A stretch of DNA of 64,000 nt from contig CAJINV010000006.1 in the NCBI GenBank assembly GCA_905178155.1, positions 1,489,876-1,553,875 on the forward strand, given 5' to 3'. Each line of letters opens with the position of its first letter. Positions within the stretch are counted from its first letter, which is position 1. This stretch comes from Amoebophrya sp. A120 (Eukaryota; Protista; Dinoflagellata). The translations under genes and the position numbers were made by a program. The notes below the pieces were generated by a model. That model was not told the origin of the DNA. It was given only the letters and a program-made list of their open reading frames with translations, and did no database searches. Shown here in pieces: positions 1 through 64,000 of this stretch.

Positions 1-3000
1 TCACATCAACTTCATCTTCATCTTGTGTTGCAGGAACGCCAGGAGCTCCACATCGTCGTCCTCTTTCCACCCTCTACGAACGCCTCTTCCTGATCCCGAG
101 AAGCGATTGTGACTCGATTGACTTGGACTACGAACTTCACGAACAGAAGACGCTCAAACTGTTGGAAAACGCGCTGCTTGAAAAGTTGATGCCGGTTCAG
201 TACCGAACCTGTCTGGTGCTAGGTTCGAGTTGCGTCGCGATTGGGTTTTGGGGGTTGGTTTTGGCGTTGTTGGTTTCGAGCTTCCTCTTTATTGTCCATC
301 CCTCAGCAGGTGGAGCGTCGTCGGGTTGTGCGCTACTTGCTGCCGAAAACGAAGAGGATCAAGAGGAACAACATCTGCTCTCATCTGGAAAGATGATTTT
401 CCAGCCTTTGTTCGCAGTACCAATTTTCCTTCTCTGCATCGGCAACATTCTCTGTGCGATTTTTTACCGAAAAAAGCGGCTTTTAACCAAGAACGCGGTC
501 GAAACGAGAAGACACAACATGCGGGAAGGGAATATTAAACGCGTGTCTATGACGGTGTCGGAGGAAGATATTGGGAGGTTCGGATACCCCTTGATAGCTG
601 AAGATAGCAGCAGCAGCAGTCGCACCGGACTGCTGTCTGATAAACCTCGTGCGGGTCGTGACTGCATCACAATGGAATCGAAATCGAAAACTGCGACATC
701 CGTACTACTGGCTGTTGGCTGCACAGTAGGAGTCAAAAGCGGATCAATCCAGGGCGGAGGGGGTAGTAGTTCATCTGGAGAACAACGACGAGACTACAGT
801 CCGGGGACGAGAGGCGGGAGACATACAGACCAATCCACAGAAAATACGACGCCGTCGTCTACTGAGATAAACAAATCAGAAAGAACTACTACATCAGGCA
901 GTGAAGTAGATGCTTCTTCGGATAGGAGTCCAAGCAGTGACGCAACAAGCAGCAGCTCCGCGGGCCGTCGGACAAGCCGCGGACGCCCAACAGCACGAGG
1001 ACTTTCACACAAGCGAAGGAGTAGCTCTAGTTCTCGTGTCGTGGTCACCAGCAATAAACATCGTACTATTACCAAGCACCCAAAGAACGAGAAGTTTCTC
1101 GCTTCGAGGTTTGTCACCGAGTTCTTGAACGTACGCGGGGGTACGACAAGAAGTGGAACGACCCGCGGTGGCACAAAGGATTATAGAGGAGCCACCGTTA
1201 ATACAGCAAGCTACAACTTGTCTTCCACGCGTCGAAACGAACGGAGGCAGGGTTTTTCAGCAAGTACTACATCTCCCTCTTGTCGTCCCTCCTTCCACCT
1301 GAAAAAAAGCCCACTTCTTTCCCTTCAATTCAACCCGATTTCCCTGACGTTCGAAATCGCAGACACGAGTTCGCCGCATTTCATCCACATCGGCCAGAGG
1401 CTTGTGGGGTATTTAGATTACAACGAGGAGAGCGAGGAGTACCTGAAATTGCAACGGGCAAAGCACAAGGACTTCGACAAACGGCAGCCTTCCAAGAAAA
1501 ACCCGCGCGGAAAGAAATTTTTTCAGTCCGCGGACCTGTTCTTGACCGATTTGAGCTTGGACAGGCGGGAAAGTAGTGCCGCTGTGGATCATGCCACGTC
1601 GAGGACTTCCAATGTTAACACCACCAGTTCATCTTCGACCGAGCAAAGATATACGGAGCACGCGTACAGGGAAGAAGATGGGTCTTGGTTAGTAGAGAAA
1701 AGGGCGAGGGAGTTTTTAGCCATGCGCCGGAGCTGTGAGTTGAAAACGAAAAGAGTTTCCACTGAAACCATTCAAACAACCACCACCACGCCGCCGAGAG
1801 TCGTGGGAACCACAATTGGTGCTGGGGCGGTTTTGTCGCTGCCTCCAGTGCATCAACAACATTCAGCTGCTGCGTTCTTGACCACGACAAGTAGCACAGA
1901 GCAGCAGCAGGCCGATGCAGCTGTGCTCCACCTTCCACAACAAGCCACCGTAGCAGCTCGGGGAAGCACCAGCAGCTCCGTGTTGGAGCTGAAAATTCCA
2001 AATTTGATGAACACGTCTGCTTGTGGACTCGAGAGCGCGAGTGTCTTGAGCTCCTGCAGGCGAAGCAGCGTACCGGATTTGGACAGTTGCTATGAAAATT
2101 TTAGAGCCTCGCTTTCTACTTCCGGAGGGGAACAAGTAGGTGGTGGTTGGAACAACAGGAATCGGGACAGGGAACAAGAAGTCCGGGAGGAAACAAGAGC
2201 TTCTATTCTATTGGAAAACTACGATAAACAGATCGTAGCCAGTCCGTCCGCCCTGCTTGGGATCGGCAGGATTGCGGCTGGCTGTTCTTTCTTCCCGCGG
2301 CGTCAACCTTCTAACGGAAGAATTTCCGTGGCGTCGGCGCATCGTGTTGCTCGTTCCGCAAGGACGCACGACGAAACTGCTCCCCGTCCTGTTCAGACGG
2401 AGGGGCAAGGAGGGTCCTTGCAACAGCCGCAGATGATTACAACGCAAGAGCATGCAAATGCAAACGCGGACCCAGACGCAGAGGACAGTGACGGTCGGCG
2501 GACAACGGTTTCGCAGGTGAGCGCGGAGCACGACGGGGACGAGGGGGACGACGCAGAAGATGACGATCCCAAGAACGGTGGTATAAGACACAGGAAACCC
2601 ACCTCCCCTCGTCGTTCAGAAGACGAGACAACAGGAGCGACACAATATGAAGATCAGCCCCCGACACAACAACTTCGAAACGTAGTGAAGCGACTGCGGA
2701 GGGTGTACCAGTTCCTGTATGGAGAGAACAAGCTGATGCTGAACACAACTAGTACAACGAGCGACGCACAGTCACGAGACGGCGGATCATCATCTTCATC
2801 GAGGGATACAACTAGTAGACCACCACGGGGCGGCGGCGGCGGGGAGTTACGCACTTTATTCTTCCAGGACATCGGGATGAAACGGTGGAAAAACGAACGT
2901 ATCCACAGTAAATTTCCTGTACACGTACAAATGCGGCTTCTGCATGACAAAGCTTGCCTTTGATTCTAGTTAGCATGACAAGTGGCATGCTCTAAGTTGG

Positions 3001-4304
3001 GGAAATTTGTGATGCATTTTGCACGTGTACTATGGGAAATTTCCGGTGGATAGAACGAAAACGAATAGCATTGGACTTTGAATACCGCAGGAGCTCCTTG
3101 TCCTTCATCTCTGGGCGAAATTATACTGGAAGAAAATTATGGAGGTCCTCGTCGAGCAGGGGACGAGGGCGAAAGATCCTTTTCCCTAGGCAGCGCCAGA
3201 GCAGAAGAAGCACGACGGACTGTAATTCATCGACGTATAATAGTCGCAATAGCCGAGGAATGCTCGGAAAAATAAACCGGTACCGTTCCTGGTCCTCCAC
3301 CGATTCCATAACCTCGTCTGTCCAAGGAACTGCAGGAACAAAACGGGCGTCCAGTTGCTTATCCTTAGGCAGTGACCTCCCGAATTACGTTGTCCACAAC
3401 TCGCGGAGATCCCGCTCGACTTCCGACGACGGCGGAGGAGGATACCACGGGCCACACAGCTACAACAGTACCTGTAAAAATAGATTTCTCTGCAGCTACG
3501 TGGAAACGCTCGAGGACGAACTGTTCGAGAAGGAAAAACAGCTTATGGGAGTGCACAACTCGCCTTCCTCCTCATTTGTCATGCAAAAACCCAAATCCAT
3601 GTGCCTCACAACTGTGGCACTGTTTTTTACATGACAGATTCCGGAAACCCAAACAGTACTACTTACACTAGGCGCATGAATTTGTCATGCACAGGCTCCG
3701 CGTGTGCTGGTTTTTGTATTGCTGTTCATGCCATACAAATGAGGGGTAGGGGGAGTTGTGAACTCTCATACAGCTCCGGGAAAAAACAGAACTGCTGGAA
3801 GCGATGACCACTCGACTAGCGGCGGAGGAGGAAAGTAGGCAAAGGAGAATTTGTAACACGAGCAGGGAAACAAGAAATAGTAAATCTCACTTTCGCGAAG
3901 GAGCTACAACAGAAGGGCAGAACGATAATGAAGGGACCTTTTATCCTAAAATTTTGAAGCGGTCCCAGCCCTCCTTGACCAGCGATGCCAGCACGAGGTT
4001 CCCGTCGGTAACCACGATTGGCAGTGGGAGCTCTTCGCTGCTCCGGTTGCCCAGTATAATAGGTGGAGGGATGAACAAAGCTACAAGTACGGTGGCGCCA
4101 GTACTAGCATCTTCCTCAGCTTCAACGTCAACCAGGATGAACAAACCGTCGAAAAGCGTTAGTTTCGACGATGAAACCTTGAGGGAGCAAGCATGTAGAA
4201 ATACAGCAAGTCCCCGCGGCACAACAGCAGATTGTGCAACAAGTGGAGGAGGTGGAGGGAGTGTGAAAAATAAGAAGCCTGCCCGCATCGTTGTGATACC
4301 GTGA
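1..4304 (+). CDS. Unknown membrane protein with two hydrophobic segments and long S/T/R-rich low-complexity regions; 5' end lies outside the window
   Basis: Frame is open from the window edge. Exons <1-2899, 3058-3543, 3776-4304. Removing the inserts at 2900 and 3544 (+5 nt each) joins ORFs 123, 3032 and 3804 in frame (NER|KRIAL; KQL|REKTELLEAMTT). Confidence 0.7.
2900..3052. mobile_element. Introner, singleton type
   Basis: TATCCAC..GTGGATA TIR; DR GAACG/GAACG; frame restored. Confidence 0.85.
3544..3770. mobile_element. Introner, family C (TATG..AGTGCACAACTC)
   Basis: TIR; DR CAGCT/CAGCT; frame restored. Confidence 0.9.
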
Positions 4305-4679
4305 GATTCATCTCGCGGCACTACAACAACATGACAGATTTGATGTTGAAATTTTGCGATGGGAACAAGATGATGGTCCCTTTTCTTTTCACTCTACGTT
4401 ATGACTACAGATCCACGCTTTTGCAATTTTCTCTTGATTTATTTCTCAGGGTCGTACTGGTACTACGCCCGAGCAGTAGGACGCACAAACACAAGCTCTT
4501 TTTTGCTGTGAGTGACTCAGCACGGGCACATCGCTCTCGTGAAACGTTCCTACTTCTACTTGTACATCAAAAAATAGAAGAAAAGCATCGCTCCTGCTGA
4601 TGTACAAGCAGAAAAGCTTGCTCTGTGTTTGTCGGCAACTCCTCCGACGACAGAGGTGTGTTCCGAGTGTTAGGTAAAA

Positions 4680-6720
4680 CACCGGTGAGAAAGTATTGGC
4701 CGAAACCTGAGCGCTGTCCCATTTGCTTTTAGAAGTTGTCCGACCTCAAAAACGAAAGCGAAGAGCAGAGGCGGCCGCTCGCCCGGCACTGGAAGCGTCG
4801 CGCGATTGCCTGCCGCATTGCCGGGCAGGCATTGCCTGGGGCGCCGCTGCCGGTAAACGCGCCGGCACTGTGCCCGCGGCGCTGCAAGAGGCGCCGAAAG
4901 GGCGGGGGTTCTATGTGCCTGCGATGTTGGGCCCGATGCCCTGGCCGGGTGGTCGGTGTCTACAGCCCGCGCCACTACAGCGGAAAGGCTGAGCAGCACA
5001 GAGAGTCTTGGCGGCCTATTTTCGCCACCCGGTTCAGGTATGGGGCTTGCGTCGTGATCAACATAGGCCGCGCGATCGGCCCGGGTGGCAGTTGGGTGCG
5101 CTATTCGCCCGGTGGCTGGCCGGGGCAGGCGCTCGCGGCGAGGTGGGAGGCAAATTCAACTGCCCAGCAACTACGACGCGACGAGGAATTTGATGAAAAC
5201 CTGCCGCGTGGTGGTTGTGGGACTGCATGCGGGGGGGTGGTGTTGGTGTCGGGGTTGCTCCTGGCCACGGCGTACGCGAGCGTCAGCGCCCACACGGTTC
5301 GGGCGGTCCAGGGTTATGACGATTGCGCCCCGGCGCCGAGTGCTTTGGTGCGTGGAGACGCAATCTCGGCGGGCGAGGTCCGGATGTTGGTCGGCGTGCA
5401 GTATCTCGAGGAGGCCTGTGCGCGCTGAACGCGATCGCACGAGGAGGCGAGGAAAATCCGGCCCGCCACGAAAACCGGAATCGCCTAACCGGTATTTTCG
5501 GCCGGCGGGACGCAGGACCGCGCGTCCGGGCCAGTCGCTCGGTGCGCGCGGAGGGTGTCTTCGCGTTCAGGCATAGGCGCCGCTTCGATTCGCTTTCGCG
5601 GATTTCTTCGGGCGGAGGGAGTTGCCTGTGCGTGGGCCCCGTGTGCCCTCTGTGCCGGACGCTGCTGGTGGGCCGCAGGCGCTTCCTTGGGCCGCCCGGG
5701 CTGGCGTGTCCGTCGTTCTTGCTTTTTATGTGCCGCTGCGCCGGCGGGCACCAGCTTCCTGCGTTCGCCGCGTATGCCTGCCGGCCTTCCTGTAGGCCGG
5801 GAAGGCTTGCCCCCCCGGGTGGCTCCTGGCGGCACGGTAGGGGCGGCCGGCTGGCGCCCCTTCGTTCTGCCCGCCGCGCCGGGGCGGGCCCGGCAGCTGG
5901 CTCGCGGGGCCCAGCCCGGCAGCGCGGCGAGGGCAGCAGGGCAATGCGGCAAAAAGGTCCTGACGCTGCTCCGGGCCCGGCAGATCAGGCAGCCCCGGCC
6001 GGCCCGACCGACCCGACCGAGGGGATGGGCGCGCCCGTCCTTGTGCGCCCATACCTACCGCGCACGAGCGTGCGCGCGCGCGTGGCGCCACGCGGCGCCT
6101 GCGTCGGCCCCGCTATCTTCTTGGCTGACTTCTTTGCCAGCGCCCCAGCTGGCTCGCCGGCCCCGGTTTTTTAGCCTGCCAGCCGTTTCCTTGCCTGCCT
6201 CTTGTTATGTCCTTAGCCCGCCAGGCCGCGACGCAGCGTATGGGCGGGGGCGGAGAGGCTTGCTCGCAGCCGTGCCCCGGCTGGAAATTCGCCCGCCAGC
6301 GCGCCCCGGGTGGCGTGGGTCGCCGTGGCCAATGCGCCGGGCGCGGGGCGAGCGCGCGCCCGCTGCTCGTTTGTTTTTTTTTTGTGTCTCGTGCGAGGCG
6401 CTTATCCGAAGAACGTGTGGCGCTCTGGTTGTTTCCGATCAAGGTTCGCAGCGACTTGTCCTCGTAGTGCGTGACGAAAAGGTAGCCCGGCTCCTCTGGA
6501 CCCTCTCCGCCCGGGCCGCCGGGTGGGCAAGGTCGGTGTTTCGTTGTCTCCCGTATGATGTTCTGTTCCCCGAACAAAACTGGTGGCCCTGCAAAGTTCT
6601 CACCAGTTTGTGTCTGTGGAAGGATGTGCTGAGGCGCAGCAGGAGCCATAGGCCAAACCACGCCAAAAATACATTCCGGGAGATATTAAGGAGGGCAGTT
6701 GTATTGTAGCGTTGCGTCGC
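4680..6720. other. GC-rich intergenic block, probably transposon-derived
   Basis: Abrupt rise in GC; overlapping R/G/P/A-rich ORFs on both strands; no domain recognised. Boundaries approximate. Confidence 0.4.
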
Positions 6721-7044
6721 AATCATTCCATCTCGAAAGTATTTCCGCCTTGTAGATTTGCGTGATGTGTAGCGCGTACTACCAGCTACTACGCGAGCAA
6801 TGATCCCAATACGAGCGAGTTATATGATCATATACTTAATTACACAACGAGTATGGGATGAACGATTTGTCTTTCATTCTGTTTTAGCTGCACCAGACAG
6901 ACCCAACGATTACATCATGCGCTAGGGCCTCTTGTTACCCCGATCATGCTTCTTGCTCCCGTCGACGTCGCGGCAAATATGGGCTAAGTTCTACTTGCAG
7001 CACCAAATAAATCCAGCAGCAGTGATCAACCCAGGATCAACAAC

Positions 7045-10000
7045 ATGGGCAACGCCGGCAGCACAGCCGGCCAGGAGGCGGCCCTGCTGCAGTTTGCAGA
7101 GGCGGTGGGGACGCTGAAAACCGCAGCCGCGAAAGTGGTACAGCAGCAGGCCCGGACGAATTCACCGGACAGCGCGTGTCTGGATCTTTCTCTCGCATCA
7201 CCCGGTAGTTCCTCGCAGCTGAGGCAAGCGGTGGAGGTTTTGGTTGGAAACCATTTGGACCACCTCCCAGTGGGGCAAAATCATCCATCCTCGTCATCGT
7301 CTACTTCTTCTACTTCACCCTCAGGGAATAAACCAACCGGCACGTCGGCCACGTCGTCCTCAACATCCTCCAAAACGATCCCCCGCGCCGCCATCGCACT
7401 GGAAGACCTCGTCGAGATGCTTCCGGCAACCAACGATGAGTGGCTGTTCACGCGGGTGAAAGGTGCGGAAGGTTTTGCACTGCCGCTGGACGGGATAAAG
7501 AAGGGCAAGAACTCGCCGAAAGCAGAAGACGACACAACTACTAGTGGCCGCGCGGAGATCAAAAACTATGGGAACGAGAAGAACGCCCCTACGACAACAC
7601 TGATCCAGCTGTTATTGCAGAAGCTGATTGACGTTCTGGAAGAAGAAGCGTTTGACTCGCCAGTGGATGACATTCTAGCAGGAGTGGAAGACGATACTAG
7701 CCCAAAGGATGATGACACGAGCAGGCTAATCCAGCTGCAAAATTCGCACCTGAAAAAGCTGCACGCGATTAGGATGTTGACGCGATTACTGCCGATTTTC
7801 CTGGGAACAACGACAGAAGTCGCTGGAATATTATCTTCTGAAGATGGGACGAACAATTATGACCAAGGGGCAACATCTTCGTCGTCGTTGTTGTTCCCGG
7901 GTGCTGGTGGTGCAGAAGACGAGGCCAATTTTCTCGCAGACCAGTCCACGGCCCTGCAGTTTTCGTTCAACTTGCTGGAAGCCATCCAACTTATGCTCTT
8001 TGAGAAGAACAGCAGTGGCACATCAACCAGCAAGACAAACTCCAAATCCCGCACCGACCCGGCGCACGTCGACCCGCGGCTGTTGTGGCGGTGCGGGGTC
8101 GGGGTCGCATTGGAGTATGAGATGATGATGCGACAGTCACCTGCTTCTGGAAGTTCTTCGGGCGGATTCAACAACTCAGCTGGTAGTGGTGCAGGAACTA
8201 CAGCTACTGCTATTGGCGGGTCAGAAAATAGATCAACATCGCAGTACAACCAGACGAGCACCAGAACCACAGACCCCTTCTACTCAGAACTACAAGTCCG
8301 CGAAAAGGAGCAAGAGCTGCGGAATGAGCTCCTTCTCCTTCTCCTCGTGGCCCTAAGCGGCGCCTTGTTTAAAACCGCGGGGGAGTTAGCCGGGCGACAG
8401 GAGGAAATAGTATCGGAAGATGAATTGAGCTTGAGCAACGAAAACACAACTCCAGCGCAAATTGCAAATGCAATGCTCTCCGGGACGAGCAGTACATCAA
8501 GAGCTAGGCAGAGAAGCATGAGTAGAGATGAAGGTGAGATCATGGGTGCGAACGATTTGAGCACCTTGAGTGCCGTGGTGGATGAGAAGTTGTGGCTTCA
8601 GGTTTTCGTCACTGGCTACTTTGCGCATATCAAATGCAAAAGTGTCTGGGTCTGGAAGATTGCGAGATTTGTCATGCTTGTCAGGGATGACCAAAAAGCT
8701 TGTGATGCGTGTCCAAGACCAGACCCCTTTGCCTGTCATGCAAAAACGCAGTTTGTCATGCGAAAAACGCAACACACAGAAGCGCAGAGATTTCTCATGC
8801 GTGGCTGTGCATTACAGAGCATTCACTATTCCCAGCACAGCATTACAAGTTTCCAGACCCAGACATATTTGCATTTGATAGCGCACACCGCGAATCTATT
8901 CTTCTCACTGATGAGCACGGTATTTTTTAAACTTGTTGAACAACAACTTCTGATGAGTTGTTTCCAAGTTTGCATTTGGATTCGCTTTCAACATGATGGA
9001 TAAGTTTTTGCATAATATCTGATTTTTGTAGTCTGTTATGCAGTATGCCTAGGATTGCATCCTCCAAATTGAAATTTCCTATCAGGTCTTCTCCCCACCC
9101 CGCTTACCAATCTCCACCAGTCGATTCTCCTTTCTCGGCGGGCTATTCTTCGGCAATAGTACTAAGTCCGCAACCACGTCGGAGCGTATGGAATTCCAGG
9201 AGCAAAATACAGTGGAATTGAGCATCATGCTGCTCTCCATTCTCCTCGATTTCGAAGCCGGTGCTGGTGCGACAACGTCATTATGCATTGCAAATATGTC
9301 TGGGTCTGGAACAAGGATCCAAACTTGTCATGCTGTCTTTGGATTCTAAAAAAGTCTGTATTGCATGACAAACAAGAGGGGCCCAGATTGTGCTACGCGG
9401 AGAGGGCGTTTGTCATGCGGAGTGGGCATCACAAAGCCTTCCAAAAATCTGTGATGCTAAGTCATGCACTACAGGCACGATGGGTCATGCAGAATATGCA
9501 TGACAAACCCGGCAATCTACTTCCAGACCCAGACCTAGTATTTGCATTTGATAGTCATTCCCTTTCAACAACCAGTCCCCCACGTATAACCAACGCCGGT
9601 ACCAGAAGCGGAATTTGGTCCAAGCGAGGGATGAGGCCGCGTTTGAAAGAGAACAAGAACTTTTGCAGTACCGACAGCAAGAACATGCGGATGTTGAACT
9701 GCAGCAACACAAACTGTCGAAGAACATCAGCGACCAGAATCTCTCTGACGGCGGAGGCACGGTGTCTTCCGCGGATCAGCACGTTTCCGTTTCCAGCTCG
9801 GATCATGATCCCATGTCTTCCTCCGGCGGGGGTATAGGCATAGCCGGCGGTGGTCCTGGAGAAGCTCCGGCAATAGGTCACCCTCCAGCCCCCGCAACAA
9901 GCAACCGCTCCAGTCGGAGGTCGAGCAAAAGTAGAACCCAGGACGTCAACTCGACGAGTTCACAGCTAGACCACGGTGATGGCACAGAGCAAGTAGAATC

Positions 10001-12813
10001 CAATGCGTTCCGGTGTTTACTACAAAGCATCGAGAAAGACTCCGAGCTGGATCTGATCCTAGACTATCAACTGCAAATATGTCTGGGTCTGGAAGAATGT
10101 ATGTTTGTCATGCGTGTCTTGCATGACTCTTAAATCTGTCATGTATGTTACCCAAGAGCCCCATTTTTCTGTCATGCAGAAACGCAGTTTGTCATGCAGA
10201 ATAGGCAACGCCTAGAAGCTCAAAGACTTGTCATGCTGGGCCAGCTCTTGTGGCCTCCTCATGATACGCCACCCAGCATCACAAATTTCCAGACCCAGAC
10301 ACTTTTGCACAGGATATAGATGGGTTCCTAAGGCAGATGAACGTGGCGGACGTGATTATTTACGGCTATAACGCGAACACTTACTCGACTGCGACGTCCA
10401 AAGCGCTCCAAAACCGGGAAGAGAGGAAGGATTTGACGGACACAAACTTGATTCTCATCCTTCTCTGGCAGTGCTTACACCACAACCCGTTGTTGTTACA
10501 AAGGCTCGGAACGGCCAACGCCGGAATCCACACCCCCGGGCAGCCGAGTCGGGGGTTGGTGTTTTCGTTGTTTCTGTTGAAGCAACTGGCGAGAATGCAC
10601 GCCCAGAATTTGGACGCGATGCAGGTCGTGCACAATACTAGCAGCAGTTCTAGTACTTCGGAACAACAGCAGAGTAGAGCAGGTGGCGCAGCAGCTGGTG
10701 TAGTTCCTTCCCAACAAACAATGACCTCCAGAACAGCAGAGCTCCACCTTTGCTCGTTTTTGCTTTTGCTTCTATTATGCGTTGCAAAAGTATCGTACTC
10801 GTATAAATGCATGACAAATTTCCTCAGCATGAGAGGGAGAATTTGTAATGGGGATTTACCTTCATAAAATGATTTGTAATGCATGATTCCCATACGACTA
10901 CGAGTACGATACTTTTGCACAGGATATCTATCGGGCGAACGGAACATCGCAGTTTCTCTCAACATATCAAATGTAAAAATGTCTGGGTCTGGAAGAATGC
11001 AACTTGTCATGCTAAATCTGAAGCATGCAAAAATCTGTGTTGCATGATTACCAAAAGTCGTCCAGTTTTGACCAAGTCGGGAGGGAGTTTCTCATGCAGG
11101 ATAGGCATGAGAGAGATTGCGCAGAATCTGTCATGCTAGGTCCTGCATTCCAGGCTTCATGGGTCATGGAAAAGCTGCATGACAAACCGCGTATTCTTCT
11201 AGACCCAGACATTTTTGCATTTGATCAAACACGAGTATCAACACGAACGGAAATAAGTGGTGGGCGGTGGAGGTGTTAAACTCTTTTTCGAAAAACCTAC
11301 ACAGCACAGGTAGTGGCGTCGCCAAAGCGGCCGCGCGGACAGCAACCGCCGGGCCTCGCAGTACCGAAATGGAGCAGGCGATTCAGCAAATCAGCAAACA
11401 CTTACTTGCAGAGTCCAAGCCCGCCACTTTCGCGGATTTTTTCGTGTTGGTCCTGCTGAAATTGATAAGCGACTCGTTGCTGAAGGATGAGCCGTTGGTG
11501 GATTTGCTACTGACAATCCTCTGCAACATCTCGCCTATGCAGTGCAAAACAAGTATCGTACTAGTATAAATCGCATGACAAATTTCCTCAGCAAGCGAAA
11601 TAAAATTTGTGATGCGGATTTAACCTTGAAACAAAAATTTGTAATGCATGACTGCGATTACTACTAGTACGATATTTTTGCAATGCATATCGCCTTACCT
11701 GAAACAACTGGCGGTCACAACGTGTTTGAAGCTCACCTCCTTTTTCGAACGAATCTGCAAAAAGAATTATCTCTTGAAAAACAGCACGAATTACCGGAAT
11801 TTGTTTCTCCTCATCGAGTTTTTCACCAACATTATCCAGTACCAAGCGGAAGGGAATCAGGTTTTGCTCTACTCTCTCGTGCGGGTCAAGAGTGTGTTTG
11901 AGAAATTGGAAGAAATGGAGTTAGATGAGGAGATTGCAGAGCGGGAGGTTGAAAGGATGAGAAATGACAGAGATCAAGGCCAAATTGCAGGGTCTCAACT
12001 ATCCGACTCAACTACCACCAGCAAGCAGTCTTCCAAGGGAAAAAATACAACAACAGCAGCGGCAGCAGCAGCAACAGGAACAGCTACCTCCGGAAAAGAT
12101 AAAGACCCCAATGAACTACAAGTCAACAAGCAAAGATCCCACAGCTCTGACACGACAACGTCGACCAGCAGGTACGAACAACAATTGCTGAACAAAAAAC
12201 TTTGGTTCCATTCCTGGCACGACCAGAAACTGCCACAAGTTCTCAGCACGGTGAAGCACCTGATTTACAAGCTAGAGCCGGAGATTATTGAGCAGTTCTA
12301 CAACACTGCTCGCGAGGTATGCACTGCAAAAGTATCGTACCAGTTCTAGTATGAATTGCATTACAAATTAGCCCAGCATTTTTAACTAAATTTGTAATGC
12401 TGATTTACCTTGAGAAAGCGATTTGTACTAATGCATAAACGCAATGACTACGAGTACGATGCTTTTGCACAGGATACGAGGGCCCCGCTGGCAACTACGC
12501 ATCCGGAGACACCGCGCCGCCGGATATGGACACGATTATTGAGTACATGCGGACCAACACGACCACCGTCGGTTTACTCCCCCAGCCCCACGCGATTGTG
12601 GTGAGGACGTACATACCAAATTTGTACACGACGATCTGGTTCACGCATTTCCTGTACGGCGCGGCATTTGCGAAGATCACGACGGCGTTGGCGCCGTTGT
12701 CCTCGAGCGCGTCCGGGGGAGTGTCTGCGGCGGGGAACGCGGGGGAAAGTTTGAGTCTCGCCGGGCTGTACGACTGTAAGAAGATTAAGCTGGTAAACGT
12801 GGTGATGGCGTGA
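7045..12813 (+). CDS. HID1: HID1-family (HID-1/Ecm30) Golgi/secretory trafficking protein, ~1354 aa
   Basis: Exons 7045-8627, 8886-8919, 9086-9281, 9559-10064, 10322-10775, 10932-10964, 11232-11535, 11695-12317, 12482-12813 (4065 nt). N-terminal MG myristoylation-type start. Reassembled motifs LLLLSGERN, LLTILCNISPYLKQL, FTNIIQYQAEGN and VGLLPQPHAIVVRTY match recalled HID1 motifs. Confidence 0.92.
8628..8880. mobile_element. Introner, family A (TAT..TGCAAA..GTCTGGGTCTGGAA)
   Basis: TIR; DR GCGCA/GCGCA. Confidence 0.92.
8920..9085 (+). other. Canonical GT-AG intron in HID1 (166 nt)
   Basis: GTATTT...TATCAG; removal gives MST|VFSPP in frame. Confidence 0.8.
9282..9553. mobile_element. Introner, family A
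   Basis: TIR; DR GTCAT/GTCAT; frame restored. Confidence 0.92.
10065..10316. mobile_element. Introner, family A
   Basis: TIR; DR TAGAC/TAGAT; LILD|GFLRQ. Confidence 0.92.
10776..10926. mobile_element. Introner, family B (TAT..TGCAAAAGTATCGTAC)
   Basis: TIR; DR TCTAT/TCTAT; restores LLSGERN. Confidence 0.93.
10965..11226. mobile_element. Introner, family A (3' end ATC)
   Basis: TIR; DR CAACA/AAACA; frame restored. Confidence 0.88.
11536..11689. mobile_element. Introner, family B
   Basis: TIR; DR TCGCC/TCGCC; restores NISPYLK. Confidence 0.93.
12318..12476. mobile_element. Introner, family B
   Basis: TIR; DR CGAGG/CGAGG; can be read as GT-AG intron 12317-12480. Confidence 0.92.
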
Positions 12814-13499
12814 TGAAACAGTGCGCGGCGACTTGGATACAGATACTTACGACGGGGAGGCACGTTGTGGTGTAGTGTTTTCTGGTTTGACCACGAGGAC
12901 GGGAAGTCACGTTGTGGCGTTGTCCTGGAAAGATGTTGACCGTAGTTGGAGAGAGTCGACGAAGATACGGCACTACGTGGGTGCCGAAGGCTGTCGTGTG
13001 ATTCTTGCTCTATTGTAGATTGTTCTTGTAAATAATGCTTGTCAACGCAGATGACGGTTTGCTGAGTTCTTGTCCTCATTTTTATTCGCTAAATTCATAG
13101 GTTGTGCACCAAAACGGATATTAGACGTTGAGTTGTGTGGTTAAGCGTTACAAATAAGTGGTAGAAGCAAAAAAAGAGCTCGAGTGGAAGGCAAACTACA
13201 GCCTGAAGTTGTTTAAGTGGACGCTCCGTCTCCGTGCAATATCAAAATCAAATGTTTGATTTGAGCGAGTGCTAGAGCAGAAGTCTCAACACCTCCGAAT
13301 GAATCTGGTGCAAGTACTAGTACAACGAATGATCGAAAGCTGCAGCCTAACACCAGCGCTGCTTGTTGTGCGCAAAGTGTGACAAAGCGAAAAGTAGTGG
13401 CAAGGCTGATGTTCATACCCGTGTTCAAGAACAGAGAAAGAGATGAGCTTGAGGAGGAGGAGGACGAGAGAGAGAGATCTACAAAAAACAGACTCACTT

Positions 13500-14640
13500 A
13501 AGCCGTACGCCAGACATCGCCAACGGGTGAGGCCGCGACCTCGCGCTGGCCGCTTGCTTGCGTTGTAAAGTCTCGCGACCTCTGCGGCTACAGGCACGGC
13601 CGCAAAAGTTACAGGCCGGCCCCGGGCGGTTTTTTGGGCCCCGCCTCCGGGTGTTGGCGATCAGCATAGGCGCCCGGAGGATCGTGGTCGATTTCTTCTA
13701 CGGTTATGCCCAGTGCTCCGCCGCGATACGCCTGGTTTTTCTTCTTCGATCGGCGCCGCCCGCGGTTCGCCTGGCTGAGAGGACCGAGCAGCGGCAGAAG
13801 GCCCCCGGGCCACCCGCTACAAGCGCAGCGCCCAAGTGGAGGGGCGCCAGGGGTGCAGGGGCGTCGCGTCGCGCCCGCCCTGGGCCTCCTTGCCCCCCCC
13901 GGCCCGCCGGCGTTTGGGCCCAGGTTGTGAGCCCCGCCCGGGGGGGGGGGTGGGGCGCCGGGTCGGGTCGTGCCGGTTTCTGGGTGAGCGTTGCCGCCCC
14001 CTTGGGGCGGTGGTGGATCGGCTGCAGGAGCTCGATCCCCAGCAGGCAGGGAGGCAGCCCCCGAGAGGAAGAAGTCTCGCCTATCGTGCAGGGAGGCAGA
14101 AGGCTCGCCTATCGTGCAGCCCGGCCGGCGCGGCCGTCGGTCTGCGTCTAGGATAGGAAGGTCCCGCGTGTTCTCCCCCAGCGGAACAGAAGCCGCCGCC
14201 GCTGCGCGGCCGGGCCCTGTTCGTTGTCTGTGTTTTTTTCTTTGGAGCCTGGCGCCCTGGTGCCGCCCTTTGTTTGTGGGGCGGGGGGCGCCCACCTGGT
14301 GCCGGAGGGGGGGTGGCGCCTTGGGGCCGGCTCTGTGCCCTTGCCTCGCTCCGCTAGCCCGGCCGGGCGCTGTGTCTCTTCCGGCCGTGTGCTCTCTTGC
14401 CCCCCCGGACCGGGGTGGTGTTGCCCTTGAATAATTCGGGTTGGCGCCCCCCCGCCCAAACGCCGGGCCCGCCCCCCCGTCCTATCAGCGCCCCGGCCCG
14501 GGGCCGGGTGGGTGGCTGGGTGGTGTGTCGTTGCCAGATTCAGGCGCGCAGAGAGACATCCGCGCCGCCTGGCCACCCCTTGGGTGGCACGCGCGCCCGC
14601 GGACGGATCTTGGTGGGGCCGGGCCTAAGCGCAAATTAGT
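13500..14640. other. GC-rich intergenic block, probably transposon-derived
   Basis: Abrupt rise in GC, G/C homopolymer runs, short direct repeat CTCGCCTATCGTGCAG x2 (~14076-14120). Boundaries approximate. Confidence 0.4.
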
Positions 14641-14899
14641 GTATGAAGATTGGATACAATTTGGCCACGCGTTTGAAGGAGCCTTGAAACAAGCAAAGTA
14701 AGGAAAAATATTCAGGCAACATCATGCAAGCAAGGCGACGCAGAGCGCTTCCATCCATCGCAGAGGCAATAAGTGCTAGCAGATGCCTACTCGTTCCGAC
14801 AGTTCCAGGACCAGGCCTCTCTTATTCTCTGTGAATGTTGTTCCCCCCGCCACCGTTCAGATAACAGGCCATCCAAGGAGGTAGGCCCCTCCTCCCAAA

Positions 14900-15667
14900 A
14901 TGAATATGATCCCGTCTTTGCTACCCGTAGAAGTTACAGACGCCAGACGTAGATCTTCTTCTTCTTCGTTGCGTGAAAATAAGATAGACAAGAGCTATGC
15001 TGTCACCAAGAAACGCAATCTATTGCGCACTGCCCTACCAGACGAAGTCTTGCCGTATTCCTCAAAGGTAGGAGGTCAACTAGAAGAACAATTATTCAGT
15101 CCTGCTCGCCCTGATGCGACGTTTTTGAAGAATGAGAAAAATTTTAGAAAGCCAACCGTAGGTAGCTCCTTTGATGGCTTGTTGGAACCTAAAAAGAGTA
15201 ACGATGTTGACGAGAAAGTTGTAAAGCTGGACACAAATAAACGTCGTGGTGTTGAGAACAACAAGCACGATGCTGAAGATTATGTCGAGTTGCAGCTATT
15301 GCCAAAAAGAAGTACTGGTAGAAGCACAGCAGTAGAATTTGACGCAGCCTGTGCTTCTGCAGATGAAAATCAATTTCAATTTCGTCCAAACCAACCTAAT
15401 TGTAGAACCTTTGGAGAAGTACAACTAGCAGTAGGACGAGTTGTAGATTATGCAAAGAACGACCCTAAAAATCAAGGACGTAGAACAGCAACTGGCCGCT
15501 GCACGAGTAGAGCCGAAAACTCCTACTTGAAATTTACCACCGCCTCGGTTCCCTTCGGGAGCACCCCTGGACTTGTCGTGGACGACAGTCTAAAGCGGTT
15601 GAAAAATGAGCAGAAACTGAGTAAAGACCTCAACACGCGCCTTGTTCAGGAGAAGGAAGCACGGGAA
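14900..15667 (+). CDS. Upstream coding segment (256 codons), in frame with centrin once insert 15668-15903 (+5 nt) is removed
   Basis: Long ATG-initiated open frame; junction reads KEARE|NKMNRTRG. No recognisable domain. Confidence 0.5.
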
Positions 15668-15903
15668 TATGACAGTGCACAAAGACCCCCCGCCCTCGTC
15701 CTCACTTGCATGTTGGCAAGAACAGCAACACAAGCAACGGCAGCTATGTGGCTTCCGCATGACAAACACGCGCACGGATCATTGTAGTACTATTTGGAAA
15801 TATCATTCCGAAATTTGGCGTGCAGGCACTGCCTCAGGGCAGGATGTGGGCTTGGTGTTTTGCATTAAAAATGAGGGAGAGGGTGGAGCTGTGCACTCTC
15901 ATA
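15668..15903. mobile_element. Introner, family C
   Basis: TIR; DR GGGAA/CGGAA. Confidence 0.87.
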
Positions 15904-15914
15904 CGGAAAACAAG

Positions 15915-18900
15915 ATGAACAGAACGAGGGGCAGAACGACGAAACACGTCGTCAATCCAGCAAGCAAGAAGGGGCTCGGTACTTTTTTGGATGTAGAGCT
16001 GTTTGTCATGCGCAGTTTACTTACAGAATGGAAGTTTGTCATGCATTAATGCCACGACGAACAAGAGATTTCTGAAATTATCAGATGACGAGCAGCTAGA
16101 GGAGCTTCGGGAAGCTTTTAACCTCTTCGACGCCGACCGATCTGGGGTCATTGACGCGAGGGAATTGAAGGCAGCAATACGAGCGCTTGGTATATAATCG
16201 CAGAGGTGCATTGTAGTGTTTTTCTTTTTGTTTATGTTTTACTCCGAAAGCGGGGGTTCCAGGGTCCGGGTTGCCGAACCCGTGCAGAACTTGCGGAGAA
16301 CTCGGCTGCGCGTGTTTCTTGTCTAGAATATTAGAGCCTGCCGGCGGTCTTTGAAATATGATGACGATCCCGATGATGCAGCACTCCGCGAAAGTGAGGC
16401 GGGCATTCGCGTTGAGACTTCCCGTTACGCCTGAGACTCCTAGGCGGCGCGCCATTTTGCGGCGGGGGGCATCTGTGTTTCCGCTCCGCGCGCCCTTCCT
16501 CATCGGTAGTTTCCCGCGCCAAGTCTTGAAGGCAGGCTGCCGGGGCCGTCCGCTTGCGCCTTTGGTTTCCTCGGCATTTTGTTGGCCACATGCGCGCGAT
16601 CTGCGCACTTTTGCAAAGAAGTTGCTGCAGTACCATCGTGTAACGTACGTTACACGATGGCGCTCTGCTTGTTTGCCTTATCGCTTGCCGGCCAGCCTAA
16701 CCAGGGTAGAGAGCCCTGCTTTTAGCCTGTCCATGGCAGCATCGTGAGTAAAGTTAGCCACGGCGGAAGTGCGTTGCTTTGGTTGTTTTCGCAGCTTCGG
16801 GCGCAGTGTGCTACGCCTGGGAGTGAAGGCCGGACGGTGTGGCTAACGACTCCACAGGCGTGCCAGAGGCCCACCAGAGTAGGGTAGCTTCCAGCTGCGC
16901 GGCTCGGTTTGGACGGTTGTAGATGGGGCGCCGCGGTTGCAGCCTGGGGCCCTGTTACCCAAGAAAACCGGCCACGGCTCTCATGCGCCAGAATTTGAGC
17001 CAGAACTTGATCCAGAACTTGCTCCAGAACTTGTTCCAGAACTTGTCTCAGAACTTGTCTCAGAACTTGTCGCAGAACTTGTTCCAGAACTTGCCTCAGA
17101 ACTTGCCAGGAGCTTGATTTTGTGCCCTTTTTTGGCCCACCTTTTTGTCCCGTACCACGACGGCACGGCCGTTTTTTCCCCTTCTTTTTTCCGGCCCCCG
17201 AAAACCGTCTCGGCAAGTTCCTGAACAAGTTCTGAGACAAGTTCTGGGACACACGAGCTCGGCGACAAGTTCTGGACCAAGTTCTGCGCCAAGTTCTGAG
17301 GCTCGCAAGTTCCGGGAAGAGTTGGGGCTCTGGAGCAAGTCCCGCAGCAAGTTCCCGAACAAGCCCCGGGGCAATTCGCGCCGTAACACGTTCCCGCGCT
17401 AGCGCCCCCCCCCAGCAAGCCCTTTGGGAAGTATATTCGGAGCAAGCGAGCCCCACCACGGGGCCCGCGGGCGAGCGTGGTTCGGGCCCTGTTGCTGGGA
17501 GGAGTGCTATGTCGGATCGAGCGCGCCGGCTTTTGCCGCTGCATGCCAGCGGCGTGCTCTTGGGGGCGGCGCGCTGCGGGGGCGCGGCCAGGCAGACAGC
17601 CCCGCAGCGAGCCTTGTCGGCCGGCCACATCTTCGGCGCCCCGGGGTTTTTTTGAATGGATTGTGGGTACAGGGATGCGGTGTTCCGCGCTTTGGCAGTG
17701 GAGCCGGTCTGGGTGTTCGGCGCAGTCTTTTCCCCCCTCGGCAGGCGAGCGGCGTAGGTGGGCCGGGCCCTGGCGCCGAGTGGCCCCCCGGAGTGTTTTC
17801 TTTGTTGTCATTGCCTCGCGGGCCGCTGAAGCGCGTTGCTTTATTCCCCGTTTGCCCAGCAAGCGAAGCCGCGTGCCACCGTGTAACGCGCGTTACACGC
17901 TGGCGCTGGCCTTTCGCCTGAGAAGGCTGGCTAAGCAGGCAGGACGCTCGAAACTCGCTCACTGGCCGCGCGGGGCCCTACTGCTTTGACCCTCCCGGAA
18001 ACGGGCCGAACAAGTTCCGCGCAAGATCTGCGCGAATTCGGGGCACCATACATCTAGACCCATGCTTTATTATGTTTTCGCAAAATTTGTGATGCATGCT
18101 TCTCTAGAGCCTACGATACTTATTGCGGAGTTATTTGTGATGCGATATCAAGATGACTATCCTGCTCTGTATTGCAAAAGAACATTTACAACAAACCCCT
18201 CAGGTTTCGTCGTGAAGAAAGAGCAAGTCCGGCAGATGCTCCGAGACGTTGGCCGCGACGTTAGTACGCATTGCAAATATGTCTGGGGGTGGAAGATTGC
18301 GGCTTGTGATGCTGGCTTTGGATTTAAAACAAAGCCTGTATTGCATGACCAGCAACAGGGATCCAGTTTGTGTTTGTGCTACCCGGACGAGAAGGTATTT
18401 CTCATGCGGGATAAGCATCAAGAGGCCCACCTCGCCTCGTAAAAATATTTGATGCTAGAGCATGCATCAGAGACATCAAGGGTCATCATGCAAAATGTGC
18501 ATGACAAGCGTTTCACATTTCGTCCACACCCAGGCATATTTGCATTTGATAGTTGGTTCCCAGATAACATTCGAGGACTTCGCGAAGATCATGGCGGGGA
18601 AGATGGGCGACAGGAATAGTCGAGAGGAAATTAACAAAATTTTCAAGCTCTTCGACGAGGACGCCAGCGGCAAAATCTCGTTCCGAAATCTAAAACGAAT
18701 CTATCAGAGTGCAGAACTCCCCCTGCCCCTCATTTGTATTGCATGAAAAGCATTACAAGCCCCAGCACAGGTGGACCCTGTGCATGACAAGTTCAGGAGC
18801 CGAGTGTAGTACTGTTTGGATTGTTTTCGGAATTTGTCATGCACGCGGTGCCACAAGGTAGCAACAGGATTTGGGTTTTTGCATGACAAATGAGGGGGAG

Positions 18901-19357
18901 AAGTAGTTGTGCACTGTCATAGAATCGCGCAGGAGATAGGCGAGAGTTTGAACGACGATGAGTTACAGGAGATGATTATCAAGCAAAAAAGTGTTAACGT
19001 TGATGGTTTTCACAAATGGCAGCTACGCATTACAAATTTTGCCTTCATTGCATGCTACGCAATACAAATTTGGACACCCTTTCTGATGCGTTACTGCATC
19101 ACAAATTCCGTTAACGTTAACGCTTTTTCTTGTGATACTGATAGACGAGGCCGACCGGGACGGGGACGGGCTGATCAATCCGGACGAGTTTTACCGTATT
19201 TTTATATTTGGAGTGATGTGAATCTGTGATGCGAGACTGGGTTGCTTGGTTTGATTTGTGATGCGAAAATGGAAATGAAAGCAAAAACACGACCACAGGT
19301 GTAATGCGCAAGCGTGGTGACAATCCACTCGACGACTTTGATACGGATGACGATTAG
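15915..19357 (+). CDS. Centrin (4 EF-hand), 178 aa from ATG 15915; possible 258-aa N-terminal extension from ATG 14900
   Basis: Exons 15915-15978, 16085-16189, 18204-18264, 18557-18701, 18927-18976, 19143-19195, 19299-19357 (537 nt). Reads [39 protein letters not shown]...[73 protein letters not shown]. Confidence 0.95.
15979..16084 (+). other. Canonical GT-AG intron in centrin (106 nt)
   Basis: GTACTT...TATCAG; removal gives KKGLDDEQ. Confidence 0.88.
16270..18045. mobile_element. ~1.8-kb GC-rich insertion with foldback features inside the long centrin intron
   Basis: Imperfect inverted ends (GCAGAACTTGCGGAGAACT versus AGTTCCGCGCAAGATCTGC), internal opposed 12-mer arrays and two related palindromes. 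Boundaries approximate. Confidence 0.55.
16990..17365. repeat. Opposed 12-bp tandem arrays
   Basis: About 10 copies of CAGAACTTGnnn at ~16990-17110 face degenerate CAAGTTCTGnnn copies at ~17213-17365. Confidence 0.85.
18265..18551. mobile_element. Introner, family A
   Basis: TIR (TAC start); DR GTTAG/GTTGG; frame restored. Confidence 0.9.
18702..18921. mobile_element. Introner, family C
   Basis: TIR; DR GAATC/GAATC; restores LKRIAQE. Confidence 0.93.
18977..19137. mobile_element. Introner, family F (TAT..AAAAAAGTGTTA)
   Basis: TIR; DR ATGAT/CTGAT; restores EMIDEAD. Confidence 0.92.
19196..19298 (+). other. Canonical GT-AG intron in centrin (103 nt)
   Basis: GTATTT...CCACAG; removal gives EFYRVMRKR. 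Confidence 0.88.
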
Positions 19358-19376
19358 AGAGGTTGTAGCTGCTCCC

Positions 19377-19524
19377 TACCCTGTGCAAAAGTATCGTATT
19401 CGTATTGCAATCATGCATTACAAATCTGCTTCTTAAGGTCAGTCCGCATTACAAATTTTGTTTCTCATGCTGATGAACTTTGTAATGCATCATTTATACG
19501 AGTACGATACTTTTGCAATGCATA
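19377..19524. mobile_element. Introner, family B, in the presumed centrin 3' UTR
   Basis: TIR; DR CTCCC/CTACC; starts 20 nt after the stop codon. Confidence 0.85.
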
Positions 19525-20448
19525 CTACCTGCGGTAGTTTATTGTCGTGCTGGGATGAGCTGCTGCTGCACAACAAAGATTTGTGTAAATCTCAGAACCA
19601 CGACGACCCGCATGAGGAAGTGAATTCATCCTCCTGCACGCCGAATTTGTGAAAGTTGTCCATAATTCAATTTCATCTGTTTTTTTACTTGAAAGAAATC
19701 TTGTTGGAAATGGAACCGGAGTCCTACTGCTATTAGACTCAGAATTCATTATTTCGCCGGGTCATACTTACAATCTATGTACGCCAAGTACGCTATGAAT
19801 AGAACCACGGACGAGTAAGAAAAACAAATTTATCAAAGCAAACAACACGACAGAAATAAAAAACATCACACCATACCACGAGAACAAAGTCGCAGTGTGG
19901 ATCTTGTGGATGCTATTGAATTTTGCCTATTCATCGCTTTATTTTTTTCCTCCGGCGCACAGCAAGGACCTGTGGGGGAAAAAGCACGAAATAAACCAAT
20001 GTAGATTTTAGTTGTAGCTTCGCAATTGAAAAAAAAAAGACGCAAAGACGTCTAGGACTACAAAAATTACATAGCCTTTGCTTCCTTCTCAAGAAGCTTG
20101 TTGCAGTGAAATGCTGCCAGAATTGAAGGATAGCGGCATGCATTCTCATACATTCATGATGTTCTGGTCTTTGTTTGCCACCCCCGCCACCGCTAGTTGT
20201 AGATCTCCATTTTTAAGTGTTTCTTGCCCAGGATTTTGTTTTTTTCCACACTGAAGTCCATTACTGTGCCTGTTTGGAAGAAGATCTTCACAGCGGTGGT
20301 TTTTGCTTTTGCTAAGGCAACAAAGTGTGAATGAAAATTGAGAATCTTTCTTCGCCAGCCTCAACCCTGAGTATTTTCAGTATCAGCAACAGAAATCCAG
20401 CAGCACATAACAGTAGAAAAACAAAAATTGCACACGAAATAAAGTACG

Positions 20449-22138
20449 ATGCCGCCCTCAACACGAAAGCCTTCTACAGCTTCTGGTGCTTCCAAATCTA
20501 GGAGCAACAAGAAGAGCCCAGCGCCGGCGAGCAAGAGTATGAAGAAGGTTGTAAGAGGCGCTACACCGCCGGTTTTAAAACACGCTTCGTCCACCTCGAA
20601 GTCAGCGATGAAGAAAACAAGCACCGCAGCAGCATCGAAAGCGAAGTCAGGATCTTCACGAAGCCGGGGGAAAAATCCAATAGATACCAGCAAATCAACG
20701 TCCCGAGGCAGATCAAGAGCGGTGTCTACTTCGAAAAACCGATCCGGAAATAAGACGTCTCGGCTTGTTTCTCCATCCGCGGCAACTACTACAAGGGTAG
20801 CTCTCTCCCCAAACACGAAGCAAAGATTGACGAACAGCAAGAACCGCAAGACGATTTTGAAGTTTTACCTCTTCGGGTTCAGTTTCATCGCAACTGCTGG
20901 TTTTCTGTTCAGTTACGTGTTGCCGCCCTTGTCCTCGGTGAAAGCCTGTGATGAACTGGTGAACAAAATCGGGTTTCAAAATTTCTGGTTCCACCCGGAA
21001 AAAGAATTAGTGGCGTTCAACTGCTTGTCAAAGTACAAAGAGGAGCACGAATTCTACTTGTACATCGGGTTTTGTTTCCTGTATTTGTCCATGCAGTCCT
21101 TCGTGATCCCCGGGACGCTGCTGTTGTCGATCTTGTCCGGCGCTTTATTCCCGTTTTTCGTCGCGGAATTCCTCGTGGCCGTCTGCTATGAAATGCAAAA
21201 GGATCGTACTAGGATAAATCGCATGACAAACTTCCTCAGCACGACGAGAAATGAAATTTCCAATGCGGATTCCACTTGAGAAAGAAATTTGTAATGCATG
21301 AATGCGATTCGTACGAGTACGATACTTCTGCACAGGATATCTGCGCCACGACGGGCGCAACCATCTCCTTCCTGATCAGCAAGGTGATCTATCGTAAGGA
21401 AAAATCCTCCCTCCCTATACCGAAATGGAAATCTGTGATGCGGGATTTGTGTACACAAATCGGCTTTGTCTTGCAGTAGAGGACTGCAGGCAGTACGCAC
21501 CTAGCAAGGCAGGCATACTCCGCAGGCCCTACAGCATTACAAATTGCCTACAGGACGCGGCGAAGTTTTTGGGTTTGCCTTCTTGCAATACGGCGCCGAT
21601 TTGCGGTCTCAAATCAGCATCACAAATTTTTCAGAAGTAACCCGGTTTGGTATGGGGAGGGAGGATGTTCCCTCACAATATGATCGGCCAGGCGTTTTTA
21701 GACTACTTCAAACTAGATTTGGATTTAATCACGGAGAAACTGCATTCGCTCATGGGGGAAGAAGGAGGAGGAGACGCTTCTAGCACTGGCGGTCACAGCA
21801 AGAATGCCGGGAGCAAATCCTCGGGCAAGGGTGGCAAAAAGAACCTCAGCCAGGAGCATAAATCCCTCGTCATCCCACTGACCTTACTCCGCGTCACGCC
21901 CTTTCCGAACCTACTACTCAACATCGGCGCCCCGCACGTCGGGATTCACGCGTTTGAGTTTTATTTTAGCACCCTGCTCGGGTTGGTGCCGCTAAACACG
22001 GTGCACATTCTGTCCGGAAGAGCTTTAGCGGAGTTCGGAAAAGTGGAAAAAGGACCGGTGTTGAGCATCATGGGCGTTGGGACGGTTTTGCTGGTAGCGG
22101 TTTTGTTGTGGAAAAGGAGGAAGGTGAAAAGTGAATGA
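20449..22138 (+). CDS. TMEM41: TMEM41/VMP1/DedA-type (VTT, SNARE-associated) membrane protein with basic N-terminal extension, ~411 aa
   Basis: Exons 20449-21186, 21345-21389, 21686-22138 (1236 nt). Motifs QSFVIPGTLLLSILSGALF, AVC|ATTGATISFLIS and LRVTPFPNLLLNIGAP. Confidence 0.88.
21187..21339. mobile_element. Introner, family B
   Basis: TIR; DR TCTGC/TCTGC. Confidence 0.92.
21390..21680. mobile_element. Introner, family D (TATC..GAAAAATCC-C-rich)
   Basis: TIR; DR TGATC/TGATC. Confidence 0.9.
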
Positions 22139-22951
22139 GTAGTGTCCGTCTATTTACTTATTAGTGCGCTGACTTTGATGTCCACTTGACAATTTCCATT
22201 CATCTGGTCCTCGTAAAAGTGTAGTCCGCACCGGAAGTGGTACGACCTTTCTCGTCCGCTTGGAATGTAGGTCTGATATTACTCCACCGCCGTCGAAGAA
22301 CCGGTGTTGTTGTCAATCAGATTCAGAAATGCTCTTGGAGGTGACCAATGGACTAGTTCGAAATTCTAAGTGCCTGCCTCCTCCTCGAAGATCACTGCTC
22401 TTCATGATGACGAAAATTGATGACAAGGGCCAGATCGGAATTAAAAGGTGCTTTAGTACAAGAATGTGCACGACAACAAGAGCAAATTTGATATAGACAG
22501 CGAAATAAACTCGTTGCTCTTGCTGCTGCAGATCACCAAGATCAGTGTAAAAAATTCTCTGCCCTGGTACACAATTGTTGTGAAGATGATCCACTTTCAA
22601 CATTTTTTGTTTAATGCACGCAAGGCAATGCCCATTTAGCATAGCAGATGGTTCCAAAATGGCCACTGTATTTGCTCTTCACGGTCGATGTTTTCCCTGG
22701 ATTCATTCGCTACTTCGCGCACTGGCATTTGCTTCATTGTGTTAGTATACCAAAGCGGAAACGACAGGCCGAGGCACCAGCGGAACATGGGACAAGCACA
22801 GGACTTAGATCTAAAAAGAAGAGATATTGATCGGCACTAGAACTACAGCAGGCGTTCGTTCTCTTCGTAATATTCTCATCCACCGGCACCGATACAACAT
22901 TTTCATTACTGTCCAACTTTCAAGAACCAATAGTCACAGAAAAACTCTAAA

Positions 22952-25445
22952 ATGCCCTCCGTCTCCTGGAAAACGAAAAACCGGCTCCGTCGGCACGGCG
23001 TGGTGAAAAACAACTACGCCTTTTCAGATGAAGAGGAAGTCGAAGTTGTTACCACGACGACAAAAACTTCTACCCAAGGACGACGAGGAGGAGGACGAGG
23101 AGACCCTAGAAGTCGCAGAGAGGGAGAGCAGGTGGGTCAAAAGCAGGTCGGGTCTTACTATGGCAAAAGTGCTAGAAACGCAACTTCGTCGCACAACAAG
23201 AAGGCCCACCAGAACAGCGACGGCATAACTTCTGGCTCCGAGCAGAGCTGCGATAGTTCGGAACAGGATGAGGATAGTATTAACTCCAGCGAGGAACACG
23301 AACTAGATGAAGCTGATGAATCTCCACTGCAAGATGACACATCCGCTTCCATCAACACGAAGATGCAAACCAAAGTGTGCATGTTTGAATTTAAGCAAAA
23401 CGACCCGAAGATGGACACAGGCATGAAAATCTGCCGGCTGGGCTTAGCCACCGCCCGGTCGGTTTCTGGTAACGGCGGTGGAGGAGGATCATCTTCTTCG
23501 GCGACCAGCTCCTCTTACCAGGGAATTGTCCTGTCCTCCGAAATATCAAATGCAAAAATCCCTCGACGTCTGGAAGGTTGGAGCTTGTGATGCTAACTTT
23601 GGACTCTACAAAAATCTGTATTGCATGATCAGCAACAGGAGTCTAGTTTGTGCTACGCGGGGCGGGCATTTGTCATGCGGAATAGGCATCAGGAGGTTTT
23701 CTAAAAATCTGTGATGCTAGGTCATGCATTACAGACATCCTGGGTCATGCAGAATATGCATGACAAACCCGGAAACATTCCAGACCCAGACACTTTTGCA
23801 TTTGATACGAAACCTCCGTCTGCATCTCCCCCAAAGACCGGGACATTATCGAAAAGTCCGGGATTGCGGGCATTAATTGCAGCTGGATATGAATTGCAAA
23901 AGCTTCGTACTAGTGTGAATTGCATTACAAATTTCCTCAGCATGAAAAATCGAATTTGTAATGCTGTTTGACCTTAGAAAAAAGATTTGTTATGCATAAC
24001 TGCAATTACTACGAGTGCGATTCTTTTGCAATGCATACTGAAACCGGTTAACCGAAATCCCGTTTCAGAAGTTGGGAAAACAAAAAAACCACAGAACCTT
24101 ACCCTATTTACTAGCCGCCAACGACACCAACTACGGGAAACCCTACAAACTCTCCACCGCCGAGGCGATTGCGGCCTGTCTGTGGGTGACGGGGTTCAAG
24201 AAAGATGCGGAGTTGATTCTTTCAAAATTTAAGTTCGGCGACCATTTTATCGATTTGAACCGGGAATTTCTGGAGCTCTACAGTTGCGGAGGTAATGGGG
24301 ATCGAAGCTGCGACAGCTCGGTCGTGCGAAAGTTGGAGAGAACGGTGATCGAGAACCGGGAGCGACAGAGGGCGGAACTGCGGCAAGGGGCCGTTGGGTA
24401 TGAGGACATTTACGGGGAGTTGGGGCTGAGTGACAGTGAAGATGATTGTTCTGATTGTAGCGAGGAGGAAGAGGAGGAGGATTCTGACTGCGATATTAAA
24501 AGTTGTGAAGATTCTGACTGCAGCGACGAAGAAGATCCGGAAGTCCAGTACCAGAAGCACCTGCGGAGCTTGCGCCGTGGACAACAACAACTACAGGGGT
24601 CCTCCTGTTCGGATGAAGAGGACCACGTGGAGGAAGACGCTTCACAGGAAAGAGTACGACGACGAGACAAGGACGATTCTGATTCCAACGCAGACGAAGA
24701 GGACATTCTAACTGGCGACAGTGAAGAAGATCAAGAAGAAGAAGATGAACCTGGTTGTGGCGGCAAAAACAAGTCGTCGACATCATTCACCCCCGCTGCA
24801 GTTCCAAAACTGAAAACGCTTTTCCAGGAGGATTTGGATCAAGATGTCAACACGAATTACAGTAAAAGTTGTGCCCCTACTTCCAGTGCTCGAGTGCGGT
24901 TTGACCGGAAGGATGTTGACGGAAAGAACATCAAGAAAGGAGCTCCCAGAGAACAACAGCAGCAGCTTCTTGCCGAAGCAGCAGGTGCTCCTGGCAACCG
25001 GCAGATAAGAGATATGTCTTCTGCAGAGGACAGCAGAAGTGGAACGAGCAGTAGTTCATCCGACTCCTCATTTCATCTAGCGACGCCGAGCAACGGCACT
25101 AGCGAGGAAGAAGATAATATCGAGGCATTGGAGCAAATCGACCCGTTTCAAGAGTTAGCGAGTCCTCGAGCAGCAGCTTCTCAACATTCTTTAACCACAA
25201 GAACTCCGGAACAGGTTGTAAAGAGCCATAGAAGCTGCAGTGGCCGCCAAGAGCGCGAACTACCTGTCACCACGGATCTGCGACGAGGAAGGAAAGGTGA
25301 GGGCGACGAGCTCGAGCACGACGAGGGCGAAGGTGCTGCAAATAAAGCAGCGAAAAACAAGAAGTCACCCAAGAATGCGCAAGGACAAGAACCCCGCCCG
25401 CCGGTTCAACATCTCAGGGAAACGCTCTTGCCTCGACTAGACTGA
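22952..25445 (+). CDS. TSR3: 18S rRNA aminocarboxypropyltransferase Tsr3 with acidic low-complexity extensions, ~689 aa
   Basis: Exons 22952-23543, 23813-23887, 24043-25445 (2070 nt). Motifs QNDPKMDTGMK, ISPKDRDII..GIAGINCSW and RTLPYLLAANDTNYGKPYKLSTAEAIAA. Confidence 0.93.
23544..23807. mobile_element. Introner, family A
   Basis: TIR; DR CGAAA/CGAAA. Confidence 0.92.
23888..24037. mobile_element. Introner, family B
   Basis: TIR; DR CTGGA/CTGAA; restores CSWNRL. Confidence 0.92.
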
Positions 25446-26663
25446 AGTACGTGATGAAGATTCTTCGCCATGATGTCGGGAAGAGTATTCGGAGAGCACC
25501 ACCACACTATAAATATTGATTTTTGGTGAAATATTAAGCGACAAGAACTACTACTACCGGGAGAGCAAATTGTAGCTCGACCAAAGGATGAAACTACTCT
25601 CAACATAACTTGGTACCACGGAGCAATGTTCTTGAACCATTTACTGAAAATTCTGCGACTGAAGAAGAGCTGCTGGGCCGGCTTGGGGCTCGAGGTCGAG
25701 CAGCAGTGTATGAAACCCATTCGGTCAACGGGGATGGCATGCATGTTGAGAGTTCACCGGATGGTAGTTCCCGTTGCAAATAGACTCGTTCACTGCAGTA
25801 AGCAAGAAGAGCTTCTTACACGAGTCGGCATGGAGGTCCGGACTGAGAAATAAAGATTTAGAATGGCAAGAGAACCGCGTAGTTCTTGCAGCTGCTTTTC
25901 ATGTAGTGAAATGTGTGCGTCTTCCGCTTCTTTCCATCGTCGGATCGTGCATCTTAACTCCCTTCATACGTCGGTATTTCTCGTCGTGCACTATCGCGGT
26001 AAGAAGTAGCTCGGTTATTTCCGCCTCGTTGTGCACATGGTTTCTCGGCAACAACTCGTTCTTCGTCCATCGAACAGGCAGAAGCTGCATCTCCATCGTT
26101 CAAAAGCTCGGTGTCGTGGCTTTGCTCCGCTCACTTTACGAAAACCAGTGGTCCCGTCGGTTGCTGAACTTGTAGCTGCTGCTCGTACAACTGCGTACTT
26201 GATTCCTTACGAGAAATTTATTTTTCGTCCGTTGGTACCCAATCGTACGGTTTGATTTTCGTTTTCAAGAACTCTTGCTCGTTGACAGTACCGTTGCATG
26301 ATCTTCCATGCGGCTGCTGACCGACACAGCAGCTGGCCGACAAGCTACAAAATTTACTCCCGCTTCGTATCATGTCGTCCACTCATCCTATATCAATGCA
26401 GGAGCTGGCATGGTGCAACGATATTGACACGACATATCCTTGCGCTGTACCAGTATCAGTTAAGTGTAATACTTCCCAATAAAAATAGCTCCCCACTCTT
26501 CATCTGCTCTTCAACACCTCGAGCTACTTCTGCTTCATTAAAAAATCAAAAGTCGACCCACGGAAACGAAAAGTAGACAGCACAGTTTTCAGAGTAGTTT
26601 TTGACTTCAGTTTTTTGAGCGTGAGCATTCTCGTGATTCACAAAAACAACATTCCCAGAGAAG

Positions 26664-28342
26664 ATGGAGGCTGCTGCAGGCGGAAGGGCGAGCGTGAAGA
26701 GAAACTCGCGAAACACGTCTCCACATGGGGCGGGAGGCGGACGGAAGAGCCAGGCAATTTACGATGCCGGAAGCAAAAAAGGCTGCTGCGGCTCCTTATG
26801 CGTTGCAAAGAAATGATTTTTATCTCATCCGGGTGAACTGCAAGAAGGTGTATGAAATAAAGTGCACACTTCTAGTCTTGCTGATAGATTGTGATTGCGT
26901 ACTTCTACTACAGGAGAATGAAAATCTACACTCACCGGGTCATAACTTTGACCAAGAAAATGAAAAGCAAAACATGCCTTCCCGTGAAGTGGAGCCGGCG
27001 ATTACATCTGGGCATTCCGATTACTGTTATTCTGCTTAAGGACTCTTAAATAGTAATAGACCCTGCATATTAGCTGCACCACTCAAATGAAATCTGCATC
27101 TGAATCTATCCTCTCCAGTCGCTCGAGATGAAATCATTTCTCCCTCTGCCTCCATACCCATGTTGTGGTTGCAACTGCGGGCTGTGGAGTTTCCTGCAGC
27201 TCTCAATCGCATTGTTCCTCACCAAAGACGTGTACCAGATGATCGAGGCGATGGCCTACTGCCGATCGAATCCGGAGCTGTGCGTGAATTTCGAGACCCT
27301 AGAGTTTGCCGCCGCTATCGTGTGTCTCCTGGCCCTGGTGTGCAGCATCGCCATGTTTTTCTTAAATTCCTTCTGCGGCGACTCCAAATGCGGTTTTCTC
27401 TTCATTTTCTTCTGCATGATGCTCATTATGCTGTTCGACGCCATTTTTTATCGAATGCAAAAAAGTCTGGGTCTGGAAGGATGCAAGGTTTGTCGTGCAG
27501 GTTTTCCATGACCCATGAGGTCTAGCATGTAGGACATAGCATGACAGATTCTGTGAGAGTTCCATTATGCCTATCCTGCATGAGAAACTGCCTCTCGATT
27601 AGGTCAAAAGTCGACAGTTTTTGGTATGCATGCAACACAGATTTTTACATCATTCGGATTTAGCATGACAAGTTGCTTTGTTCCAGACCCAGACACTTTT
27701 GCATTTGATATTTTCCTCGGATCCAAGCGGTGGCACGGCCCAAGCTTATCCTGTGCAAATATGTCTGCGTCTGGGTCTGGAAGTTTGTGGTGCTAAAGTG
27801 TGCATGATGAAAAAACTTTCTCATGCAGGAAAGCATGACAAGTTTGAACAACCCTTTATCATACGAATCCCGCATGAGAAACTGCGTTTTTGTATGACGT
27901 GAGAGGCTGCCGCTGCCACTTTTGTTGGTCTCGCAATACAGATTTCACAGGAATGCAAGACCAGCATTACAAGTTCCAACTTTCCAGACCCAGACATGTT
28001 TGCATTTGATAAAGCTACGGTGGCGACAACGATAGCATAAAGTACCTGAACGACATACGACTCTGGACGGGGGTGCCATATCCTTTGCAAAAGTATCGTA
28101 CTCCTAGTAGTAATTGCTATCAGGCATGACAAATATCTCTTCTTTAGGTGAATCAGCATGACAAATTCAATTTTTCGCTATGGAAAAATTTGTGATGCAA
28201 TAGCAATTTATACGAGTACGATACTTTTGCAGTTCATATGCCAGGCGGGTTGTTGATAAGCTTTTTGGGTCTGTACTACGGGGGCGCCACGCAGGACCCC
28301 CCAGCAGTAATGAAACACTGCCCGTGGGACGAGAGAGTTTGA
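26664..28342 (+). CDS. Cys-rich multi-pass membrane protein, paralog 1 (~203 aa)
   Basis: Exons 26664-26796, 27162-27448, 27716-27746, 28017-28078, 28244-28342 (612 nt). KKGCCGSCCGCNCG, about four hydrophobic segments, ends WTGVPGG..LYYGG..PWDERV*. Aligns with paralogs 2 and 3. Confidence 0.8.
26797..27156. mobile_element. Introner, singleton type
   Basis: TATGCG..AGAAATGATTT / AAATCATTTCT..CCATA; DR CTCCT/CCCAT; frame restored. Confidence 0.75.
27449..27710. mobile_element. Introner, family A
   Basis: TIR; DR TTTTT/TTTTC. Confidence 0.9.
27747..28011. mobile_element. Introner, family A
   Basis: TIR; DR AAGCT/AAGCT. Confidence 0.92.
28079..28238. mobile_element. Introner, family B
   Basis: TIR; DR TGCCA/TGCCA. 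Confidence 0.92.
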
Positions 28343-28441
28343 GGTGCTGGGAGTTGATGTTGGCACGAGCCCAAATAAGCAGCATTCCAAGCGAAACACC
28401 TACCATTTTTTCACCTGCAACAAGTGCAACGGCTTGGATTC

Positions 28442-30975
28442 CCATCGTGATTTGGTTAGTAGGTGGATCCCTTCGGAACGCAGAAAATAGAAGAAAGGGA
28501 TAGCATAAGAGGCGTCTTTGGTGTGTGTGTGTTGTGTAAAGTGTGGAGGAAGTTGGTTTCCTTGCTTGAATTGCGAAACGCGAAAAGCGAAAAAAATACA
28601 AAGCCGATCCATAACAGAACTCACACAGTAAGCAAAGAAAAGGGGGAGGCGGCTCCAGAAATGCGAAACACGAAAAACGAAAAGAGCCCCAAGACAATGA
28701 ATATAGTAGGCAGAGAAAAAGCGGAAGCGGCCCACGAAAAGCGAAGCGCGAAGAAAACGACCGGGGAAATAATCAGCAGAAGAGGTAGAGAGAAGCGAAG
28801 GCCGACCCCGAAATGCGAAACGCGAAAAGCGAGCCCAGCCGTTTGGCTTTGTTCTGCCTTTTTTTTCATCACAACGAACCCCCCTCCTTGCTTTGAATGG
28901 TATGCACACAGCCCCGCGCGTTTTTTTTCAATAGCGACGCGAGCGATCTTGGCGAAGCTCCGCACTTCATACGTTGCGCAGCTATTTTGCAAAGGAAAGC
29001 AAAAGGGAAGGCGTCCAATTCGTGGAGGCCCGGGCCCCGAGGGCGTTTTTGCTTGCTCGGTCTCAATATTGTCGCGAGGGATGTTGCCCGCCCGTGCGCC
29101 CGCAACAGATCGACGCGGCCCCCGCCCGCGAGGGGCTGCGCCGTCATCAGCAGAGCCAGTCTAGCAACATAACGCAAGCTAACAACTAACAAGCGCCGGG
29201 CCGGCGCGATCTTCGACAGGATACACCGAAAGGGCGCGCACGCTACAAACATGCCGCGCGCACTACAAGCGCGCGCATACGGGGGGTCTGGGGCGCCCGG
29301 GGGCCGGTGCAGCGCATTTCTCCAGGGTGGCGCCGCGCGCCCATGTGGGGGGCGGGCCCCACATCCGGCCGGGGCAGATCGGCGGCTGGATGGCAGCGAG
29401 CCCCACTCGGCAAACCCAGGCTGGCCAGTGCGGACCGCCGGCGCGACCGCGAGCGCTTTCAGGGGCCGCATTTTGCTCCGCGGGCGGATTCTCGCTGAGA
29501 GAAGGGCTAGGCCTGTTGCCATGGGCAAAACCTTTGCAACGCCATCGCTTTCCAGCTCGATGGCGCTCAGGGATTTGCGTTGCATTTTTCTACCGATGAG
29601 GGGCCTGCGCTTTTTTCTTCGAACCACGAGAGGGCTTTCGCTTCAGTAATCCGCCTGCGCTTTTGGATGGTTGGGCTTGCTGCGGTGAACAGGGTCGCCT
29701 CCTTCTCGTCATTAATTTTTTGCGCGCAATGAATCGCGTGGGTTTGTTTGCATTTGCTTCCATTGGTGGAGAAAAGTGCGCGCGCTTTCATTCTCGAGCC
29801 ACGAGCGAGCTGCCAGCCTGATTTACTTCGCCGGCGCTCTTAGGTGGAATCTGTTGCGATGGCCCTGGTCTCCTCGCGAAACCCTCGCAACTTTGTGCTG
29901 CCGCCCGCGCCTCGAACACGGTGGGGGCGGGGCTTGGCGCCGGCGGCCCTCAGGGGCGGGCGCCCATCGCTGCGCCCTGCTACATTGGTGCGCCCGCCGG
30001 GAAGTTTCTCGCGATATTCATTTCGCCACACACACACACAAACAGAAGCGCCCCCACGCGAATGCCCAGCGTTTTCGTTTCGGGCCTACGCAACAGGGCG
30101 CCAGCCCCGCCCTAGGCTGCGGCTGGTGCGACCGACCAAGGGCCCGCCGCGCCATTTGGCGCGGCATGGGCCAAGCGCTGCGACTGGGATCCATGCCTCC
30201 GCTTTCCGCGCGCCCCCCGCCCCGGCCTCTCGCCCGGCCAAAACAAAGACAGGCGGGCGGGACGGTGGTCCACGTCGATCTGTTGTGCTTGGGCGCACGG
30301 GCGAGCCGCGTGCCTAGCGACAACGCCAAGACCAAGAGCCAACCCCCCCGGGTCCCCGGCCTCCTAGAACTGGACGCGCCCCCATGCGCATACAAACTAT
30401 AAGTAGCCCCGCAGGATATTAAGTGTGGGGATCGTGGATATCGCTAGTGCGGAAGGGAAGGAGAGACAACGTCGGAGGCGGCGCCGAGCGTCGCCAATGT
30501 CTCTACTTAGTAAGAGGCGAAGGGCCTGCCTTCTTTCCTCACCGCTTTTCGCGGGCGCTTCGTGTTGCTTTCTCTCTTCTTACTCTACTCATTATCAGGG
30601 AGCCCACCCCGGTCGCTTTGTTGTTTTTCGCGCTTCGCATTTCGGAGGCGCTTCCGCTGTCTCTCTTCCTGCCCTACTGAGTAGCCACGGCCCCCCTTTT
30701 GGCTTTTCGCGTTTCGCATTTCGGAGGCGCTTCCGCTCTCTCTCTTCCTACTCTATTAATTGCCCACGGCCCCCCTTTGGTTTTTCGCTTTTCGCGTTTC
30801 GCATTTCGGAGGCGCTTCCGTTGTCTCTCTCTTCTTACTCTCCGAGTTCTCTATTGCCTTACTTTGGTTTTTCGATCGCTTTTCGCGTTTCGCATTTCGG
30901 AAGCGCTTCCGCTCTCTCTATAGTTAACTGGACAGATCTGCGATCTCTTTTAGGAAATTAGGTGAATCACGGTGG
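28442..30975. mobile_element. ~2.5-kb GC-rich foldback-type non-coding element (intergenic)
   Basis: Inverted subterminal arrays: GAAATGCGAAACGCGAAAA-like units at ~28570-28830 versus TTTTCGCGTTTCGCATTTCGGAGGCGCTTCCG units at ~30620-30915. Inner inverted homology ~29005-29130 versus ~30255-30385. Possible termini CCATCGTGATT / AATCACGGTGG; no TSD seen. Confidence 0.65.
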
Positions 30976-32506
30976 TGCTCTGCTTATTTGGGCCCCTCCC
31001 TTGATGTTGTGAGTTTTTATATATCAGAACAGATAGAGATACCTTTTTTTATTTACACCGGAGCTCTTGATGTTGGAGACAGGACTGCTCGCAAAAAGAT
31101 GAATTTGTGCGCCAGTACTTCTTCATCTTCTATCCATGCTCTAGTATGAATATGATCAGAGACATTTTTAAAGAACAACGGCTTGCCTCACCAGCAGTGC
31201 CTGGCGTTTGAACCTACCGCTTTACAGGTAACTGCTTGGTAGATGTAGCTGCTGTTGAACTATAGAAACAGAGACCAAATATTAACGCAAATGACACGAC
31301 GACCGTGGCACTTCGTATTTTAGAACCTAATCTGACGGGGGATCACGCGTCGTGAAGTAGACGAGATTTATATATTATGTTTTGACCCTGCGAACTGAGA
31401 GAATCTGAATCAGAATCCCACTTTCAGTGTCGTGTTTCATGACGTTATGCGCTAGAATAGAGCTCTCCCCGAGCACCAAGCGAAGCAGTTTTTGTTTTTC
31501 CATGATCGTATGAAAACTTCACCAAAAGGCGAATCAATAAAGGAAGAGGGAGACCTCTCTATCTTCAAGAAAATCCGTCAGGAAAAAATCGAGCCTCTTC
31601 TTGATTCATCAGAGCAAAGAGGATTCGTGGTTGCAAGCGAAAATGTCTTTTCGAGATGTCCGGTCGGACAAGAAAATTCAAATTTCTTTTCAAAAATAAA
31701 GTCGGTCGAGCACTAACATCGTTATTTCCGCCCCTTGCTTGGTGCAAAGTTTCTAAGTACTTCGATTTGTAATTGTAAACCGTTCGCCTGAAGAATTTTG
31801 TTAGTTTTATTTCTCAATAAGGTCGTGCCGCGGCATTCGTTAAGGTTGAAGCTGTTGCAGGTCGGTGACTCACCTCCTATAATCCTAGTTTCGTCTATCC
31901 TTTACTGGCCCTGCTCGTGAAATTGGTTCCGTTGGCCCTCTTTCGTTGTCGTATCTCGTTTCGGTCTATAATTTGCTTGTTCCCGCAGCAAAACTGGCAT
32001 CGCGCATGGAATAAATGTCGGTCACTCCTTGTTGATCTCCTGGCTCCGTTATTTTCGTGAAATTTTCGCCGTTCGTGAAGTTGTGTTTGCCAATGTTTTT
32101 CTCGTCGTTTCCGTCAGTTTCAACACCAAGGTCGTTCGTTTCGTGGTCTGGAAAGACTTATCTACAGTAGATGAGTCTTGAACGTAAATCAGTATCCACA
32201 CCTCTTCCAGCGCCAAAAGCAAACTCCGATTACACGACCACCCCCCGAAGTTCTTCATCGCACCCATTTCCACAAACCCTTTTTTTTCCAAAATAGGAGT
32301 CAAGCGATATTTATAGCAAAAGCAATTCGCTTGGTGTAAGTAAGTACAAGGACGACCCGTGGTGGAAAGGAAATGCATATGCAGTTAATACTGCAGCACC
32401 ACAACATTGTTTCAGCCTCTGAGAATTACCCCGTTGAAGAAAAGTAATTACAAGGAGAATCCACCTCGGAGAAGCACCGTCAACGACACGAAAAAAACCA
32501 ACAAAA

Positions 32507-33838
32507 ATGGCCTGCAATTGCAACTGCGGCTGGGTCCACTTTGCGATGTTCTGGTCGGCGTGTTTCATGCTACAGCGCTTTATCCTAATGGCGATGGACA
32601 CCAGCGACCAGGCGAAGTCTATGCGCGGCGAGGTGCTCACAGTGAGGATCATCGCCATGCTCTGCATGGCCGTGGTGGTCGTGCTGCAGATGCTCACGGT
32701 GTTCTGTAACAAAAACGGGAAGTGGGGCCTCTACACGTGCATCGCCTGCCTCTATCAGAAAGAAAAATCCCCCCTCGTCCCCGTATCGATGACGCAAAAA
32801 TTTGTGATGCTATATTCGAGTACACAAACCGATTTTTCATGCTAGGAGGGCAAGAGCCGAAGCTGTGGCCTCCTTTGCAGGCATATATTGTCATGCTGTT
32901 TCCCACTTCTAGCTGCCTCCTGTCATGCTGAAGACGCAATTGTTTACTCCCACGCCAACCAGCACTACAGTGTCTACATCTTTTCCCTTCTAGCATGATA
33001 AAGCTGATTTGTGGCCACAAATCTGCATCACAGATTTCCGCTTTGATGATATGGGGAGGGGGGATTTTTCTTCTTGATAGCCTCGCCGGAGTGTTCATAC
33101 TGGATGGTTTGATTGCTCGGACAGTTGACAGCGGTTTGGGCGTATCGCAAGAAAAAACCGTTTCAATGTGAACTTGTGATGCATAGAATGGAAGACAGAA
33201 CTATTTGTCTTGCCACACCTGCAAGACCTCGACTCTTTAGCGGTGTTTTCCCTTTGGAAGCGCGCATGGCAAATTTTCTGTGTCATGTGTAACACACTTG
33301 TGATGCAGATCTTGCAAGATCATCACAGTGAAACAGTTTTTTCGTGGGATAAGGCGATTACGTTGTCGGACCGCACCAGGACTTGACAAATGTGAAGACC
33401 TACTTCTTCGTTCTCACGTACTGGCCCGGAAACCTGCTGGTGACCTTGTTATGTACTGCAAATTTCGCTTGGGTCTGGATCTGGAAATACAAGTATATGC
33501 TCTACTTCGTCACTCACAAAAAAAATATAATTTGTGATGCGTGAGTTGGTACAACTACAAGTACAAAGGCTGGTTATGTTGGGGCACCTTTAGTAGACAT
33601 CACGTTCACGAGGATTTCTCATCCCAAATAAGCATGGCAAAGCCCATGATCCCGCAAAACCTGTGAAGATGCTGGGCTATGGCTTCTAAGTAAAACCCGC
33701 ATGACAAACTTCTGCACGACTGTTCAAGCCTGCTGACCCAGAGATGTTCTTTGCAGTGGATACGTGTTAGCCCTGTACTACGACGGTGGCGATTTGAAAC
33801 CGCGAACGAACGCCGACTGGCCTTGGGAAGGGGTTTAG
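32507..33838 (+). CDS. Cys-rich multi-pass membrane protein, paralog 2 (~155 aa)
   Basis: Exons 32507-32752, 33085-33142, 33357-33449, 33768-33838 (468 nt). Starts MACNCNCGW, ends YWPGNLLVTLLALYYDGG..WPWEGV*. Confidence 0.75.
32753..33079. mobile_element. Introner, family D
   Basis: TIR; DR GCCTC/GCCTC; body similar to 50442-50757. Confidence 0.9.
33143..33351. mobile_element. Introner, family F-like
   Basis: TIR; DR GGGCG/AGGCG. Confidence 0.82.
33450..33762. mobile_element. Introner, divergent family A
   Basis: TIR; DR CTTGT/CGTGT. Confidence 0.82.
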
Positions 33839-35157
33839 ATGAAGGACAAGGATTTTCAAATGTCTATATGATTTTTTTCGGCGACACTCACACTACCCAC
33901 CAGTGAAATGTAGAACTATCGAAAAGAAAGAAGATGTTTGCTATTGCTCCCCGCAAAATGAAGATCGCACATGTACAATACCACAACGAACTATGTATAG
34001 CGTGATCAACGCGACGCGCTACTATACCGTCACAAGTTCTGAGCTCGTTGCGCGACGAATTTGAAATTTCAAACGTACAGCGAGCGCAAATACAGATACC
34101 ACCCCAACATCCGCACAGAGACAGAATTTTATGTACGGAATATAAAAGACAGAATTTTAACACCAACGCGCCAAACTCGGAATACCAATCCACTTCTTCT
34201 CTTGCCAGCAGTACAAGTGTGGCGATACGACCACTTCCGCCCTCTTCTTTTTGTTGTGACGCTTCCAGTCGTCCAGCGCCCGTCTGGGTTTCGGTTTTAC
34301 TTGTAAGTGCATCTTCAAAATCGGTTTTACTTGTAAGTAAGTGCTCATCCTACGTACCTCGCGCTGCAAGAAATAATCGTGCGACCTATTTTCACAACAG
34401 CACACGACTAAGTAGAACCGCAAGCGATTGCTGTCTTCGCACGTAGTTGTGCCTGCATTGCCGGCACCACGACCACAGGTTGATGCAAAAATATTTTTCA
34501 CCAATCGTCCCGCGTGTTTTTCCTTTTCGTTCGTGATGTTGCAAAAGCCTGACAGTTGCGGTGATGTTGCACAAACCTGGTATAAACTCTGAATCTTTTG
34601 TCCTTTTCGTCGTGCTACTTTATCAGTAGAACCAACAGGAAATTTGCAAATCTAATCGGTTTTCGTTCACAAAAACCTCGTGTTTCGTTCACAAGAAAAA
34701 GAGCCTCGTGACTCACTTGTTTTTATCGGACCAGTTTCAGGAGTAAGCATACGCACCGCGAAATCACTTACTATTTTATACAGAGAAAATAATTGCAATT
34801 TGAATTTTCGCCCCAATATAGCGTAAGACACCTCCTCATCGTCCCTCTTCGTGTAAGTAGTAGTTTAACGCCTACTGATCTTCATTACATTACACGACTT
34901 TAGAAATAGAAAGGAAAAAACTCATGGCTTCATTCGAAATACGCCAGCGCTGCAAAGGACCAGGCGCTGAGAAAAAAAAACGGCGCACGTGAGCTGTACT
35001 ACACAGTTCTTCGGATTTTCTTTCCTAATTGTATGTAGATTCATATTCATTTTCGACCATTCTCGTGGACCGTGAGACGAAGCGAGTTTGGGACGAAAAA
35101 TAATTCTTGTTCCCACTCTTTCAAAAGCAAGCGTCCCGGCTACACGGCCTATAGAAA

Positions 35158-37943
35158 ATGCCTCGGGACAGAAGCAAAGGCGCCACCTCCTCTGGGCGCG
35201 ACAAAAGTGGAGACCGGAGCGGCGGGGACCGCGACCGGAGTGGTGGGGACCGCGACCGGAGTGGCGGGGACCGGAGTGGCGGAGACCGGAGCGGCGGAGA
35301 GCGGAGTCCGCGCACCGTTCCACCACTTAAAATAGTTGGCACTCTGAGCAAATCAGAAACTAAAGTCGCATATCAAATGCAAATATGTCTGGACCTCGAA
35401 GACCCCGAGGCCTGTCATGCAGATTTTGCATGATCCATGTCGTCTGCAATGCAGGACCTAGCATGACAGATTCTGTGAGATGATCGCTATCGTGCGTATC
35501 TTGCAGGACAAACTTCCTCGCAACTTGGTCAAAAGTGGACAGCTTTTGACACTCATGCAACACAGATTTTTGCACGATCCAGAATTAGCATCACAGGTTG
35601 CAATCTTCCAGACCCAGACATATTTGCAATGCATATCGCGATGAACCGAGCTGGCGGTCGCGGCGGAGGCGCGGGTTCTTCCAGTGATGACCTTTTGAGC
35701 GGAGCCGGCGATAGCGATTTTGAGTCGGGTGGCGCTCTAGGCCTCGCCGCGGGAGGAGGTGGCGGGGGCGACAAAAACAAGAGCGGACGGAAAAAGCAAA
35801 GCAACGGCTGCGGCTGCTGCACGTACTGTTGTCGGTGCCCAATGTTCATGGTGTTAGAGCTCTCACTGGCGATTTTTCTCATGCGCGACGTCTATCTGAG
35901 CATCAAGGCGATGGTGGACTGCCCCACAGTGGACCAGAGCGTCAGAGATGCCATGAGCAGTGCTGGAGGGAACAATTTCAACCCGGTGCAATCCTCTTAT
36001 CAAGCCCCGATGCAATCCTACATGGCCTCCTCTGCCAGCCAGCAGCCCGCTTATGCACTGCAAAAGTATCGTATTCGTATAAATGCATCACAGGTTTCAT
36101 CAGCATGAGAAGTGAAATTTGTAATGCGGATTTACCTTAAGAAAAAGATTTGTAAATGCATCACTGTAAAAATTACTACGAGTGCAATACTTTTGCAGTT
36201 GATACCGCTGGCACCGCTCAAACTTCGAGTTCGGGTGGAGGTGGAGGTGCATTCCCTTTATGACAATGAAAAATGCCCCTGCCGTTCCCGTTGCCGCCCC
36301 AGAACTAGTACTTGGCAGCATTTGTATTGCAAACCTACTTCCCAGTGGAAATATATCTTGTTGCAAGAAGCATCAGCATCACAAATTTTCAATGACGAAT
36401 AAGGTAAAATTTGTCTTGCAAAAGAGCCCAGCAACATCCTGGCAGAAGATGCCGTGCGCAGTGTAGTAGATTCAGCAGCATCAAAAAGACTTCTCATGAT
36501 CCTATCATGCAAAGATAAAAAGTTCTAGTTCTTCATTTGAAGAAAACCTTGTGCATCAGAAGCCTTTGGTGCAACAATTTCTGGGGTCGCTCGTGGGCGG
36601 GGCGATTTTAATTGTGATACCCGGCTTCAGCATTTGTTCAGGAGCACTTGTCGTCCTCGACAGACGGCGCCACGACCTCAATGGACGATGAAGACCACAA
36701 CATGAAGAAACACATAGAAGGCAGCAAAGAAGGCAGCACCAGTGCGACGTTCCTACAAGAGGAGGAAAATGAGCGCTCCTACCGCCGTTCCACAGCGGCA
36801 GGAGTAACCCAGCTACCGGGGCAGGCGAATGATCAAAGCAGGAGGGAACGAGATGCCACTAATTATGCCGAAGTAGTAGAGCAACAAGTAGATGATGGTC
36901 ATGGTCCGGAAGATTTGGCAAGCTCGCCGCATGAACAACCTTCAGATGTTGAATCACAAGTCGGTGGAGTTACTGTTTCATCTTCGACTTCATCGGCGTT
37001 CCTCTCCACTACGATGTCGACTTCGAAAAGTAGGGTTTCTGCCAAGAAGAAGATTACAACCTCCACGAGACACGCGGAAAGCAAATTCATCTCTCCGGGC
37101 AATATCATGAGCATGATGGGGATGATGGACGCTAACGGCTGCACCCCGTTTTTCGGCACCCTCGAGCTCGTCATGGCCTGCTTCTGCGTGATACGCTTTG
37201 CAAATATATCGATCTAGGTCTGGAAGTTTGTGATGCTGGGGATGTAAGGATAGTATTGAGATTGACGAGCGACGCATGACAAGTTTCATGATTTGAGAGA
37301 CTTCTACTACGGCTTCTTGCGTATTAGGTACACAGCGTGACAAGTAGTCGTTTTTTTGCATGATAGAGAAATAGCGGCCCTGTAGCGCACCCTGCATGAC
37401 AGATTTTTTCCTTCTCCTACCGAAGCATTACAGACCTAGATCGATCAGTTTCAAATCGATACATGATTCCCCTGATCCTGTCCGTAATCGTGCTCATCGT
37501 CAACGCGCTCTGCCAAGACAGCAATACGCATTGCAAAGGTTGTATCGCAATCATGCATTACTCGAGGTTGAGGTAAACCCGCATTACAAATCCCATTTCT
37601 CGTGCTGAGAAAATCATTTGTAATGCAGTTACTGCTACGTAGACGTAGTAGTAGTACGAATACGATACAGCTTTTCCAATGCATACAACAATTCGGTTGC
37701 CAATTTGTCTTTTTCTCGATGTTGGCCATTATGGTGTTGGACGGCACCTTTCTCGGGCCGAAAGTGTGGCCGGGCCCTAGCTACGGCCAGTTCGGAACCC
37801 AGCTAACGGATGTGCGGACGTGGACCGGGGTGCCCGGGGCGATGATCGTGAGCTTCTTCGGCATGTACTGGGACCAGAAGGGGAAGGGAAAAAATCTGCA
37901 AGTGCCTCCCGCGCTGCCGAAAGAGTACCCGTGGGACGTTTGA
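35158..37943 (+). CDS. Cys-rich multi-pass membrane protein, paralog 3 (~516 aa) with SGGDR-repeat N-terminus and a large inserted loop
   Basis: Exons 35158-35370, 35641-36051, 36210-36258, 36625-37191, 37467-37524, 37691-37943 (1551 nt). LELSLAIFLMRDVY, CQDSKFGC, FLGPKVWPGPSYG, WTGVPG and PWDV* align with paralog 1. Confidence 0.8.
35209..35305 (+). repeat. Coding tandem repeat (SGGDR/SGGDRDR)
   Basis: Repeated GG(C/T)GGGGACCG(CGACCG)GAG units in exon 1 of paralog 3. Confidence 0.85.
35371..35635. mobile_element. Introner, family A
   Basis: TIR; DR TCGCA/TCGCG. Confidence 0.9.
36052..36204. mobile_element. Introner, family B
   Basis: TIR; DR CCGCT/CCGCT. Confidence 0.92.
36259..36619. mobile_element. 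Introner, singleton type (degenerate)
   Basis: TATGACAAT..GCCCC / GGGGCG..ATTGTGATA; DR CCCTT/CCCGG; frame restored. Confidence 0.75.
37192..37461. mobile_element. Introner, divergent family A
   Basis: TCGATCTAGGTCTG / CAGACCTAGATCGA TIR core; DR CGTGA/CATGA. Confidence 0.85.
37525..37685. mobile_element. Introner, family B (degenerate)
   Basis: TIR; DR decayed (AGCAA/CAACA), but removing element +5 nt restores DSKFGC. Confidence 0.82.
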
Positions 37944-39595
37944 AGTAGATCTGAAGGTCAACATACGTAAATGGAACGCTGCACGACCGCAGTGTTTATG
38001 AAACGCTGCACCGCAGGATGAAGAGGTTGGCAGGCGTGGTTCAGTTTTCACACATTTTATTTGACATCACAATTATTTCAGCAGTCATACTATACACAAG
38101 CATGAGTGTCGTGTTGTCGAACCACGACGCCTGACCGGCATTTATTCAAGTACAGAGTTGGAGATTTTTTTTATTCTTTTCGCAACATTTACAATTTTTT
38201 TTTTTTACAATTAGAAAGAAGAAAAACACAAGTAAGATCATCAACAACGGGGCCCAGAAGTACCTCGTGTAGAAGCGCAGAGCGTTGCAAAACGAGGTAC
38301 AACAGTAGGGTCTGACACAGAGACAGCAAGAGTTTTCAAGTTTTGTTCCTTTTCATTTTTATCCCTAAATCAATGGTTTACTTTCATAATTACAGCTTTA
38401 GCAAGTAGTACAGTAGAAAAACCCCGATTGTAACATGTTTGTGCCATCCCCGGCACTAAATTAAAACGCTCACCGGCACCAGCACGACAAAGATCCTCGA
38501 GCATTCGGATTTCATCGCAGTTTTCCCCCCTGCGAGTAGTTCCGAGCGCCATAAAATCGAACAGCGAAAACACAAGGTTTGAACTTGAAGCTTTTTTCGC
38601 AATAAAAATTCCGAAAAGAAGTATCTACGAGTTTGCTGCGTTGCTGCACCAATTTATGCCATTGCAGGACCAAAACTTTGGTCGTGTAGGTGTCGTTTAC
38701 GTGTTTCTCTTGTCCTTCCCGGCTCCTTGTACGTGGTCAAATTGAGAACCGGACTATCACGACGCACACCGGTTAGCTTATTTATTCTGCAGCGTAAAAT
38801 CATGTCCAAGACAAAGACTTCTGAGTCTCACTTCTAGTCGTCGATAACCCCGCCCGCTCCAGCTTCGTTATTTCTTGTTCCTCGTTCAATTAGCTACGCC
38901 TGGGCTTTTCAGTCTTTTGAGGCTCTCGTCATCGTACTTACTTCTAGTTCTGCCACAGGACAAATCTTCGCGTGCGAACATGTTGTGTTTTTGCCAGTCG
39001 TGATGGCACAGCTCGTCAGTAGAAGTAGTGCAGCAACAGGTCGCTATTTTAGTCGTGCATAGAAAATGTTGTCGTGTTTCGTTCAGGATCTTCATCTTTT
39101 TATCAAGATTTCGTATTCGTTCAGGAGGTTGTATTGAAAGGTCATCGTGCATAAAATGAATTTACGTCGTCGCCAGTCTAAACGTGAAGATTGTGAAGTT
39201 GCTGAACCAGCAAACTCCTGGCCCGCGTTGGTCGAGGATATGGAAAACATGGAAACACAGCATACCAAAAATTCTCATATAAACTATAAACTACACCCAG
39301 GTCTTGAAATACCACGCCTACATGCAGCAACAGCACCCAGTTTAAAATGATATTTTTCCGAGTTTCCACATCAAATTTTTATTTAGACGTGCAAGCTTTA
39401 GACGTGATTCTTCATACGAACAGAAGATTGTACTTGAAGCCCCTTGGTGGGCAGAAGGAAGACCTTGTAGTGGGTTGCTCGTAGTAGAAGTGGACTCAGA
39501 AGACCACATAGTGCCACCTCTAATACCTTGCTTTCTTTGTTTCCATGTGACGAACAAGAGGTACAACTAGACCGGAAAAATATTAAATCATTCTC

Positions 39596-42500
39596 ATGAA
39601 CAAGATGCCCCGTGGGGCAGGACCACCTGCTTTGAAAATGACGAAACATCCGAGAAATAACCCGGTCGCTGCGTCGGTCATTTTCGCAACTACGCTGTGT
39701 AACTTCTTGTACAGTTGTGACAACGCAGGAGTTCGGAAGACTGTGTCGATGCAAATCGGACCACGGGATCATAAGCGGAGCAAGGCGGGGCTTCAGGAGC
39801 AGCAGCACCCTGTGCGAAAAAATAGAAAAAGCAGCTTTCTGCGAAGTAGAAGTACTTCTACCAAAGAAGCGCCAGCAGAACGAGTTCTTGTTGATTCGGA
39901 AAATAGATCTGGTGAGAGCCTCGTAAGGAAGCAAAGCTTGCTCACCCGGGCAGGAAGGGGAACCAAGATGAGTGAAAATTGCAGCAGCAGCCCACGACGT
40001 ACTTCTACTAAAGGGGACCAGGAGCACGGAGGGCAACGTCAAACGCAGAGTACAACTACAAGTACAAGCGGCCTGCGAAATAATAAAATGGCCAAACCTA
40101 GTTCCTTCCTAGCGGGGGCCGCGGCTTCTCAGTCATCAAGGTCGAAGATGCAGGATGAAGATGCAGGACATGAATTTCAAGATAGACAACAAGCGCAAAG
40201 CCAAAACCAGCAACATCTTCACCCTTTCTGGTCTAAACAGAACTTGCAGTCTTTTTCCGCCACGGACCTGGACAAAGTCGAGCAAAAGTTGCGCCTTCTG
40301 CGCAAAAAAACAGATGTTATCGTCGCCGATTGTTGGCAAAATCCGAACGCGTTTCCGGAGGAAGCGAGAGGTTTCATCGGACATCTCGGGAGGTGTGAGG
40401 AGTTTTATTCTGCAGGAGGTGATGGTGAACAAATATCAACCAGTGGCAATTTGGGTCCTAGCAGCAGTAGTCCTTGTCAGCCTCTGGGACGGTTGAATGT
40501 GAATAGCAATTTGCTTGCACGACGAGGACCAGTAGATGATCATGGGACAAACAAGACAGACGAAGTCGAGGGCCATGCTGGGACGCCAAACGCAACATCG
40601 GTATCAACAGCTGACGAAAGCGGAGCTGTTGAAAGTACAACAGGAAGAGCGTTTTTGACTTTATCTGTATCGACTACATCAAACACGACCACGACCACCT
40701 TCAGCTCGGCGTGGGTCTTCGTGGATATTGACCAAACTGCTCCCGTTTATGGCGACTACAGCAAGTCTGGTGTGTTACTAGAAGAAGACGCAGCATCGAT
40801 CCAAGGCCACGACGCGGCTCTGTTAAAAAGCCAGGACATTGGCTTCGAGCAGTGTGTTTCTACCATGATAGGGAAATTATTCGTGGAAGAATTGGCGCCG
40901 AGAGACCTTGAAACGGGAGAAATTGTTGGGACAAGAAAGGAAATAAACCAAGCCGACGCCGAGCAAGAAGGAAAATTCCTCGGCATGTCCGACTCGCAAG
41001 AACGAAAATTCTTCGGCATTTCCGACTCGCTGCGCGACCGCAATGTTGGGTCTCAAATGCACAACTACATCCAATACGCCAATTTCGCCTTGGAAAGCAC
41101 TGGGAGACAGACCCAGTGGCCGCACGTGCACGCAGGAGTCGTGGAGGTAAAAACAAATGCGCAGCATGGACTGCAAAACGACGCTTCATCTGCAACTGCA
41201 ACCTTAACCGACGACCAGGCTACTTCCACTGCCGAAACGGCACGACCAGCACCTTCTTGGGAAAACAACAACCTCTACCACGAGAAGAACCATGTGGATG
41301 CGAGAAACTCGCCCTGGTACGTGAAAACGGTGTATCAACTGTAAAAATGTCTGGGTCTGGAAGAATCCAACTTGTCATGCTGATTTTGGATTCAAAAAAA
41401 ATCTGTATTGCATGAGCAGCAAAGAGAGTTCAAGTTTTGGTACACGGAAAGAGCATTTGTCATGAGGTATAGGCATCAGGAAGCCCTCACAAAATCTGTG
41501 TTGCTAGGGCATGCATCACAGACATCAGGAGTCATGCAAAATGTGCATGACAAACCTGGCAATATTCCAGACCCAGACATTTTTACATTTGATACGGTGA
41601 CCCGCGTGCCGAAAAACGTGGTCATCGCGATCGACCGCTCTGCTATCAAATGCACATATGTCTGGGTCGGAAATTTCTAAACTTGTGATGCTGTGTCTGG
41701 ATTCAAAAAATTTTTGTATTGCATGACCAGCCAGAGGACTCAAGTTTGTTCTACACGGAGAGGGCATTTCTCATGCGGAATAGGCATTAGGAAGCCCTCT
41801 AAAAATCTGTGATGCTAGGGCATGCATTACAGACATCATGGGTCATGCAAAATATGCGTGACAAACCTGGCAATCTTCCAGACCCAGACATATTTGCAAT
41901 CCATATCTGCTTCCATGAACGCGGTCACCGTGACGGGCGGGCGGCACCAGACCAAGCGGCCGGACCGGTGGCAGCCGGCGATGCGGGGGGTAAAAGCGGT
42001 TCTTGATTCGCTCTCGGACAACGACAGATTTAACGTCTTCACGTTCAACCACGAGTTGTCCATCAGCTCCTACGAGTTGGTGAAAGCGACAAAAAGTAAC
42101 AAAGAACGGGTGAACAAATGGCTGGACCAGTTACACCCTACTGGCGCCACCATGACGGGGTCCGCCGTGGCCGCAGCTCTCGCGATCGGCTCTACTGGGA
42201 CGCTGCCCGCGCGGGCCCGGCAGATCATCGACAAGAACTTGCAGCCGCAGCAGCCCGTGCCAAGCAAAGAGTGCTTCGAAATGAGCGACTTCTGCTCCAC
42301 CCAGATTCTGCTCATCACCGACGCAACGGAGAAGGGAACGTATAGTGAAGAAGCAGTACAAGAGATGAAAACTTGGTTCCCGCCAAGCCAGGGAACGACC
42401 TTGAACAGCTATTTAATCGCCCCGGAGCATGTATGAGAGTGCACAACCCCCCCTCTCCCTCATTTGTATAGCATGAACGGCAATACAAGCGTCAGCAAGA

Positions 42501-45500
42501 ATGCCGGTTTTGCATGACAAATTTGCCCAGGAGTGTAGTACTGTTTGGGCTTCATCCGGAGTTTGTCATGCGAGCAATGCCAAGAGGGACAGCCTGGGTT
42601 TGGTATTTCGCATGACAAATGAGGGGAAGGGGGAGTTGTGCAGTGTCATAGCATGGGGACCATTTCACCGCTTTTGATTTTTTCGAAAAGCTCTCCAACG
42701 CGCACAACGGAGAAGCGGTCCACCTCTACTCGGACAAAGAGGGCCACATTGAAGAAACCATCAGCCGGTATTGGCGCCAGTTCGCCGAGCAGAGTGATGA
42801 AGCGGAGAAGGATAGAGTGGTGTGGACCCGACACTACGATTTGTTAACCAAACAAGAAAGGCTCACCGCCTGCATGCTCGTGATGCAGGGACTGGTGGGC
42901 GAGGGAGAGGGCGGAGAGCTGCAACGACAGCCAACGGCTGCAGGTGCGGCAGGATCGGGCGTTGGGCCGCACGAGCAAGTTTTTTCATCCAGCAAACACA
43001 CCCCCGGCGGCGACAACCGACTGGGAGTCCTCTGTGTGGATGCTTCGACAGTGTTAAAGCGCTCCTTTTTCGAGCAAATTCGGTGTCAGCCGTATTTTCA
43101 CACGGAGTTACAGTCGCGGAGACCTATTCCGGACTACTGCCCCGCGAGGGAAGAAAGACAAAGCCGGTGCGACAAGTCGGCCTGGGAAAGCATGCAACCG
43201 AATGCAAAAATCAACAAGTGGCTGAGTAACGAAGTTTTAGAACTCGTTGGGACCGACACCGCCAGTTTTATCGGCGAAGCGATTGAGCGGAACGGGAAGG
43301 GGATCCCGGACTTATCAAGTGAAAATATGTCTGAGTCTGGAAGGTTGCAACTTGTCAACATGCTATGTCTCGAGCACAAAAAACTGTGTATTGCATGAAG
43401 GCCAAAAGTTGCCCAATGCCAATTCTTGCTATAAGCAAAAGGCGGATTTCTCATGCGGAATAGCCATGAGGAAGGTCTCGCAAAATCTGTGATGCTTTTG
43501 TGTGCATTCCAGATTATGTGCGTAGTCCACGAGATGCATCACAAATTTCGAAATCTTCCAAACCCAGACATGTTTGCAATGCATAGGACTACCAGTTGCA
43601 CAATTTACCAGGGTCGTTACCGACGGTGGAGGAGGAGGAATTGATAAGAAAACGGCAGGAGGAATTGGACCGGGAGCTGGCGGAGAAAATTAGGAGTGGA
43701 CAACATCTTCAAACGACGTTTGAACAAAACGCGGAAAATCAAAATCTCGGCTTTGACCAAATCCAGTGGAACGATTTATCCGTGTTAGAAATCGGGTGCG
43801 CGAAACCTACGACGACTACTACCACGACAACAACCACAACCACAACTACCACGACAACAGTTGTTCTTACCACGACCACGACGACAAGCACCACTACTTC
43901 AACGGTGACTACTAGCACAGTCGTTTCAACCACCACTAGTACAATAACGTCTACCACCACATCAACCACTACCCAGAACACGACGGTAAACGCCACGGCC
44001 CTGAATCTTGGCGCCCCGCCTAGTACACCCGGCGACAATGATATGAACTGCAAAAGTATCCGTATCGTACTCGTATAAATGCATGACAAATTTTCTCAGC
44101 ATGAGAAATAAAATTTGTAATGCGGATTTACCTTAAGAAAGAGCTTTGTTATGCATGATTGCAATTTCTACGAGTACGATACTTTTGCACAGGATCAACG
44201 ACCCTTTCAACCTACTAGGCCTGCCCTTCTGGGTTGCGATTCTGGCGATCTCCCTGTGCTGCGTTGTGACGACACTGTGTGTCGTGTTGATCATTTGCTG
44301 CTGCTGCGGGTCGAATGAGGCACGGTATGTGTTGCTCGGGGCGGAAGATTCATCTGCACAGGACAACAACGATACACGTCGTGAACAAAATCAAAACGTG
44401 ATCGGTTTTGCGAAGCCCCGGCAGTTATGAAATGCAAACATGTCAGGGTCTGGAAGATTGGAAGACTTCCTTGTCATGCAGGCTTTCCATAATCCATGTC
44501 GTCTGGAATGCAGGACCTAGCATGACAGATTCTGCGAGATCCGTGTCATGCCCATCCTGCATGAGAAATTTCCTCTCCACTTGGTCCAACGTTTTCAGCT
44601 TTTGGCATTCACGCAACACAGATTTTTGCACCACGATCCAGAATTAGCATTTCAAGTTGCAACCTTCCAGACCCAGACATATTTGCGATGCATAGCAGTT
44701 GAGTCAAGTAGTCACTTCGCAGGAAGTAGAAGACCAGCTGGCTTTGATCAAGGATGCTCTGGAGAATAGACAGGATCGTGCTGGCAACAATGGAACGACA
44801 CAGGATGATCCCGATGTACTACTTCCTGACGTAGCAACAGCTCTTCCACCGGCCGATGCTGATAATGATCCAAGTAATGCACTAGAAAATCAAGAAAGGG
44901 CGCCGTCCACGTTTCTCAACTATCAACTGTAAAAATGTCTGGGTCTGGAAGAATGCATGTTTGTCATGCTTGTCTGGCATGACTCTTAAATCTGTCATGC
45001 ACATTGCCCAAGAGACGTTTTTTTCTGTCATGCGGAGACGCAGTTTGTCATGCAGAATAGGCAACACCTACAAGCTCAGAAATTTGTCATGCTGAGCCAG
45101 CACTTGTGGCCTCCTTATGCTACGCCACTCAGCATCACAAGTTTCCAGACCCAGACATTTTTACATTTGATATCAACGTCGGGACCGCAAGAACTTCGTC
45201 GCCAGGGGGCGAATACCCTGTGCAAAAGTATCGTACTCGTATTGCAAGCATGCATTACAAATTCTTTTGTTGAGGTCAAAACGCATTACAAATTTTGTTT
45301 CTCATGCTGAGGAAATTTGTAATGCATTTATACGAGTGCGATACTTTTGCAGTTCATAGCGAAGTGCTGACCACACCTCCAGCAGGCGCAGTGATACCCC
45401 CGCCAGGCAATTCCGGGTCGACCGACGAGGGCGTCAACATGCGCGACTACGATGTCCAGCTGACCTCCGAAGAGATAGCCGCAGACACCGAGGGCAGTCC

Positions 45501-46473
45501 GCAGGGAGCAGTGGTTCATCATGGAGATAATTCAGAAGCGACGCATTTCTTTGTTCCGGTGCCAGCGGAAATGTTGCTAGGAGAAGCTGGTGCAGCTGCG
45601 CAGCAGGGGGAACAGCAAGAGCTGCAAGGTGAAGCTTCTACTTCAAGGCCCGCGACAGCAAGCCAAGTTCTGTTCACTGGATTCGGTCTCTCGCAGACAG
45701 GACAGGCTGCGGCAACGGGTGGGGTTTTTGGAGGTGACAACTCCGAGAACACTCCTGAAGATCATGAAAATGAAATCGCGGGCAACAACAGAAGCGCCGG
45801 CCAAGAGGACCTACACGACGAAAACGACCCGAATAACCTGCCACGGGGACGAACAGGCGGGCCGATCGTGGCTGCCGCTCGGAGTAGAAAGAGCAAGAAA
45901 AACAGACCCTCCAAAACCTTCGCGGACGTGGACGAGCAACGAAGAAATAATGCTTCCGACCGCTCCCGGTCGAGCAAAAGGTCCTCTAGTAGGAAATTAT
46001 CCAGTAGGAGATCCAGTAGAAGGCCAAGTAGGAAATCCACCCCGACCCTTCCAAGTAGGATGTCCGGACGGGAATCGAACCTGGCGAATCGGCCATCCAC
46101 AGTGATTGGGTCGTTTTTCCCTCCGGGAGAAGGGGTTCCGCCCCCGGAGAGGGGGCGAGGTGGAGCAGGGAAGAAGAAAAAGCTTTCCAAACAAGGCTCG
46201 GTTGCAGCGATGGTACTGCGGAAATCTTCTAGAAGTCTGAGTCAAAGGCAAAGTCGTGTGTCTTCCTCGTTGCAAGTGAAGCCGCCTGTTGCAGGAGCCG
46301 AAGATGCGCCTGTTCACCCTCGTCAGCAGAGTCGACCGCAAGAAGAACCTCCGCGAAAAAGTTCTGGCACGAAAAATATTCGCAGCAGTAGTCGGGCAAG
46401 CAGTCGCTCCAGCAGTCGGGCAAGCAGTCGACCAAGCCAACAGCGATTGCGGAAGAAGAAGTCGAAATTGTGA
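39596..46473 (+). CDS. alpha2delta/CACHD1-like VWA-domain type I membrane protein with Thr-rich stalk and long tail, ~1666 aa
   Basis: Exons 39596-41332, 41600-41643, 41911-42431, 42656-43312, 43591-44041, 44202-44425, 44700-44920, 45178-45213, 45364-46473 (5001 nt). DARNSPWY..PKNVVIAIDRSASM (MIDAS DxSxS), LDSLSDNDRFNVFTFN, ILLITDA; Cache-like VVWTRHY..LGVLCVD; TM followed by CCCC. Confidence 0.85.
41333..41594. mobile_element. Introner, family A
   Basis: TIR; DR CGGTG/CGGTG. Confidence 0.93.
41644..41905. mobile_element. Introner, family A, inside the MIDAS motif
   Basis: TIR; DR TCTGC/TCTGC; restores DRSAS. Confidence 0.93.
42432..42650. mobile_element. Introner, family C
   Basis: TIR; DR GCATG/GCATG. 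Confidence 0.92.
43313..43585. mobile_element. Introner, family A
   Basis: TIR; DR GGACT/GGACT. Confidence 0.92.
43807..43985 (+). repeat. Poly-Thr, mucin-like coding repeat
   Basis: Run of ACN codons shortly upstream of the TM segment. Confidence 0.85.
44042..44196. mobile_element. Introner, family B (3' end ATC)
   Basis: TIR; DR AATGA/AACGA. Confidence 0.88.
44426..44694. mobile_element. Introner, family A
   Basis: TIR; DR GCAGT/GCAGT. Confidence 0.92.
44921..45172. mobile_element. Introner, family A
   Basis: TIR; DR TCAAC/TCAAC. Confidence 0.92.
45214..45358. mobile_element. Introner, family B
   Basis: TIR; DR GCGAA/GCGAA. Confidence 0.92.
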
Positions 46474-47779
46474 AGAAGATAGAAGTTTTGATTGACTACA
46501 GTTGCGTCGCGGATAAGACGAAGGCTAATGCTGCCAAGGCTGAAGCGTAACATTATCATCTGCTGTAGAACTTTTCCATGCTTGTGTGTCTCACTCGCAA
46601 GCGTAACAGATATTACACCCATTCCATCTTTATTCAAGCCTTGTAGTTTTGCAGCATTCCAAGTGCGTGCGCGCTTGTGCAAGCGCCTCATGCGATAATG
46701 AATTTTTCGGTTTCAACGGTTTTCAAAAGTACCAAGAGCAATAATCCTATAGAAGATATTTTTGGTTCATCGTATTTGTGCAACCTGCAAATAAAAAACT
46801 CGTTTCATCTAGCAGTTCTATCCACCTCCAACATGATCGACTTTGTTCTACTCCCCATTATACGAGCAGTTCGGGCTGTTCTAGGATGCCCACGTCTACT
46901 CTTGATATGTTCTCCGGTGACATGACCCCCAAATTTTTCCCTGAACAGCCAGATTTTCTCCCTTTGATTTGCAAAACAGCCCAGAAGGCAGCGAGTACCA
47001 AAGTGTCGCTGCTTGTCGTCCTAGCTGCTTCGTAACTGAGCGAGGTTTTGTTCCTTGTTTTGTCCGTCTTCTGAAGAACGTGTCGTCTATTTCGTTGGTG
47101 ATTTTTCAATACCAACAGAGATTAAATCGGTCCAGAAAGTACGTAGCTTTTTCATGGGAACAAGGGCGCGAGGACCTTTCTCTCTCTCCTTGCTGCGCCG
47201 CCGTCGTTGCATTTATCCTTTACCAGGAAGAAGTGCCGTGTCGGTATTTCAATTCGTTCGTACACGCAACATTGTGCATGTCGTTCTGCCCCCCTTGATT
47301 TGCCAATGTCGGTTGTTTGCAGTCTTTGTCGTTGGTTCTCGTCTGCTACTTGGCATTGTCCTCGTCGTTGCTTTCGTACAAAGTATCGTGCAAGAAAAGT
47401 TTTCGTCATTCTTGTTCTTCTCGTTCAAACGTTCGACGGAAAATTTTCGTTTTGTGTGAAATACATTTCGCTATTTCCCTTGTTTTCCATGCAATTCCAG
47501 TGACCTTTATTCCCCTGACATAGTTCGAAGTATTACCCAAAGCTTTGAACTCAAGGTCACGCCATTACTTGGAATTATTTTCGTACACACTTAGAAAGAG
47601 GTGAACAAACTGTAGTACATCATGAACAAGACGCCAAAAAATCTGTTTCTAGAAGGGGACCCCCACGTTAACCACCGCACGAATAACGATAAACCCGATG
47701 AGAAATAAGGCACTTAATATACTCTACGATTTTTAGAAAGTCAGAAGAAGATTTTCCCAATAAACCCCCGCGGAGAAAC

Positions 47780-50700
47780 ATGAGCAGGCGACATCTTTCG
47801 CTTTCTTCAATCGCACTGTTTGTGCTTTATTACCCGGCGCACGTTATTCAGTCCGCCGGCGCCTTCGAGTTTCTCCGCGTGTTAAACACAGAAAAGAACC
47901 AAGCGAAAGGTGGATCACTATCTGGTACAGCGAGGAAGGAGAAGCTTCTGGCGTCGAAGGTAATAGTACAGTCGCAAAAACAGCAAGCAGGGAAACAAGG
48001 AACCAATCCAGGAGCGACAGAGGTCGCTGTGGATTCCTTAAAGGAAGGAGAACAAGTTTTGTCCAGCAGCACAAATGCAGCTGCGGATAACCAGGGAGTT
48101 GTATTGCAAGAACCCAACAACGACGAGGATGTTGAATCCGCCCTCCTGCAGGCGGGAGAACTATCTCAAGAACCTTACGGAATTAGTACAACAACTTCTA
48201 GCAGGATTTCTCTTGCCAGAGGTGCAGCAACGAGACAAGCCGGAGCGGTTTTGCAGCCACAGCCCGCGCTGCTTACGAGTAACAAGAATCGCATCAGTCT
48301 CTCGAAAAATTACACGATGTACGTGGAGGAAGACGAAAAGCTGCTTGATAATGCAGAACTGACGAGTCGAGCCAGCGAAGCATTCGTCGACGAGTTGAGA
48401 ACGTCGGTCATTCAGGAACAAGACAAACAACGGCTTTACAATTCGGAGGTAGAACAACGAGGGAGCAAACGACGATATCATGACTCGTCTGCGAGGACAT
48501 CTGGATCTACTCGACGGGAGTTCAAATCAACCAACGATTTACTGTACCACGATCCAGCCATGGCGATTTATGACGCAATTCTGCCACCAGCTTCAAGCTC
48601 AACCGGAAATGGGGCCCCTACTTCGTCCGAAGACGAACGCCGCGATCATTCCAGGGAAATCGGAGAGGAGGATATCATCGACACAACGACCGAAGTTGGA
48701 GAGGACGAAGAGGACCTAGAAGCCCCAGCAGCTACCCCGACTTCCGCTTTTCTCTTTCTGCAAGAACTTTCGCAAATGAGTACAACGACTACACGTGTAA
48801 AACACCAAAAGCTGTCCACGTCCACCCAAACTAAAGGCCAAGGCACCGCCGATACCTTGTGTTTCGTCTCCCTGATCCTCTGTTTGATCGGCGGCGCCGG
48901 GCTGGTGATTCTCACTTTCGTTTGCTGTCTCTCCGCCCCCGACCCCAGTCAGGAACTTTTGGAAAAACGGCTCGCGGAGGTGAATACGAATTTAGACAAC
49001 GCGGTCAACGCGGAGAGAAAAAGAAAGCAAGACATTCTAAACGCGGCGACAGTTGACGTAACCGAAGAGGGACAACTAGACCGGCTGGAAATGGAGCAGA
49101 AGATGGAGGAAATTAAGATGAAATTGATGGAAAAGGAAAAACTCGCAGTCCTAGCGGGGCATAAAGACGATTTCTCTATCCAGGACGACGAGGAATTCTT
49201 AACGTTACCACCCGAGGAGCTATCAAGTGCAAATATGTCTGGGTGGTCTGGAAGAATGCGCGACTTGCCATGCAGCTTTTCCATGACCCATGAGGTCTGG
49301 AATGTAGGACCTAGCATGACAGATTCTGCGTGATGATCTCTATCACGCCTCCCGTGCATGAGAAACTCCGTCTCGACTTGGGCTAAACTGGACGACTTTT
49401 GGTAATCATGCAACACAGATTTTTGCATGATTCAGATTTAGCATGACAAGTTGCATTCTTCCAGACCCAGACATATTTGCAACGCATAGGAGCAGGAGAA
49501 ACTCAATACCGCGATCAAATTTGCGAAACTGGGGATCAAGGAAGATGTCGACGGGATCTACTCCAATACTTCGGGTAAGAGCTCTCTTGCGGGGGCTTCC
49601 GCCTCGGAACCCGACGATGATAAGTCACACATCACCGGCACGACAACCGAGGAAGATATGACACCAGTAGGTAGTGAGAAGTCGGGAACAACATCAAAGG
49701 AGAGTTCTTTCAACTCCGAAATCTCCGAAGCGGATTACGAACAGTTCGAAATTAATATGCCTTGCAAATATCCCTGGATGTCTGGAAAAATGCAAGCTTG
49801 TGATGCGCATTTCACAACACAAAAAAACCTCTCATGCATAGACAGCAAAAGTTGCCCACTTTCTGTCACCAAAATGGGGCATTAGTCATGGGGATTCGGC
49901 ATTGCGGAAGCTTTTCGAAATCTGTGATGCTAGAGCTTCCATTCTAGACCTTCTGTGTCATGCAAAAGCAGCATGACTCTTCCAGACGGAGACATATTTG
50001 CATTTGATAATCAAGAAGGTGCAGCAGCTGAAAAAAGCGAGTACCAGATCTGGCCTCGGTCTCGGTCTCATTTCCGATACCGATGGTAACATAACCCCCG
50101 CGGAGTTGAGCTCGTTATCCGACGGCGACAAAACCCCGCACGGATCGATCAATATGCAAAGAAAAAAGTGTTACAGTTACGCATTGTGTTGCAAGAGGAG
50201 CAAGACAGACGATTTCTGTCATGCGCAAAATGCTTGCGAGACTCGTTTCGTGTGTGTTTTGCGACGTTAGGATCTCTGCATTACAAGTTTATTTCTCCGT
50301 CATGCGAGGCAAGTTTGTGATGCTGAATTCGCTACAAATGTGTAACTGTAACTCTTTTTTCCTTGGATAATCAAGAAGCACCACCTACTCTCCGCTGCCG
50401 CGAAAAGGAAGATCCGGGCTATGGGAAGATTAGAAGTCGGGTATCAAAAGGAAACATGACCCCTCCCCATATCGAAAACGAAATTTGTGATGCTGATTTG
50501 AGTACACAAATCGACTTGCATTGCTAGAAGGCCAAGCGACGCAGTTTTGGCCTGAATTGCAGGCATATATTGTCATGCTGTTTCCCACTTGTCTAGTTGC
50601 CTCCTGTCATGCTGAAGATGTAAGGCGTTCTCACGCACCCCAGCACTACAGTGTCTACATCTTTTGCCCTCTAGCATGACCAAGCTGATTTGTGGCCCCA

Positions 50701-53700
50701 AATCTGCATCACAGATTTCCGTTTTGACATGGGGAGGGGGGATTTTTCCTTTCGATATCGGGAAATCACGCGCGAAGGAGAGAAGGCAATTGCAGTTGCA
50801 GGCCCGTGGGATGGCCGTTTTCTCCAGTGACGACGATGACCATGAGACGCACTTGCACCACCACGATCATGACCACGACGAAGACGCGGTGAACATCATG
50901 CACATGTCGGTGACGGCGGGAAGCCGGAAAGTTTCCGAAGCGTTGGCCCAGGCGAATTTGAGTATGAGTTCAAACAAAAGCAAAGAGTCCTCCAACGACG
51001 CAACTGCGGGAATTGTAACTGCGAGCGGTGGCACAGGCACTAGAGCCACAGCAAAATCGATGGCAAAGTCTTCGTTCCGAAGCAATGCGTCGAAGAAAAG
51101 TAGTGCCGCGGGAACATCAAATAAGGACGAAATGCACAAAACCAAGAGCAGCGCGTCTTTAGGTAATAGTAGCAACAAGAGCGCCGCGCGAGACGAAATT
51201 CCGCCTGGTGCTGGTTTTGTTGCCTCCGACCAAGAAGTAGAAAGCGACCTGTCCGACCGAGAGGCGAAGGAAGATTTAGCCGATTGGATGGCGAAGGATT
51301 TCCGGGTGGGAAAAGCCTACGCGAAGAGACTCGCGGAGCAAATCTACACAAAAAAAGCGATCAACAACTCGTTTCAACAAAATTCCTCGAAGGCGCATCA
51401 GCCGGTGCCCGGAGTGGTTGGTGGAGACGTCGGTGTCGAGGGTACTACGAGTCTGGGTGTTGCGGTTTCCCAGTCCTTCGTGGTTCCACCTGCGCTGCCT
51501 AGCTCCACGTCGCCCACAAGGCAGTCCGCTGCGCAGAACATTGGAATGTCAGTGAACGCACTAGCAAATCACCGCGCAACACAACAGCAAGAGCATGAAA
51601 ATGCCGAGCACATTGTGATGCCGAAATTGAAAAAAGACACCGAGCACATGAAGGAGCACGGGCTAGATCCGAAGAACTTAACCGTTGGGGAACTCAGGGA
51701 GAAAGTCGCCGAGAAACGAATGAAGGAATTGAATGTACAAACGCGGGAAGACGAGAAAAACAAGCCGGGGTTCTTCAAATCCTTTTTCGGGAAGACTCTG
51801 GATGTGTTTTCCTCAAAGAGGAAAAACAAGCTCGATCCAGAGGGAACAACAGCAAATAAACTCGCCGGGATGAAAAAAGAGAGGAAAAAGAAGAAAAAAC
51901 AGTTTGGAGTCGAACCAGGGAACGCCGATTACACCATCATTTCCATTCCCGAGCAACGGTACGCGGAATCGATTTTGACCGTGACTGGAAAAATCCCGAA
52001 GCTGTACGCGAAGAGGCTGGCGAAACAAGTCGCAGATCCGAACAATGGGAATGAGCAGCTGATCAGTAAGCCGAATTACGTCGTGAAAAACAACAAGAAG
52101 GAGATGAAAACTACTAGTAGTAGTGCCGTGGGTAAAAATAATAAAGATTATCGTCCTTCGCAAATCACGACAACGACAGTCATCAGTAAGAAAACGGGAA
52201 AGGAGCTTACCAAACTGGTTGACCTCAAAGCGAACAAGAAGGCGTACAACTCGATGAAGAAAATTGGGTTTGATTTGGAGAAGGATGGGGACTCTTTAAC
52301 CATCGGGGTTCTGCGCAACTGGATTAACGCGGCCGAAGCGGAGCAAGACGTAAACCACAGTATCGACAATCAGCACGGCACCAGTCCGCTTTCGAGGAAT
52401 AATCACTCGTTTTTGGGGCATTTGTTACGCTCTTCCGCTGCGGCGAAAACCGACGGTTTGGCAAACGTGGAAATCCATATTCACGCGAATTTGTCGAACG
52501 CGTCGACCCTGAAACCGGGCGCGAGTGTGTTGGACAGTTTTAAAAATATGAACACGACGATGAAGCAACAAAGTCCATCTTCTTCGAAGAACATGTTGAA
52601 AGGAGCTGCTTTGCCTTTGAAGGGTCAGAAAACGGCGGAAAATCTGGGCGCAGGAGCACTAGTTTCTGCTCCCGCGGCTCAGGGAGATGCTCTTAACGTA
52701 ACTTCTTACCCGGGAACAATCATCGACCAATCCCCGTTAGCCGACGCCGTGGCCTCCTCTCTGTTCCGCCGCGCGGGGGCAAAATCTGCTGGCGACAAAG
52801 ACCCAAATTCAAACAATTACCGCCCCGCCGGGGCAAGTGAGTTGGAGAAAACCTATGGAGTCTACCAGATGGAAGTCGCTTTAACAACCGCGGGGTTTAC
52901 GAAAGCATCGGCGAAGAAACTGACGGTATGAAATGCAATTATGTCTGGGTCTGGAGAAGTGGAATCTGTATTGCGTGTCTTGCACTCCTGTAAAATCTGT
53001 ATTGCATGACCACCAAAGGCGCGAACTCTTTGTCATGCGAGAACGCAGTTTCTCATGCGCAATACACATGGACATGAGGAAGCGTCCTGAAAATTTGTCA
53101 TGCTTGGCAGCATCCAGGAGTATGCTCAGTCATCGCCACTTAGCATCGTAAGTTTCCAGACCCAGACATATTTGCAATGCATAGACGGAGAAGTTGATCG
53201 ACTCAAGTATTCCCCCAGATACAAATCTGCTCGCAACAGCGGACACGGAAAGCAATAAGATCGAGCGGGTTTCCACGGCGAAGAAGTCGGAGTTTGAGCA
53301 GCTGTTATCGTCCGCGTTTGGGATGATCACCGGGACAGCTTCAGCTGCGGAAGATGAACCAGATAAAGAAAAGCCAGTCGTTGACGAAACGGTCCAACAA
53401 GAAATTCGGAAATCCTCGTTAGCTAGATTGCAGTTCCAAAAATCCGCGATCACGATACAGGACGTGCGGGACAAGCTTTTCACGGAAATAAAACTGAAAA
53501 ACCAGGAAGACACGCTGCTAGCGAACATCCCCGTGGATTACGAAACGGCAGAGATTTCCTTAGTCTCCGCTGGGTTCGAGCGGTCAATCGCACGGAGGTT
53601 AGCGGTGCAGGTGGCGGACCCAACGGTTTACGCGGAGGAATTGTTGTTCACACACGAGAAAAAGGAAGTACAAGTAGTAGGAGAGCAGCAAAACGTACCA

Positions 53701-56700
53701 GTTGTTCCAGATGTTGAAGGTGTAGTAGTATCACCACCGCCACCGCCAAAACTCGAACAACCATCTTCCTCGTCCCCCGCAGCCGATCTCCTTGCCGCGC
53801 ACATTACCGATGGGAAGAGGATTCTCCAGAAGATGGGGCTCGGCTTGGAAAACGAAACCGTCGGCAGGTTGCGGAAGTACTTGAACCAGTTGATAGAAGA
53901 GAAGAAAGTGGAGAAAGCGGCGGAAGACGTTTTGCGAATGCAGCAAGAGAAAAACGCCGTGGCCATGGGAATTCTGCCGGCGACAGCGGTGTCACAGCAA
54001 CAGCTGCAGCACCCACCGCCTGAAGTGACTGGGACTACTACACCCGCAGGAACGGCTGAGACGCAACCGCTCATCGGAGTGGGAACATCAACTACTGCCG
54101 CCACGACCCCGGGAACAGCAGCAGCTGCCACGGCATCAGCAACTACTTTTGGTAGCCCGCACCAGCCCATCACTGGTAAGGAAGCGTACCGGGCGCTTGT
54201 AGCAACCGGATTCAGCAAAAAAGGCGCTACCATGCTCGCGAAAACCTTGTTACGGAAAGCCGGGCTGGATTTACAACCCGATGAGTTCGAACTCGCTTTG
54301 CGGGATGGGCTGAAGCAGAAGGCGAAGGAAATGAAAGAACTACGGAAGTTGAACACGAAACAGATGGGGCTTGGGTTCTCGTCTGGGGGAAGTAGTAGTA
54401 CGACAAATATGAGCTTGGGGGCGACGAATAGTTCTTCCTTCAAGAATGCAATGCTGGGACGAACATCAGACGGGGGCCCTGACACTGCAGGAGCTACTCT
54501 CGCTGGTACAGGAGCGCCTGCTACCGAAGGAGCAGATGTCCCCACGACCACCGAAACAGCAGCAGCAACCCCACAACAAGCCGCCGGCGAGGGATCAGCA
54601 CAACAGCGATTTTCGGAAGCGTCCATTCATAGCATTTCTAGCACGGAATCGGTGGAACGGCAAACAAGGCAGACGCAGAGCAAGTTTGGGGTCCATATCA
54701 AATGTAAAACTGTCTGGGTCTGGAAACTTGTGATGCTGGGTGGCGTCTCATGATGAGGCCACAAGTGCAGGCTCAGCATGACAAGTTTGTGACGAGCTTC
54801 TAGGTGTTGCCTATTCTGCATGGCAAACTGCGTTTCTGCATCACACAAAAATGGGGCTCTTGGGTAACGTGCATGACAGATTTAAGAGTCATGCCAGACA
54901 AGCATGACAAACATGCATTCTTCCAGACCCAGACACTTTTGCCTTTGATAGTCCAAAGGAAGACGCCGGATAGTGCATCTTTGTCCCGCAAGAAGCTGCA
55001 GCTATCCGGAATCTCGGAGCAGGGAAGTACTGCACCAGCGCATGCTATGGATGTGTCAGGATCGAAATCGACGAAATCGAAATGATTTGTGATGCATATA
55101 TAAAATGCAGGGCACGGAAGGCCTGTATTGGGGAGCAGGCAAATGAGACCGATTGCAAGCCTGTTTAGGGGTATGCAATGTGCTGCCAGAGTAGCACGAC
55201 AGGAGGAGTCTTCTTTGCCCAAACAGCATGACAGACTGGATTTGGGTGCTCCCGAAATTCGTCATGCGCCACCCCGCAGCAGCACAGTCTGTTTATGTCA
55301 TGCGCCACTTGGAAACTGAGGCTCCAACTGACATCGATTTTGTGCATCGCAAATTTTTCGATTTTGCCGATTTCGATTCTGACACTTCCATACATGCTCC
55401 TTTTGCGCCCGAGGGTGAAGCTTTAGAGCAGGAGGGTAACGGAGGTCCACTTTTGCTAGAACAGTCGGGCGAGCAAATTATAACTGCAGATGCGGAAGGC
55501 GAGCAGGTGGTGAATAACGCACTATCTCAACAAGATCCTTCTCTCGTTTCCTTCGGAGACCCAAATGAAGCTGGGGCTGGTGCAAGAACTGCAAACACGA
55601 ATCAAATGAACGCCTCCAAAATCATCATTTCTGCGACCACTGGCACCGCCGTGCAGCAAACCAACCCGGACGAGGAAGTTTACACCGAGGAGGACTTTCA
55701 GCGGGACCTCGCGCTGTTAAAAGCGTTTCAGGGGTACGGAAACGCGCAAACATCAGAGGCAATCAGCTTGGACGCGATTGTTCGGAGGAAGCAAACGGAG
55801 CAGAAGGTGGAGATTAACTTGTACAAGTTGCGAAAGCAGAAATTGTTTCAAATTGATTCCACGAGTTCTGGGATGAAGAAGAACAAAAAGTCCTCCTACA
55901 CGTTCGCGCAAGCCCGGGCGGAGAAGAAATTGATCGAGACCTTAGGGCTTACCCCGGAATTCGCGGCCTGGGTGGTCAAGGAAGTGGCACTTTATACAAA
56001 CTTGGAGAAAGAAACGACCACGACGGCGAAGGAAAATGTTGCAGACGCAGCAAGTACTACAACTCCTGCTGTAGGTGGCGCTGCACCTGATGCTGATTCT
56101 GGCTCGTCCCCTCCAGGTACAGCAGCAGCCGCAGAAGTTCTTTCAACAAGGCAAGGGTCAAAAGAACAACAACCTAAAGGTGGTTCTTCACACGGAAAAA
56201 GCGCACGTCACCACGCCGCCTTTATGGTGTCCCACGAACAGACAGGGTCAGGCAATGTTGCAGCCACAACAAGTACAACTTCTGCAATAGGAGCGGCTGC
56301 AACTGGAGGTGCTGCTGATGGCACTAGCAATACAAATCCTAGTACCGCTACTTCAGACGACGATGACGATGACATCGGCTATTCCGATAGCGAGGAAGAC
56401 GATAAACAGGAAAACAAATTCGTCGAGTTCGACATCCACATTCTCAATGAACACGCTTCCTGCACGCACAAGGACCACGAGAAACTGGAGGATATTTACG
56501 ACCATTGTGTTCCCCTCGGACACGAAATTCACACGTGGGACGAATTTCAAAGTCTCTTAGAAACGGCGATCGCGAAGGAAGAAGCGATATGAACTGCAAA
56601 AATGTCTGCGTCTGGAAAGTTGTAATGCTTGGCTGGGAACAGTGAATTCTCTGTAATGCACAGCCTTGCATGAGAAAGGTCTGCGCTGCTTTGTGTTGCG

Positions 56701-57089
56701 CTTTCTGCATGACAAGCTGCGTTTTTGCATGACAGGCAAGATGAGGCCCCTTTCCTGCTTATGCATCACAGATTTAAGAGTAATGCCAGACAAGCATGAC
56801 AAACGTGCCTTCTTCCAGACCCAGACATATTTGCATTCTATAAGCGAGAAAGGCCGTGGAAGCGGAAGCGGTCGCGACTTTTACGAGCTCGATGTATGGA
56901 AGATCGTTTGAAACCATTGCGAAAAACCAGGAGAGGCAAAAGATTCGGAAAGAACGGGAAACGAGGAAAAATAAACCGGACTGCTGCTACAGTTGCTTGT
57001 TTTGTCTGTGTTGCTTTCGGAGGAACAGGAAAGAGGAAACTATTGGTCCTAAAACGCTGGGAAGGAGGTCGAAGAAGAAGGTCGAGTAG
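47780..57089 (+). CDS. Large unknown single-pass membrane protein (~2366 aa) with signal peptide, one TM segment and repeated helical modules
   Basis: Exons 47780-49220, 49494-49755, 50015-50152, 50375-50441, 50763-52926, 53189-54695, 54956-55045, 55398-56587, 56848-57089 (7101 nt, one continuous frame after 8 excisions). Hydrophobic N-terminus, TM LCFVSLILCLIGGAGLVILTFVCC, C-terminal Cys cluster. Confidence 0.78.
49221..49488. mobile_element. Introner, family A
   Basis: TIR; DR GGAGC/GGAGC. Confidence 0.92.
49756..50009. mobile_element. Introner, family A
   Basis: TIR; DR ATTAA/ATCAA. Confidence 0.88.
50153..50369. mobile_element. Introner, family F
   Basis: GTTACAGTTAC / GTAACTGTAAC TIR core; DR ATCAA/ATCAA. 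Confidence 0.9.
50442..50757. mobile_element. Introner, family D
   Basis: TIR; DR TCGGG/TCGGG. Confidence 0.9.
52927..53183. mobile_element. Introner, family A
   Basis: TIR; DR GACGG/GACGG. Confidence 0.92.
54696..54950. mobile_element. Introner, family A (reverse orientation of the 10065/44921 subfamily)
   Basis: TIR; DR GTCCA/GTCCA. Confidence 0.92.
55046..55392. mobile_element. Introner, family E (TATGGA..GTCAGG..GAAATCG)
   Basis: TIR; DR CATGC/CATGC. Confidence 0.9.
56588..56842. mobile_element. Introner, family A (reverse orientation of 8628)
   Basis: TIR; DR AGCGA/AGCGA. Confidence 0.92.
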
Positions 57090-58549
57090 AAAAACGAGTC
57101 GACAAGCAATAATTATTCGTCTTCTCCGGTGAAGACAAAATCTCGTGGTTGTCAGAAGATTTGGGAACAACCATCGTGATCTACTATTTTCGTTCATGAC
57201 ACTTCATTTTATCATTTTTTGTATTCATGGTAACCAAGCAGGTAACACACTCTAAACTTTGATTTTGATAATTTTACGCTTGTTCATCAGGTGCAATTAT
57301 TTATTCTTTGAAACAAGAGCTATCAGCTCAGCCAATTCGACATATGAGTATTCAATAAATCAACTATGTTCATCGCGTTTAACTTTTTACAAGCATAGCA
57401 ACCATTTTGATTTAAATTCCATTACATGTCTTTGTTTTCAATTTTTAATTTTAACATTCAGTCGCATGACAGTCACAGTACCAGTAACTTTTGTTCTTAT
57501 TTTAACATTCAGCATAAACTCGTATCTATTTGAATCTTTCAACCACGCAACACTCTCCCGGTGTATAGCAGCTCTTTAGCAAGGCCCCAAACAAAATTTA
57601 AATTTAGCGATCAACATTTTATCCCCCAACGACAGGCAGCTGTGTTTATCACGTCAGCAAGCTCAGGCAAAGGCACCCTTTAAGAACTTGCGAAGCTAGA
57701 AAGTTAGTGCAAAAATCATTTTGGAGAGGCGGCATAATTCATCCGATGACGTGCTTGATGTCGTGGTACAGCAAGACATGCATGCAGCTAACTGTCACAC
57801 GTAGAAAATCCCCTTCTTTCAGGAAATCAGTACCTTTCACATCGTCCTTAGCCCCCCTAAGGATGAAATGCAGAAAATGAAAATCATTATAGGCACAACT
57901 TCGCCGCACCGCCAGTGCCCCCGTTTTCAGACAGAAGTAAAACGGTGGAGGTTTAGAAACCTCTTTCGTGCATCATCAACGAACAGGGTTGAGTAGGGTT
58001 CTGTGTACTTCTTGTGAGGAACGCGCAGCTGACGCAGAAACAAGAACTTCTTGTTGTGGGAAGTGGTCCTACCTCCACGCCTTAACTTGTATGGCTTCAT
58101 CTCATTCCATTCGTCGACATGATCGTCTTTTCGTCCTCTCGTACTTCCGCGTTTGAAGTAAAAGCACTCCTTCGTGCATCATAGTGGTTCACCCAAAAAC
58201 AAAATCGTCCAACAACGAAACTAGTACGCTCGTCCGTCGCGTGGTCAGCACCTTTTTCGTCCGGACAACCGTCGTACGCAGATCGTCAACACGACACTGC
58301 TCACGACACCAGAAATTACTCAAAGTAGTACGCGGATCGTCACACTAAAATGAAATTGATGGTGCCACCATGATGCCTTTGGTCACCAATGTCAGGACCA
58401 TTTCGAACATGATATGAACAACCTGGTATAGTTAAATGCAATACCCGCACGTTGCCCTTTTGGAATCGGTGGAGAACAGAATTCGTTATTTCTAGATTGT
58501 AATTTCATCGTCCCCGCGCCGGCCGGCCGCCACCTGGGAAAAGATAAAG

Positions 58550-61500
58550 ATGCGGTTGAGAAATCCAAGAACTTTCTGGTTCTTACCGGCAATCATCTCG
58601 TTAACTTCACCAGGCTGTACCTGTACGATGAAGCTGCTCACGACCACAACCTTCTTTTCCCTCGTTGCAGCAGGAGCTTCCGGTAGCACGACGGCGGATC
58701 CGGACCAGCAGCAGCAATTTCCGGATGATGATGAGACGCTTATTCTGGGAACACAAACCACCATTACAACTTCCAGTACGTTTCTGCGGCGTGGGTTGAT
58801 GAAAGTAGAGGAAGCATCTTCGGAGACAGAGGTTGGAGGGGACCCAGAACCTTCTACTGGGACGAGAAAGTACAGCCGGAGTACAAAAAAGCCCTTGTTC
58901 AAGCCAATTGACCCCAGCAATGTGCTGCAGTATCACGAGCGGTTGGAACAACAACAAAAACAACAAGACAAGCTGGAACTGCGCGGAGCAGGAGCAGGTG
59001 CCACTTCGTCCGCAAAAAGCCTGTTGCAAAACAAAAGGACAAAGGTGAAAGACGAGAATACGTCTGCATCTCGAACAGATGAGAGCGGGACAAGAAATCA
59101 GGACCAGCTGGTGCAAATAGAGAGGAAAACGAAAGTGACCAGTTTGTTGCATAGTGGTAAGAACCCGTTGAGCAAGCTTCTTTCGAACAAGAAGAAGAAA
59201 GTGGACGAAACGACTAGCGTCCTGTTGGAACTACAGAGACCTCCTGTGACGCAACAGCAACTACAGGGTAGAACAAGAAGCGCCATAGTCGTACCGAAAA
59301 ACCAGCGGAACGGCGCTAGGAACACGGTAGTTACTACCACGAGCCGAGCTGGTGGAGAACCAGCACGACTTTCTCACCTGCAAAAACAACGAAGATCCGC
59401 CATTTCAACAAGAACGTCCACTATGAACTGCAAAAGTATCGTACTAGTATGAATTGCATTACAAATTTGCTCAGCATGAGAAATAAAATTTGTAATGCAG
59501 ATTTGCCTTAAGAAAAGGATTTGTAATGCACGCCTTGCATTTATACGAATACGATACTTTTGCACAGCATATCCACGCAAGAACTACAACATCGCAAAAA
59601 AATATCAAACCACGCGGAACATCAACAAGGATCATCCGCCCCGCCAACCACGGTGAAAGAGGCTCTTGAATCCGTAGAATTTTTCCTCGCCCCGTTAAGG
59701 GACAAGCTCGAGCAGGAAATTTTCAAAAGCTGCACAAAACCCTACATCGAAGAAATAAAACGGGTCTACCAGCACGCAGTGACGCCCATTGAATCCCTCG
59801 CGATTAAGAAGACGGAGGAAAATCCAATAGATCCAGACGCGAGGTTGGAATTGGAACAGAATTTAGAAGAATTGGAAACACGGAGAATCTCCTACCTATC
59901 CCCACTTTACGATGTGGAGAGCTGTGCGCAAAACCTCCAGACTGATCCGAACTGCCACCAGAAGAAGAAATGCAATGCAAAAGCATCGTAGTAGTATAAA
60001 TTGCATTACAAATTGGCCCAGCATTACAAATTGAATTTGTAATGCTGATTTGCCTTGAGAAAGAGATTTGTAATGCATAAATGCAATTAGTACGAGTACG
60101 ATACTTTTGCACAGGATAGAAAAAAATTTCCGACGAATTTCTCAAATCTTCCACGGCGGACGTGTCTGTGGATTTGTTATCCGGAAACACGGTGATATGG
60201 AAGCGTCAGGTTTGAAATCGACAAAGTTGAAATGATTTGTCATGCATAAAATGGATACCAGTTGGAAGCCCAATTTACAAGCGGCGGATGACGAATTTTC
60301 CGAGCACCGGAATCCAGTTCCAGTTTGTCATGCTGTTTGGGCACAGACGACTGCTTTTGTCATGCTCCTTTAGCAGCTCTACTTCAAACCCTAAACAGGC
60401 TGACACGCGGCCTCGCTTGCCATCCCCGCAAGACAGGCTCTTCATGCCTTGCATTTTATGCATGACAAACCATTTCAACTTTGGCGATTTCAAACCTGAC
60501 GCTTCCATAGGTGAGTACCCAGAACCCGGGCTCCTGGCCGGAAAACACGATCATCGATTTTGGAAGAGCGGGGAGGATATGCATTGCAAAAATGTCTGGG
60601 TCTGGAAGAATGTAGGACTTGTCATGCTTGTCTGGCATGACTCTTAGATCTGTGTTGCGTAAGCAGGAACGGGGCCTACCCTAGTGCCTGTCATGCAAAA
60701 ACGCAGTTTGCCACTCGGAAAATGAAACACATGGCAGTGCAAAAACTTGTCATGCTTGGCTGCATATTGTAGTGCGCCCACCATTCAGAGATTTGCGTCA
60801 CAAGTTTCCAGACCCAGACATATTTGCATTTGATAGAGGACGACGGATGATAATCTGGAACTGAAACGGCCGGGAATCAAATCCGTGCAGCAAGTGTTCT
60901 ACGATCTTGGAACTACAGAAGCAGCAGCCGGCTTGAAAAACCTACCGAACTTTTTCGATCCTGAGAACATAGACGACGAAAGTTTGAAGGTTATCACAAG
61001 CTCCACCACAGTCTCAATCGAGACGCCACTGGAAGAAGACTACGGAAAATACACGACGTACGAAGATTTTTACGACGAGTGTGTGAAGTCCAAAGTCGCG
61101 GAAACTTTTGTCAGTTTGGGAAATACAAAAGATGCGGAAAAATCGGAGCTGTTTTTGGAAAACTTGAAGCAAAACCTCGGATTTCTTACCTTCGGTATGG
61201 AAAAGGACGGGTCTGTGGTCCAGTGGCCGAATGTTGGGCAGGTGACAGACGGAGTGAATACAGTAGGTGCTGCCCAGCCGGATGCGAGTGCGGTAGAGAA
61301 AATCACGCCGGAACAAGCTGTGCAAAACCTGATATCCTGTGCAAAAGTATCTATACCTGTAGCAATCGCAATCATGCATTACAAACTTCCACCCCAAGGG
61401 AAAAAAGCATGACAAATTTCATTTGTCATGCTGAACGAATTTGTGATGCGATTTCTACTAGTACGATGCTTTTGCAATGCATACCTGATTGTCGGCGGCG

Positions 61501-64000
61501 ATTTAACCTCGGATGACTCCCGGGATTCCAGTTGGTACCTGAACACGGTCGTGCGGGGGCAGAAGCGAAACGTGGTCATATCAACTGCAAAAGTGTCTGG
61601 GTCGGGAAGGATGCGAAATTGTGATGCGTGTTGCGGATCATACAAAAATCTGTGTTGCATGACTTGCAAAAGGTCCCCACTTTTCGTCATGCCCGGAGGG
61701 TATTTCTCATGCAGAATGGGCATCATCAAGGCGCTGCAGAACCTGTGATGCTAGGCCCTGCGTTCCAGATTTGGCGGATGCTAGGCACTGCGTGACAAGT
61801 GTCGGAATCTTCCAGACCCAGACACTTTTGCATTTGATAGGTCATCGCCGTGGACATCTCGATGTCCATGTGGAATTCGGAAACGGTCACGAAAACGGGC
61901 GCAGACGGCAAGGAGTACCAAGAGTACATTCCCAACACGCAGCGATGGGAGAACGCGCGATCCGCGGTGGACAAAGCGCTCGATGGGTTAGACGGGGCCA
62001 AGTATGACAGTGCACAACTCACCCTCGTTCTCATTTCTCTTGCAAAACACCAAATCCACGCTTTCCCTCCTGTCACGATTATGCATGACAAGTTCTGGTA
62101 GCCCAAGAAATAGCTGCATCCAGTTGTACAAACTTGTCATGCAAACCGGCACTCTTGTTGATGCTTGTATTGCCGTTCATGCTATACAAATGAGGGGGAG
62201 GAGGAGTTGTGCACTGTCATACCAAGGGGGATCGGTTCAACGTGATGGTTTGGTCGACGGATGTGTTTTTCTCCTCTTTCGAATTAGTTCGGGCGATATC
62301 AACTGCAAACATGCCTGGGTCTGGACTGCTTGAACCTGTATTGCGTGTTTCGGATGCCATGAAAATCTGTATTGCATAAGCACCAAAAGCTCCACTTTTT
62401 CCTTTTCGTCATGCAAAATCGCAGTTTGTACTCGTAATGCGTGCTGCGTATGAGGAAGCGACTGAAAATAAACTTGTCATGCTTCACTGCACTTAAAGGC
62501 ACACTCAATCGTGACCATTCAGCATTACAAGTTTCCAGACCCGGACATATTTGCATTGGATAGGCGACCAAGGAAAATATTTTGAAAGCGAAGATCTGGC
62601 TGAAGGAGCAGGCGGGCGCGGCGATGCTGGAGGGATCGGGAACACACTACCCTTTGTAAAAACGTCCCCACCCCATAGTCAAGTTGGTAAATCTGCAACA
62701 CAAATCTCCAAGCTTTGGGAGTTTTGCATGACAAGTTTCCATCTGTAGCGTCGTTCTGTTTAGCAAGGGAAGCCGCATGAGAAAGCCAGCTTCTCATCCC
62801 GTTTGCAGCATTACAAAGTTCAAAAGACGACCCCTGGATGTGCCTCTAATACAGATCCGCATCACAAGTGTTGCTCTCATTGCCGATTTGCATGACAACT
62901 CTGGGGTCGTGGGGACGTTTTTTCTTGGGATACGCACCCGGAGTGGGCGCTGGCGAGCGCGCTGGCGTTGGGGACAAAAGGGATTGTCCCGAAGCCGCTG
63001 CTATCAAATGCAAAAATGTCTGGGTCTGGTTCTGGAAGATTGCAGGAGTTTGTCATGCATGTTTTGGATCACGCAACTGGTCTCTAATGCACGCAAAAGC
63101 TTTACAGGTTTTGCGCAGGCCTCCTGATGTCTCTCCCGCATGAGAAATTCCCTGTTTGCGTAGCAAGAAATGGAAAGCTTTTGGTGCTTATGCAATGCAA
63201 GTTTTTGCCTATTCCAGAATTCGCATGACAAGTTCCAACTCTTCCATACCCAGACATTTTTGCATTTGATACCTGCGGGACGTGTATTTCAATCCAGAGC
63301 ACAGCACGGTCGTGAAAGATGGTATTAATGGGACAGCCGTCGACCAACTGTGGGGGAGTATGATCACGGAGTTGGATCAGCAGGGAGACTGGGCCGCGAT
63401 TCCGATCAGCTGGGTGAACAGCTCGCCGCGGAAGGTCCCGTGGGGCGAGAGCAAAACCACGGTTGAGGAAAGGTTAAATAGGATCTCGGAAGAGTTTTTG
63501 AAAAAAGAATCCCGGGAGCGCTTCGCCGGGAATGCAGATCTGGAAAACGCCGAGTGCGTTTTGTGGTCCGACTTCTGCTATGGATTGCAAAAGTATCGTA
63601 CTCGTAAATGCAATACAAATTTCCTCAGCATGAGAAATAAGATCTGTCATGCAGATTTACATTGAGAAAAAAATTTGTAATGCAGGACTGCAATTACTAC
63701 GAGTGCGATACTTTTGCAGAGCATATCTGCGAAACGACAGTGTTGTTCATCACCGACGCGGATAACTACAAGAGCCAAATGTGCCTCGAAAACAAGGACG
63801 AACAGGGTAACTGCCCAAGCGGCAAAGTTACGGTCTCGCCGGAGAGTTTTCGCGGGGAGGACGGGAGTTCGGCTGGGCAGATGTTGCAGGATTTCGGGAA
63901 GTTGTTTAAAAAGGACTGGGGCGTGCTGCTTCAAGCTTTTGTGATGATTGACGAAGACACTTACGACATGGCGCAGGACGGGTCTGGCGCTTACCCGAAA
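58550..64000 (+). CDS. Second alpha2delta-like VWA protein (paralog of 39596-46473); runs off the right edge; start may be ATG 58628
   Basis: Exons 58550-59421, 59577-59968, 60124-60195, 60515-60577, 60841-61332, 61489-61578, 61845-62002, 62227-62296, 62568-62647, 62938-63001, 63277-63578, 63731->64000. DSRDSSWY..KRNVVIAVDISMSM, GDRFNV, FELVRATKEN and DFCETTVLFITDA align with the first copy. Confidence 0.85.
59422..59571. mobile_element. Introner, family B
   Basis: TIR; DR TCCAC/TCCAC. Confidence 0.92.
59969..60118. mobile_element. Introner, family B (5' end AAT)
   Basis: TIR; DR GAAGA/GAAAA. Confidence 0.85.
60196..60509. mobile_element. Introner, family E
   Basis: Long near-perfect TIR TATGGAAGCGTCAGGTTTGAAATCG; DR GGTGA/GGTGA. 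Confidence 0.93.
60578..60835. mobile_element. Introner, family A
   Basis: TIR; DR GAGGA/GAGGA. Confidence 0.92.
61333..61483. mobile_element. Introner, family B
   Basis: TIR; DR CCTGA/CCTGA. Confidence 0.92.
61579..61839. mobile_element. Introner, family A
   Basis: TIR; DR GGTCA/GGTCA; restores NVVIAVDISMS. Confidence 0.93.
62003..62221. mobile_element. Introner, family C
   Basis: Perfect TATGACAGTGCACAACTC TIR; DR CCAAG/CCAAG. Confidence 0.93.
62297..62562. mobile_element. Introner, family A
   Basis: TIR; DR GGCGA/GGCGA. Confidence 0.92.
62648..62932. mobile_element. Introner, singleton type
   Basis: AAAAACGTCCCCAC / GTGGGGACGTTTTT TIR core; DR CACAC/CGCAC. Confidence 0.85.
63002..63271. 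mobile_element. Introner, family A
   Basis: TIR; DR GCTGC/CCTGC. Confidence 0.9.
63579..63725. mobile_element. Introner, family B
   Basis: TIR; DR TCTGC/TCTGC; restores DFCETT. Confidence 0.92.

Follow-up and report, generated by a model that had tools for sequence, protein, structure and literature searches.

The inserts that interrupt the genes of this 64,000-nucleotide stretch of Amoebophrya sp. A120 DNA (hereafter the window) are the transposon-derived introner elements described from the same genome in 2021, with 5-bp repeats already included in the text of that paper (PMC7789003), and one fixed cut register fits all ten sites that are informative about it. At ten of ten such sites the RNA takes bases 1-4 of the flanking repeat from its left copy and base 5 from its right copy; the cut falls 1 nt before the element and 4 nt after it, and the intron code reads N-TA[T/C]S...SATA-NNNN. 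The original prediction had rightly assigned the inserts to a class known from Amoebophrya; new here is the cut register read from mismatched repeats.

Results

A scan of the window for TIRs and direct repeats returned 54 candidates, one of which (46631: weak TIR, intergenic) was dropped. Three elements were added by eye (37192, 37525 and 44042) and one through a loose end in the RNA (26797), giving 57 TIR elements of 145-361 bp, the same count and range as predicted. At scan scores of at least 4 the real window gave 53, against 0 and 1 in two block-shuffled windows. The elements make up 21% of the window and 56 are coding, the other (19377) lying in the centrin 3' UTR (Table 1). Within the window they form families of 15, 14, 9, 4, 2 and 2 plus 11 singletons, the best pair sharing 89.5%. 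A further 168 loci from a second assembly supplied 447 more elements, of which 114 were excluded for uncertain orientation; the remaining 333, with the window's 57, give 390 oriented elements. The elements show four features of MITEs: TIRs, a TSD of fixed length, no coding capacity and a high copy number, summed contig depth over the elements being far above that of unique DNA.

Left ends are TAT in 50 elements, TAC in six and AAT in one (59969), and right ends are ATA in 55 and ATC in two (11226 and 44196), exactly the ends and exceptions predicted. TIR bases 1-3 are T in 56, A in 57 and T in 51 elements, bases 11-13 are A in 50, 54 and 51, and the elements carry the A120 IR pattern (TAT, seven loose nt and at least three A). 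Flank identity is 0.91 at a repeat length of 5 vs 0.23-0.31 at lengths 2-4 and 6-9, and the 5-nt repeat reaches 0.95 identity in the 333 second-assembly elements. The predicted length of 5 bp is thereby upheld, but the repeat is perfect in just 37 of the 57; 17 have one mismatch, two have two, and 37525 matches at one base in five. An intact repeat is not required for removal (37525, 26797 and 36259).

Nine complete genes, and two more that run off the window ends, read without internal stop once the elements and four GT-AG introns are taken out, in line with the prediction of no stops outside the inserts. The gene names given earlier agree with matches to TSR3 (PF04034), EF-hands, Hid1 (PF12722) and VWA, a TSR3 exon is 100% identical over 467 aa to an A120 protein, and the TSR3 gene product is identical to the annotated A120 protein P0001. 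In a frame test on the 56 elements then listed, open frames spanned 55, 56 and 55 of them when k = 2, 5 and 8 extra nt were removed, and 43-49 at other k. Removal of the element plus 5 nt does restore open frames as claimed, but the frame constrains the extra length only up to multiples of 3, and it is the repeats together with the RNA joints that set it at 5.

Transcripts were compared over 7000-38000, which holds 28 of the 57 elements (17 in 7000-26999 and 11 in 27000-38000); "RNA" here denotes assembled contigs from two samples of one study, guessed to be RNA, with no sample recorded as such, and HID1 has little cover in X1. In 27000-38000 all 11 elements are missing from these contigs together with 5 nt, and there is evidence of removal for at least 17 of the 28 (at least six of the 17 in 7000-26999), elements in either direction being removed alike. 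Two raw-read runs (X7 and X8) held element-like pieces only, in 176 and 3 reads, with no exon cover. Removal from RNA without GT-AG ends, as originally proposed, is borne out by these contigs and by the annotated TSR3 protein.

The cut position is fixed because sites where the repeat copies differ mark the copy from which each base comes. The registers allowed by the joints in 27000-38000 intersect at 4 only, and 26797, 23888 and 19377 agree; at 23888 the register is 4 or 5, and the right copy would read a stop. The three base-5 sites come from X3, one of them from X2 too. At mismatched repeats in the loci, neither allele gives a stop codon, so these do not discriminate the register. The earlier rule had the right length, but the cuts fall one nucleotide ahead of the element and four beyond its end, not at its edges. 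In this register a single element of the 57 (12318) is GT-AG. Nearby cryptic sites had been raised as another source of the junctions: a GT/GC-AG pair exists at some offset in six of the 57, is permitted by the joints at 33143 and 33450, and is absent at the other nine joints.

Table 1. Genes, canonical introns and elements of the window, all on the + strand
Position	Feature	Remark	Basis
	gene cut by window start	hosts element 2900	
2900..3052	element, coding	start-cut gene	scan
3544..3770	element, coding		scan
7045..12813	HID1-family gene	7 elements, 1 GT-AG intron	joined frame, Pfam
8628..8880	element, HID1		scan
8920..9085	canonical intron, HID1	GTAT start	inferred from frame
9282..9553	element, HID1		scan
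10065..10316	element, HID1	repeat mismatch at base 5	scan
10776..10926	element, HID1		scan
10965..11226	element, HID1	ATC end	scan
11536..11689	element, HID1		scan
12318..12476	element, HID1	sole GT-AG case in 1+4 register	border table
14900..19357	centrin-like EF-hand gene	4 coding elements, 3 GT-AG introns	joined frame, Pfam
15668..15903	element, centrin	N-terminal extension	scan
15979..16084	canonical intron, centrin	GTAC start	frame
16190..18203	canonical 2-kb intron, centrin	GTAT start	frame
18265..18551	element, centrin	DNA-like contig crosses both flanks at single-copy depth	scan, X5
18702..18921	element, centrin		scan
18977..19137	element, centrin	splits EMI/DEAD	scan, joined frame
19196..19298	canonical intron, centrin	GTAT start	frame
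19377..19524	element, centrin 3' UTR	left copy kept in RNA through at least base 3	RNA-like contig
20449..22138	membrane protein gene, VTT-domain (weak match)	2 elements	joined frame, Pfam
21187..21339	element	absent from RNA contig (length sum exact together with 21390)	RNA-like contig
21390..21680	element	absent from RNA contig	RNA-like contig
22952..25445	TSR3 gene	annotated A120 protein P0001	protein identity, PF04034
23544..23807	element, TSR3	absent from RNA contig	RNA-like contig
23888..24037	element, TSR3	left copy kept through base 4 or 5	RNA-like contig
26664..28342	gene m1, small Cys-rich membrane protein	4 elements	joined frame
26797..27156	degenerate element, m1	RNA loose end, register 4 or 5	RNA-like contig
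27449..27710	element, m1	RNA joint 267 nt, base 5 from right copy	RNA-like contig
27747..28011	element, m1	RNA joint 270 nt	RNA-like contig
28079..28238	element, m1	RNA joint 165 nt	RNA-like contig
32507..33838	gene m2, paralogue	3 elements	joined frame
32753..33079	element, m2	RNA joint 332 nt	RNA-like contig
33143..33351	element, m2	RNA joint 214 nt, left base 1 retained	RNA-like contig
33450..33762	element, m2	RNA joint 318 nt, left base 2 retained	RNA-like contig
35158..37943	gene m3, paralogue	5 elements	joined frame
35371..35635	element, m3	RNA joint 270 nt, base 5 from right copy	RNA-like contig
36052..36204	element, m3	RNA joint 158 nt	RNA-like contig
36259..36619	element, m3	unambiguous RNA joint 36257/36624, intron 36258-36623	RNA-like contig
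37192..37461	element, m3	RNA joint 275 nt, left base 2 retained	by eye, RNA-like contig
37525..37685	element, m3	no repeat at bases 1-4; RNA joint 166 nt, register 4 or 5	by eye, RNA-like contig
39605..46473	VWA-domain gene 1	8 elements	joined frame, Pfam
41333..41594	element, VWA gene 1		scan
41644..41905	element, VWA gene 1	splits MIDAS-like DRSA/S	scan, joined frame
42432..42650	element, VWA gene 1		scan
43313..43585	element, VWA gene 1		scan
44042..44196	element, VWA gene 1	ATC end	by eye
44426..44694	element, VWA gene 1		scan
44921..45172	element, VWA gene 1		scan
45214..45358	element, VWA gene 1		scan
47780..57089	2366-aa gene, no family assigned	8 elements	joined frame
49221..49488	element, 2366-aa gene		scan
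49756..50009	element, 2366-aa gene		scan
50153..50369	element, 2366-aa gene		scan
50442..50757	element, 2366-aa gene		scan
52927..53183	element, 2366-aa gene		scan
54696..54950	element, 2366-aa gene		scan
55046..55392	element, 2366-aa gene		scan
56588..56842	element, 2366-aa gene		scan
58550..63998	VWA-like gene 2, window-end-cut	11 elements	joined frame
59422..59571	element, VWA-like gene 2		scan
59969..60118	element, VWA-like gene 2	AAT start, sole exception to U at +2	scan
60196..60509	element, VWA-like gene 2		scan
60578..60835	element, VWA-like gene 2		scan
61333..61483	element, VWA-like gene 2		scan
61579..61839	element, VWA-like gene 2		scan
62003..62221	element, VWA-like gene 2		scan
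62297..62562	element, VWA-like gene 2		scan
62648..62932	element, VWA-like gene 2		scan
63002..63271	element, VWA-like gene 2		scan
63579..63725	element, VWA-like gene 2		scan

In this register, position +2 is T in 56 of 57 window elements and in 333 of 333 others, and +3 and +4 are A and Y in 57 of 57. All four canonical introns in the window start GTAY, as do 31 of 61 short, plain predicted GT-AG introns vs 10% of all window GTs; these predictions were made without using +3 and +4, with 83 of 144 dropped (long, element-like or open frame), and are noisy, one of the four window introns being exact at both ends. At +2 to +4 the elements match the native GTAY donor, a likeness that ends at +4; the bases at +1, -1 and -2 are free. 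Among the 390 oriented elements the terminal T has one variant at the 5' end vs 11 at the mirror position of the 3' end (p=0.006; 0 vs 9 in the 333 alone). The third TIR base varies 11 vs 2 times (p=0.02 pooled), a difference that loses significance (5 vs 2) when the second assembly is taken by itself.

The elements lack the U2-type marks of G at +1 and AG at -2/-1, with no enrichment in the 390: nine of the 57 start with GT and three end with AG, G at +1 occurs 119 times vs 115 at the mirrored site, and AG at -2/-1 occurs in 34 of 390 vs 27.5 expected (p=0.20). An apparent AG excess over the mirror control (34 vs 18) was gone against the flank background. The intronic repeat copy shows no gain of AG or G (3 vs 6; 4 vs 6), and no purine is required after the cut. 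The bases at +1 and -1 are associated (p=0.03), a result confounded by coding dinucleotide use.

Borders in print agree with this register: the A120 text lists nine predominant non-canonical dinucleotide pairs and all nine begin NT; for A25 all nine begin TT, and A25 IRs begin TTA. Summing published counts for three families, NT starts make up 6681/9716, 892/1322 and 383/540, with TA at ~4%, shares that are biased by the preference of aligners for GT/CT/AT.

Subterminal TGTNATGC is present on the sense strand of all four canonical introns in the window and was considered as a branch point, which was rejected because its strand bias is absent in the larger set: the counts are 119 vs 90 in elements (p=0.053), 25 vs 21 among the canonical introns from the predictor and 37 vs 37 outside called elements. 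It is more likely a transposase-binding repeat.

Discussion

On balance we lean towards a reading in which the elements stay in the DNA, are cut in the fixed 1+4 register by a spliceosome with relaxed end requirements, and are spread by a Ginger-like integrase. Such a spliceosome is, in our guarded judgement, the most likely agent, over a separate nuclease and ligase. The element's terminal TA[T/C] would supply +2 to +4 of a native GUAY donor, so that any base of the duplicated target could occupy +1, and the 3' cut would be measured 4 nt from the terminal SAUA in place of AG, the ruler being perhaps the TIR stem or else the A at -7, which is a candidate branch point. Whichever the agent, tens of thousands of transposon introns would probably share a wholly free first base, two free last bases and one code in a nuclear splicing route, exon/N-UAY-S...S-AUA-NNNN/exon (slashes mark cuts). 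A spliceosome of widened specificity has a precedent in the published text on Fritillaria (PMC13326754). Speaking against a spliceosome, the contacts normally made for exon ligation (AG at -2/-1, G at +1) have left no trace, the donor match ends at +4, no branch motif shows a strand bias, the stem predicted at TIR bases 1-3 in 43 of 57 elements would hide the donor, and one element starts AAT (59969).

Rather less probable, and still a serious contender, is that the same elements are cut in the same 1+4 register by a nuclease at the base of the TIR stem, leaving 1-nt and 4-nt overhangs, and that an RNA ligase joins the exons, a route suspected for the nonconventional introns of Euglena. The freedom of +1, -1 and -2 and the like cutting of both orientations suit a nuclease, but the match of +2 to +4 to the native donor, and a U at +2 whose invariance is confined to the transcribed 5' side, do not. 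A stem is predicted in 57 of 57 elements at TIR bases 8-16, yet selection on RNA pairing is not seen, since G-U mismatches in the TIRs do not exceed A-C mismatches (26 vs 23; 235 vs 212 in a larger set, p=0.30) and bases 4-7 pair in about half of the elements. Fixed spacers recall the 3 and 5 nt of Euglena, whose introns, according to a review, leave as circles; hybrids are rare in Euglena, whereas element-like introns with AG ends are predicted here (L062 and L037), and IR/DR are also reported in 15% of canonical A120 introns. The published A120 text gives 83 of 89 spliceosomal proteins plus U2, U4, U5 and U6, which speaks for the spliceosome, and the failure to find U1 is a point in favour of the nuclease; Rfam gave 0 matches in the window and five loci (143,018 bases).

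It is very unlikely that the joints are reverse-transcriptase template-switch artefacts over a repeat-flanked hairpin, the mRNA keeping the inserts or being processed otherwise. A hairpin with a short direct repeat is the known signature of this artefact and both are present, in evidence that comes from cDNA-type contigs, but joints are exact where the repeat is not (37525, one match in five; 36259 and 26797, two mismatches each), and retained elements would bring stops in all three frames (47 of 57) or a frame shift (38 of 57), with TSR3, centrin and HID1 among the hosts. A polymerase that jumps should carry over the right copy, and the left-copy bases 1-4 in the RNA argue against it. Excision from somatic DNA, or transcripts from element-free gene copies, both entertained earlier, is equally improbable: element ends resemble a transposase substrate and a minor element-free DNA form may lie outside the X5 joints listed, but DNA-like contigs keep the elements, X5 crosses their borders exactly at a single-copy depth of 41-47, its exonic bins (44-56) show no extra depth over the intergenic bins (48-49), indicating no second gene copy, and the RNA-like contigs of 27000-38000 show no letter that differs from the window.

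The window elements share organism, IR, repeats and border type with the introners of Farhat et al. (PMC7789003), whose text gives an IR of TAT, seven loose bases and an A run, RNA-supported non-canonical borders, 5-bp repeats (Fig. S19 legend), a mean length of ~240 nt and 17% of the A120 genome, vs 21% of the window. That text describes DRs of 3-5 nt in variable position, with the border position unknown, whereas here there is one 5-bp repeat and one register; the single register is not found in its text or legends, and its figures may show it as the mode. TIR anatomy, TA ends and the 5-bp TSD are likewise shared with A120 families of Gozashti et al. 2025 (PMC12130899), which lists 58 families and element lengths of 150-320 nt; its rows give automated TSDs of 2-11 bp or none and several mechanism classes, with no single rule among them.

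The nonconventional introns of Euglena (Nomura et al. 2025, PMC12501133) have similar MITE-like inverted ends, free terminal bases and fixed spacers, but their code is N3-CDG...CHG-N5-6/R, against N1-TAY(S)...(S)ATA-N4/N here; their motif is unlike GU donors, a purine follows the cut, and the lineage is unrelated. The Euglenid motif (CAG at +4 to +6, CTG at -8 to -6) is absent from our elements, which have TAY at +2 to +4 and ATA at -7 to -5. In Fritillaria borealis, TIR/TSD-derived introns are likewise handled by a spliceosome of widened specificity, but the texts report defined ends (AG-AC, AG-AT), U1 and a duplicated U2AF (PMC13326754, PMC11282704), whereas in A120 no U1 was found, and +1 and both 3' bases are free. 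The introners of Micromonas and Aureococcus, as published, are MITEs carrying one splice signal and lose one TSD copy on splicing; only some targets work there because GT or AG is co-opted from the TSD, whereas here any target serves.

No transposase was found in the window, where 0 of 56 non-genic frames match Pfam, nor an autonomous partner with a shared TIR in the window or loci, the longest element being 1104 nt. Ginger transposons encode an integrase of retroviral type and have TGT...ACA termini and a 4-bp TSD; the termini and TSD of the window elements (TAT...ATA, 5 bp) do not match these. The same mismatch is seen in A120 family fam38, listed as Ginger with a 5-bp TSD and TA/TA termini (PMC12130899) and likened to our ORF-less elements by TSD and termini rather than by alignment. 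The original prediction had left the mobilising enzyme open; the window adds none, and this published Ginger-like family is a candidate. A Ginger-like integrase would likely spread the elements, leaving the 5-bp target duplication.

With one register, the many splice motifs claimed so far reduce to a single code that can be tested. The code points to a candidate lariat A (-7 or -5), the junction of a circle and target bases for reporter mutations, and would allow A120 genes to be re-annotated. Mismatched target duplications can serve as internal markers in A120 and A25 data and in other TSD-flanked introns. If the one-code reading is true, the border variety annotated in A120 would be mostly an alignment artefact, and the chemistry so far undescribed, be it a U1-less spliceosome without G+1/AG docking or a second enzyme. 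The code would undo any 5-bp-duplicating insertion in either orientation: loss of 1+4=5 nt, one whole target copy, would restore the pre-insertion message and make insertion harmless at any site. This would account for the density of the elements, and explain how a genome dense in genes survives when a transposon makes up a fifth of it.

Results

When inverted ends flanked by exact 5-bp repeats were sought in an open scan, 32 matches had at least 16 of 20 bases paired, against none in three shuffles, and a TAT/ATA-anchored scan allowing up to two repeat mismatches retained 54 candidates, with two shuffles giving 0 and 1 at the score attained by 53. Candidate 46631 (weak terminal inverted repeat (TIR), intergenic) was discarded and 37192, 37525, 44042 and 26797 were added, giving 57 elements of 145-361 bp that total 13,376 bases (21% of the window) and bearing out the original prediction in number and size. 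The predicted 5-bp flanking repeat held in length, flank identity being maximal at 5 (0.91, versus 0.23-0.31 at other lengths), but is perfect in only 37 elements; 17 differ at one base, two at two and one at four. Likewise, taking out each element plus 5 nt and four GT-AG introns leaves 11 genes that, as expected, have no internal stops and that all lie on the + strand, although reading frames by themselves set the extra length only modulo 3. Retained in the message, 47/57 elements have stops in all frames and 38/57 cause a frame shift. The motif TGT[ACG]ATGC occurs 168 times within elements and 10 times outside, in both orientations and also in the four canonical introns; it is likely a subterminal binding repeat, and its presence in canonical introns is probably a sign that some are old elements.

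The elements are real and their removal is confirmed at the RNA level. Contigs of runs X1-X4 (two samples of one study, presumed to be RNA) occupy genes and leave intergenic bins empty. Between 27000 and 38000, every element (11/11) is bridged by a joint that leaves out the element plus 5 nt (all 11 in X3 at depth 82-231, seven in X2), and X2 and X3 both show a loose end at 27161 that corresponds to 26766-26795, revealing the 57th element (26797). X1 record 6 (2446 nt) has exactly the length predicted for TSR3 (22952..25445) without both elements, record 5 (1456 nt) likewise fits predicted removal, and in record 4 the sequence picks up again at 19528. Among the matches listed, the predicted removal was observed for at least 17 of 28 elements in the ranges compared, which take in 28 of the 57. 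The annotated A120 TSR3 protein (689 aa) is identical over the final exon and contains both predicted junctions, across which the orthologue from strain A25 also aligns.

A perfect repeat permits a cut at any of six places, so borders appear variable; mismatched repeats reveal the register as the count of left-copy bases retained in RNA (Table), here from contigs of two samples at ten sites. Register 4 is allowed at all ten, 5 is ruled out by three and 3 or fewer by four, and the intron is therefore one target base, the element and four target bases (1+4). The register is the same in both orientations within one family (23888, 36052 and 21187 versus 19377, 28079 and 37525) and a second (23544 versus 27449 and 35371). 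Single junction bases may have been edited in RNA, but the right-copy base would then need recreating three times. At 37525 the copies have only base 5 in common and the skip is still exact; the position of the cut is therefore measured from the end of the element and does not depend on repeat pairing.

Coordinates of the features discussed (window positions unless a metagenome locus, L, is named)
Position	Feature	Observation
4700-6500; 13500-14600	GC-rich intergenic blocks	55-62% GC; no protein family match
10964-11051	First 87 nt of an element	~170 raw X7 RNA reads match at 90-95%, in a different context
14900-19357	Centrin-like gene	Frame open ~280 residues upstream of first EF-hand, across one element and one GT-AG intron; long N-terminal extension predicted from sequence
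16190-18203	2-kb GT-AG centrin intron	Inverted arrays of a 12-bp unit; 35-bp palindromic repeat pair
19377	Register site	>=3 left-copy bases retained
23888	Register site	4 or 5 retained
26664-37943	m1-m3, tandem paralogues, small Cys-rich membrane protein	4, 3 and 5 elements
26797	Register site	4 or 5 retained
27449	Register site	<=4 retained
28550-30930	2.4-kb GC-rich stretch	Four ~80-bp tandem units at either end, mutually inverted
33143	Register site	>=1 retained
33450	Register site	>=2 retained
35371	Register site	<=4 retained
36259	Register site	Exactly 4 retained
37192	Register site	>=2 retained
37525	Register site	4 or 5 retained
41644; 61579	Elements of both VWA-type genes	Inside or just before MIDAS-like motif; codons differ
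59969-60118	Element	Sole A at intron +2; frame nonetheless requires removal
L024 505-1608	Longest element, 1104 nt	5-bp repeat without mismatch; same family as 55046/60196
L062 102-275 (spliced coordinate); L037; L035 near 10680	Predicted element-like introns	GTATGC start and/or AG end; decayed TIR

In this register the 5' +1 base is free (A21 C15 G9 T12), followed by T at +2 (56/57), A at +3 (57/57), T51/C6 at +4 and C/G at +5 (57/57); on the 3' side C/G at -8 (55/57), A at -7 and T at -6 (57/57 each) and A at -5 (55/57) precede four positions taking any base. The four canonical window introns begin GTAT, GTAC, GTAT and GTAT. Metagenome contigs scanned with a TIR pattern gave 168 loci in one other assembly, whose UBA2-like protein falls in a 90% cluster with an A120 protein. 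They contain 447 non-redundant elements, of which 333 were oriented by a codon model (neighbours concordant in 216/227) and repeat the 5-bp rule (identity 0.95). The terminal T varies in 0/333 at the 5' end versus 9/333 at the mirrored end (p=0.004; 1 versus 11 pooled with the window) and the third base in 5 versus 2 (11 versus 2 pooled). A DNA-level transposase is blind to the transcribed strand, so this asymmetry suggests directional reading of RNA. With frames called by the model, the 1+4 cut falls between codons above chance in the loci (phases 0/1/2 = 165/72/96, p=1e-9), the window giving 25/14/17 (p=0.09). GTAY begins 31/61 GT-AG introns in the loci (61 of 144, rough predictions) against a 10% background.

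Discussion

By all features tested the elements belong to the introner elements published from the A120 genome itself, so the class is, as originally predicted, not new. In the portion of PMC7789003 available, their inverted repeat begins TAT, the direct repeat is 3-5 nt (5 bp in the Fig. S19 legend), 29,850 copies form 17% of the genome, neither U1 nor a transposase was found, and the border position "remains unknown". All nine predominant non-canonical border pairs there start NT, and NT starts make up 68-71% of copies versus ~4% TA in three families (our sums from the PMC12130899 rows available); this annotation is compatible with the register, NT shares being inflated by aligner preferences. 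The addition made here is the 1+4 register with what follows from it, not found stated in the parts of the literature searched, although the PMC7789003 figures may already present it as modal.

We lean towards removal by the resident spliceosome, which would take N-UAY as donor and set the 3' cut 4 nt beyond SAUA. This is favoured because +2 to +4 equal the native donor, U+2 is a strand-specific invariant, unrelated A25 elements also have U+2/A+3 and mixed canonical/element ends occur (both in the available part of PMC7789003, the latter also among predicted loci cases). Against a standard spliceosome, the elements are not enriched in G at +1 or in a terminal AG and have no branch motif with strand bias, and a stem is predicted in 57/57. 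They depart from U2-type introns at G+1/AG while partly similar in working; fixed short branch-to-acceptor distances occur in some protists. From sequence, the introns at L062, L037 and L035 could mark a path from element to canonical intron.

A non-spliceosomal, Euglena-like route is a real but lesser possibility. It draws support from the total freedom of +1, -1 and -2, positions used for exon ligation in solved spliceosomes, but a pure hairpin model is opposed by G-U not being preferred over A-C (235 versus 212) and by TIR bases 4-7 being paired in only about half of elements. The elements lack the CAG/CTG motif of Euglena nonconventional introns (PMC12501133), and are partly similar to them in working. 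The comparison with published introns also drew on PMC11282704, PMC12005148, PMC11453091 and PMC13326754. That the joints are reverse-transcriptase artefacts is very improbable, since the exact skip at 37525 and retention of the left copy both argue against jumping. Excision from somatic DNA, the alternative originally allowed, is just as improbable: X5, which behaves as DNA (even depth, 43-58, over unique sequence), has contigs crossing element borders without mismatch, one covering all of 18265-18551 at depth 41.7, and its exon depth is not above that of intergenic sequence, which leaves no room for a second copy lacking the elements. The 2-kb centrin intron, at DNA contig depth 170-390 versus ~45, is therefore multi-copy.

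Spread would depend on an integrase-type transposase that makes a 5-bp stagger and acts by cut-and-paste or copy-in. Ginger-like fam38 is a candidate mobiliser, being listed as Ginger with a 5-bp TSD and TA/TA termini (PMC12130899, supplementary file 8, 58 A120 rows in all); the elements differ from Ginger in termini and are partly similar in working, and other A120 families in the rows available are mixed in TSD length and mechanism. No transposase or integrase was seen in the window or loci, and the GC-rich, repetitive interior of the longest element has no Pfam match. Elements of m1-m3 come from different families and were therefore inserted after or during duplication. X7 reads give zero cover of window exons and come from a relative sharing the element family, with one such piece in its RNA. 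The 2.4-kb stretch is possibly another transposon; it has no Pfam match, both ends lie under X3 RNA contigs and two low-depth X2 joints cross it (28352/31011 and 28703/30925, the latter compatible with a GT donor at 28706 and a 3' end lying 4 nt past an ATA). For the elements themselves, the 1+4 rule renders the open splicing mechanism directly testable.

What the first reader, a model, noticed from the sequence alone, without database searches (positions are those of the whole stretch)
8920..19298. The introner core motif TTTGT[C/G]ATGC also lies near the 3' end of all four canonical introns, in sense orientation only
Seen: TCTGTTATGC 9032-9041; TTTGTCATGC 16002-16011 and 16035-16044; TTTGTGATGC 18086-18095 and 18134-18143; TCTGTGATGC 19223-19232 and TTTGTGATGC 19255-19264. 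The last copy ends 44, 40, 60 and 34 nt before the intron end. Introner families with unrelated TIRs carry several copies as both TTTGTNATGC and GCATNACAAA. I did not notice the motif in exons or intergenic DNA. Inference: it is a host intron-definition signal (branch-point-like site or RNA-binding-protein site) rather than only a transposase site. Introners would carry it on both strands so that they splice in either orientation.
Basis: partly seen in the sequence, partly recalled or inferred. Interest (0 to 1): 0.9.

Follow-up and report, generated by a model that had tools for sequence, protein, structure and literature searches.

The report
Helix-spaced motif shared by introners
A ten-base motif recurs, often in pairs about 32 bases apart, in dozens of unrelated intron-forming transposons and in a minority of ordinary introns of this marine parasite, on either strand, so it is likely a double-stranded-DNA binding site used for transposition and left behind in introns that likely descend from such elements, rather than a sense-strand splicing signal.

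Summary
All seven copies are where stated, RNA-type contigs confirm the four GT-AG introns, and none of the window's 123 hits lies outside introns. The interpretation mostly fails.

In 553 kb from a close relative, 86 GT-AG introns predicted without using the motif gave 6 with a sense copy, 7 with an antisense copy and 74 with none. An antisense-only intron is RNA-supported. Introner copies keep the motif equally in sense and antisense (p=1.0), and one single-polarity family inserts both ways.

New here: 57 of 71 unrelated introner units carry the motif, 34 of 74 adjacent same-strand spacings are 31-33 bp, and the first site is phased at about 10.5 bp from the element tip. That points to a protein binding double-stranded DNA. 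Canonical introns keep the same spacing, and some align with an introner family beyond the motif, including window 15979-16084.

Best reading: subterminal transposition sites surviving in introners that became GT-AG introns. A host DNA-binding intron mark is not excluded. Earlier scan notes describe hairpin introns elsewhere, not this motif.

The parts
8920..9085 (+). Canonical GT-AG intron (166 nt) in a Hid1/dymeclin-family gene; one motif copy at 9032-9041
   Evidence: joint 8918>9085; Pfam Hid1 in exons of the gene; no introner homology beyond the motif
9032..9041 (+). Motif TCTGTTATGC, ends 44 nt before the acceptor
15979..16084 (+). Canonical GT-AG intron (106 nt) in an EF-hand gene (centrin-like, name recalled); motif pair 33 nt apart; collinear with the 3' half of family-1 introners, likely a converted introner
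   Evidence: joint; EF-hand hits; nhmmer 16.8 bits against motif-preserving shuffles 8.7+/-3.0, p=0.015 uncorrected; alignment
16002..16044 (+). Motif pair TTTGTCATGC at 16002-16011 and 16035-16044
16190..18203 (+). Canonical GT-AG intron (2014 nt, mostly a GC-rich insert); sites at 18086, 18134 and a looser one at 18167 (spacings 48 and 32)
   Evidence: joint
18086..18175 (+). Motif trio TTTGTGATGC, TTTGTGATGC, (T)CTGTATTGC
19196..19298 (+). Canonical GT-AG intron (103 nt); motif pair 32 nt apart (19223, 19255); no introner homology beyond the motif
   Evidence: joint
8628..8880 (.). Family-0 TIR introner (TAT...ATA, 5-bp TSD), removed with one TSD copy
   Evidence: skip of 258 = 253+5
12318..12476 (.). 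Family-1-type TIR introner, the family to which intron 15979-16084 aligns
15668..15903 (.). Spliced introner with no strict sense copy (2 antisense; one 1-mismatch sense site 40 nt from the end)
18977..19137 (.). Spliced introner with no strict sense copy (3 antisense; one 1-mismatch sense site 48 nt from the end)
18265..18551 (.). Spliced introner whose last strict sense copy is 207 nt, and last 1-mismatch copy 144 nt, from its 3' end
62648..62932 (.). Family-3 introner (single-polarity family) with 5 antisense copies and no strict sense copy, inside a predicted reading frame; removal is predicted, not RNA-tested
   Evidence: no Pfam hit on the flanking exon pieces

Best explanation
The motif (consensus AAA-[T/C][T/C]TGT[C/G/A][A/T]TGC) is likely a binding site for a protein that reads double-stranded DNA, most likely the machinery that mobilises these TAT...ATA, 5-bp-TSD introners, and its copies in canonical introns are likely relics of introners that lost their inverted repeats and came to be spliced at GT-AG ends. 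Shown: the motif is shared across families, sits at fixed 31-33-bp spacing, is phased from the element tip, is conserved without regard to the transcribed strand, and is present in about a fifth of canonical introns on either strand. Inferred: a dimer or multimer binds two sites three helical turns apart on one face of the DNA near the element end. Loss of one half of an element leaves a same-polarity pair in a short intron, which explains why each window intron shows one polarity. That all four are sense is then chance (1 in 16 if each intron is a coin toss). Splicing of intact introners likely rests on other features, such as the terminal hairpin (not tested).
For: Spacing: 34 of 74 adjacent same-polarity spacings in 71 non-redundant units are 31-33 bp. 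First inward-pointing sites cluster at 30-33, 39-43 and 51-54 bp from the tip (Rayleigh R=0.49 at 10.5 bp, n=55, p<1e-5). Orientation blindness: sites intact in 560 of 1054 sense and 565 of 1052 antisense cases, p=0.79; private changes 80 of 2678 against 80 of 2654, with 8.0% outside the motif. Families insert both ways (family 0: 57 to 73). Family 3 has no strict sense site in 12 of 20 coding-context copies, 8 of them none at one mismatch either. Canonical introns: sense-only 9 (4 from the window), antisense-only 6, both 2, none 75 of 92; binomial p=0.61. L040:1319-1554 (antisense only) and L040:2465-2582 (both) are RNA-supported. L040:456-566 (antisense only) splits Adaptin_N between profile positions 325 and 327. 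Relic origin: L030:1731-1890 is a decayed family-1 element (41 bits, p=0.005, the floor of 200 shuffles); 4 of 18 introns reach p<=0.05 against 0.9 expected. Canonical introns keep the 31-33 spacing (7 of 25 spacings against 0.8 expected). Copies with an aged TSD lose motif bases about as fast as flanking bases (+1.1% against +1.4%).
Against: No transposase or autonomous partner was found: one longer element had no convincing ORF by inspection, and Farhat et al. report no transposase in A120. 14 of 18 motif-bearing canonical introns show no introner homology beyond the motif, yet 9 of 17 keep two or more intact sites. The L040 ones are single-copy in DNA contigs (depth about 19-35 against more than 89,000 over an introner). 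Intact pairs in immobile introns fit continuing selection better than neutral decay. The ageing test has a wide interval (difference -1.3 to +1.9%). Helical phasing beyond the 31-33 peak is weak (p=0.05 at 10.5 bp). The window's 4 of 4 is richer than the relative's 13 of 88 (Fisher p=0.0009) and is unexplained except by after-the-fact selection and three introns sharing a gene. At one mismatch there is a mild sense excess (39 sense against 18 expected, 27 antisense against 15). The two spliced window introners without a strict sense site do have a 1-mismatch one 40-48 nt from the end. Most introns in the relative are predicted, not RNA-verified.
Confidence: 0.6

Rival explanations
1. A host-encoded protein binds the paired sites on double-stranded DNA in either orientation and marks introns during transcription, or organises chromatin there. 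Introners of unrelated families converged on the site because it lets them be spliced or tolerated, and some canonical introns still need it.
For: Shared by 57 of 71 units whose TIRs share little beyond the first bases. Retained as intact, correctly spaced pairs in single-copy, TIR-less introns. All-or-none pattern: the 75 introns without a strict site show no 31-33 pairs at one mismatch. U1 snRNA and an A120 transposase were not found by Farhat et al.. The TIR tip lies within a few bases of the splice site, so phasing from the tip does not separate this from transposition.
Against: 75 of 92 canonical introns lack a strict site. Aged copies show no protection of the motif (weak test). Bimodality also follows from two intron origins, old host introns and introner-derived ones. 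The parent families may simply be unsampled: the library held 12 families plus 59 other elements, against 1954 families reported for A120. I recall no precedent for a DNA-bound mark that sets splice sites.
Confidence: 0.25
2. One reading: a sense-strand RNA signal (branch-point-like T-N-A-T core, or a PUF-like UGUnAUGC site) that defines introns, carried on both strands by introners.
For: 7 of 7 strict copies are sense in the window, last copy 34-60 nt from the acceptor. The core fits a recalled yUnAy branch consensus. Mild sense excess at one mismatch. 1-mismatch sense sites lie 40-48 nt from the end of two spliced introners. PUF genes are reported in Amoebophrya.
Against: No strand bias, and absent from 74 of 86 predicted introns. 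Antisense-only introns are spliced. No sense advantage in conservation. The putative branch A is T in 19% of 1412 element sites. The last sense site in introners lies anywhere from under 50 to over 200 nt from the end. A single-polarity family inserts both ways. Rigid 31-33 spacing is not expected of single-stranded RNA (inference).
Confidence: 0.08
3. The motif works in double-stranded RNA, as matching sites on the two arms of the introner hairpin, three A-form turns apart.
For: Several families place opposite-polarity sites symmetrically (family 0: 40 and 72 from the 5' end, 39 and 70 from the 3' end). An 11-bp period fits the residual spacings at least as well as 10.5.
Against: Family 3, and 15 of 17 motif-bearing canonical introns, carry one polarity only and cannot pair the motif. 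Canonical intron ends show no specific complementarity (6.4 against 6.2 for swapped ends).
Confidence: 0.05

Closest known systems
Introner elements of Amoebophrya sp. A120 (Farhat et al. 2021, PMC7789003; passages, sections 11 and 16 in full, supplement legends)
   Same: Inverted repeats starting TAT, seven variable bases, then an A run; short direct repeats; about 240 nt; non-canonical junctions; co-oriented genes. The window most likely comes from this organism or a close kin (inferred from architecture, not shown).
   Different: The parts I read describe no shared internal motif, spacing rule or branch point ('ATGC' 0 times in the supplement text; figures S14-S25 could not be seen). They also do not describe introner-to-GT-AG conversion by decay.
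Subterminal transposase-binding repeats of TIR DNA transposons (piggyBac/piggyBat, and Tol2, Tag1, Ac, Hermes, Tn7 as cited in PMC11707139; passages)
   Same: Short repeated motifs inside the ends, in arrays, with position and spacing that matter.
   Different: Here one motif is shared by dozens of families with unrelated TIRs, runs through the whole 150-350-bp element and persists in GT-AG introns. No binding protein is identified.
IS3EU/GingerRoot DNA transposons (PMC10045372; passages)
   Same: TA..TA termini.
   Different: TSD is usually 6 bp there and 5 bp here; no transposase was found, so these are not filed as members.
U2-type branch-point sequence (TACTAAC / yUnAy; consensus recalled)
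   Same: T-N-A-T core; window copies end 34-60 nt upstream of the acceptor.
   Different: Not strand-specific, not general, not fixed in position, A not invariant.
Nonconventional introns of euglenids and MITE-derived introns of Fritillaria and Polarella (PMC11282704, 10.1101/2020.10.14.339549; passages)
   Same: TIR/TSD-bounded introns, insertion in either orientation, end-pairing proposed to guide removal.
   Different: No shared, helically spaced internal motif in the passages seen.

Membership tests
U2-type branch-point sequence | Present on the sense strand only | tested here: not met
   6 sense and 7 antisense of 86 predicted introns; antisense-only intron L040:1319-1554 spliced
U2-type branch-point sequence | Present in most introns | tested here: not met
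   75 of 92 lack a strict copy, and those 75 show only 27 against 18 expected sense sites at one mismatch
U2-type branch-point sequence | Narrow distance to the 3' splice site | tested here: not met
   36-151 nt in predicted canonical introns; under 50 to over 200 nt in introners
U2-type branch-point sequence | Invariant branch adenosine | tested here: not met
   A 0.81, T 0.19 among 1412 element sites scored with a pattern allowing either
U2-type branch-point sequence | Complementary to U2 snRNA; lariat branch maps to it | not testable with these tools
   No genome held; no Rfam match in 145 kb scanned of about 617 kb held; U2 alignment is a figure; no raw reads of this strain
Subterminal transposase-binding repeats | Several short repeats inside the ends of TIR/TSD elements | tested here: met
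   10.1 copies per kb in elements; 57 of 71 units
Subterminal transposase-binding repeats | Constrained spacing and position relative to the end | tested here: met
   31-33 bp in 34 of 74 spacings; first site phased at about 10.5 bp from the tip
Subterminal transposase-binding repeats | Conserved independently of transcription direction | tested here: met
Subterminal transposase-binding repeats | Bound by the element's transposase and needed for transposition | not testable with these tools
   needs binding and transposition assays
Subterminal transposase-binding repeats | An autonomous partner with the same ends and motif exists | tested here: inconclusive
   none in about 617 kb, roughly 0.5% of a 115-Mb genome
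Amoebophrya A120-type introner elements | IR starting TAT + 7 variable + A run; 3-5-nt direct repeat; multicopy; removed from RNA | tested here: met
   TAT start in 384 of 424 elements (partly set by the search), perfect 5-bp TSD in 298 of 424; 12 families; joints remove element plus one TSD. This applies to the introners, not to the four canonical introns, which lack TIRs.
IS3EU/GingerRoot | TA..TA termini | tested here: met
IS3EU/GingerRoot | 6-bp TSD | tested here: not met
   skips equal element length + 5; flanks
IS3EU/GingerRoot | DDE transposase of that clade | tested here: inconclusive
   no autonomous element found
PUF-type single-stranded RNA element | Strand-specific UGU-initiated 8-mer in the transcript | tested here: not met
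   sequence resembles it (recalled), but conservation and occurrence are strand-blind

The most novel reading that the evidence does not exclude
A host protein reads paired sites three helical turns apart on genomic DNA, in either orientation, and marks the enclosing segment for removal from the nascent RNA. This would be a DNA-encoded intron mark in a lineage whose U1 snRNA has not been found. It would let dozens of unrelated transposon families become introns without splice-site dinucleotides, and it would be kept in the canonical introns that descend from them.
Probability: 0.2. Interest if true: 0.92.

Novelty: new variant of a known kind. Interest (0 to 1): 0.58.

Why it matters
How Amoebophrya introners move without a recognised transposase, and how they are spliced without canonical ends or a detected U1, are open questions (PMC7789003, section 16). 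A single motif with a strict spacing rule across unrelated families gives a concrete bait for finding the protein involved, and a marker for finding autonomous partners and introner-derived canonical introns. It also suggests intermediates in the conversion of a hairpin introner into an ordinary GT-AG intron. If the binder is a host splicing or chromatin factor rather than a transposase, it would be a new way of defining introns.

Tried and rejected
No whole genome is held for the window, and loci handles were not searchable. The viral-contig scan gave one hit that I took as chance and left out.

No RNA holder is listed as such. Raw-read runs X8-X10 laid only 4-177 reads, mostly partial, so they could not show lariats.

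Rfam found nothing in 145 kb, so U2 complementarity is untested.

An ordinary branch consensus (YTNAY, CTRAY, TACTAAC) is not enriched 12-100 nt from the acceptor in 92 introns. End-to-end pairing in canonical introns is no better than for swapped ends.

A search for long autonomous elements found two genuine longer TIR elements and one spurious pairing. The ORFs of L019:505-1608 looked like low-complexity frames and were not searched against families.

Pfam gave no hit on the exon pieces flanking the family-3 copy at 62648 or the L054, L049 and L028 introns, so those rest on gene prediction alone. IS3EU membership was rejected on TSD length.

Literature searches for a prior description found none. 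The library lacks most subscription papers, and supplementary figures and datasets were not visible. Earlier scan notes held nothing on this genome or motif.
Full report
Setting. The window is eukaryotic DNA with co-oriented genes interrupted by about 55 short elements bounded by inverted repeats TAT...ATA and a 5-bp target duplication. This matches the published description of Amoebophrya sp. A120 introners: IR starting TAT, seven variable bases, an A run (PMC7789003, section 11). The species is my inference. No genome is held.

Observation. TYTGTNATGC occurs 123 times against 1.38 expected. 113 hits are in called TIR elements, 3 in two degenerate elements judged by eye, 7 in the four canonical introns, and none in the other ~48 kb. 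Contigs of run X1 (RNA by guess) skip exactly 8920-9085, 15979-16084, 16190-18203 and 19196-19298 with GT..AG ends, and skip introners together with one TSD (15 of 32 joints shown, first 20 kb only). Distances of 44, 40, 60 and 34 nt are right, and there is no strict antisense copy. The introns lie in a Hid1/dymeclin gene and an EF-hand gene. My gene model predicted no further good GT-AG intron in coding parts of the window, but it recovered only 2 of these 4 exactly, so others may be missed.

A larger sample. A pattern scan with an introner TIR returned 150 loci, all from one assembly (JACKZZ01). After merging, 60 pieces of 2 kb or more gave 553 kb; 77 shorter pieces were dropped. Laying X1, X2 and X5 on L040 showed about 97% identity in exons and the same intron positions, so this is a close relative of the window's organism.

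I cut out 372 TIR elements and ran a gene-finding HMM that had no knowledge of the motif. Its splice matrices were seeded from 35 introns chosen as GTA...CAG, so that consensus is partly built in. Of 183 predicted introns (window included), 88 passed filters on splice score, length up to 400 nt and no overlap with introner-like DNA; 86 of these are from the relative. In L040, five joints are listed as CT..AC and a sixth 111-nt skip is listed as TT..TA. The sixth fits the predicted GT-AG intron 456-566 if the strains differ by one synonymous base, and Pfam places its flanking exons at Adaptin_N 283-325 and 327-445. Four of these six were predicted exactly.

Of the 86 introns, 6 hold a strict sense copy, 7 an antisense copy (one has both) and 74 neither. 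Adding the four window introns and two RNA-found L040 introns gives sense-only 9, antisense-only 6, both 2 and none 75 of 92 (p=0.61). Sense sites lie 36-151 nt from the acceptor. Density per kb is 10.1 in introners, 1.05 in canonical introns, 0.21 intergenic and 0.024 coding. So enrichment in canonical introns is real, but strand bias, generality and fixed position are not. Against my reading: at one mismatch sense sites number 39 (18 expected) and antisense 27 (15 expected), and the window's 4 of 4 is richer than 13 of 88 (p=0.0009).

What the introners show. 424 elements formed 12 families of four or more plus 59 others. Families insert in both orientations. Motif sites are intact in 560 of 1054 sense and 565 of 1052 antisense cases. 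Changes private to a copy hit 80 of 2678 sense and 80 of 2654 antisense motif bases, against 8.0% outside. Family 3 carries one polarity only, and 12 of its 20 copies in coding context have no strict sense site, 8 none even at one mismatch. Overall 47 of 344 coding-context elements lack a sense site and 48 lack an antisense site. Two of nine RNA-supported window introners have no strict sense copy, though each has a 1-mismatch one 40-48 nt from its end; another has its last such site 144 nt away.

The geometry. 57 of 71 non-redundant units carry the motif. 34 of 74 adjacent same-polarity spacings are 31-33 bp, and the first inward-pointing site clusters at 30-33, 39-43 and 51-54 bp from the TIR tip (R=0.49 at 10.5 bp, n=55). 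Without the 31-33 peak, phasing among spacings is marginal (p=0.05 at 10.5, 0.003 at 11; several periods tried). Head-to-head pairs peak at 16-17 and 48-49. A fixed three-turn spacing and strand blindness are what one expects of a protein binding duplex DNA (inference). Arrays of subterminal transposase sites are known in many TIR transposons (PMC11707139, passages).

The canonical introns. Their sites keep this spacing: 33, 48+32 and 32 in the window, and 7 of 25 spacings at 31-33 against 0.8 expected overall. With motifs held fixed and the rest shuffled, 4 of 18 motif-bearing introns match an introner profile beyond the motif at p<=0.05 (L030:1731-1890 0.005, L054 0.010, window 15979-16084 0.015, L041 0.030; uncorrected) and 14 do not. 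Window 15979-16084 aligns with the 3' half of family 1, with both motifs and the end in register, and L030:1731-1890 begins G-TATGCAT, close to the family's own first bases. None of these introns retains paired ends. The 75 introns without a strict site show no 31-33 pairs at one mismatch, which suggests two classes: older host introns and introner-derived ones.

Mechanism. Most likely (0.6) the motif is a subterminal DNA site for the transposition machinery, and canonical introns bearing it are converted introner halves. The main rival (0.25) is a host duplex-DNA-binding factor that still selects for the pair. In its favour, intact pairs persist in single-copy immobile introns, and Farhat et al. 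found neither U1 nor an A120 transposase, although Gozashti et al. attribute A120 introners to several transposon classes, including TIR elements (PMC12130899, passages). An ageing test using TSD decay showed no protection of the motif but is too weak to decide. The sense-strand RNA signal gets 0.08 and a duplex-RNA site 0.05.

Novelty. The introners are known. I found no description of the shared motif, its spacing or its survival in canonical introns in searches, or in the passages read of PMC7789003, PMC12130899, PMC11282704, PMC12787238 and 10.1101/2020.10.14.339549. Supplementary figures and datasets were not visible and could hold it. The termini resemble IS3EU/GingerRoot but the TSD length does not fit. 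Earlier scan notes list hairpin introns in other genomes and did not alter this reading.

Verdict: observation confirmed, interpretation partly supported, a new variant of a known kind, interest 0.58.

Noticed in passing
canonical introns, window and L002-L071: The donor consensus is G|GTA[T/C/A], which reads like G plus the introner's first bases TAT/TAC. The set was seeded on GTA...CAG, so this is partly circular. An insertion after a G would create such a donor.
   Followed up: partly
canonical introns, 92 sequences: No polypyrimidine tract: the last ~25 nt are A/C-rich and G-poor, the first ~35 nt T-rich, and no ordinary branch consensus is enriched.
   Followed up: partly
window introners, e.g. 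10065-10316 and 15668-15903: Where the two TSD copies differ, the RNA keeps the upstream first base or the downstream last base, so the cut falls inside the duplication.
   Followed up: partly
window 16200-18050, 4700-6600, 13500-14600, 28900-30400: GC-rich, motif-free stretches with little or no RNA-contig cover where laid (first 20 kb). One makes up most of the 2-kb centrin-like intron and holds short tandem repeats at about 16995-17110. Probably another repeat class.
   Followed up: no
L019:505-1608: A 1.1-kb TIR element with a perfect 5-bp TSD, motif sites at 41 and 73 from its left end and a GC-rich interior without a convincing ORF.
   Followed up: partly
window 39596-46470 and 58628-64000: Two introner-rich genes with similar segments; VWA hits just below the cut-off in the first. 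The second carries about a dozen introners.
   Followed up: partly
window 10962-11051: Reads of the more distant run X8 match part of a family-0 introner inside an unrelated transcript, so the family, or a retained copy, exists in that organism.
   Followed up: no
L031 and L023/L012: Paralogous or allelic genes share canonical introns at 76-92% identity, usable for dating intron decay.
   Followed up: no
window 28560-28830 and 30620-30910: Inverted clusters of short GCGAAACGCGAAAAGCG-like repeats flank a GC-rich block (seen).
   Followed up: no

Follow-up and report, generated by a model that had tools for sequence, protein, structure and literature searches.

Introner-type elements and host genes in the window

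The DNA analysed here (the window) comprises 64,000 bases of the genome of Amoebophrya sp. A120, the host being identified by a 100% identical protein that bears the name A120. It holds 56 introner-type elements with a total span of 13,016 bases, and their termini match the A120 introner ends described by Farhat et al. 2021 (PMC7789003). The elements are short (109-457 bp) and have no coding capacity. Comparison within the window groups repeated copies into families A-F; of the remaining seven elements, five have the same ends (four of them listed as single in the window) and two are degenerate. All of their host frames lie on the plus strand, and the host genes are as follows.

6988..12810, + strand: Hid1/dymeclin-like gene; seven elements, all forward
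15910..19358 (approximate limits), + strand: centrin gene; three coding-sequence elements and three likely GT-AG introns
27104..28339, + strand: small membrane-protein-like gene; three elements, all reversed
39587..46470, + strand: VWA-domain ORF; 1669 codons after removal of eight elements in both orientations
47702..57086, + strand: ORF of protein P0001 (CAD7953524.1); eight elements in both orientations
58496..64000, + strand: VWA paralog ORF; 993 stop-free codons after removal of 11 elements in both orientations

The Hid1/dymeclin-like gene has a likely GT-AG intron near 8915-9085 besides its elements. A protein search with the 47702..57086 ORF gave no match other than P0001. Exon-based protein searches found no deposited protein for either VWA gene (0 of 2076 candidates in one of them), and a second VWA exon search returned two weak, unrelated-looking matches. 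An Rfam scan of the whole window yielded no matches, nor did a search of viral contigs for the terminal inverted repeat (TIR) pattern. The elements are given below; the sign is orientation relative to the family reference copy.

Family A
8628..8880, +, reference orientation, in the Hid1/dymeclin-like gene; exact 5-bp duplication
9282..9553, +
10065..10316, +, subfamily of 44921 and 54696
10965..11226, +, subfamily of 27449, 35371, 44426 and 49221
18265..18551, +, centrin gene
23544..23807, +, Tsr3-like gene
27449..27710, -, reversed, coding
27747..28011, -, reversed, coding
35371..35635, -, reversed, coding
41333..41594, +
41644..41905, +
43313..43585, +
44426..44694, -, reversed, coding
44921..45172, +
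49221..49488, -, reversed, missing from P0001
49756..50009, +, missing from P0001
52927..53183, +, missing from P0001
54696..54950, -, reversed, missing from P0001
56588..56842, -, reversed, missing from P0001
60578..60835, +
61579..61839, +
62297..62562, +
63002..63271, -, reversed, coding

Family B
2900..3052, -, B-related (about 150 bp), reversed
10776..10926, +, reference orientation
11536..11689, +; Hid1 profile runs on through it (position 496 to 498)
12318..12476, +
19377..19524, -, reversed, downstream of the centrin stop codon
21187..21339, +
23888..24037, +; downstream duplication copy would create an in-frame stop
28079..28238, -, reversed, coding
36052..36204, +
44042..44196, +
45214..45358, -, reversed, shares an ORF with 44042
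59422..59571, +
59969..60118, +
61333..61483, -, reversed, shares an ORF with 59422, 59969 and 63579
63579..63725, +

Family C
3544..3770, +, reference orientation (about 220 bp)
15668..15903, -, immediately upstream of the likely centrin start codon
18702..18921, -, reversed, centrin coding sequence
42432..42650, -, reversed
62003..62221, +

Families D, E and F
32753..33079, +, family D
50442..50757, +, family D, missing from P0001
33143..33351, +, family E
50153..50369, +, family E, missing from P0001
55046..55392, +, family F, missing from P0001
60196..60509, -, family F, reversed relative to 55046

Other elements (no family orientation)
18977..19137, same ends, single in the window, in centrin
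21390..21680, same ends, single in the window
33450..33762, same ends, single in the window
36259..36619, same ends, single in the window
37192..37461, degenerate
37525..37685, degenerate
62648..62932, same ends; the VWA frame is joined once it is removed

Opposite copies are homologous throughout their interiors

The original prediction held that the same subfamilies occur in both orientations within plus-strand genes, naming ten family A copies. All ten were recovered in place; they have ends of the TAT..ATA type and are flanked by a direct repeat of 5 bp. After 32 nt were trimmed off each element end, the interiors of opposite copies were 77-90% identical as reverse complements versus 47-52% when aligned forward. 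Thus, copy 54696 matched 10065 at 0.90 in reverse (0.47 forward) and 44921 at 0.88 (0.49), 56588 matched 8628 at 0.79 (0.47), and 10965 matched 27449, 35371, 44426 and 49221 at 0.82, 0.79, 0.77 and 0.88 in reverse (0.47-0.52 forward). Shuffled controls had a mean interior identity of 0.46-0.48 and a maximum of 0.52. Similarity confined to the TIRs is ruled out, because identity of the interiors alone is high in reverse and at shuffle level forward. A single subfamily can hold both orientations, and so can a single ORF.

Host frames are restored when each element is removed with five nucleotides

The elements had also been described as frame-restoring. This applies once an element is removed together with 5 nt, but not to the elements themselves, which are not multiples of three: length plus 5 leaves a remainder of 0, 1 or 2 in 19, 13 and 21 of 53 window elements, respectively, and most carry stops. 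After removal of its elements, each with 5 nt, the 47702-57086 ORF equals P0001 over 2366 of 2366 residues from the first Met. The eight elements removed include three reversed and two forward family A copies, and alignments of transcripts and proteins were the basis of the A120 gene models behind P0001. In centrin, identity to the A25 ortholog is 90.6% over 106 aa, gapless, across three elements including the reversed copy at 18702. Frames also stay open for hundreds of codons beyond reversed copies whose divergence from related copies is 5-20%.

A crude longest-ORF test favored removal of element plus 5 nt over plus 4 or plus 3 in all 25 forward A/B copies, in 9 of 13 reversed A/B copies and in 14 of 18 other copies. 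The four A/B failures were reversed copies near protein ends (56588, 27449, 27747 and 28079), and homology settles each of them. Copy 56588 is resolved by the identity with P0001; for the other three, only removal with +5/+5/+5 lets a paralog match cross every junction (its score is 108 bits, versus 51-86 for six alternatives). In a second assembly (see below), at least 100 open codons lay on both sides in 77 of 217 elements with +5, compared to 15 with +4 and 19 with +3. Removal of element plus 4 or plus 3 nt as a general rule is rejected on these ORF tests in both samples. Two copies lie outside coding sequence (19377 and 15668).

RNA reads on 44001-64000 amounted to 47 and 2 partial reads in two RNA runs, on elements only; a third run gave no exon cover, and in a fourth the joints were swamped by other copies. 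The basis for removal at the RNA level is thus the deposited gene model, homology and published RNA-seq.

Element ends, direct repeat and position of the cut

Window elements carry the terminal inverted repeat TAT-N7-AAA, and on the gene strand the end matrices are alike at 5' and 3' ends, with position 2 and part of TAT imposed by the element search. Among 53 window copies, the 5-bp direct repeat is exact in 37 and extends to 6 bp in none; it has no fixed base, and in the second assembly it is exact in 176 of 217 elements. Junctions at which the two repeat copies differ include those of 10065, 10965, 18265, 18977, 23888, 27449, 35371, 44042, 49756, 59969 and 63002. Predicted end pairing is 0.70 on the gene strand versus 0.71 on the other, and 0.68 in forward versus 0.66 in reversed copies; inverted repeats would be predicted to pair on either strand in any case, and these values do not show that the stem is used.

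Of 132 copies, 16 can be read as a G[TCA]..AG intron at some cut on the gene strand and 9 on the opposite strand; for 116 copies, no cut on the gene strand allows this reading. Among the window elements it is possible in 8 of 53. A published dinucleotide table was rejected as a guide to the cut, since an aligner would choose such types inside the repeat; its GT-xx and xx-AG types probably reflect aligner picks within the 5-bp repeat beside TA ends. Three conserved-gene cases, judged from sequence comparison, favor retention of the upstream repeat copy. At 23888, the downstream copy gives a stop before a Pfam-matched domain, and among the 11 centrin homologs listed, the upstream-copy Met at 18977 is found in 10 and the downstream-copy Gly at 18265 in none. 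With the upstream copy retained, the 5' cut would likely fall at the first T of the element or no more than one base away from it. Single mismatches between repeat copies were silent in 18 of 26 cases, versus 10.7-13.2 expected with a free intronic copy (p = 0.004-0.04), which hints at a sliding cut.

Orientation counts and the spread of families A and B

The second sample was drawn from one other assembly, possibly of another strain, and comprised 78 long loci out of 160. The detector applied to it recovers 48 of 54 window elements, missing families C and F and one single element, and reports one element in a shuffled window; because of its misses, some second-assembly loci retain unexcised neighbors. 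Of its 217 elements, 87 passed an 80-codon filter and 79 a codon-strand filter. Unique window sequence had no match among these loci, and A25 centrin was compared as protein.

Pooled coding copies of family A numbered 40 forward and 21 reversed (p = 0.02), and those of family B 15 and 16. A tree of the 61 family A copies has 15 orientation changes, at least 14 of them forced by well-supported branches; shuffled labels gave a mean of 17.5, and 50-58 of 500 shuffles were as low as observed. Nearest neighbors in family A share orientation in 42 of 61 cases versus 33.5 expected, at identities that do not differ by orientation (0.829 versus 0.828). Of 34 family A pairs at ≥88% identity, 11 are opposite, including one 95% pair. 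Some clades lean one way (13:2, 8:2 and 3:9), a pattern noticed after the fact. Family B showed no clustering (11 changes versus 10.5-10.7 shuffled, on a weak tree). Insertion without dependence on gene strand fits both families, with a mild skew in A.

These results, together with the TIRs and 5-bp duplications, support the proposal that the elements spread as DNA transposons. The further proposal, that they are orientation-independent introns, is supported as regards removal in both orientations, given the P0001 match and the paralog and ortholog continuity, but has to be tempered by the skew in family A: with the lean of its clades, this skew suggests that orientation may not be fully neutral. 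An element with the same ends and the size of a transposase was found neither in the window nor in the 78 loci, where the longest pairs of ends span 631 and 834 bp.

A model for insertion and removal, and its alternatives

We think it likely that the short TIR elements are non-autonomous DNA transposons that are cut from RNA, together with one duplication copy, by way of their symmetric ends. A transposase supplied in trans would insert them through 5-bp staggered cuts with little regard to strand. Because the element ends are inverted repeats, the transcript of an element in either orientation would start with TAT-N7-AAA and finish with the complement of this motif, and the same predicted terminal stem would fold in both cases. 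This stem could draw the two direct repeats together, so that cutting and joining would leave one copy, and the removal process would probably read only the symmetric ends. As the catalyst, a modified spliceosome is slightly more likely than another enzyme, because nearly all spliceosome proteins are present. U1 snRNA was not detected in A120, and no transposase was reported there, in the available parts of Farhat et al. (PMC7789003). A more specific version, which we hold tentatively and consider doubtful, is symmetric-stem splicing with no fixed dinucleotide or strand-specific signal, in which the join slides within the 5-nt repeat and either copy may enter the mRNA.

An alternative with the same transposon origin is that splicing needs an internal strand-specific signal, mostly present on both strands, and that the better-spliced orientation is favored. 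The family A skew agrees with this, and a candidate signal exists in the motif TGTVATGC. Of 132 elements, 130 contain it or its complement, and 95 contain it on both strands; it has 162 matches in 12.6 kb of elements versus 3 in 29 kb of coding sequence, and six matches, all on the gene strand, in the three likely GT-AG introns of centrin. However, its strand excess within elements is weak (60 versus 42 elements, p = 0.09), as it is outside them (25 versus 14, p = 0.11), and it is absent from the gene strand in 17 of 131 elements and from the other strand in 21. A strand-specific internal motif is thus unsupported at p < 0.05, and we regard this alternative as unlikely. A transposase-binding array, too, would be expected to take the form of subterminal repeats on both strands.

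The remaining alternatives are far less probable. Excision from the DNA of the expressing stage rather than from RNA, for which the TA-bounded eliminated sequences of ciliates offer a comparison, would make orientation irrelevant and would suit the TA termini, the lack of splice dinucleotides and the precise loss of element plus one repeat. But contigs from one run, which covers unique sequence evenly at a depth of about 30 and may stem from any life stage, pass from exon to element without differences; among the joints listed, none of 15 (of about 2095) is a precise skip; and published work handles the elements as RNA-seq-supported introns. We judge it very unlikely. Spread through RNA by reverse splicing, with a few rare inversions founding the reversed subfamilies, has a precedent in the proposal made for Micromonas, whose elements are confined to the sense orientation (PMC3879977, in the part available), and the slight excess of like-oriented nearest neighbors in family A is in its favor. 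Against it stand the forced flips in the family A tree, the opposite pairs at up to 95% identity, the lack of clustering in family B and the 5-bp duplications that flank nearly all copies; as a way of spread it is largely refuted, and we give it slightly less credence still. The least probable alternative is that reversed copies are gene-breaking insertions and that the restored frames are merely the pre-insertion state. All four A/B failures of the longest-ORF test are reversed copies and the junctions have no directly spanning RNA reads, yet three reversed copies are exactly missing from P0001, frames run on past diverged reversed copies, and homology accounts for each of the four failures.

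Relation to known introners

The elements have already been described, and introners in either orientation are already known elsewhere; Huff et al. 2016 is cited by Roy et al. on the latter point. What is gained here is a small new constraint on how A120 introns are likely spliced. According to the accessible parts of Farhat et al. 2021 (PMC7789003), A120 introners have TAT, seven variable bases and AAA, direct repeats of 3-5 nt, a hairpin, no common splice dinucleotides and a length of about 240 nt, and make up 17% of the genome. The window elements agree in organism, inverted-repeat motif, border repeat, mostly non-canonical splice sites and families, but differ in a duplication fixed at 5 bp and removal of element plus 5. 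The same parts of that paper make no statement on element orientation (four placed uses of the word concern genes, and the supplement has three more), and no statement of either-orientation elements was found in the open text of the Amoebophrya literature, with figures and subscription papers outside the scope.

Roy et al. (10.1101/2020.10.14.339549, in the excerpts available) describe either-orientation introners for Aureococcus anophagefferens and for classes 6, 8, 10, 2, 7, 3 and 1 of Polarella glacialis. Like the A120 elements, these are TIR DNA transposons with target duplications that act as introns both ways, with a bias to one. In the Polarella classes, the element end or the duplication supplies GT/GC/GA donors as well as acceptors, so their target site is restricted, whereas the A120 copies mostly lack a G[TCA]..AG option and their duplication has no fixed base. 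Euglena has non-conventional introns (Nomura et al. 2025, PMC12501133, in the text available) that resemble the A120 elements in having no GT-AG, in paired ends, which in Euglena are needed for removal, in a suggested MITE-like origin and in a 3' end several bases beyond the paired motif. Euglena is an unrelated lineage, however, and its introns are set apart by the described signature N3CDG..CH'GN5-6, after which the exon begins with a purine, versus the conserved TAT..ATA ends and 5-bp direct repeat of A120; the word "orientation" is absent from the text available.

Micromonas introners are likewise repeated introns at unique gene positions, but differ from those of A120 in being sense-only, which was attributed to reverse splicing (PMC3879977, in the part available). 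Lastly, A120 family 38 is an integrase-like, TIR-flanked element with Copia/Gypsy homology, sharing both the genome and the TIR flanks with our elements, as given in the available text of Gozashti et al. 2025 (PMC12130899).

Implications

Introner pipelines that require same-orientation similarity would split such families; the 2022 pipeline permitted both orientations. A duplication of 5 bp is typical of Copia/Gypsy-type integrases, which makes A120 family 38 a candidate mobilizer; if the symmetric-stem reading is true, the duplication may point to a mobilizer of the integrase type. The sense-only precedent in Micromonas, PMC3879977, is presumably the work of Verhelst et al. 2013.

Tens of thousands of Amoebophrya introns are removed without GT-AG and apparently without U1 snRNA. 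Exact removal of one subfamily both ways implies that the signal lies in symmetric parts, namely the ends, the direct repeat or internal motifs that read two ways, and largely excludes reverse splicing as the route of spread. For a comparison of splicing efficiency, the naturally occurring opposite pairs at 88-95% identity offer ready controls. If symmetric-stem splicing is true, any insertion, in either orientation, in any phase and at almost any target, would be a perfect intron.

Copies of the same families in both orientations

Self-comparison of the window recovered all of the copy pairs behind the original prediction, which held that the same introner subfamilies occur in both orientations. 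With terminal repeats trimmed, the seven opposite pairs were 77-90% identical as reverse complements versus 47-52% in the forward direction, the level of shuffled sequence; the named copies are thus inverted relative to each other, and their inverted homology extends beyond the terminal repeats. Altogether, 56 elements with common ends cover 13,016 bases. A 5-bp repeat borders each one, and its two copies are identical in 37 of 53 counted. Orientation labels were self-consistent within each family graph, with no conflicts over 86 and 92 edges.

Element families in the window (orientation relative to the family reference copy)
Family A, ~260 bp: 15 forward, 8 reversed
Family B, ~150 bp: 10 forward, 5 reversed
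Family C: 2 forward, 3 reversed
Family F: 1 forward, 1 reversed

An exon search returned a single protein, P0001 (CAD7953524.1) of Amoebophrya sp. A120. A120 introners are described (Farhat et al. 2021, PMC7789003) as lacking common splice dinucleotides and as carrying direct repeats of 3-5 nt and inverted repeats that open with TAT, seven variable bases and then at least three A. Because the window element ends agree with this motif, the elements, judged by those ends, belong to the A120 introner set already described.

A pattern scan yielded 160 loci carrying the same families (identity up to 98%) in one other assembly, which is possibly from the same organism and, as far as known, is not a second species. 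Its 78 long loci held 217 unique elements; filtering kept 87 of these and then 79, which were pooled with 53 window copies (132 in all), the gene strand in the loci being inferred from ORFs and codon use. Relative to the gene strand, pooled coding copies of family A were 40 forward and 21 reversed (p = 0.02), and those of family B 15 and 16.

Frame restoration in host genes

Element lengths span all three mod-3 classes, and most elements contain stops. Three long ORFs emerge once elements of both orientations are each removed with 5 nt (+5):

39587-46470, VWA gene: 1669 codons, 8 elements removed
47702-57086, host gene of P0001: 2392 codons, 8 elements removed
58496-64000, VWA gene: 993 codons, 11 elements removed

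Removal with 4 or 3 nt disrupts all three. From its first Met, the second frame is identical to P0001 (2366/2366 residues) across reversed copies 49221, 54696 and 56588 and forward copies 49756 and 52927; A120 gene models derive from transcript and protein alignments. A protein search found no deposited protein for the two VWA genes. Centrin aligns without gaps to its A25 ortholog through three elements. In the second assembly, at least 100 open codons flanked 77 of the 217 elements on both sides with +5, versus 15 (+4) and 19 (+3). The longest-ORF test favored +5 in 25/25 forward versus only 9/13 reversed A/B copies; the four exceptions sit near protein ends and are settled as +5 by matches to P0001 and to a paralog. 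In these frames, taking out element + 5 nt restores the reading frame in both orientations, as predicted.

The two VWA paralogs share 35% identity over 223 aa, and elements within the aligned part occupy non-matching positions. Three tandem, cysteine-rich, membrane-protein-like paralogs (27104-28339, 32438-33835 and 35155-~38000) likewise differ in element sets and positions; one exon scanned gave no Pfam match. Centrin contains a ~2-kb likely GT-AG intron (16192-18202); arrays of tandem and inverted repeats, rich in G+C, lie within it near 16980-17370. Repeated and inverted blocks unrelated to the elements lie at 28568-30919, including an array of period ~85-90 bp (30543-30919). The motif TGTVATGC, frequent inside elements on both strands, also has two copies per intron in three likely GT-AG introns of centrin (16004, 16037, 18088, 18136, 19225, 19257). 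All six copies are on the gene strand, no more than ~120 nt from the intron 3' end, making the motif a candidate splicing signal or decayed element.

Mode of spread

A tree of 61 family A copies has 15 orientation changes, 14 of them forced by supported branches; shuffled labels gave 17.5 on average, and 50-58 of 500 shuffles were as low as observed. Among family A pairs at ≥88% identity, 11 of 34 were opposite, and forward and reversed copies appear of equal age. Some clades are biased to one orientation, a lean also reported for Polarella classes. The tree flips and the opposite pairs at ≥88% identity therefore argue that orientation is redrawn at most insertions. Such frequent redrawing, as reconstructed here, is the behavior of a DNA transposon, unlike reverse splicing, which was proposed in Micromonas from sense-only elements (PMC3879977), whereas A120 elements lie in both orientations. 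The proposed spread as DNA transposons is thus upheld.

No autonomous partner was found in the window or the 78 loci. Two longer second-assembly elements, L029:632-1465 (834 bp) and L062:3862-4492 (631 bp), share the ends of family A, have 5-bp duplications free of mismatches and are possibly nested insertions.

Ends and removal

On the gene strand, the base matrix of the 5' end across the 132 copies is nearly the one obtained for the complemented 3' end. Allowing any of six equivalent cuts, G[TCA]..AG was readable in 16/132 on the gene strand and 9/132 on the other, and GT..AG in 9/132 and 6/132. Predicted end pairing was equal for the two strands and for forward and reversed copies, as inverted repeats give by construction. 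The terminal stem would juxtapose both direct repeats, and a single repeat copy would depart with the element. A120 has nearly all spliceosomal proteins, with U1 snRNA undetected (PMC7789003).

Where the copies differ, three conserved-gene cases favor retention of the upstream copy in mRNA: at 23888 the downstream copy contains a stop codon, at 18977 the Met of the upstream copy is present in 10 of 11 homologs, and at 18265 the Gly of the downstream copy is present in none of 11, the 11 being drawn from 26 aligned homologs. Single mismatches between copies were silent in 18/26, against 10.7-13.2 expected for a free intronic copy (p = 0.004-0.04); dropping 15668, non-silent but non-coding, gave 18/25, and the late-found 37192, non-silent by eye, restored 18/26. 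The excess hints that both copies can reach mRNA, in a small sample in which CpG changes weigh. Of the single mismatches in window and loci, 9/26 are CpG transitions, possibly a trace of decay at methylated CpG.

The first base of the duplication falls at codon positions 1/2/3 in 26/39/67 of 132 pooled coding copies (p = 5e-5). Local sequence preference accounts for only part of this bias (phase beyond sequence, p ~0.02). With a cut placed 1 or 4 bases inside the repeat, the bias would amount to an excess of phase 0.

Relation to known introners

Either-orientation introners are published for Aureococcus and seven Polarella classes (10.1101/2020.10.14.339549), and a 2022 introner survey accepted opposite-orientation matches. 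Polarella classes use GT/GC/GA donors (10.1101/2020.10.14.339549), which A120 elements mostly cannot; A120 elements thus resemble Polarella introners in spread but not in splice sites. In removal they resemble the non-conventional introns of Euglena (PMC12501133). In the open-access text searched, including passages of PMC7789003, no comment turned up on how the elements of Amoebophrya are oriented.

Together, the results indicate that the observation is real and its earlier interpretation right, in a system already known and with an either-orientation property known from other introners. What they would add is a constraint: exact removal in both orientations without splice dinucleotides.

Follow-up and report, generated by a model that had tools for sequence, protein, structure and literature searches.

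Inverted-repeat introners of Amoebophrya A120 are probably spliced at a single register within their flanking duplication

The 64-kb stretch of DNA analysed here (the window) comes from Amoebophrya A120 and carries 56 catalogued inverted-repeat introners, 145–361 nt long, each flanked by a 5-nt duplication. Elements of this kind were described in A120 in 2021 (Farhat et al., PMC7789003), where the accessible text reports TAT-start arms, an A-run, 3–5 nt direct repeats and hairpins; the window elements have the same anatomy, and a spliced gene of the window equals an A120 protein. The 5' arm starts with TAT in 49 of the 56 elements, with TAC in six (18265, 19377, 37192, 37525, 45214 and 62648) and with AAT in one (59969), whereas the 3' arm ends with ATA in 54 and with ATC in two. 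The recount returned the same six TAC starts and the same single AAT exception as a preliminary description of this DNA. Downstream of the TAT start, an A-run places adenine at +12 to +14 in 48–52 of 55 elements. The direct repeat (DR) is exactly 5 nt long: its two copies are identical in 50–51 of 55 elements at positions 1–5 and in 6–18 of 55 at 11 flanking offsets. It is perfect in 37 of the 56 elements; the mismatched pairs noticed earlier are real, and the recount gives 19 of 56 rather than 20. Removal of the element plus 5 nt opens the surrounding reading frame in 55 of 56 cases, the remaining element lying in a 3' UTR, and yields long stop-free frames of 1303, 1355, 1669, 2366, 979, 690 and 517 aa as well as a complete centrin frame. 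Repeated introner families are present in the window, and introners are absent from spliced contigs, which points to removal at the RNA level. No Rfam families were found in the window. Its GC-rich non-coding blocks (4700–6700, 13500–14650, 16200–18000 and 28500–30950) include a 12-nt tandem array with an inverted partner (16965–17374) and repeats of 79–91 nt (30567–30919); numerous variant letters of sequencing run X5 at 28557–30942 suggest another repeat class.

All features given below lie on the forward strand. The region 2899–11693 contains six introners with perfect DRs (elements at 2900, 3544, 8628, 9282, 10776 and 11536). Besides these, there is an introner at 10064–10320 with a synonymous DR mismatch at position 5, one ending in ATC at 10964–11230 with a mismatch at position 1, one at 12317–12480 with the perfect DR CGAGG, and one at 15667–15907, again mismatched at position 1. 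The centrin gene is interrupted by a TAC-start introner at 18264–18555 (mismatch at position 4, Ser/Gly, between which the homologs do not discriminate), by an introner with a perfect DR at 18701–18925 and by a third at 18976–19141, mismatched at position 1, while its 3' UTR holds a TAC-start introner at 19376–19528. A 278-codon open frame at 14903–15978 is in frame with the centrin start, and transcription of centrin may start before the 15668 element. Two introners with perfect DRs follow at 21186–21343 and 21389–21684 (together 21186–21684). A contig of sequencing run X1 (21445–22205) starts inside the 21390 element and runs into the exon, which represents either intron retention or DNA carry-over. 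The TSR3 gene has two introners, one at 23543–23811, which has a perfect DR and is missing from the spliced contig, and one at 23887–24041.

Three paralogous hydrophobic proteins are encoded at 27104–28339, 32507–33835 and 37080–37940, and their introner insertions differ. Paralog 1 has introners at 27448–27714 (synonymous mismatch at position 5), 27746–28015 and 28078–28242 (27746–28242 together, both with perfect DRs). The three introners of paralog 2 (32752–33766) have a perfect DR at 32752–33083, a mismatch at position 1 at 33142–33355 and a mismatch at position 2 at 33449–33766. A five-intron gene spans 35158–37943, with introners at 35370–35639 (synonymous mismatch at position 5), 36051–36208 (perfect DR), 36258–36623 (mismatches at positions 4 and 5), and two with TAC starts at 37191–37465 and 37524–37689. 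Farther downstream (41332–63729) there are twenty-six more introners, with mismatched DRs at 44042, 49756, 62648 and 63002, in addition to the AAT-start exception (59968–60122), the removal of which restores the frame.

The splice register is expressed here as k, the number of repeat bases contributed by the upstream copy. Run X1, which is RNA by guess, contains spliced contigs and has zero depth in 4 of 30 bins covered by the DNA run. Among the 8 X1 pieces listed, three mismatched sites are readable, in contigs that hide minor junctions, and all three show the upstream allele: position 2 at 37192 (k of at least 2), position 3 at 19377 (k of at least 3) and position 4 at the second TSR3 introner. 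At this last site the contig is 2498 nt long, the exact spliced length, with pieces that stop at 23538 and resume at 24042, so that only k = 4 or 5 is compatible with it. The repeat copies here are CTGGA and CTGAA, and the downstream allele creates an in-frame stop at registers 0–3 in place of a tryptophan that we take to be conserved, in an exon that matches PF04034. The contig and the stop agree with the preliminary description, which had placed positions 1–4 of the upstream copy in the exon. Register 1, with an A-N acceptor, is excluded by positions 2–4. One X1 record beginning at 35638 has the downstream G but was not counted, as it could be unspliced.

Proteins provide constraints from both sides. 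The five-intron gene, when spliced, reproduces the annotated A120 protein P0001 over 516 of 516 aa at register 4 and at no other; for k = 0 to 5, the numbers of residue differences are 3, 3, 2, 1, 0 and 1. Lys433 of P0001 demands k of at least 4 at 37525, and Ala225, which derives from the downstream allele at position 5, demands k of at most 4 at 36259. P0001 also has the upstream allele at position 2 of the 37192 site. A leucine in protein P0031 likewise limits k to at most 4 at a locus outside the window, L128, where position 5 comes from the downstream copy. Transcript alignments were the basis of the A120 gene models (PMC7789003, methods as accessible). At 37525 the DR copies are AGCAA and CAACA. 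Positions 1–4 all differ in the downstream copy, and P0001 as well as paralog 1 require the upstream bases there; position 5 and the spacing persist, as a cut between positions 4 and 5 (4|1) predicts, so identity of the repeats is not needed at this site. No Pfam match was found for P0001. The DSK residues encoded at this junction are common to paralogs 1 and 3, and the methionine of the centrin EMI junction (ATGAT/CTGAT, 18976–19141), supplied by the upstream allele, is found in 11 of 12 aligned homologs; both observations had been put forward in the preliminary description and stand.

The same description had predicted upstream alleles in cDNA at positions 1–4 and downstream alleles at position 5. 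The former was borne out for positions 2, 3 and 4 in spliced contigs (three of three sites), and the latter has the support of 36259 and L128, in annotated proteins rather than cDNA reads. A stop-codon test on 28 mismatched elements outside the window found no informative case. In total, two sites require k of at least 4 and two other sites k of at most 4, with no site bounded on both sides, so that a mixture of 4|1 and 5|0 sites would pass the two upper-bound tests by luck one time in four. The contig alleles at positions 2–4, together with two transcript-guided proteins, support the previously suggested 4|1 register with an N-TA(T/C) donor, and a single cut between duplication positions 4 and 5 is probably the rule.

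A motif scan found 154 further loci, all in one other assembly. They contain 179 candidate arms, of which 137 elements were retained and 82 oriented confidently; the search pattern biases this set to one family. The DR is perfect in 109 of the 137. The 56 window elements and the 82 oriented ones make up a pooled set of 138. Under 4|1, the +1 base in this set is A in 45, G in 33, T in 33 and C in 27 elements, and the last two bases include all 16 dinucleotides, AG occurring in 8 of 138 (9.7 expected). Positions +1, –2 and –1 have no base preference across the 138 elements. The combination GT…AG is found in 4 of 138, where 2.8 are expected, and the set does not follow the canonical U2 pattern of GT (or GC) and AG. 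The 12317–12480 intron is indeed GT…AG under 4|1, as had been pointed out, but it carries no weight for the register and was dropped as evidence, since it is at chance level and register 1 also produces GT-AG twice in the same set. The window elements are nearly invariant farther inside: T at +2 in 54 of 55, A at +3 in 55 of 55, A(–7) and T(–6) in 55 of 55 and A(–5) in 54 of 55, with a T-run at –15 to –17. The acceptor, described earlier as sequence-free, is so for its last four bases only, since A(–7) and T(–6) are invariant. As transposon ends, TAT and ATA are expected to be conserved whether or not splicing reads them, and the invariant bases could be nothing more than such ends.

The elements have the traits of MITEs, or non-autonomous TIR DNA transposons: terminal inverted repeats, a duplication of fixed length, short length and both orientations. 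Among the 50 elements with a scorable neighbour, the nearest relative has the same orientation in 24 cases and the opposite one in 26. Introners are therefore inserted, and spliced, in either orientation relative to the transcript, which is new here, and their splicing signals must be symmetric. The families are abundant, because run X5, which behaves as DNA, reaches a depth of up to 49,000 over the elements compared to about 30 elsewhere. No cognate transposase is reported for A120 in the accessible text of PMC7789003.

The window also contains four canonical introns, three beginning with GTAT (8920–9085, 16190–18203 and 19196–19298) and one with GTAC (15979–16084), in agreement with the earlier count, and all ending in AG. 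They share an internal motif, TGTNATGC, with the introners. It is present in all four canonical introns, once in the first and twice in each of the others (for 16190–18203, within the last 112 nt, 18090–18203), in total seven times in sense and never in antisense orientation, 38–112 nt from the acceptor, against a background of one sense match in 48,294 nt. In the introners it is found 90 times in sense and 80 times in antisense orientation; the nearest sense copy lies at a distance of 41–305 nt from the 3' cut, and even a broad pattern finds none in 4 of 56 elements. This distance is too variable for TGTNATGC to be a ruler. The shared motif, which is new here, might act as a branch site, an intron enhancer or an intron mark; the term 'branch point' does not appear in the accessible text of PMC7789003.

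Three alternatives have to be weighed against fixed-register removal by a sequence-reading spliceosome. Both cuts might slide together (4|1, 5|0 or a mixture), which would be harmless since the repeats are mostly perfect. The legend of Fig. 3 of PMC7789003, as far as accessible, calls the splice sites variable and states that the position of the intron border is not known, and of the four mismatches at position 5 in the window all but one (36259) are synonymous, as if either allele may reach the mRNA. However, every readable constraint fits k = 4 and none demands another value. Furthermore, the nine predominant A120 motifs of Table S4 in the same paper, every one with T at +2, can be produced by alignment alone: when an aligner was simulated that slides toward GT-AG-like ends over perfect repeats, with an assumed scoring, all nine were among the top 14 motifs in the strand-aware and eight of nine in the strand-blind version. 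The published variability need not be real, and we regard a sliding register as unlikely. Since simulated sliding by itself gives 71% T at +2, the +2T-rich motifs were also rejected as genome-wide support for 4|1; Table S4 neither supports the register nor proves true variability.

The other two alternatives keep the cuts and change what makes them. In the model of the preliminary description, splicing is structure-guided: an RNA hairpin serves as the ruler, and the cuts are placed relative to the base of its stem, one of them 1 nt ahead of it and the other 4 nt past it. In-register arm pairs are in fact predicted (pairing probability above 0.5 at the three terminal pairs in 39–40 of 55 elements and at positions 9–11 in 47–53 of 55), the TSR3 intron folds with z = –3.99, and end-pairing has been proposed, in the accessible sources, for euglenid and diplonemid noncanonical introns. 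Yet any such transposon is expected to have inverted repeats, and z is only –1.46 for the 36259 intron. Arm positions 4–7 display no covariation (53 against 53.4 in shuffled arms; 21 against 28.3 for the window families and 191 against 208.9 for the loci), and on the transcribed strand G·U is not in excess over A·C (31 against 36 in the window, 45 against 59 in the loci). Moreover, all six TAC starts turn the third pair into C·A. Given the invariant A(–7)T(–6), a sequence ruler fits the data as well, and it is favoured because TAC breaks the terminal pair, matches canonical GTAC and is found at the donor end only (six 5'-TAC, no 3'-GTA in the window); the asymmetry was not replicated in the extra loci, where neither variant is present among the arms counted. 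Structure-guided splicing is thus unsupported, and the hairpin as ruler seems to us rather unlikely. Excision of the hairpin elements by a non-spliceosomal nuclease and ligase, with the match to GTAT a coincidence, would account for the absence of G(+1) and terminal AG and for the failure to find U1, and in euglenids the nonconventional introns are released in circular form, not as lariats (PMC11282704, accessible part). Against it, the introners have the same +2 to +4 as the canonical donors and share with canonical introns an internal motif that is sense-only there. According to the accessible text of PMC7789003, the A120 spliceosome is nearly complete, and the noncanonical donors of A25 are mostly TT with arms starting TTA, so that +2T and +3A are kept there too if the borders are right. 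Such an enzyme pair is very unlikely.

The reading that we prefer, fixed-register introner removal by a spliceosome that reads sequence, has as a whole a probability of roughly 0.55. The introner plus 5 nt is removed from the RNA, the cut probably falling between duplication positions 4 and 5 in every case, and a modified spliceosome would read the transposon end in place of GT and AG. The donor, N-T-A-(T/C), would retain +2 to +4 of canonical GTAT or GTAC and may be read by U6 without U1. Such reading fits several reports, as far as their text is accessible: in A120, U1 and snRNP27 were undetected and U2, U4, U5 and U6 present (PMC7789003), in yeasts +4U donors accompany the loss of SNRNP27K (PMC10581693), and U6 can select sites independently of U1 (PMC11732430). 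At the 3' end, the cut would be set by counting 4 nt on from the invariant ATA in the 3' arm, recognised chiefly as sequence, with no larger role for the hairpin than to bring the intron ends together, and the internal TGTNATGC would mark the intron as a branch site or enhancer. Because the arms and TGTNATGC are found on both strands, the orientation of an insertion would not matter to its function as an intron.

G(+1) and the terminal AG are generally regarded as integral to the catalysis of splicing. The introner elements were already known. There is good support, short of proof, for the single register and for its freedom at three terminal bases. It is a more tentative proposal, which we hold at slightly less than even odds, that the A120 spliceosome no longer depends on three of the four bases at the intron ends and instead recognises a palindromic code of the transposon ends, made up of N-TAY, ATA plus 4 nt and the two-strand TGTNATGC. 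If this is true, an A120 MITE would be excised without a trace as an intron wherever in a transcript and in whichever direction it landed, and the motif diversity published for about 30,000 introns would come down to one rule. The freed +1, –2 and –1, with +2 to +4 kept, would then reveal the contacts that splicing can do without and the way in which a host accommodates a burst of transposons.

The 4|1 rule would answer a question left by the genome paper, which in its accessible part leaves the border open and the motifs highly variable, and most noncanonical introns of A120 would have their borders corrected by it. The 4|1 register, the free +1, –2 and –1, the two-way orientation and the shared motif are absent from the accessible text of PMC7789003, the Figs S21–S23 of which might show a modal offset. 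No fixed A120 register was found in the literature searched, which comprised openly accessible text.

The remaining comparisons draw on the accessible portions of the papers cited. The same 4|1 geometry is seen in class 12 of the introner-like elements of Polarella glacialis (Roy et al., 10.1101/2020.10.14.339549), with a 5-nt duplication, NNAGG, in which +1 is the last base of the duplication, +2 belongs to the element and positions 3–4 form the acceptor. Class 12 requires G and AG and has one orientation, whereas the A120 elements accept any base and both orientations. The noncanonical introns of Fritillaria borealis are MITE-like, with inverted repeats and duplications as in A120, and those without GT-AG are removed by an adapted U2 spliceosome (PMC11282704, PMC13326754). 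Unlike in A120, their ends still favour AG-AC or AG-AT and U1 is conserved. The nonconventional introns of euglenids and diplonemids also have paired ends and short direct repeats and lack GT-AG (PMC11282704, PMC12621601), but euglenid introns have pyrimidine|purine borders and come out as circles, while the A120 donor resembles the host canonical donor from +2 onwards. Another Amoebophrya has canonical introns and U1 (10.1101/2024.09.05.611473); this source, PMC12130899, PMC9860276, PMC11453091 and PMC12787238 have no bearing on the register.

Several individual elements deserve mention. The flanks of the 59969 exception (59964–59971 and 60119–60126) are identical through position 7, so an A-TG donor is possible with the mRNA unchanged. 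A search for its gene returned an 86% identical relative, protein P0033, which diverges just before the 59969 site; it reads through the 59422 site and then, about three codons before 59969, meets what is apparently another introner family. These look like independent insertions in close relatives, with the family assigned by eye. In the extra loci, one element may start with TGT, its orientation being weak (L018), and another, with a G-TAT donor and an AG close by, lacks a direct repeat and may be spliced canonically (L061:561–826). A further element has the 5' arm TAAT (L106:300–580) and sits in a presumably cullin-like gene, the frame of which seems by eye to be restored by a donor anchored on TA.
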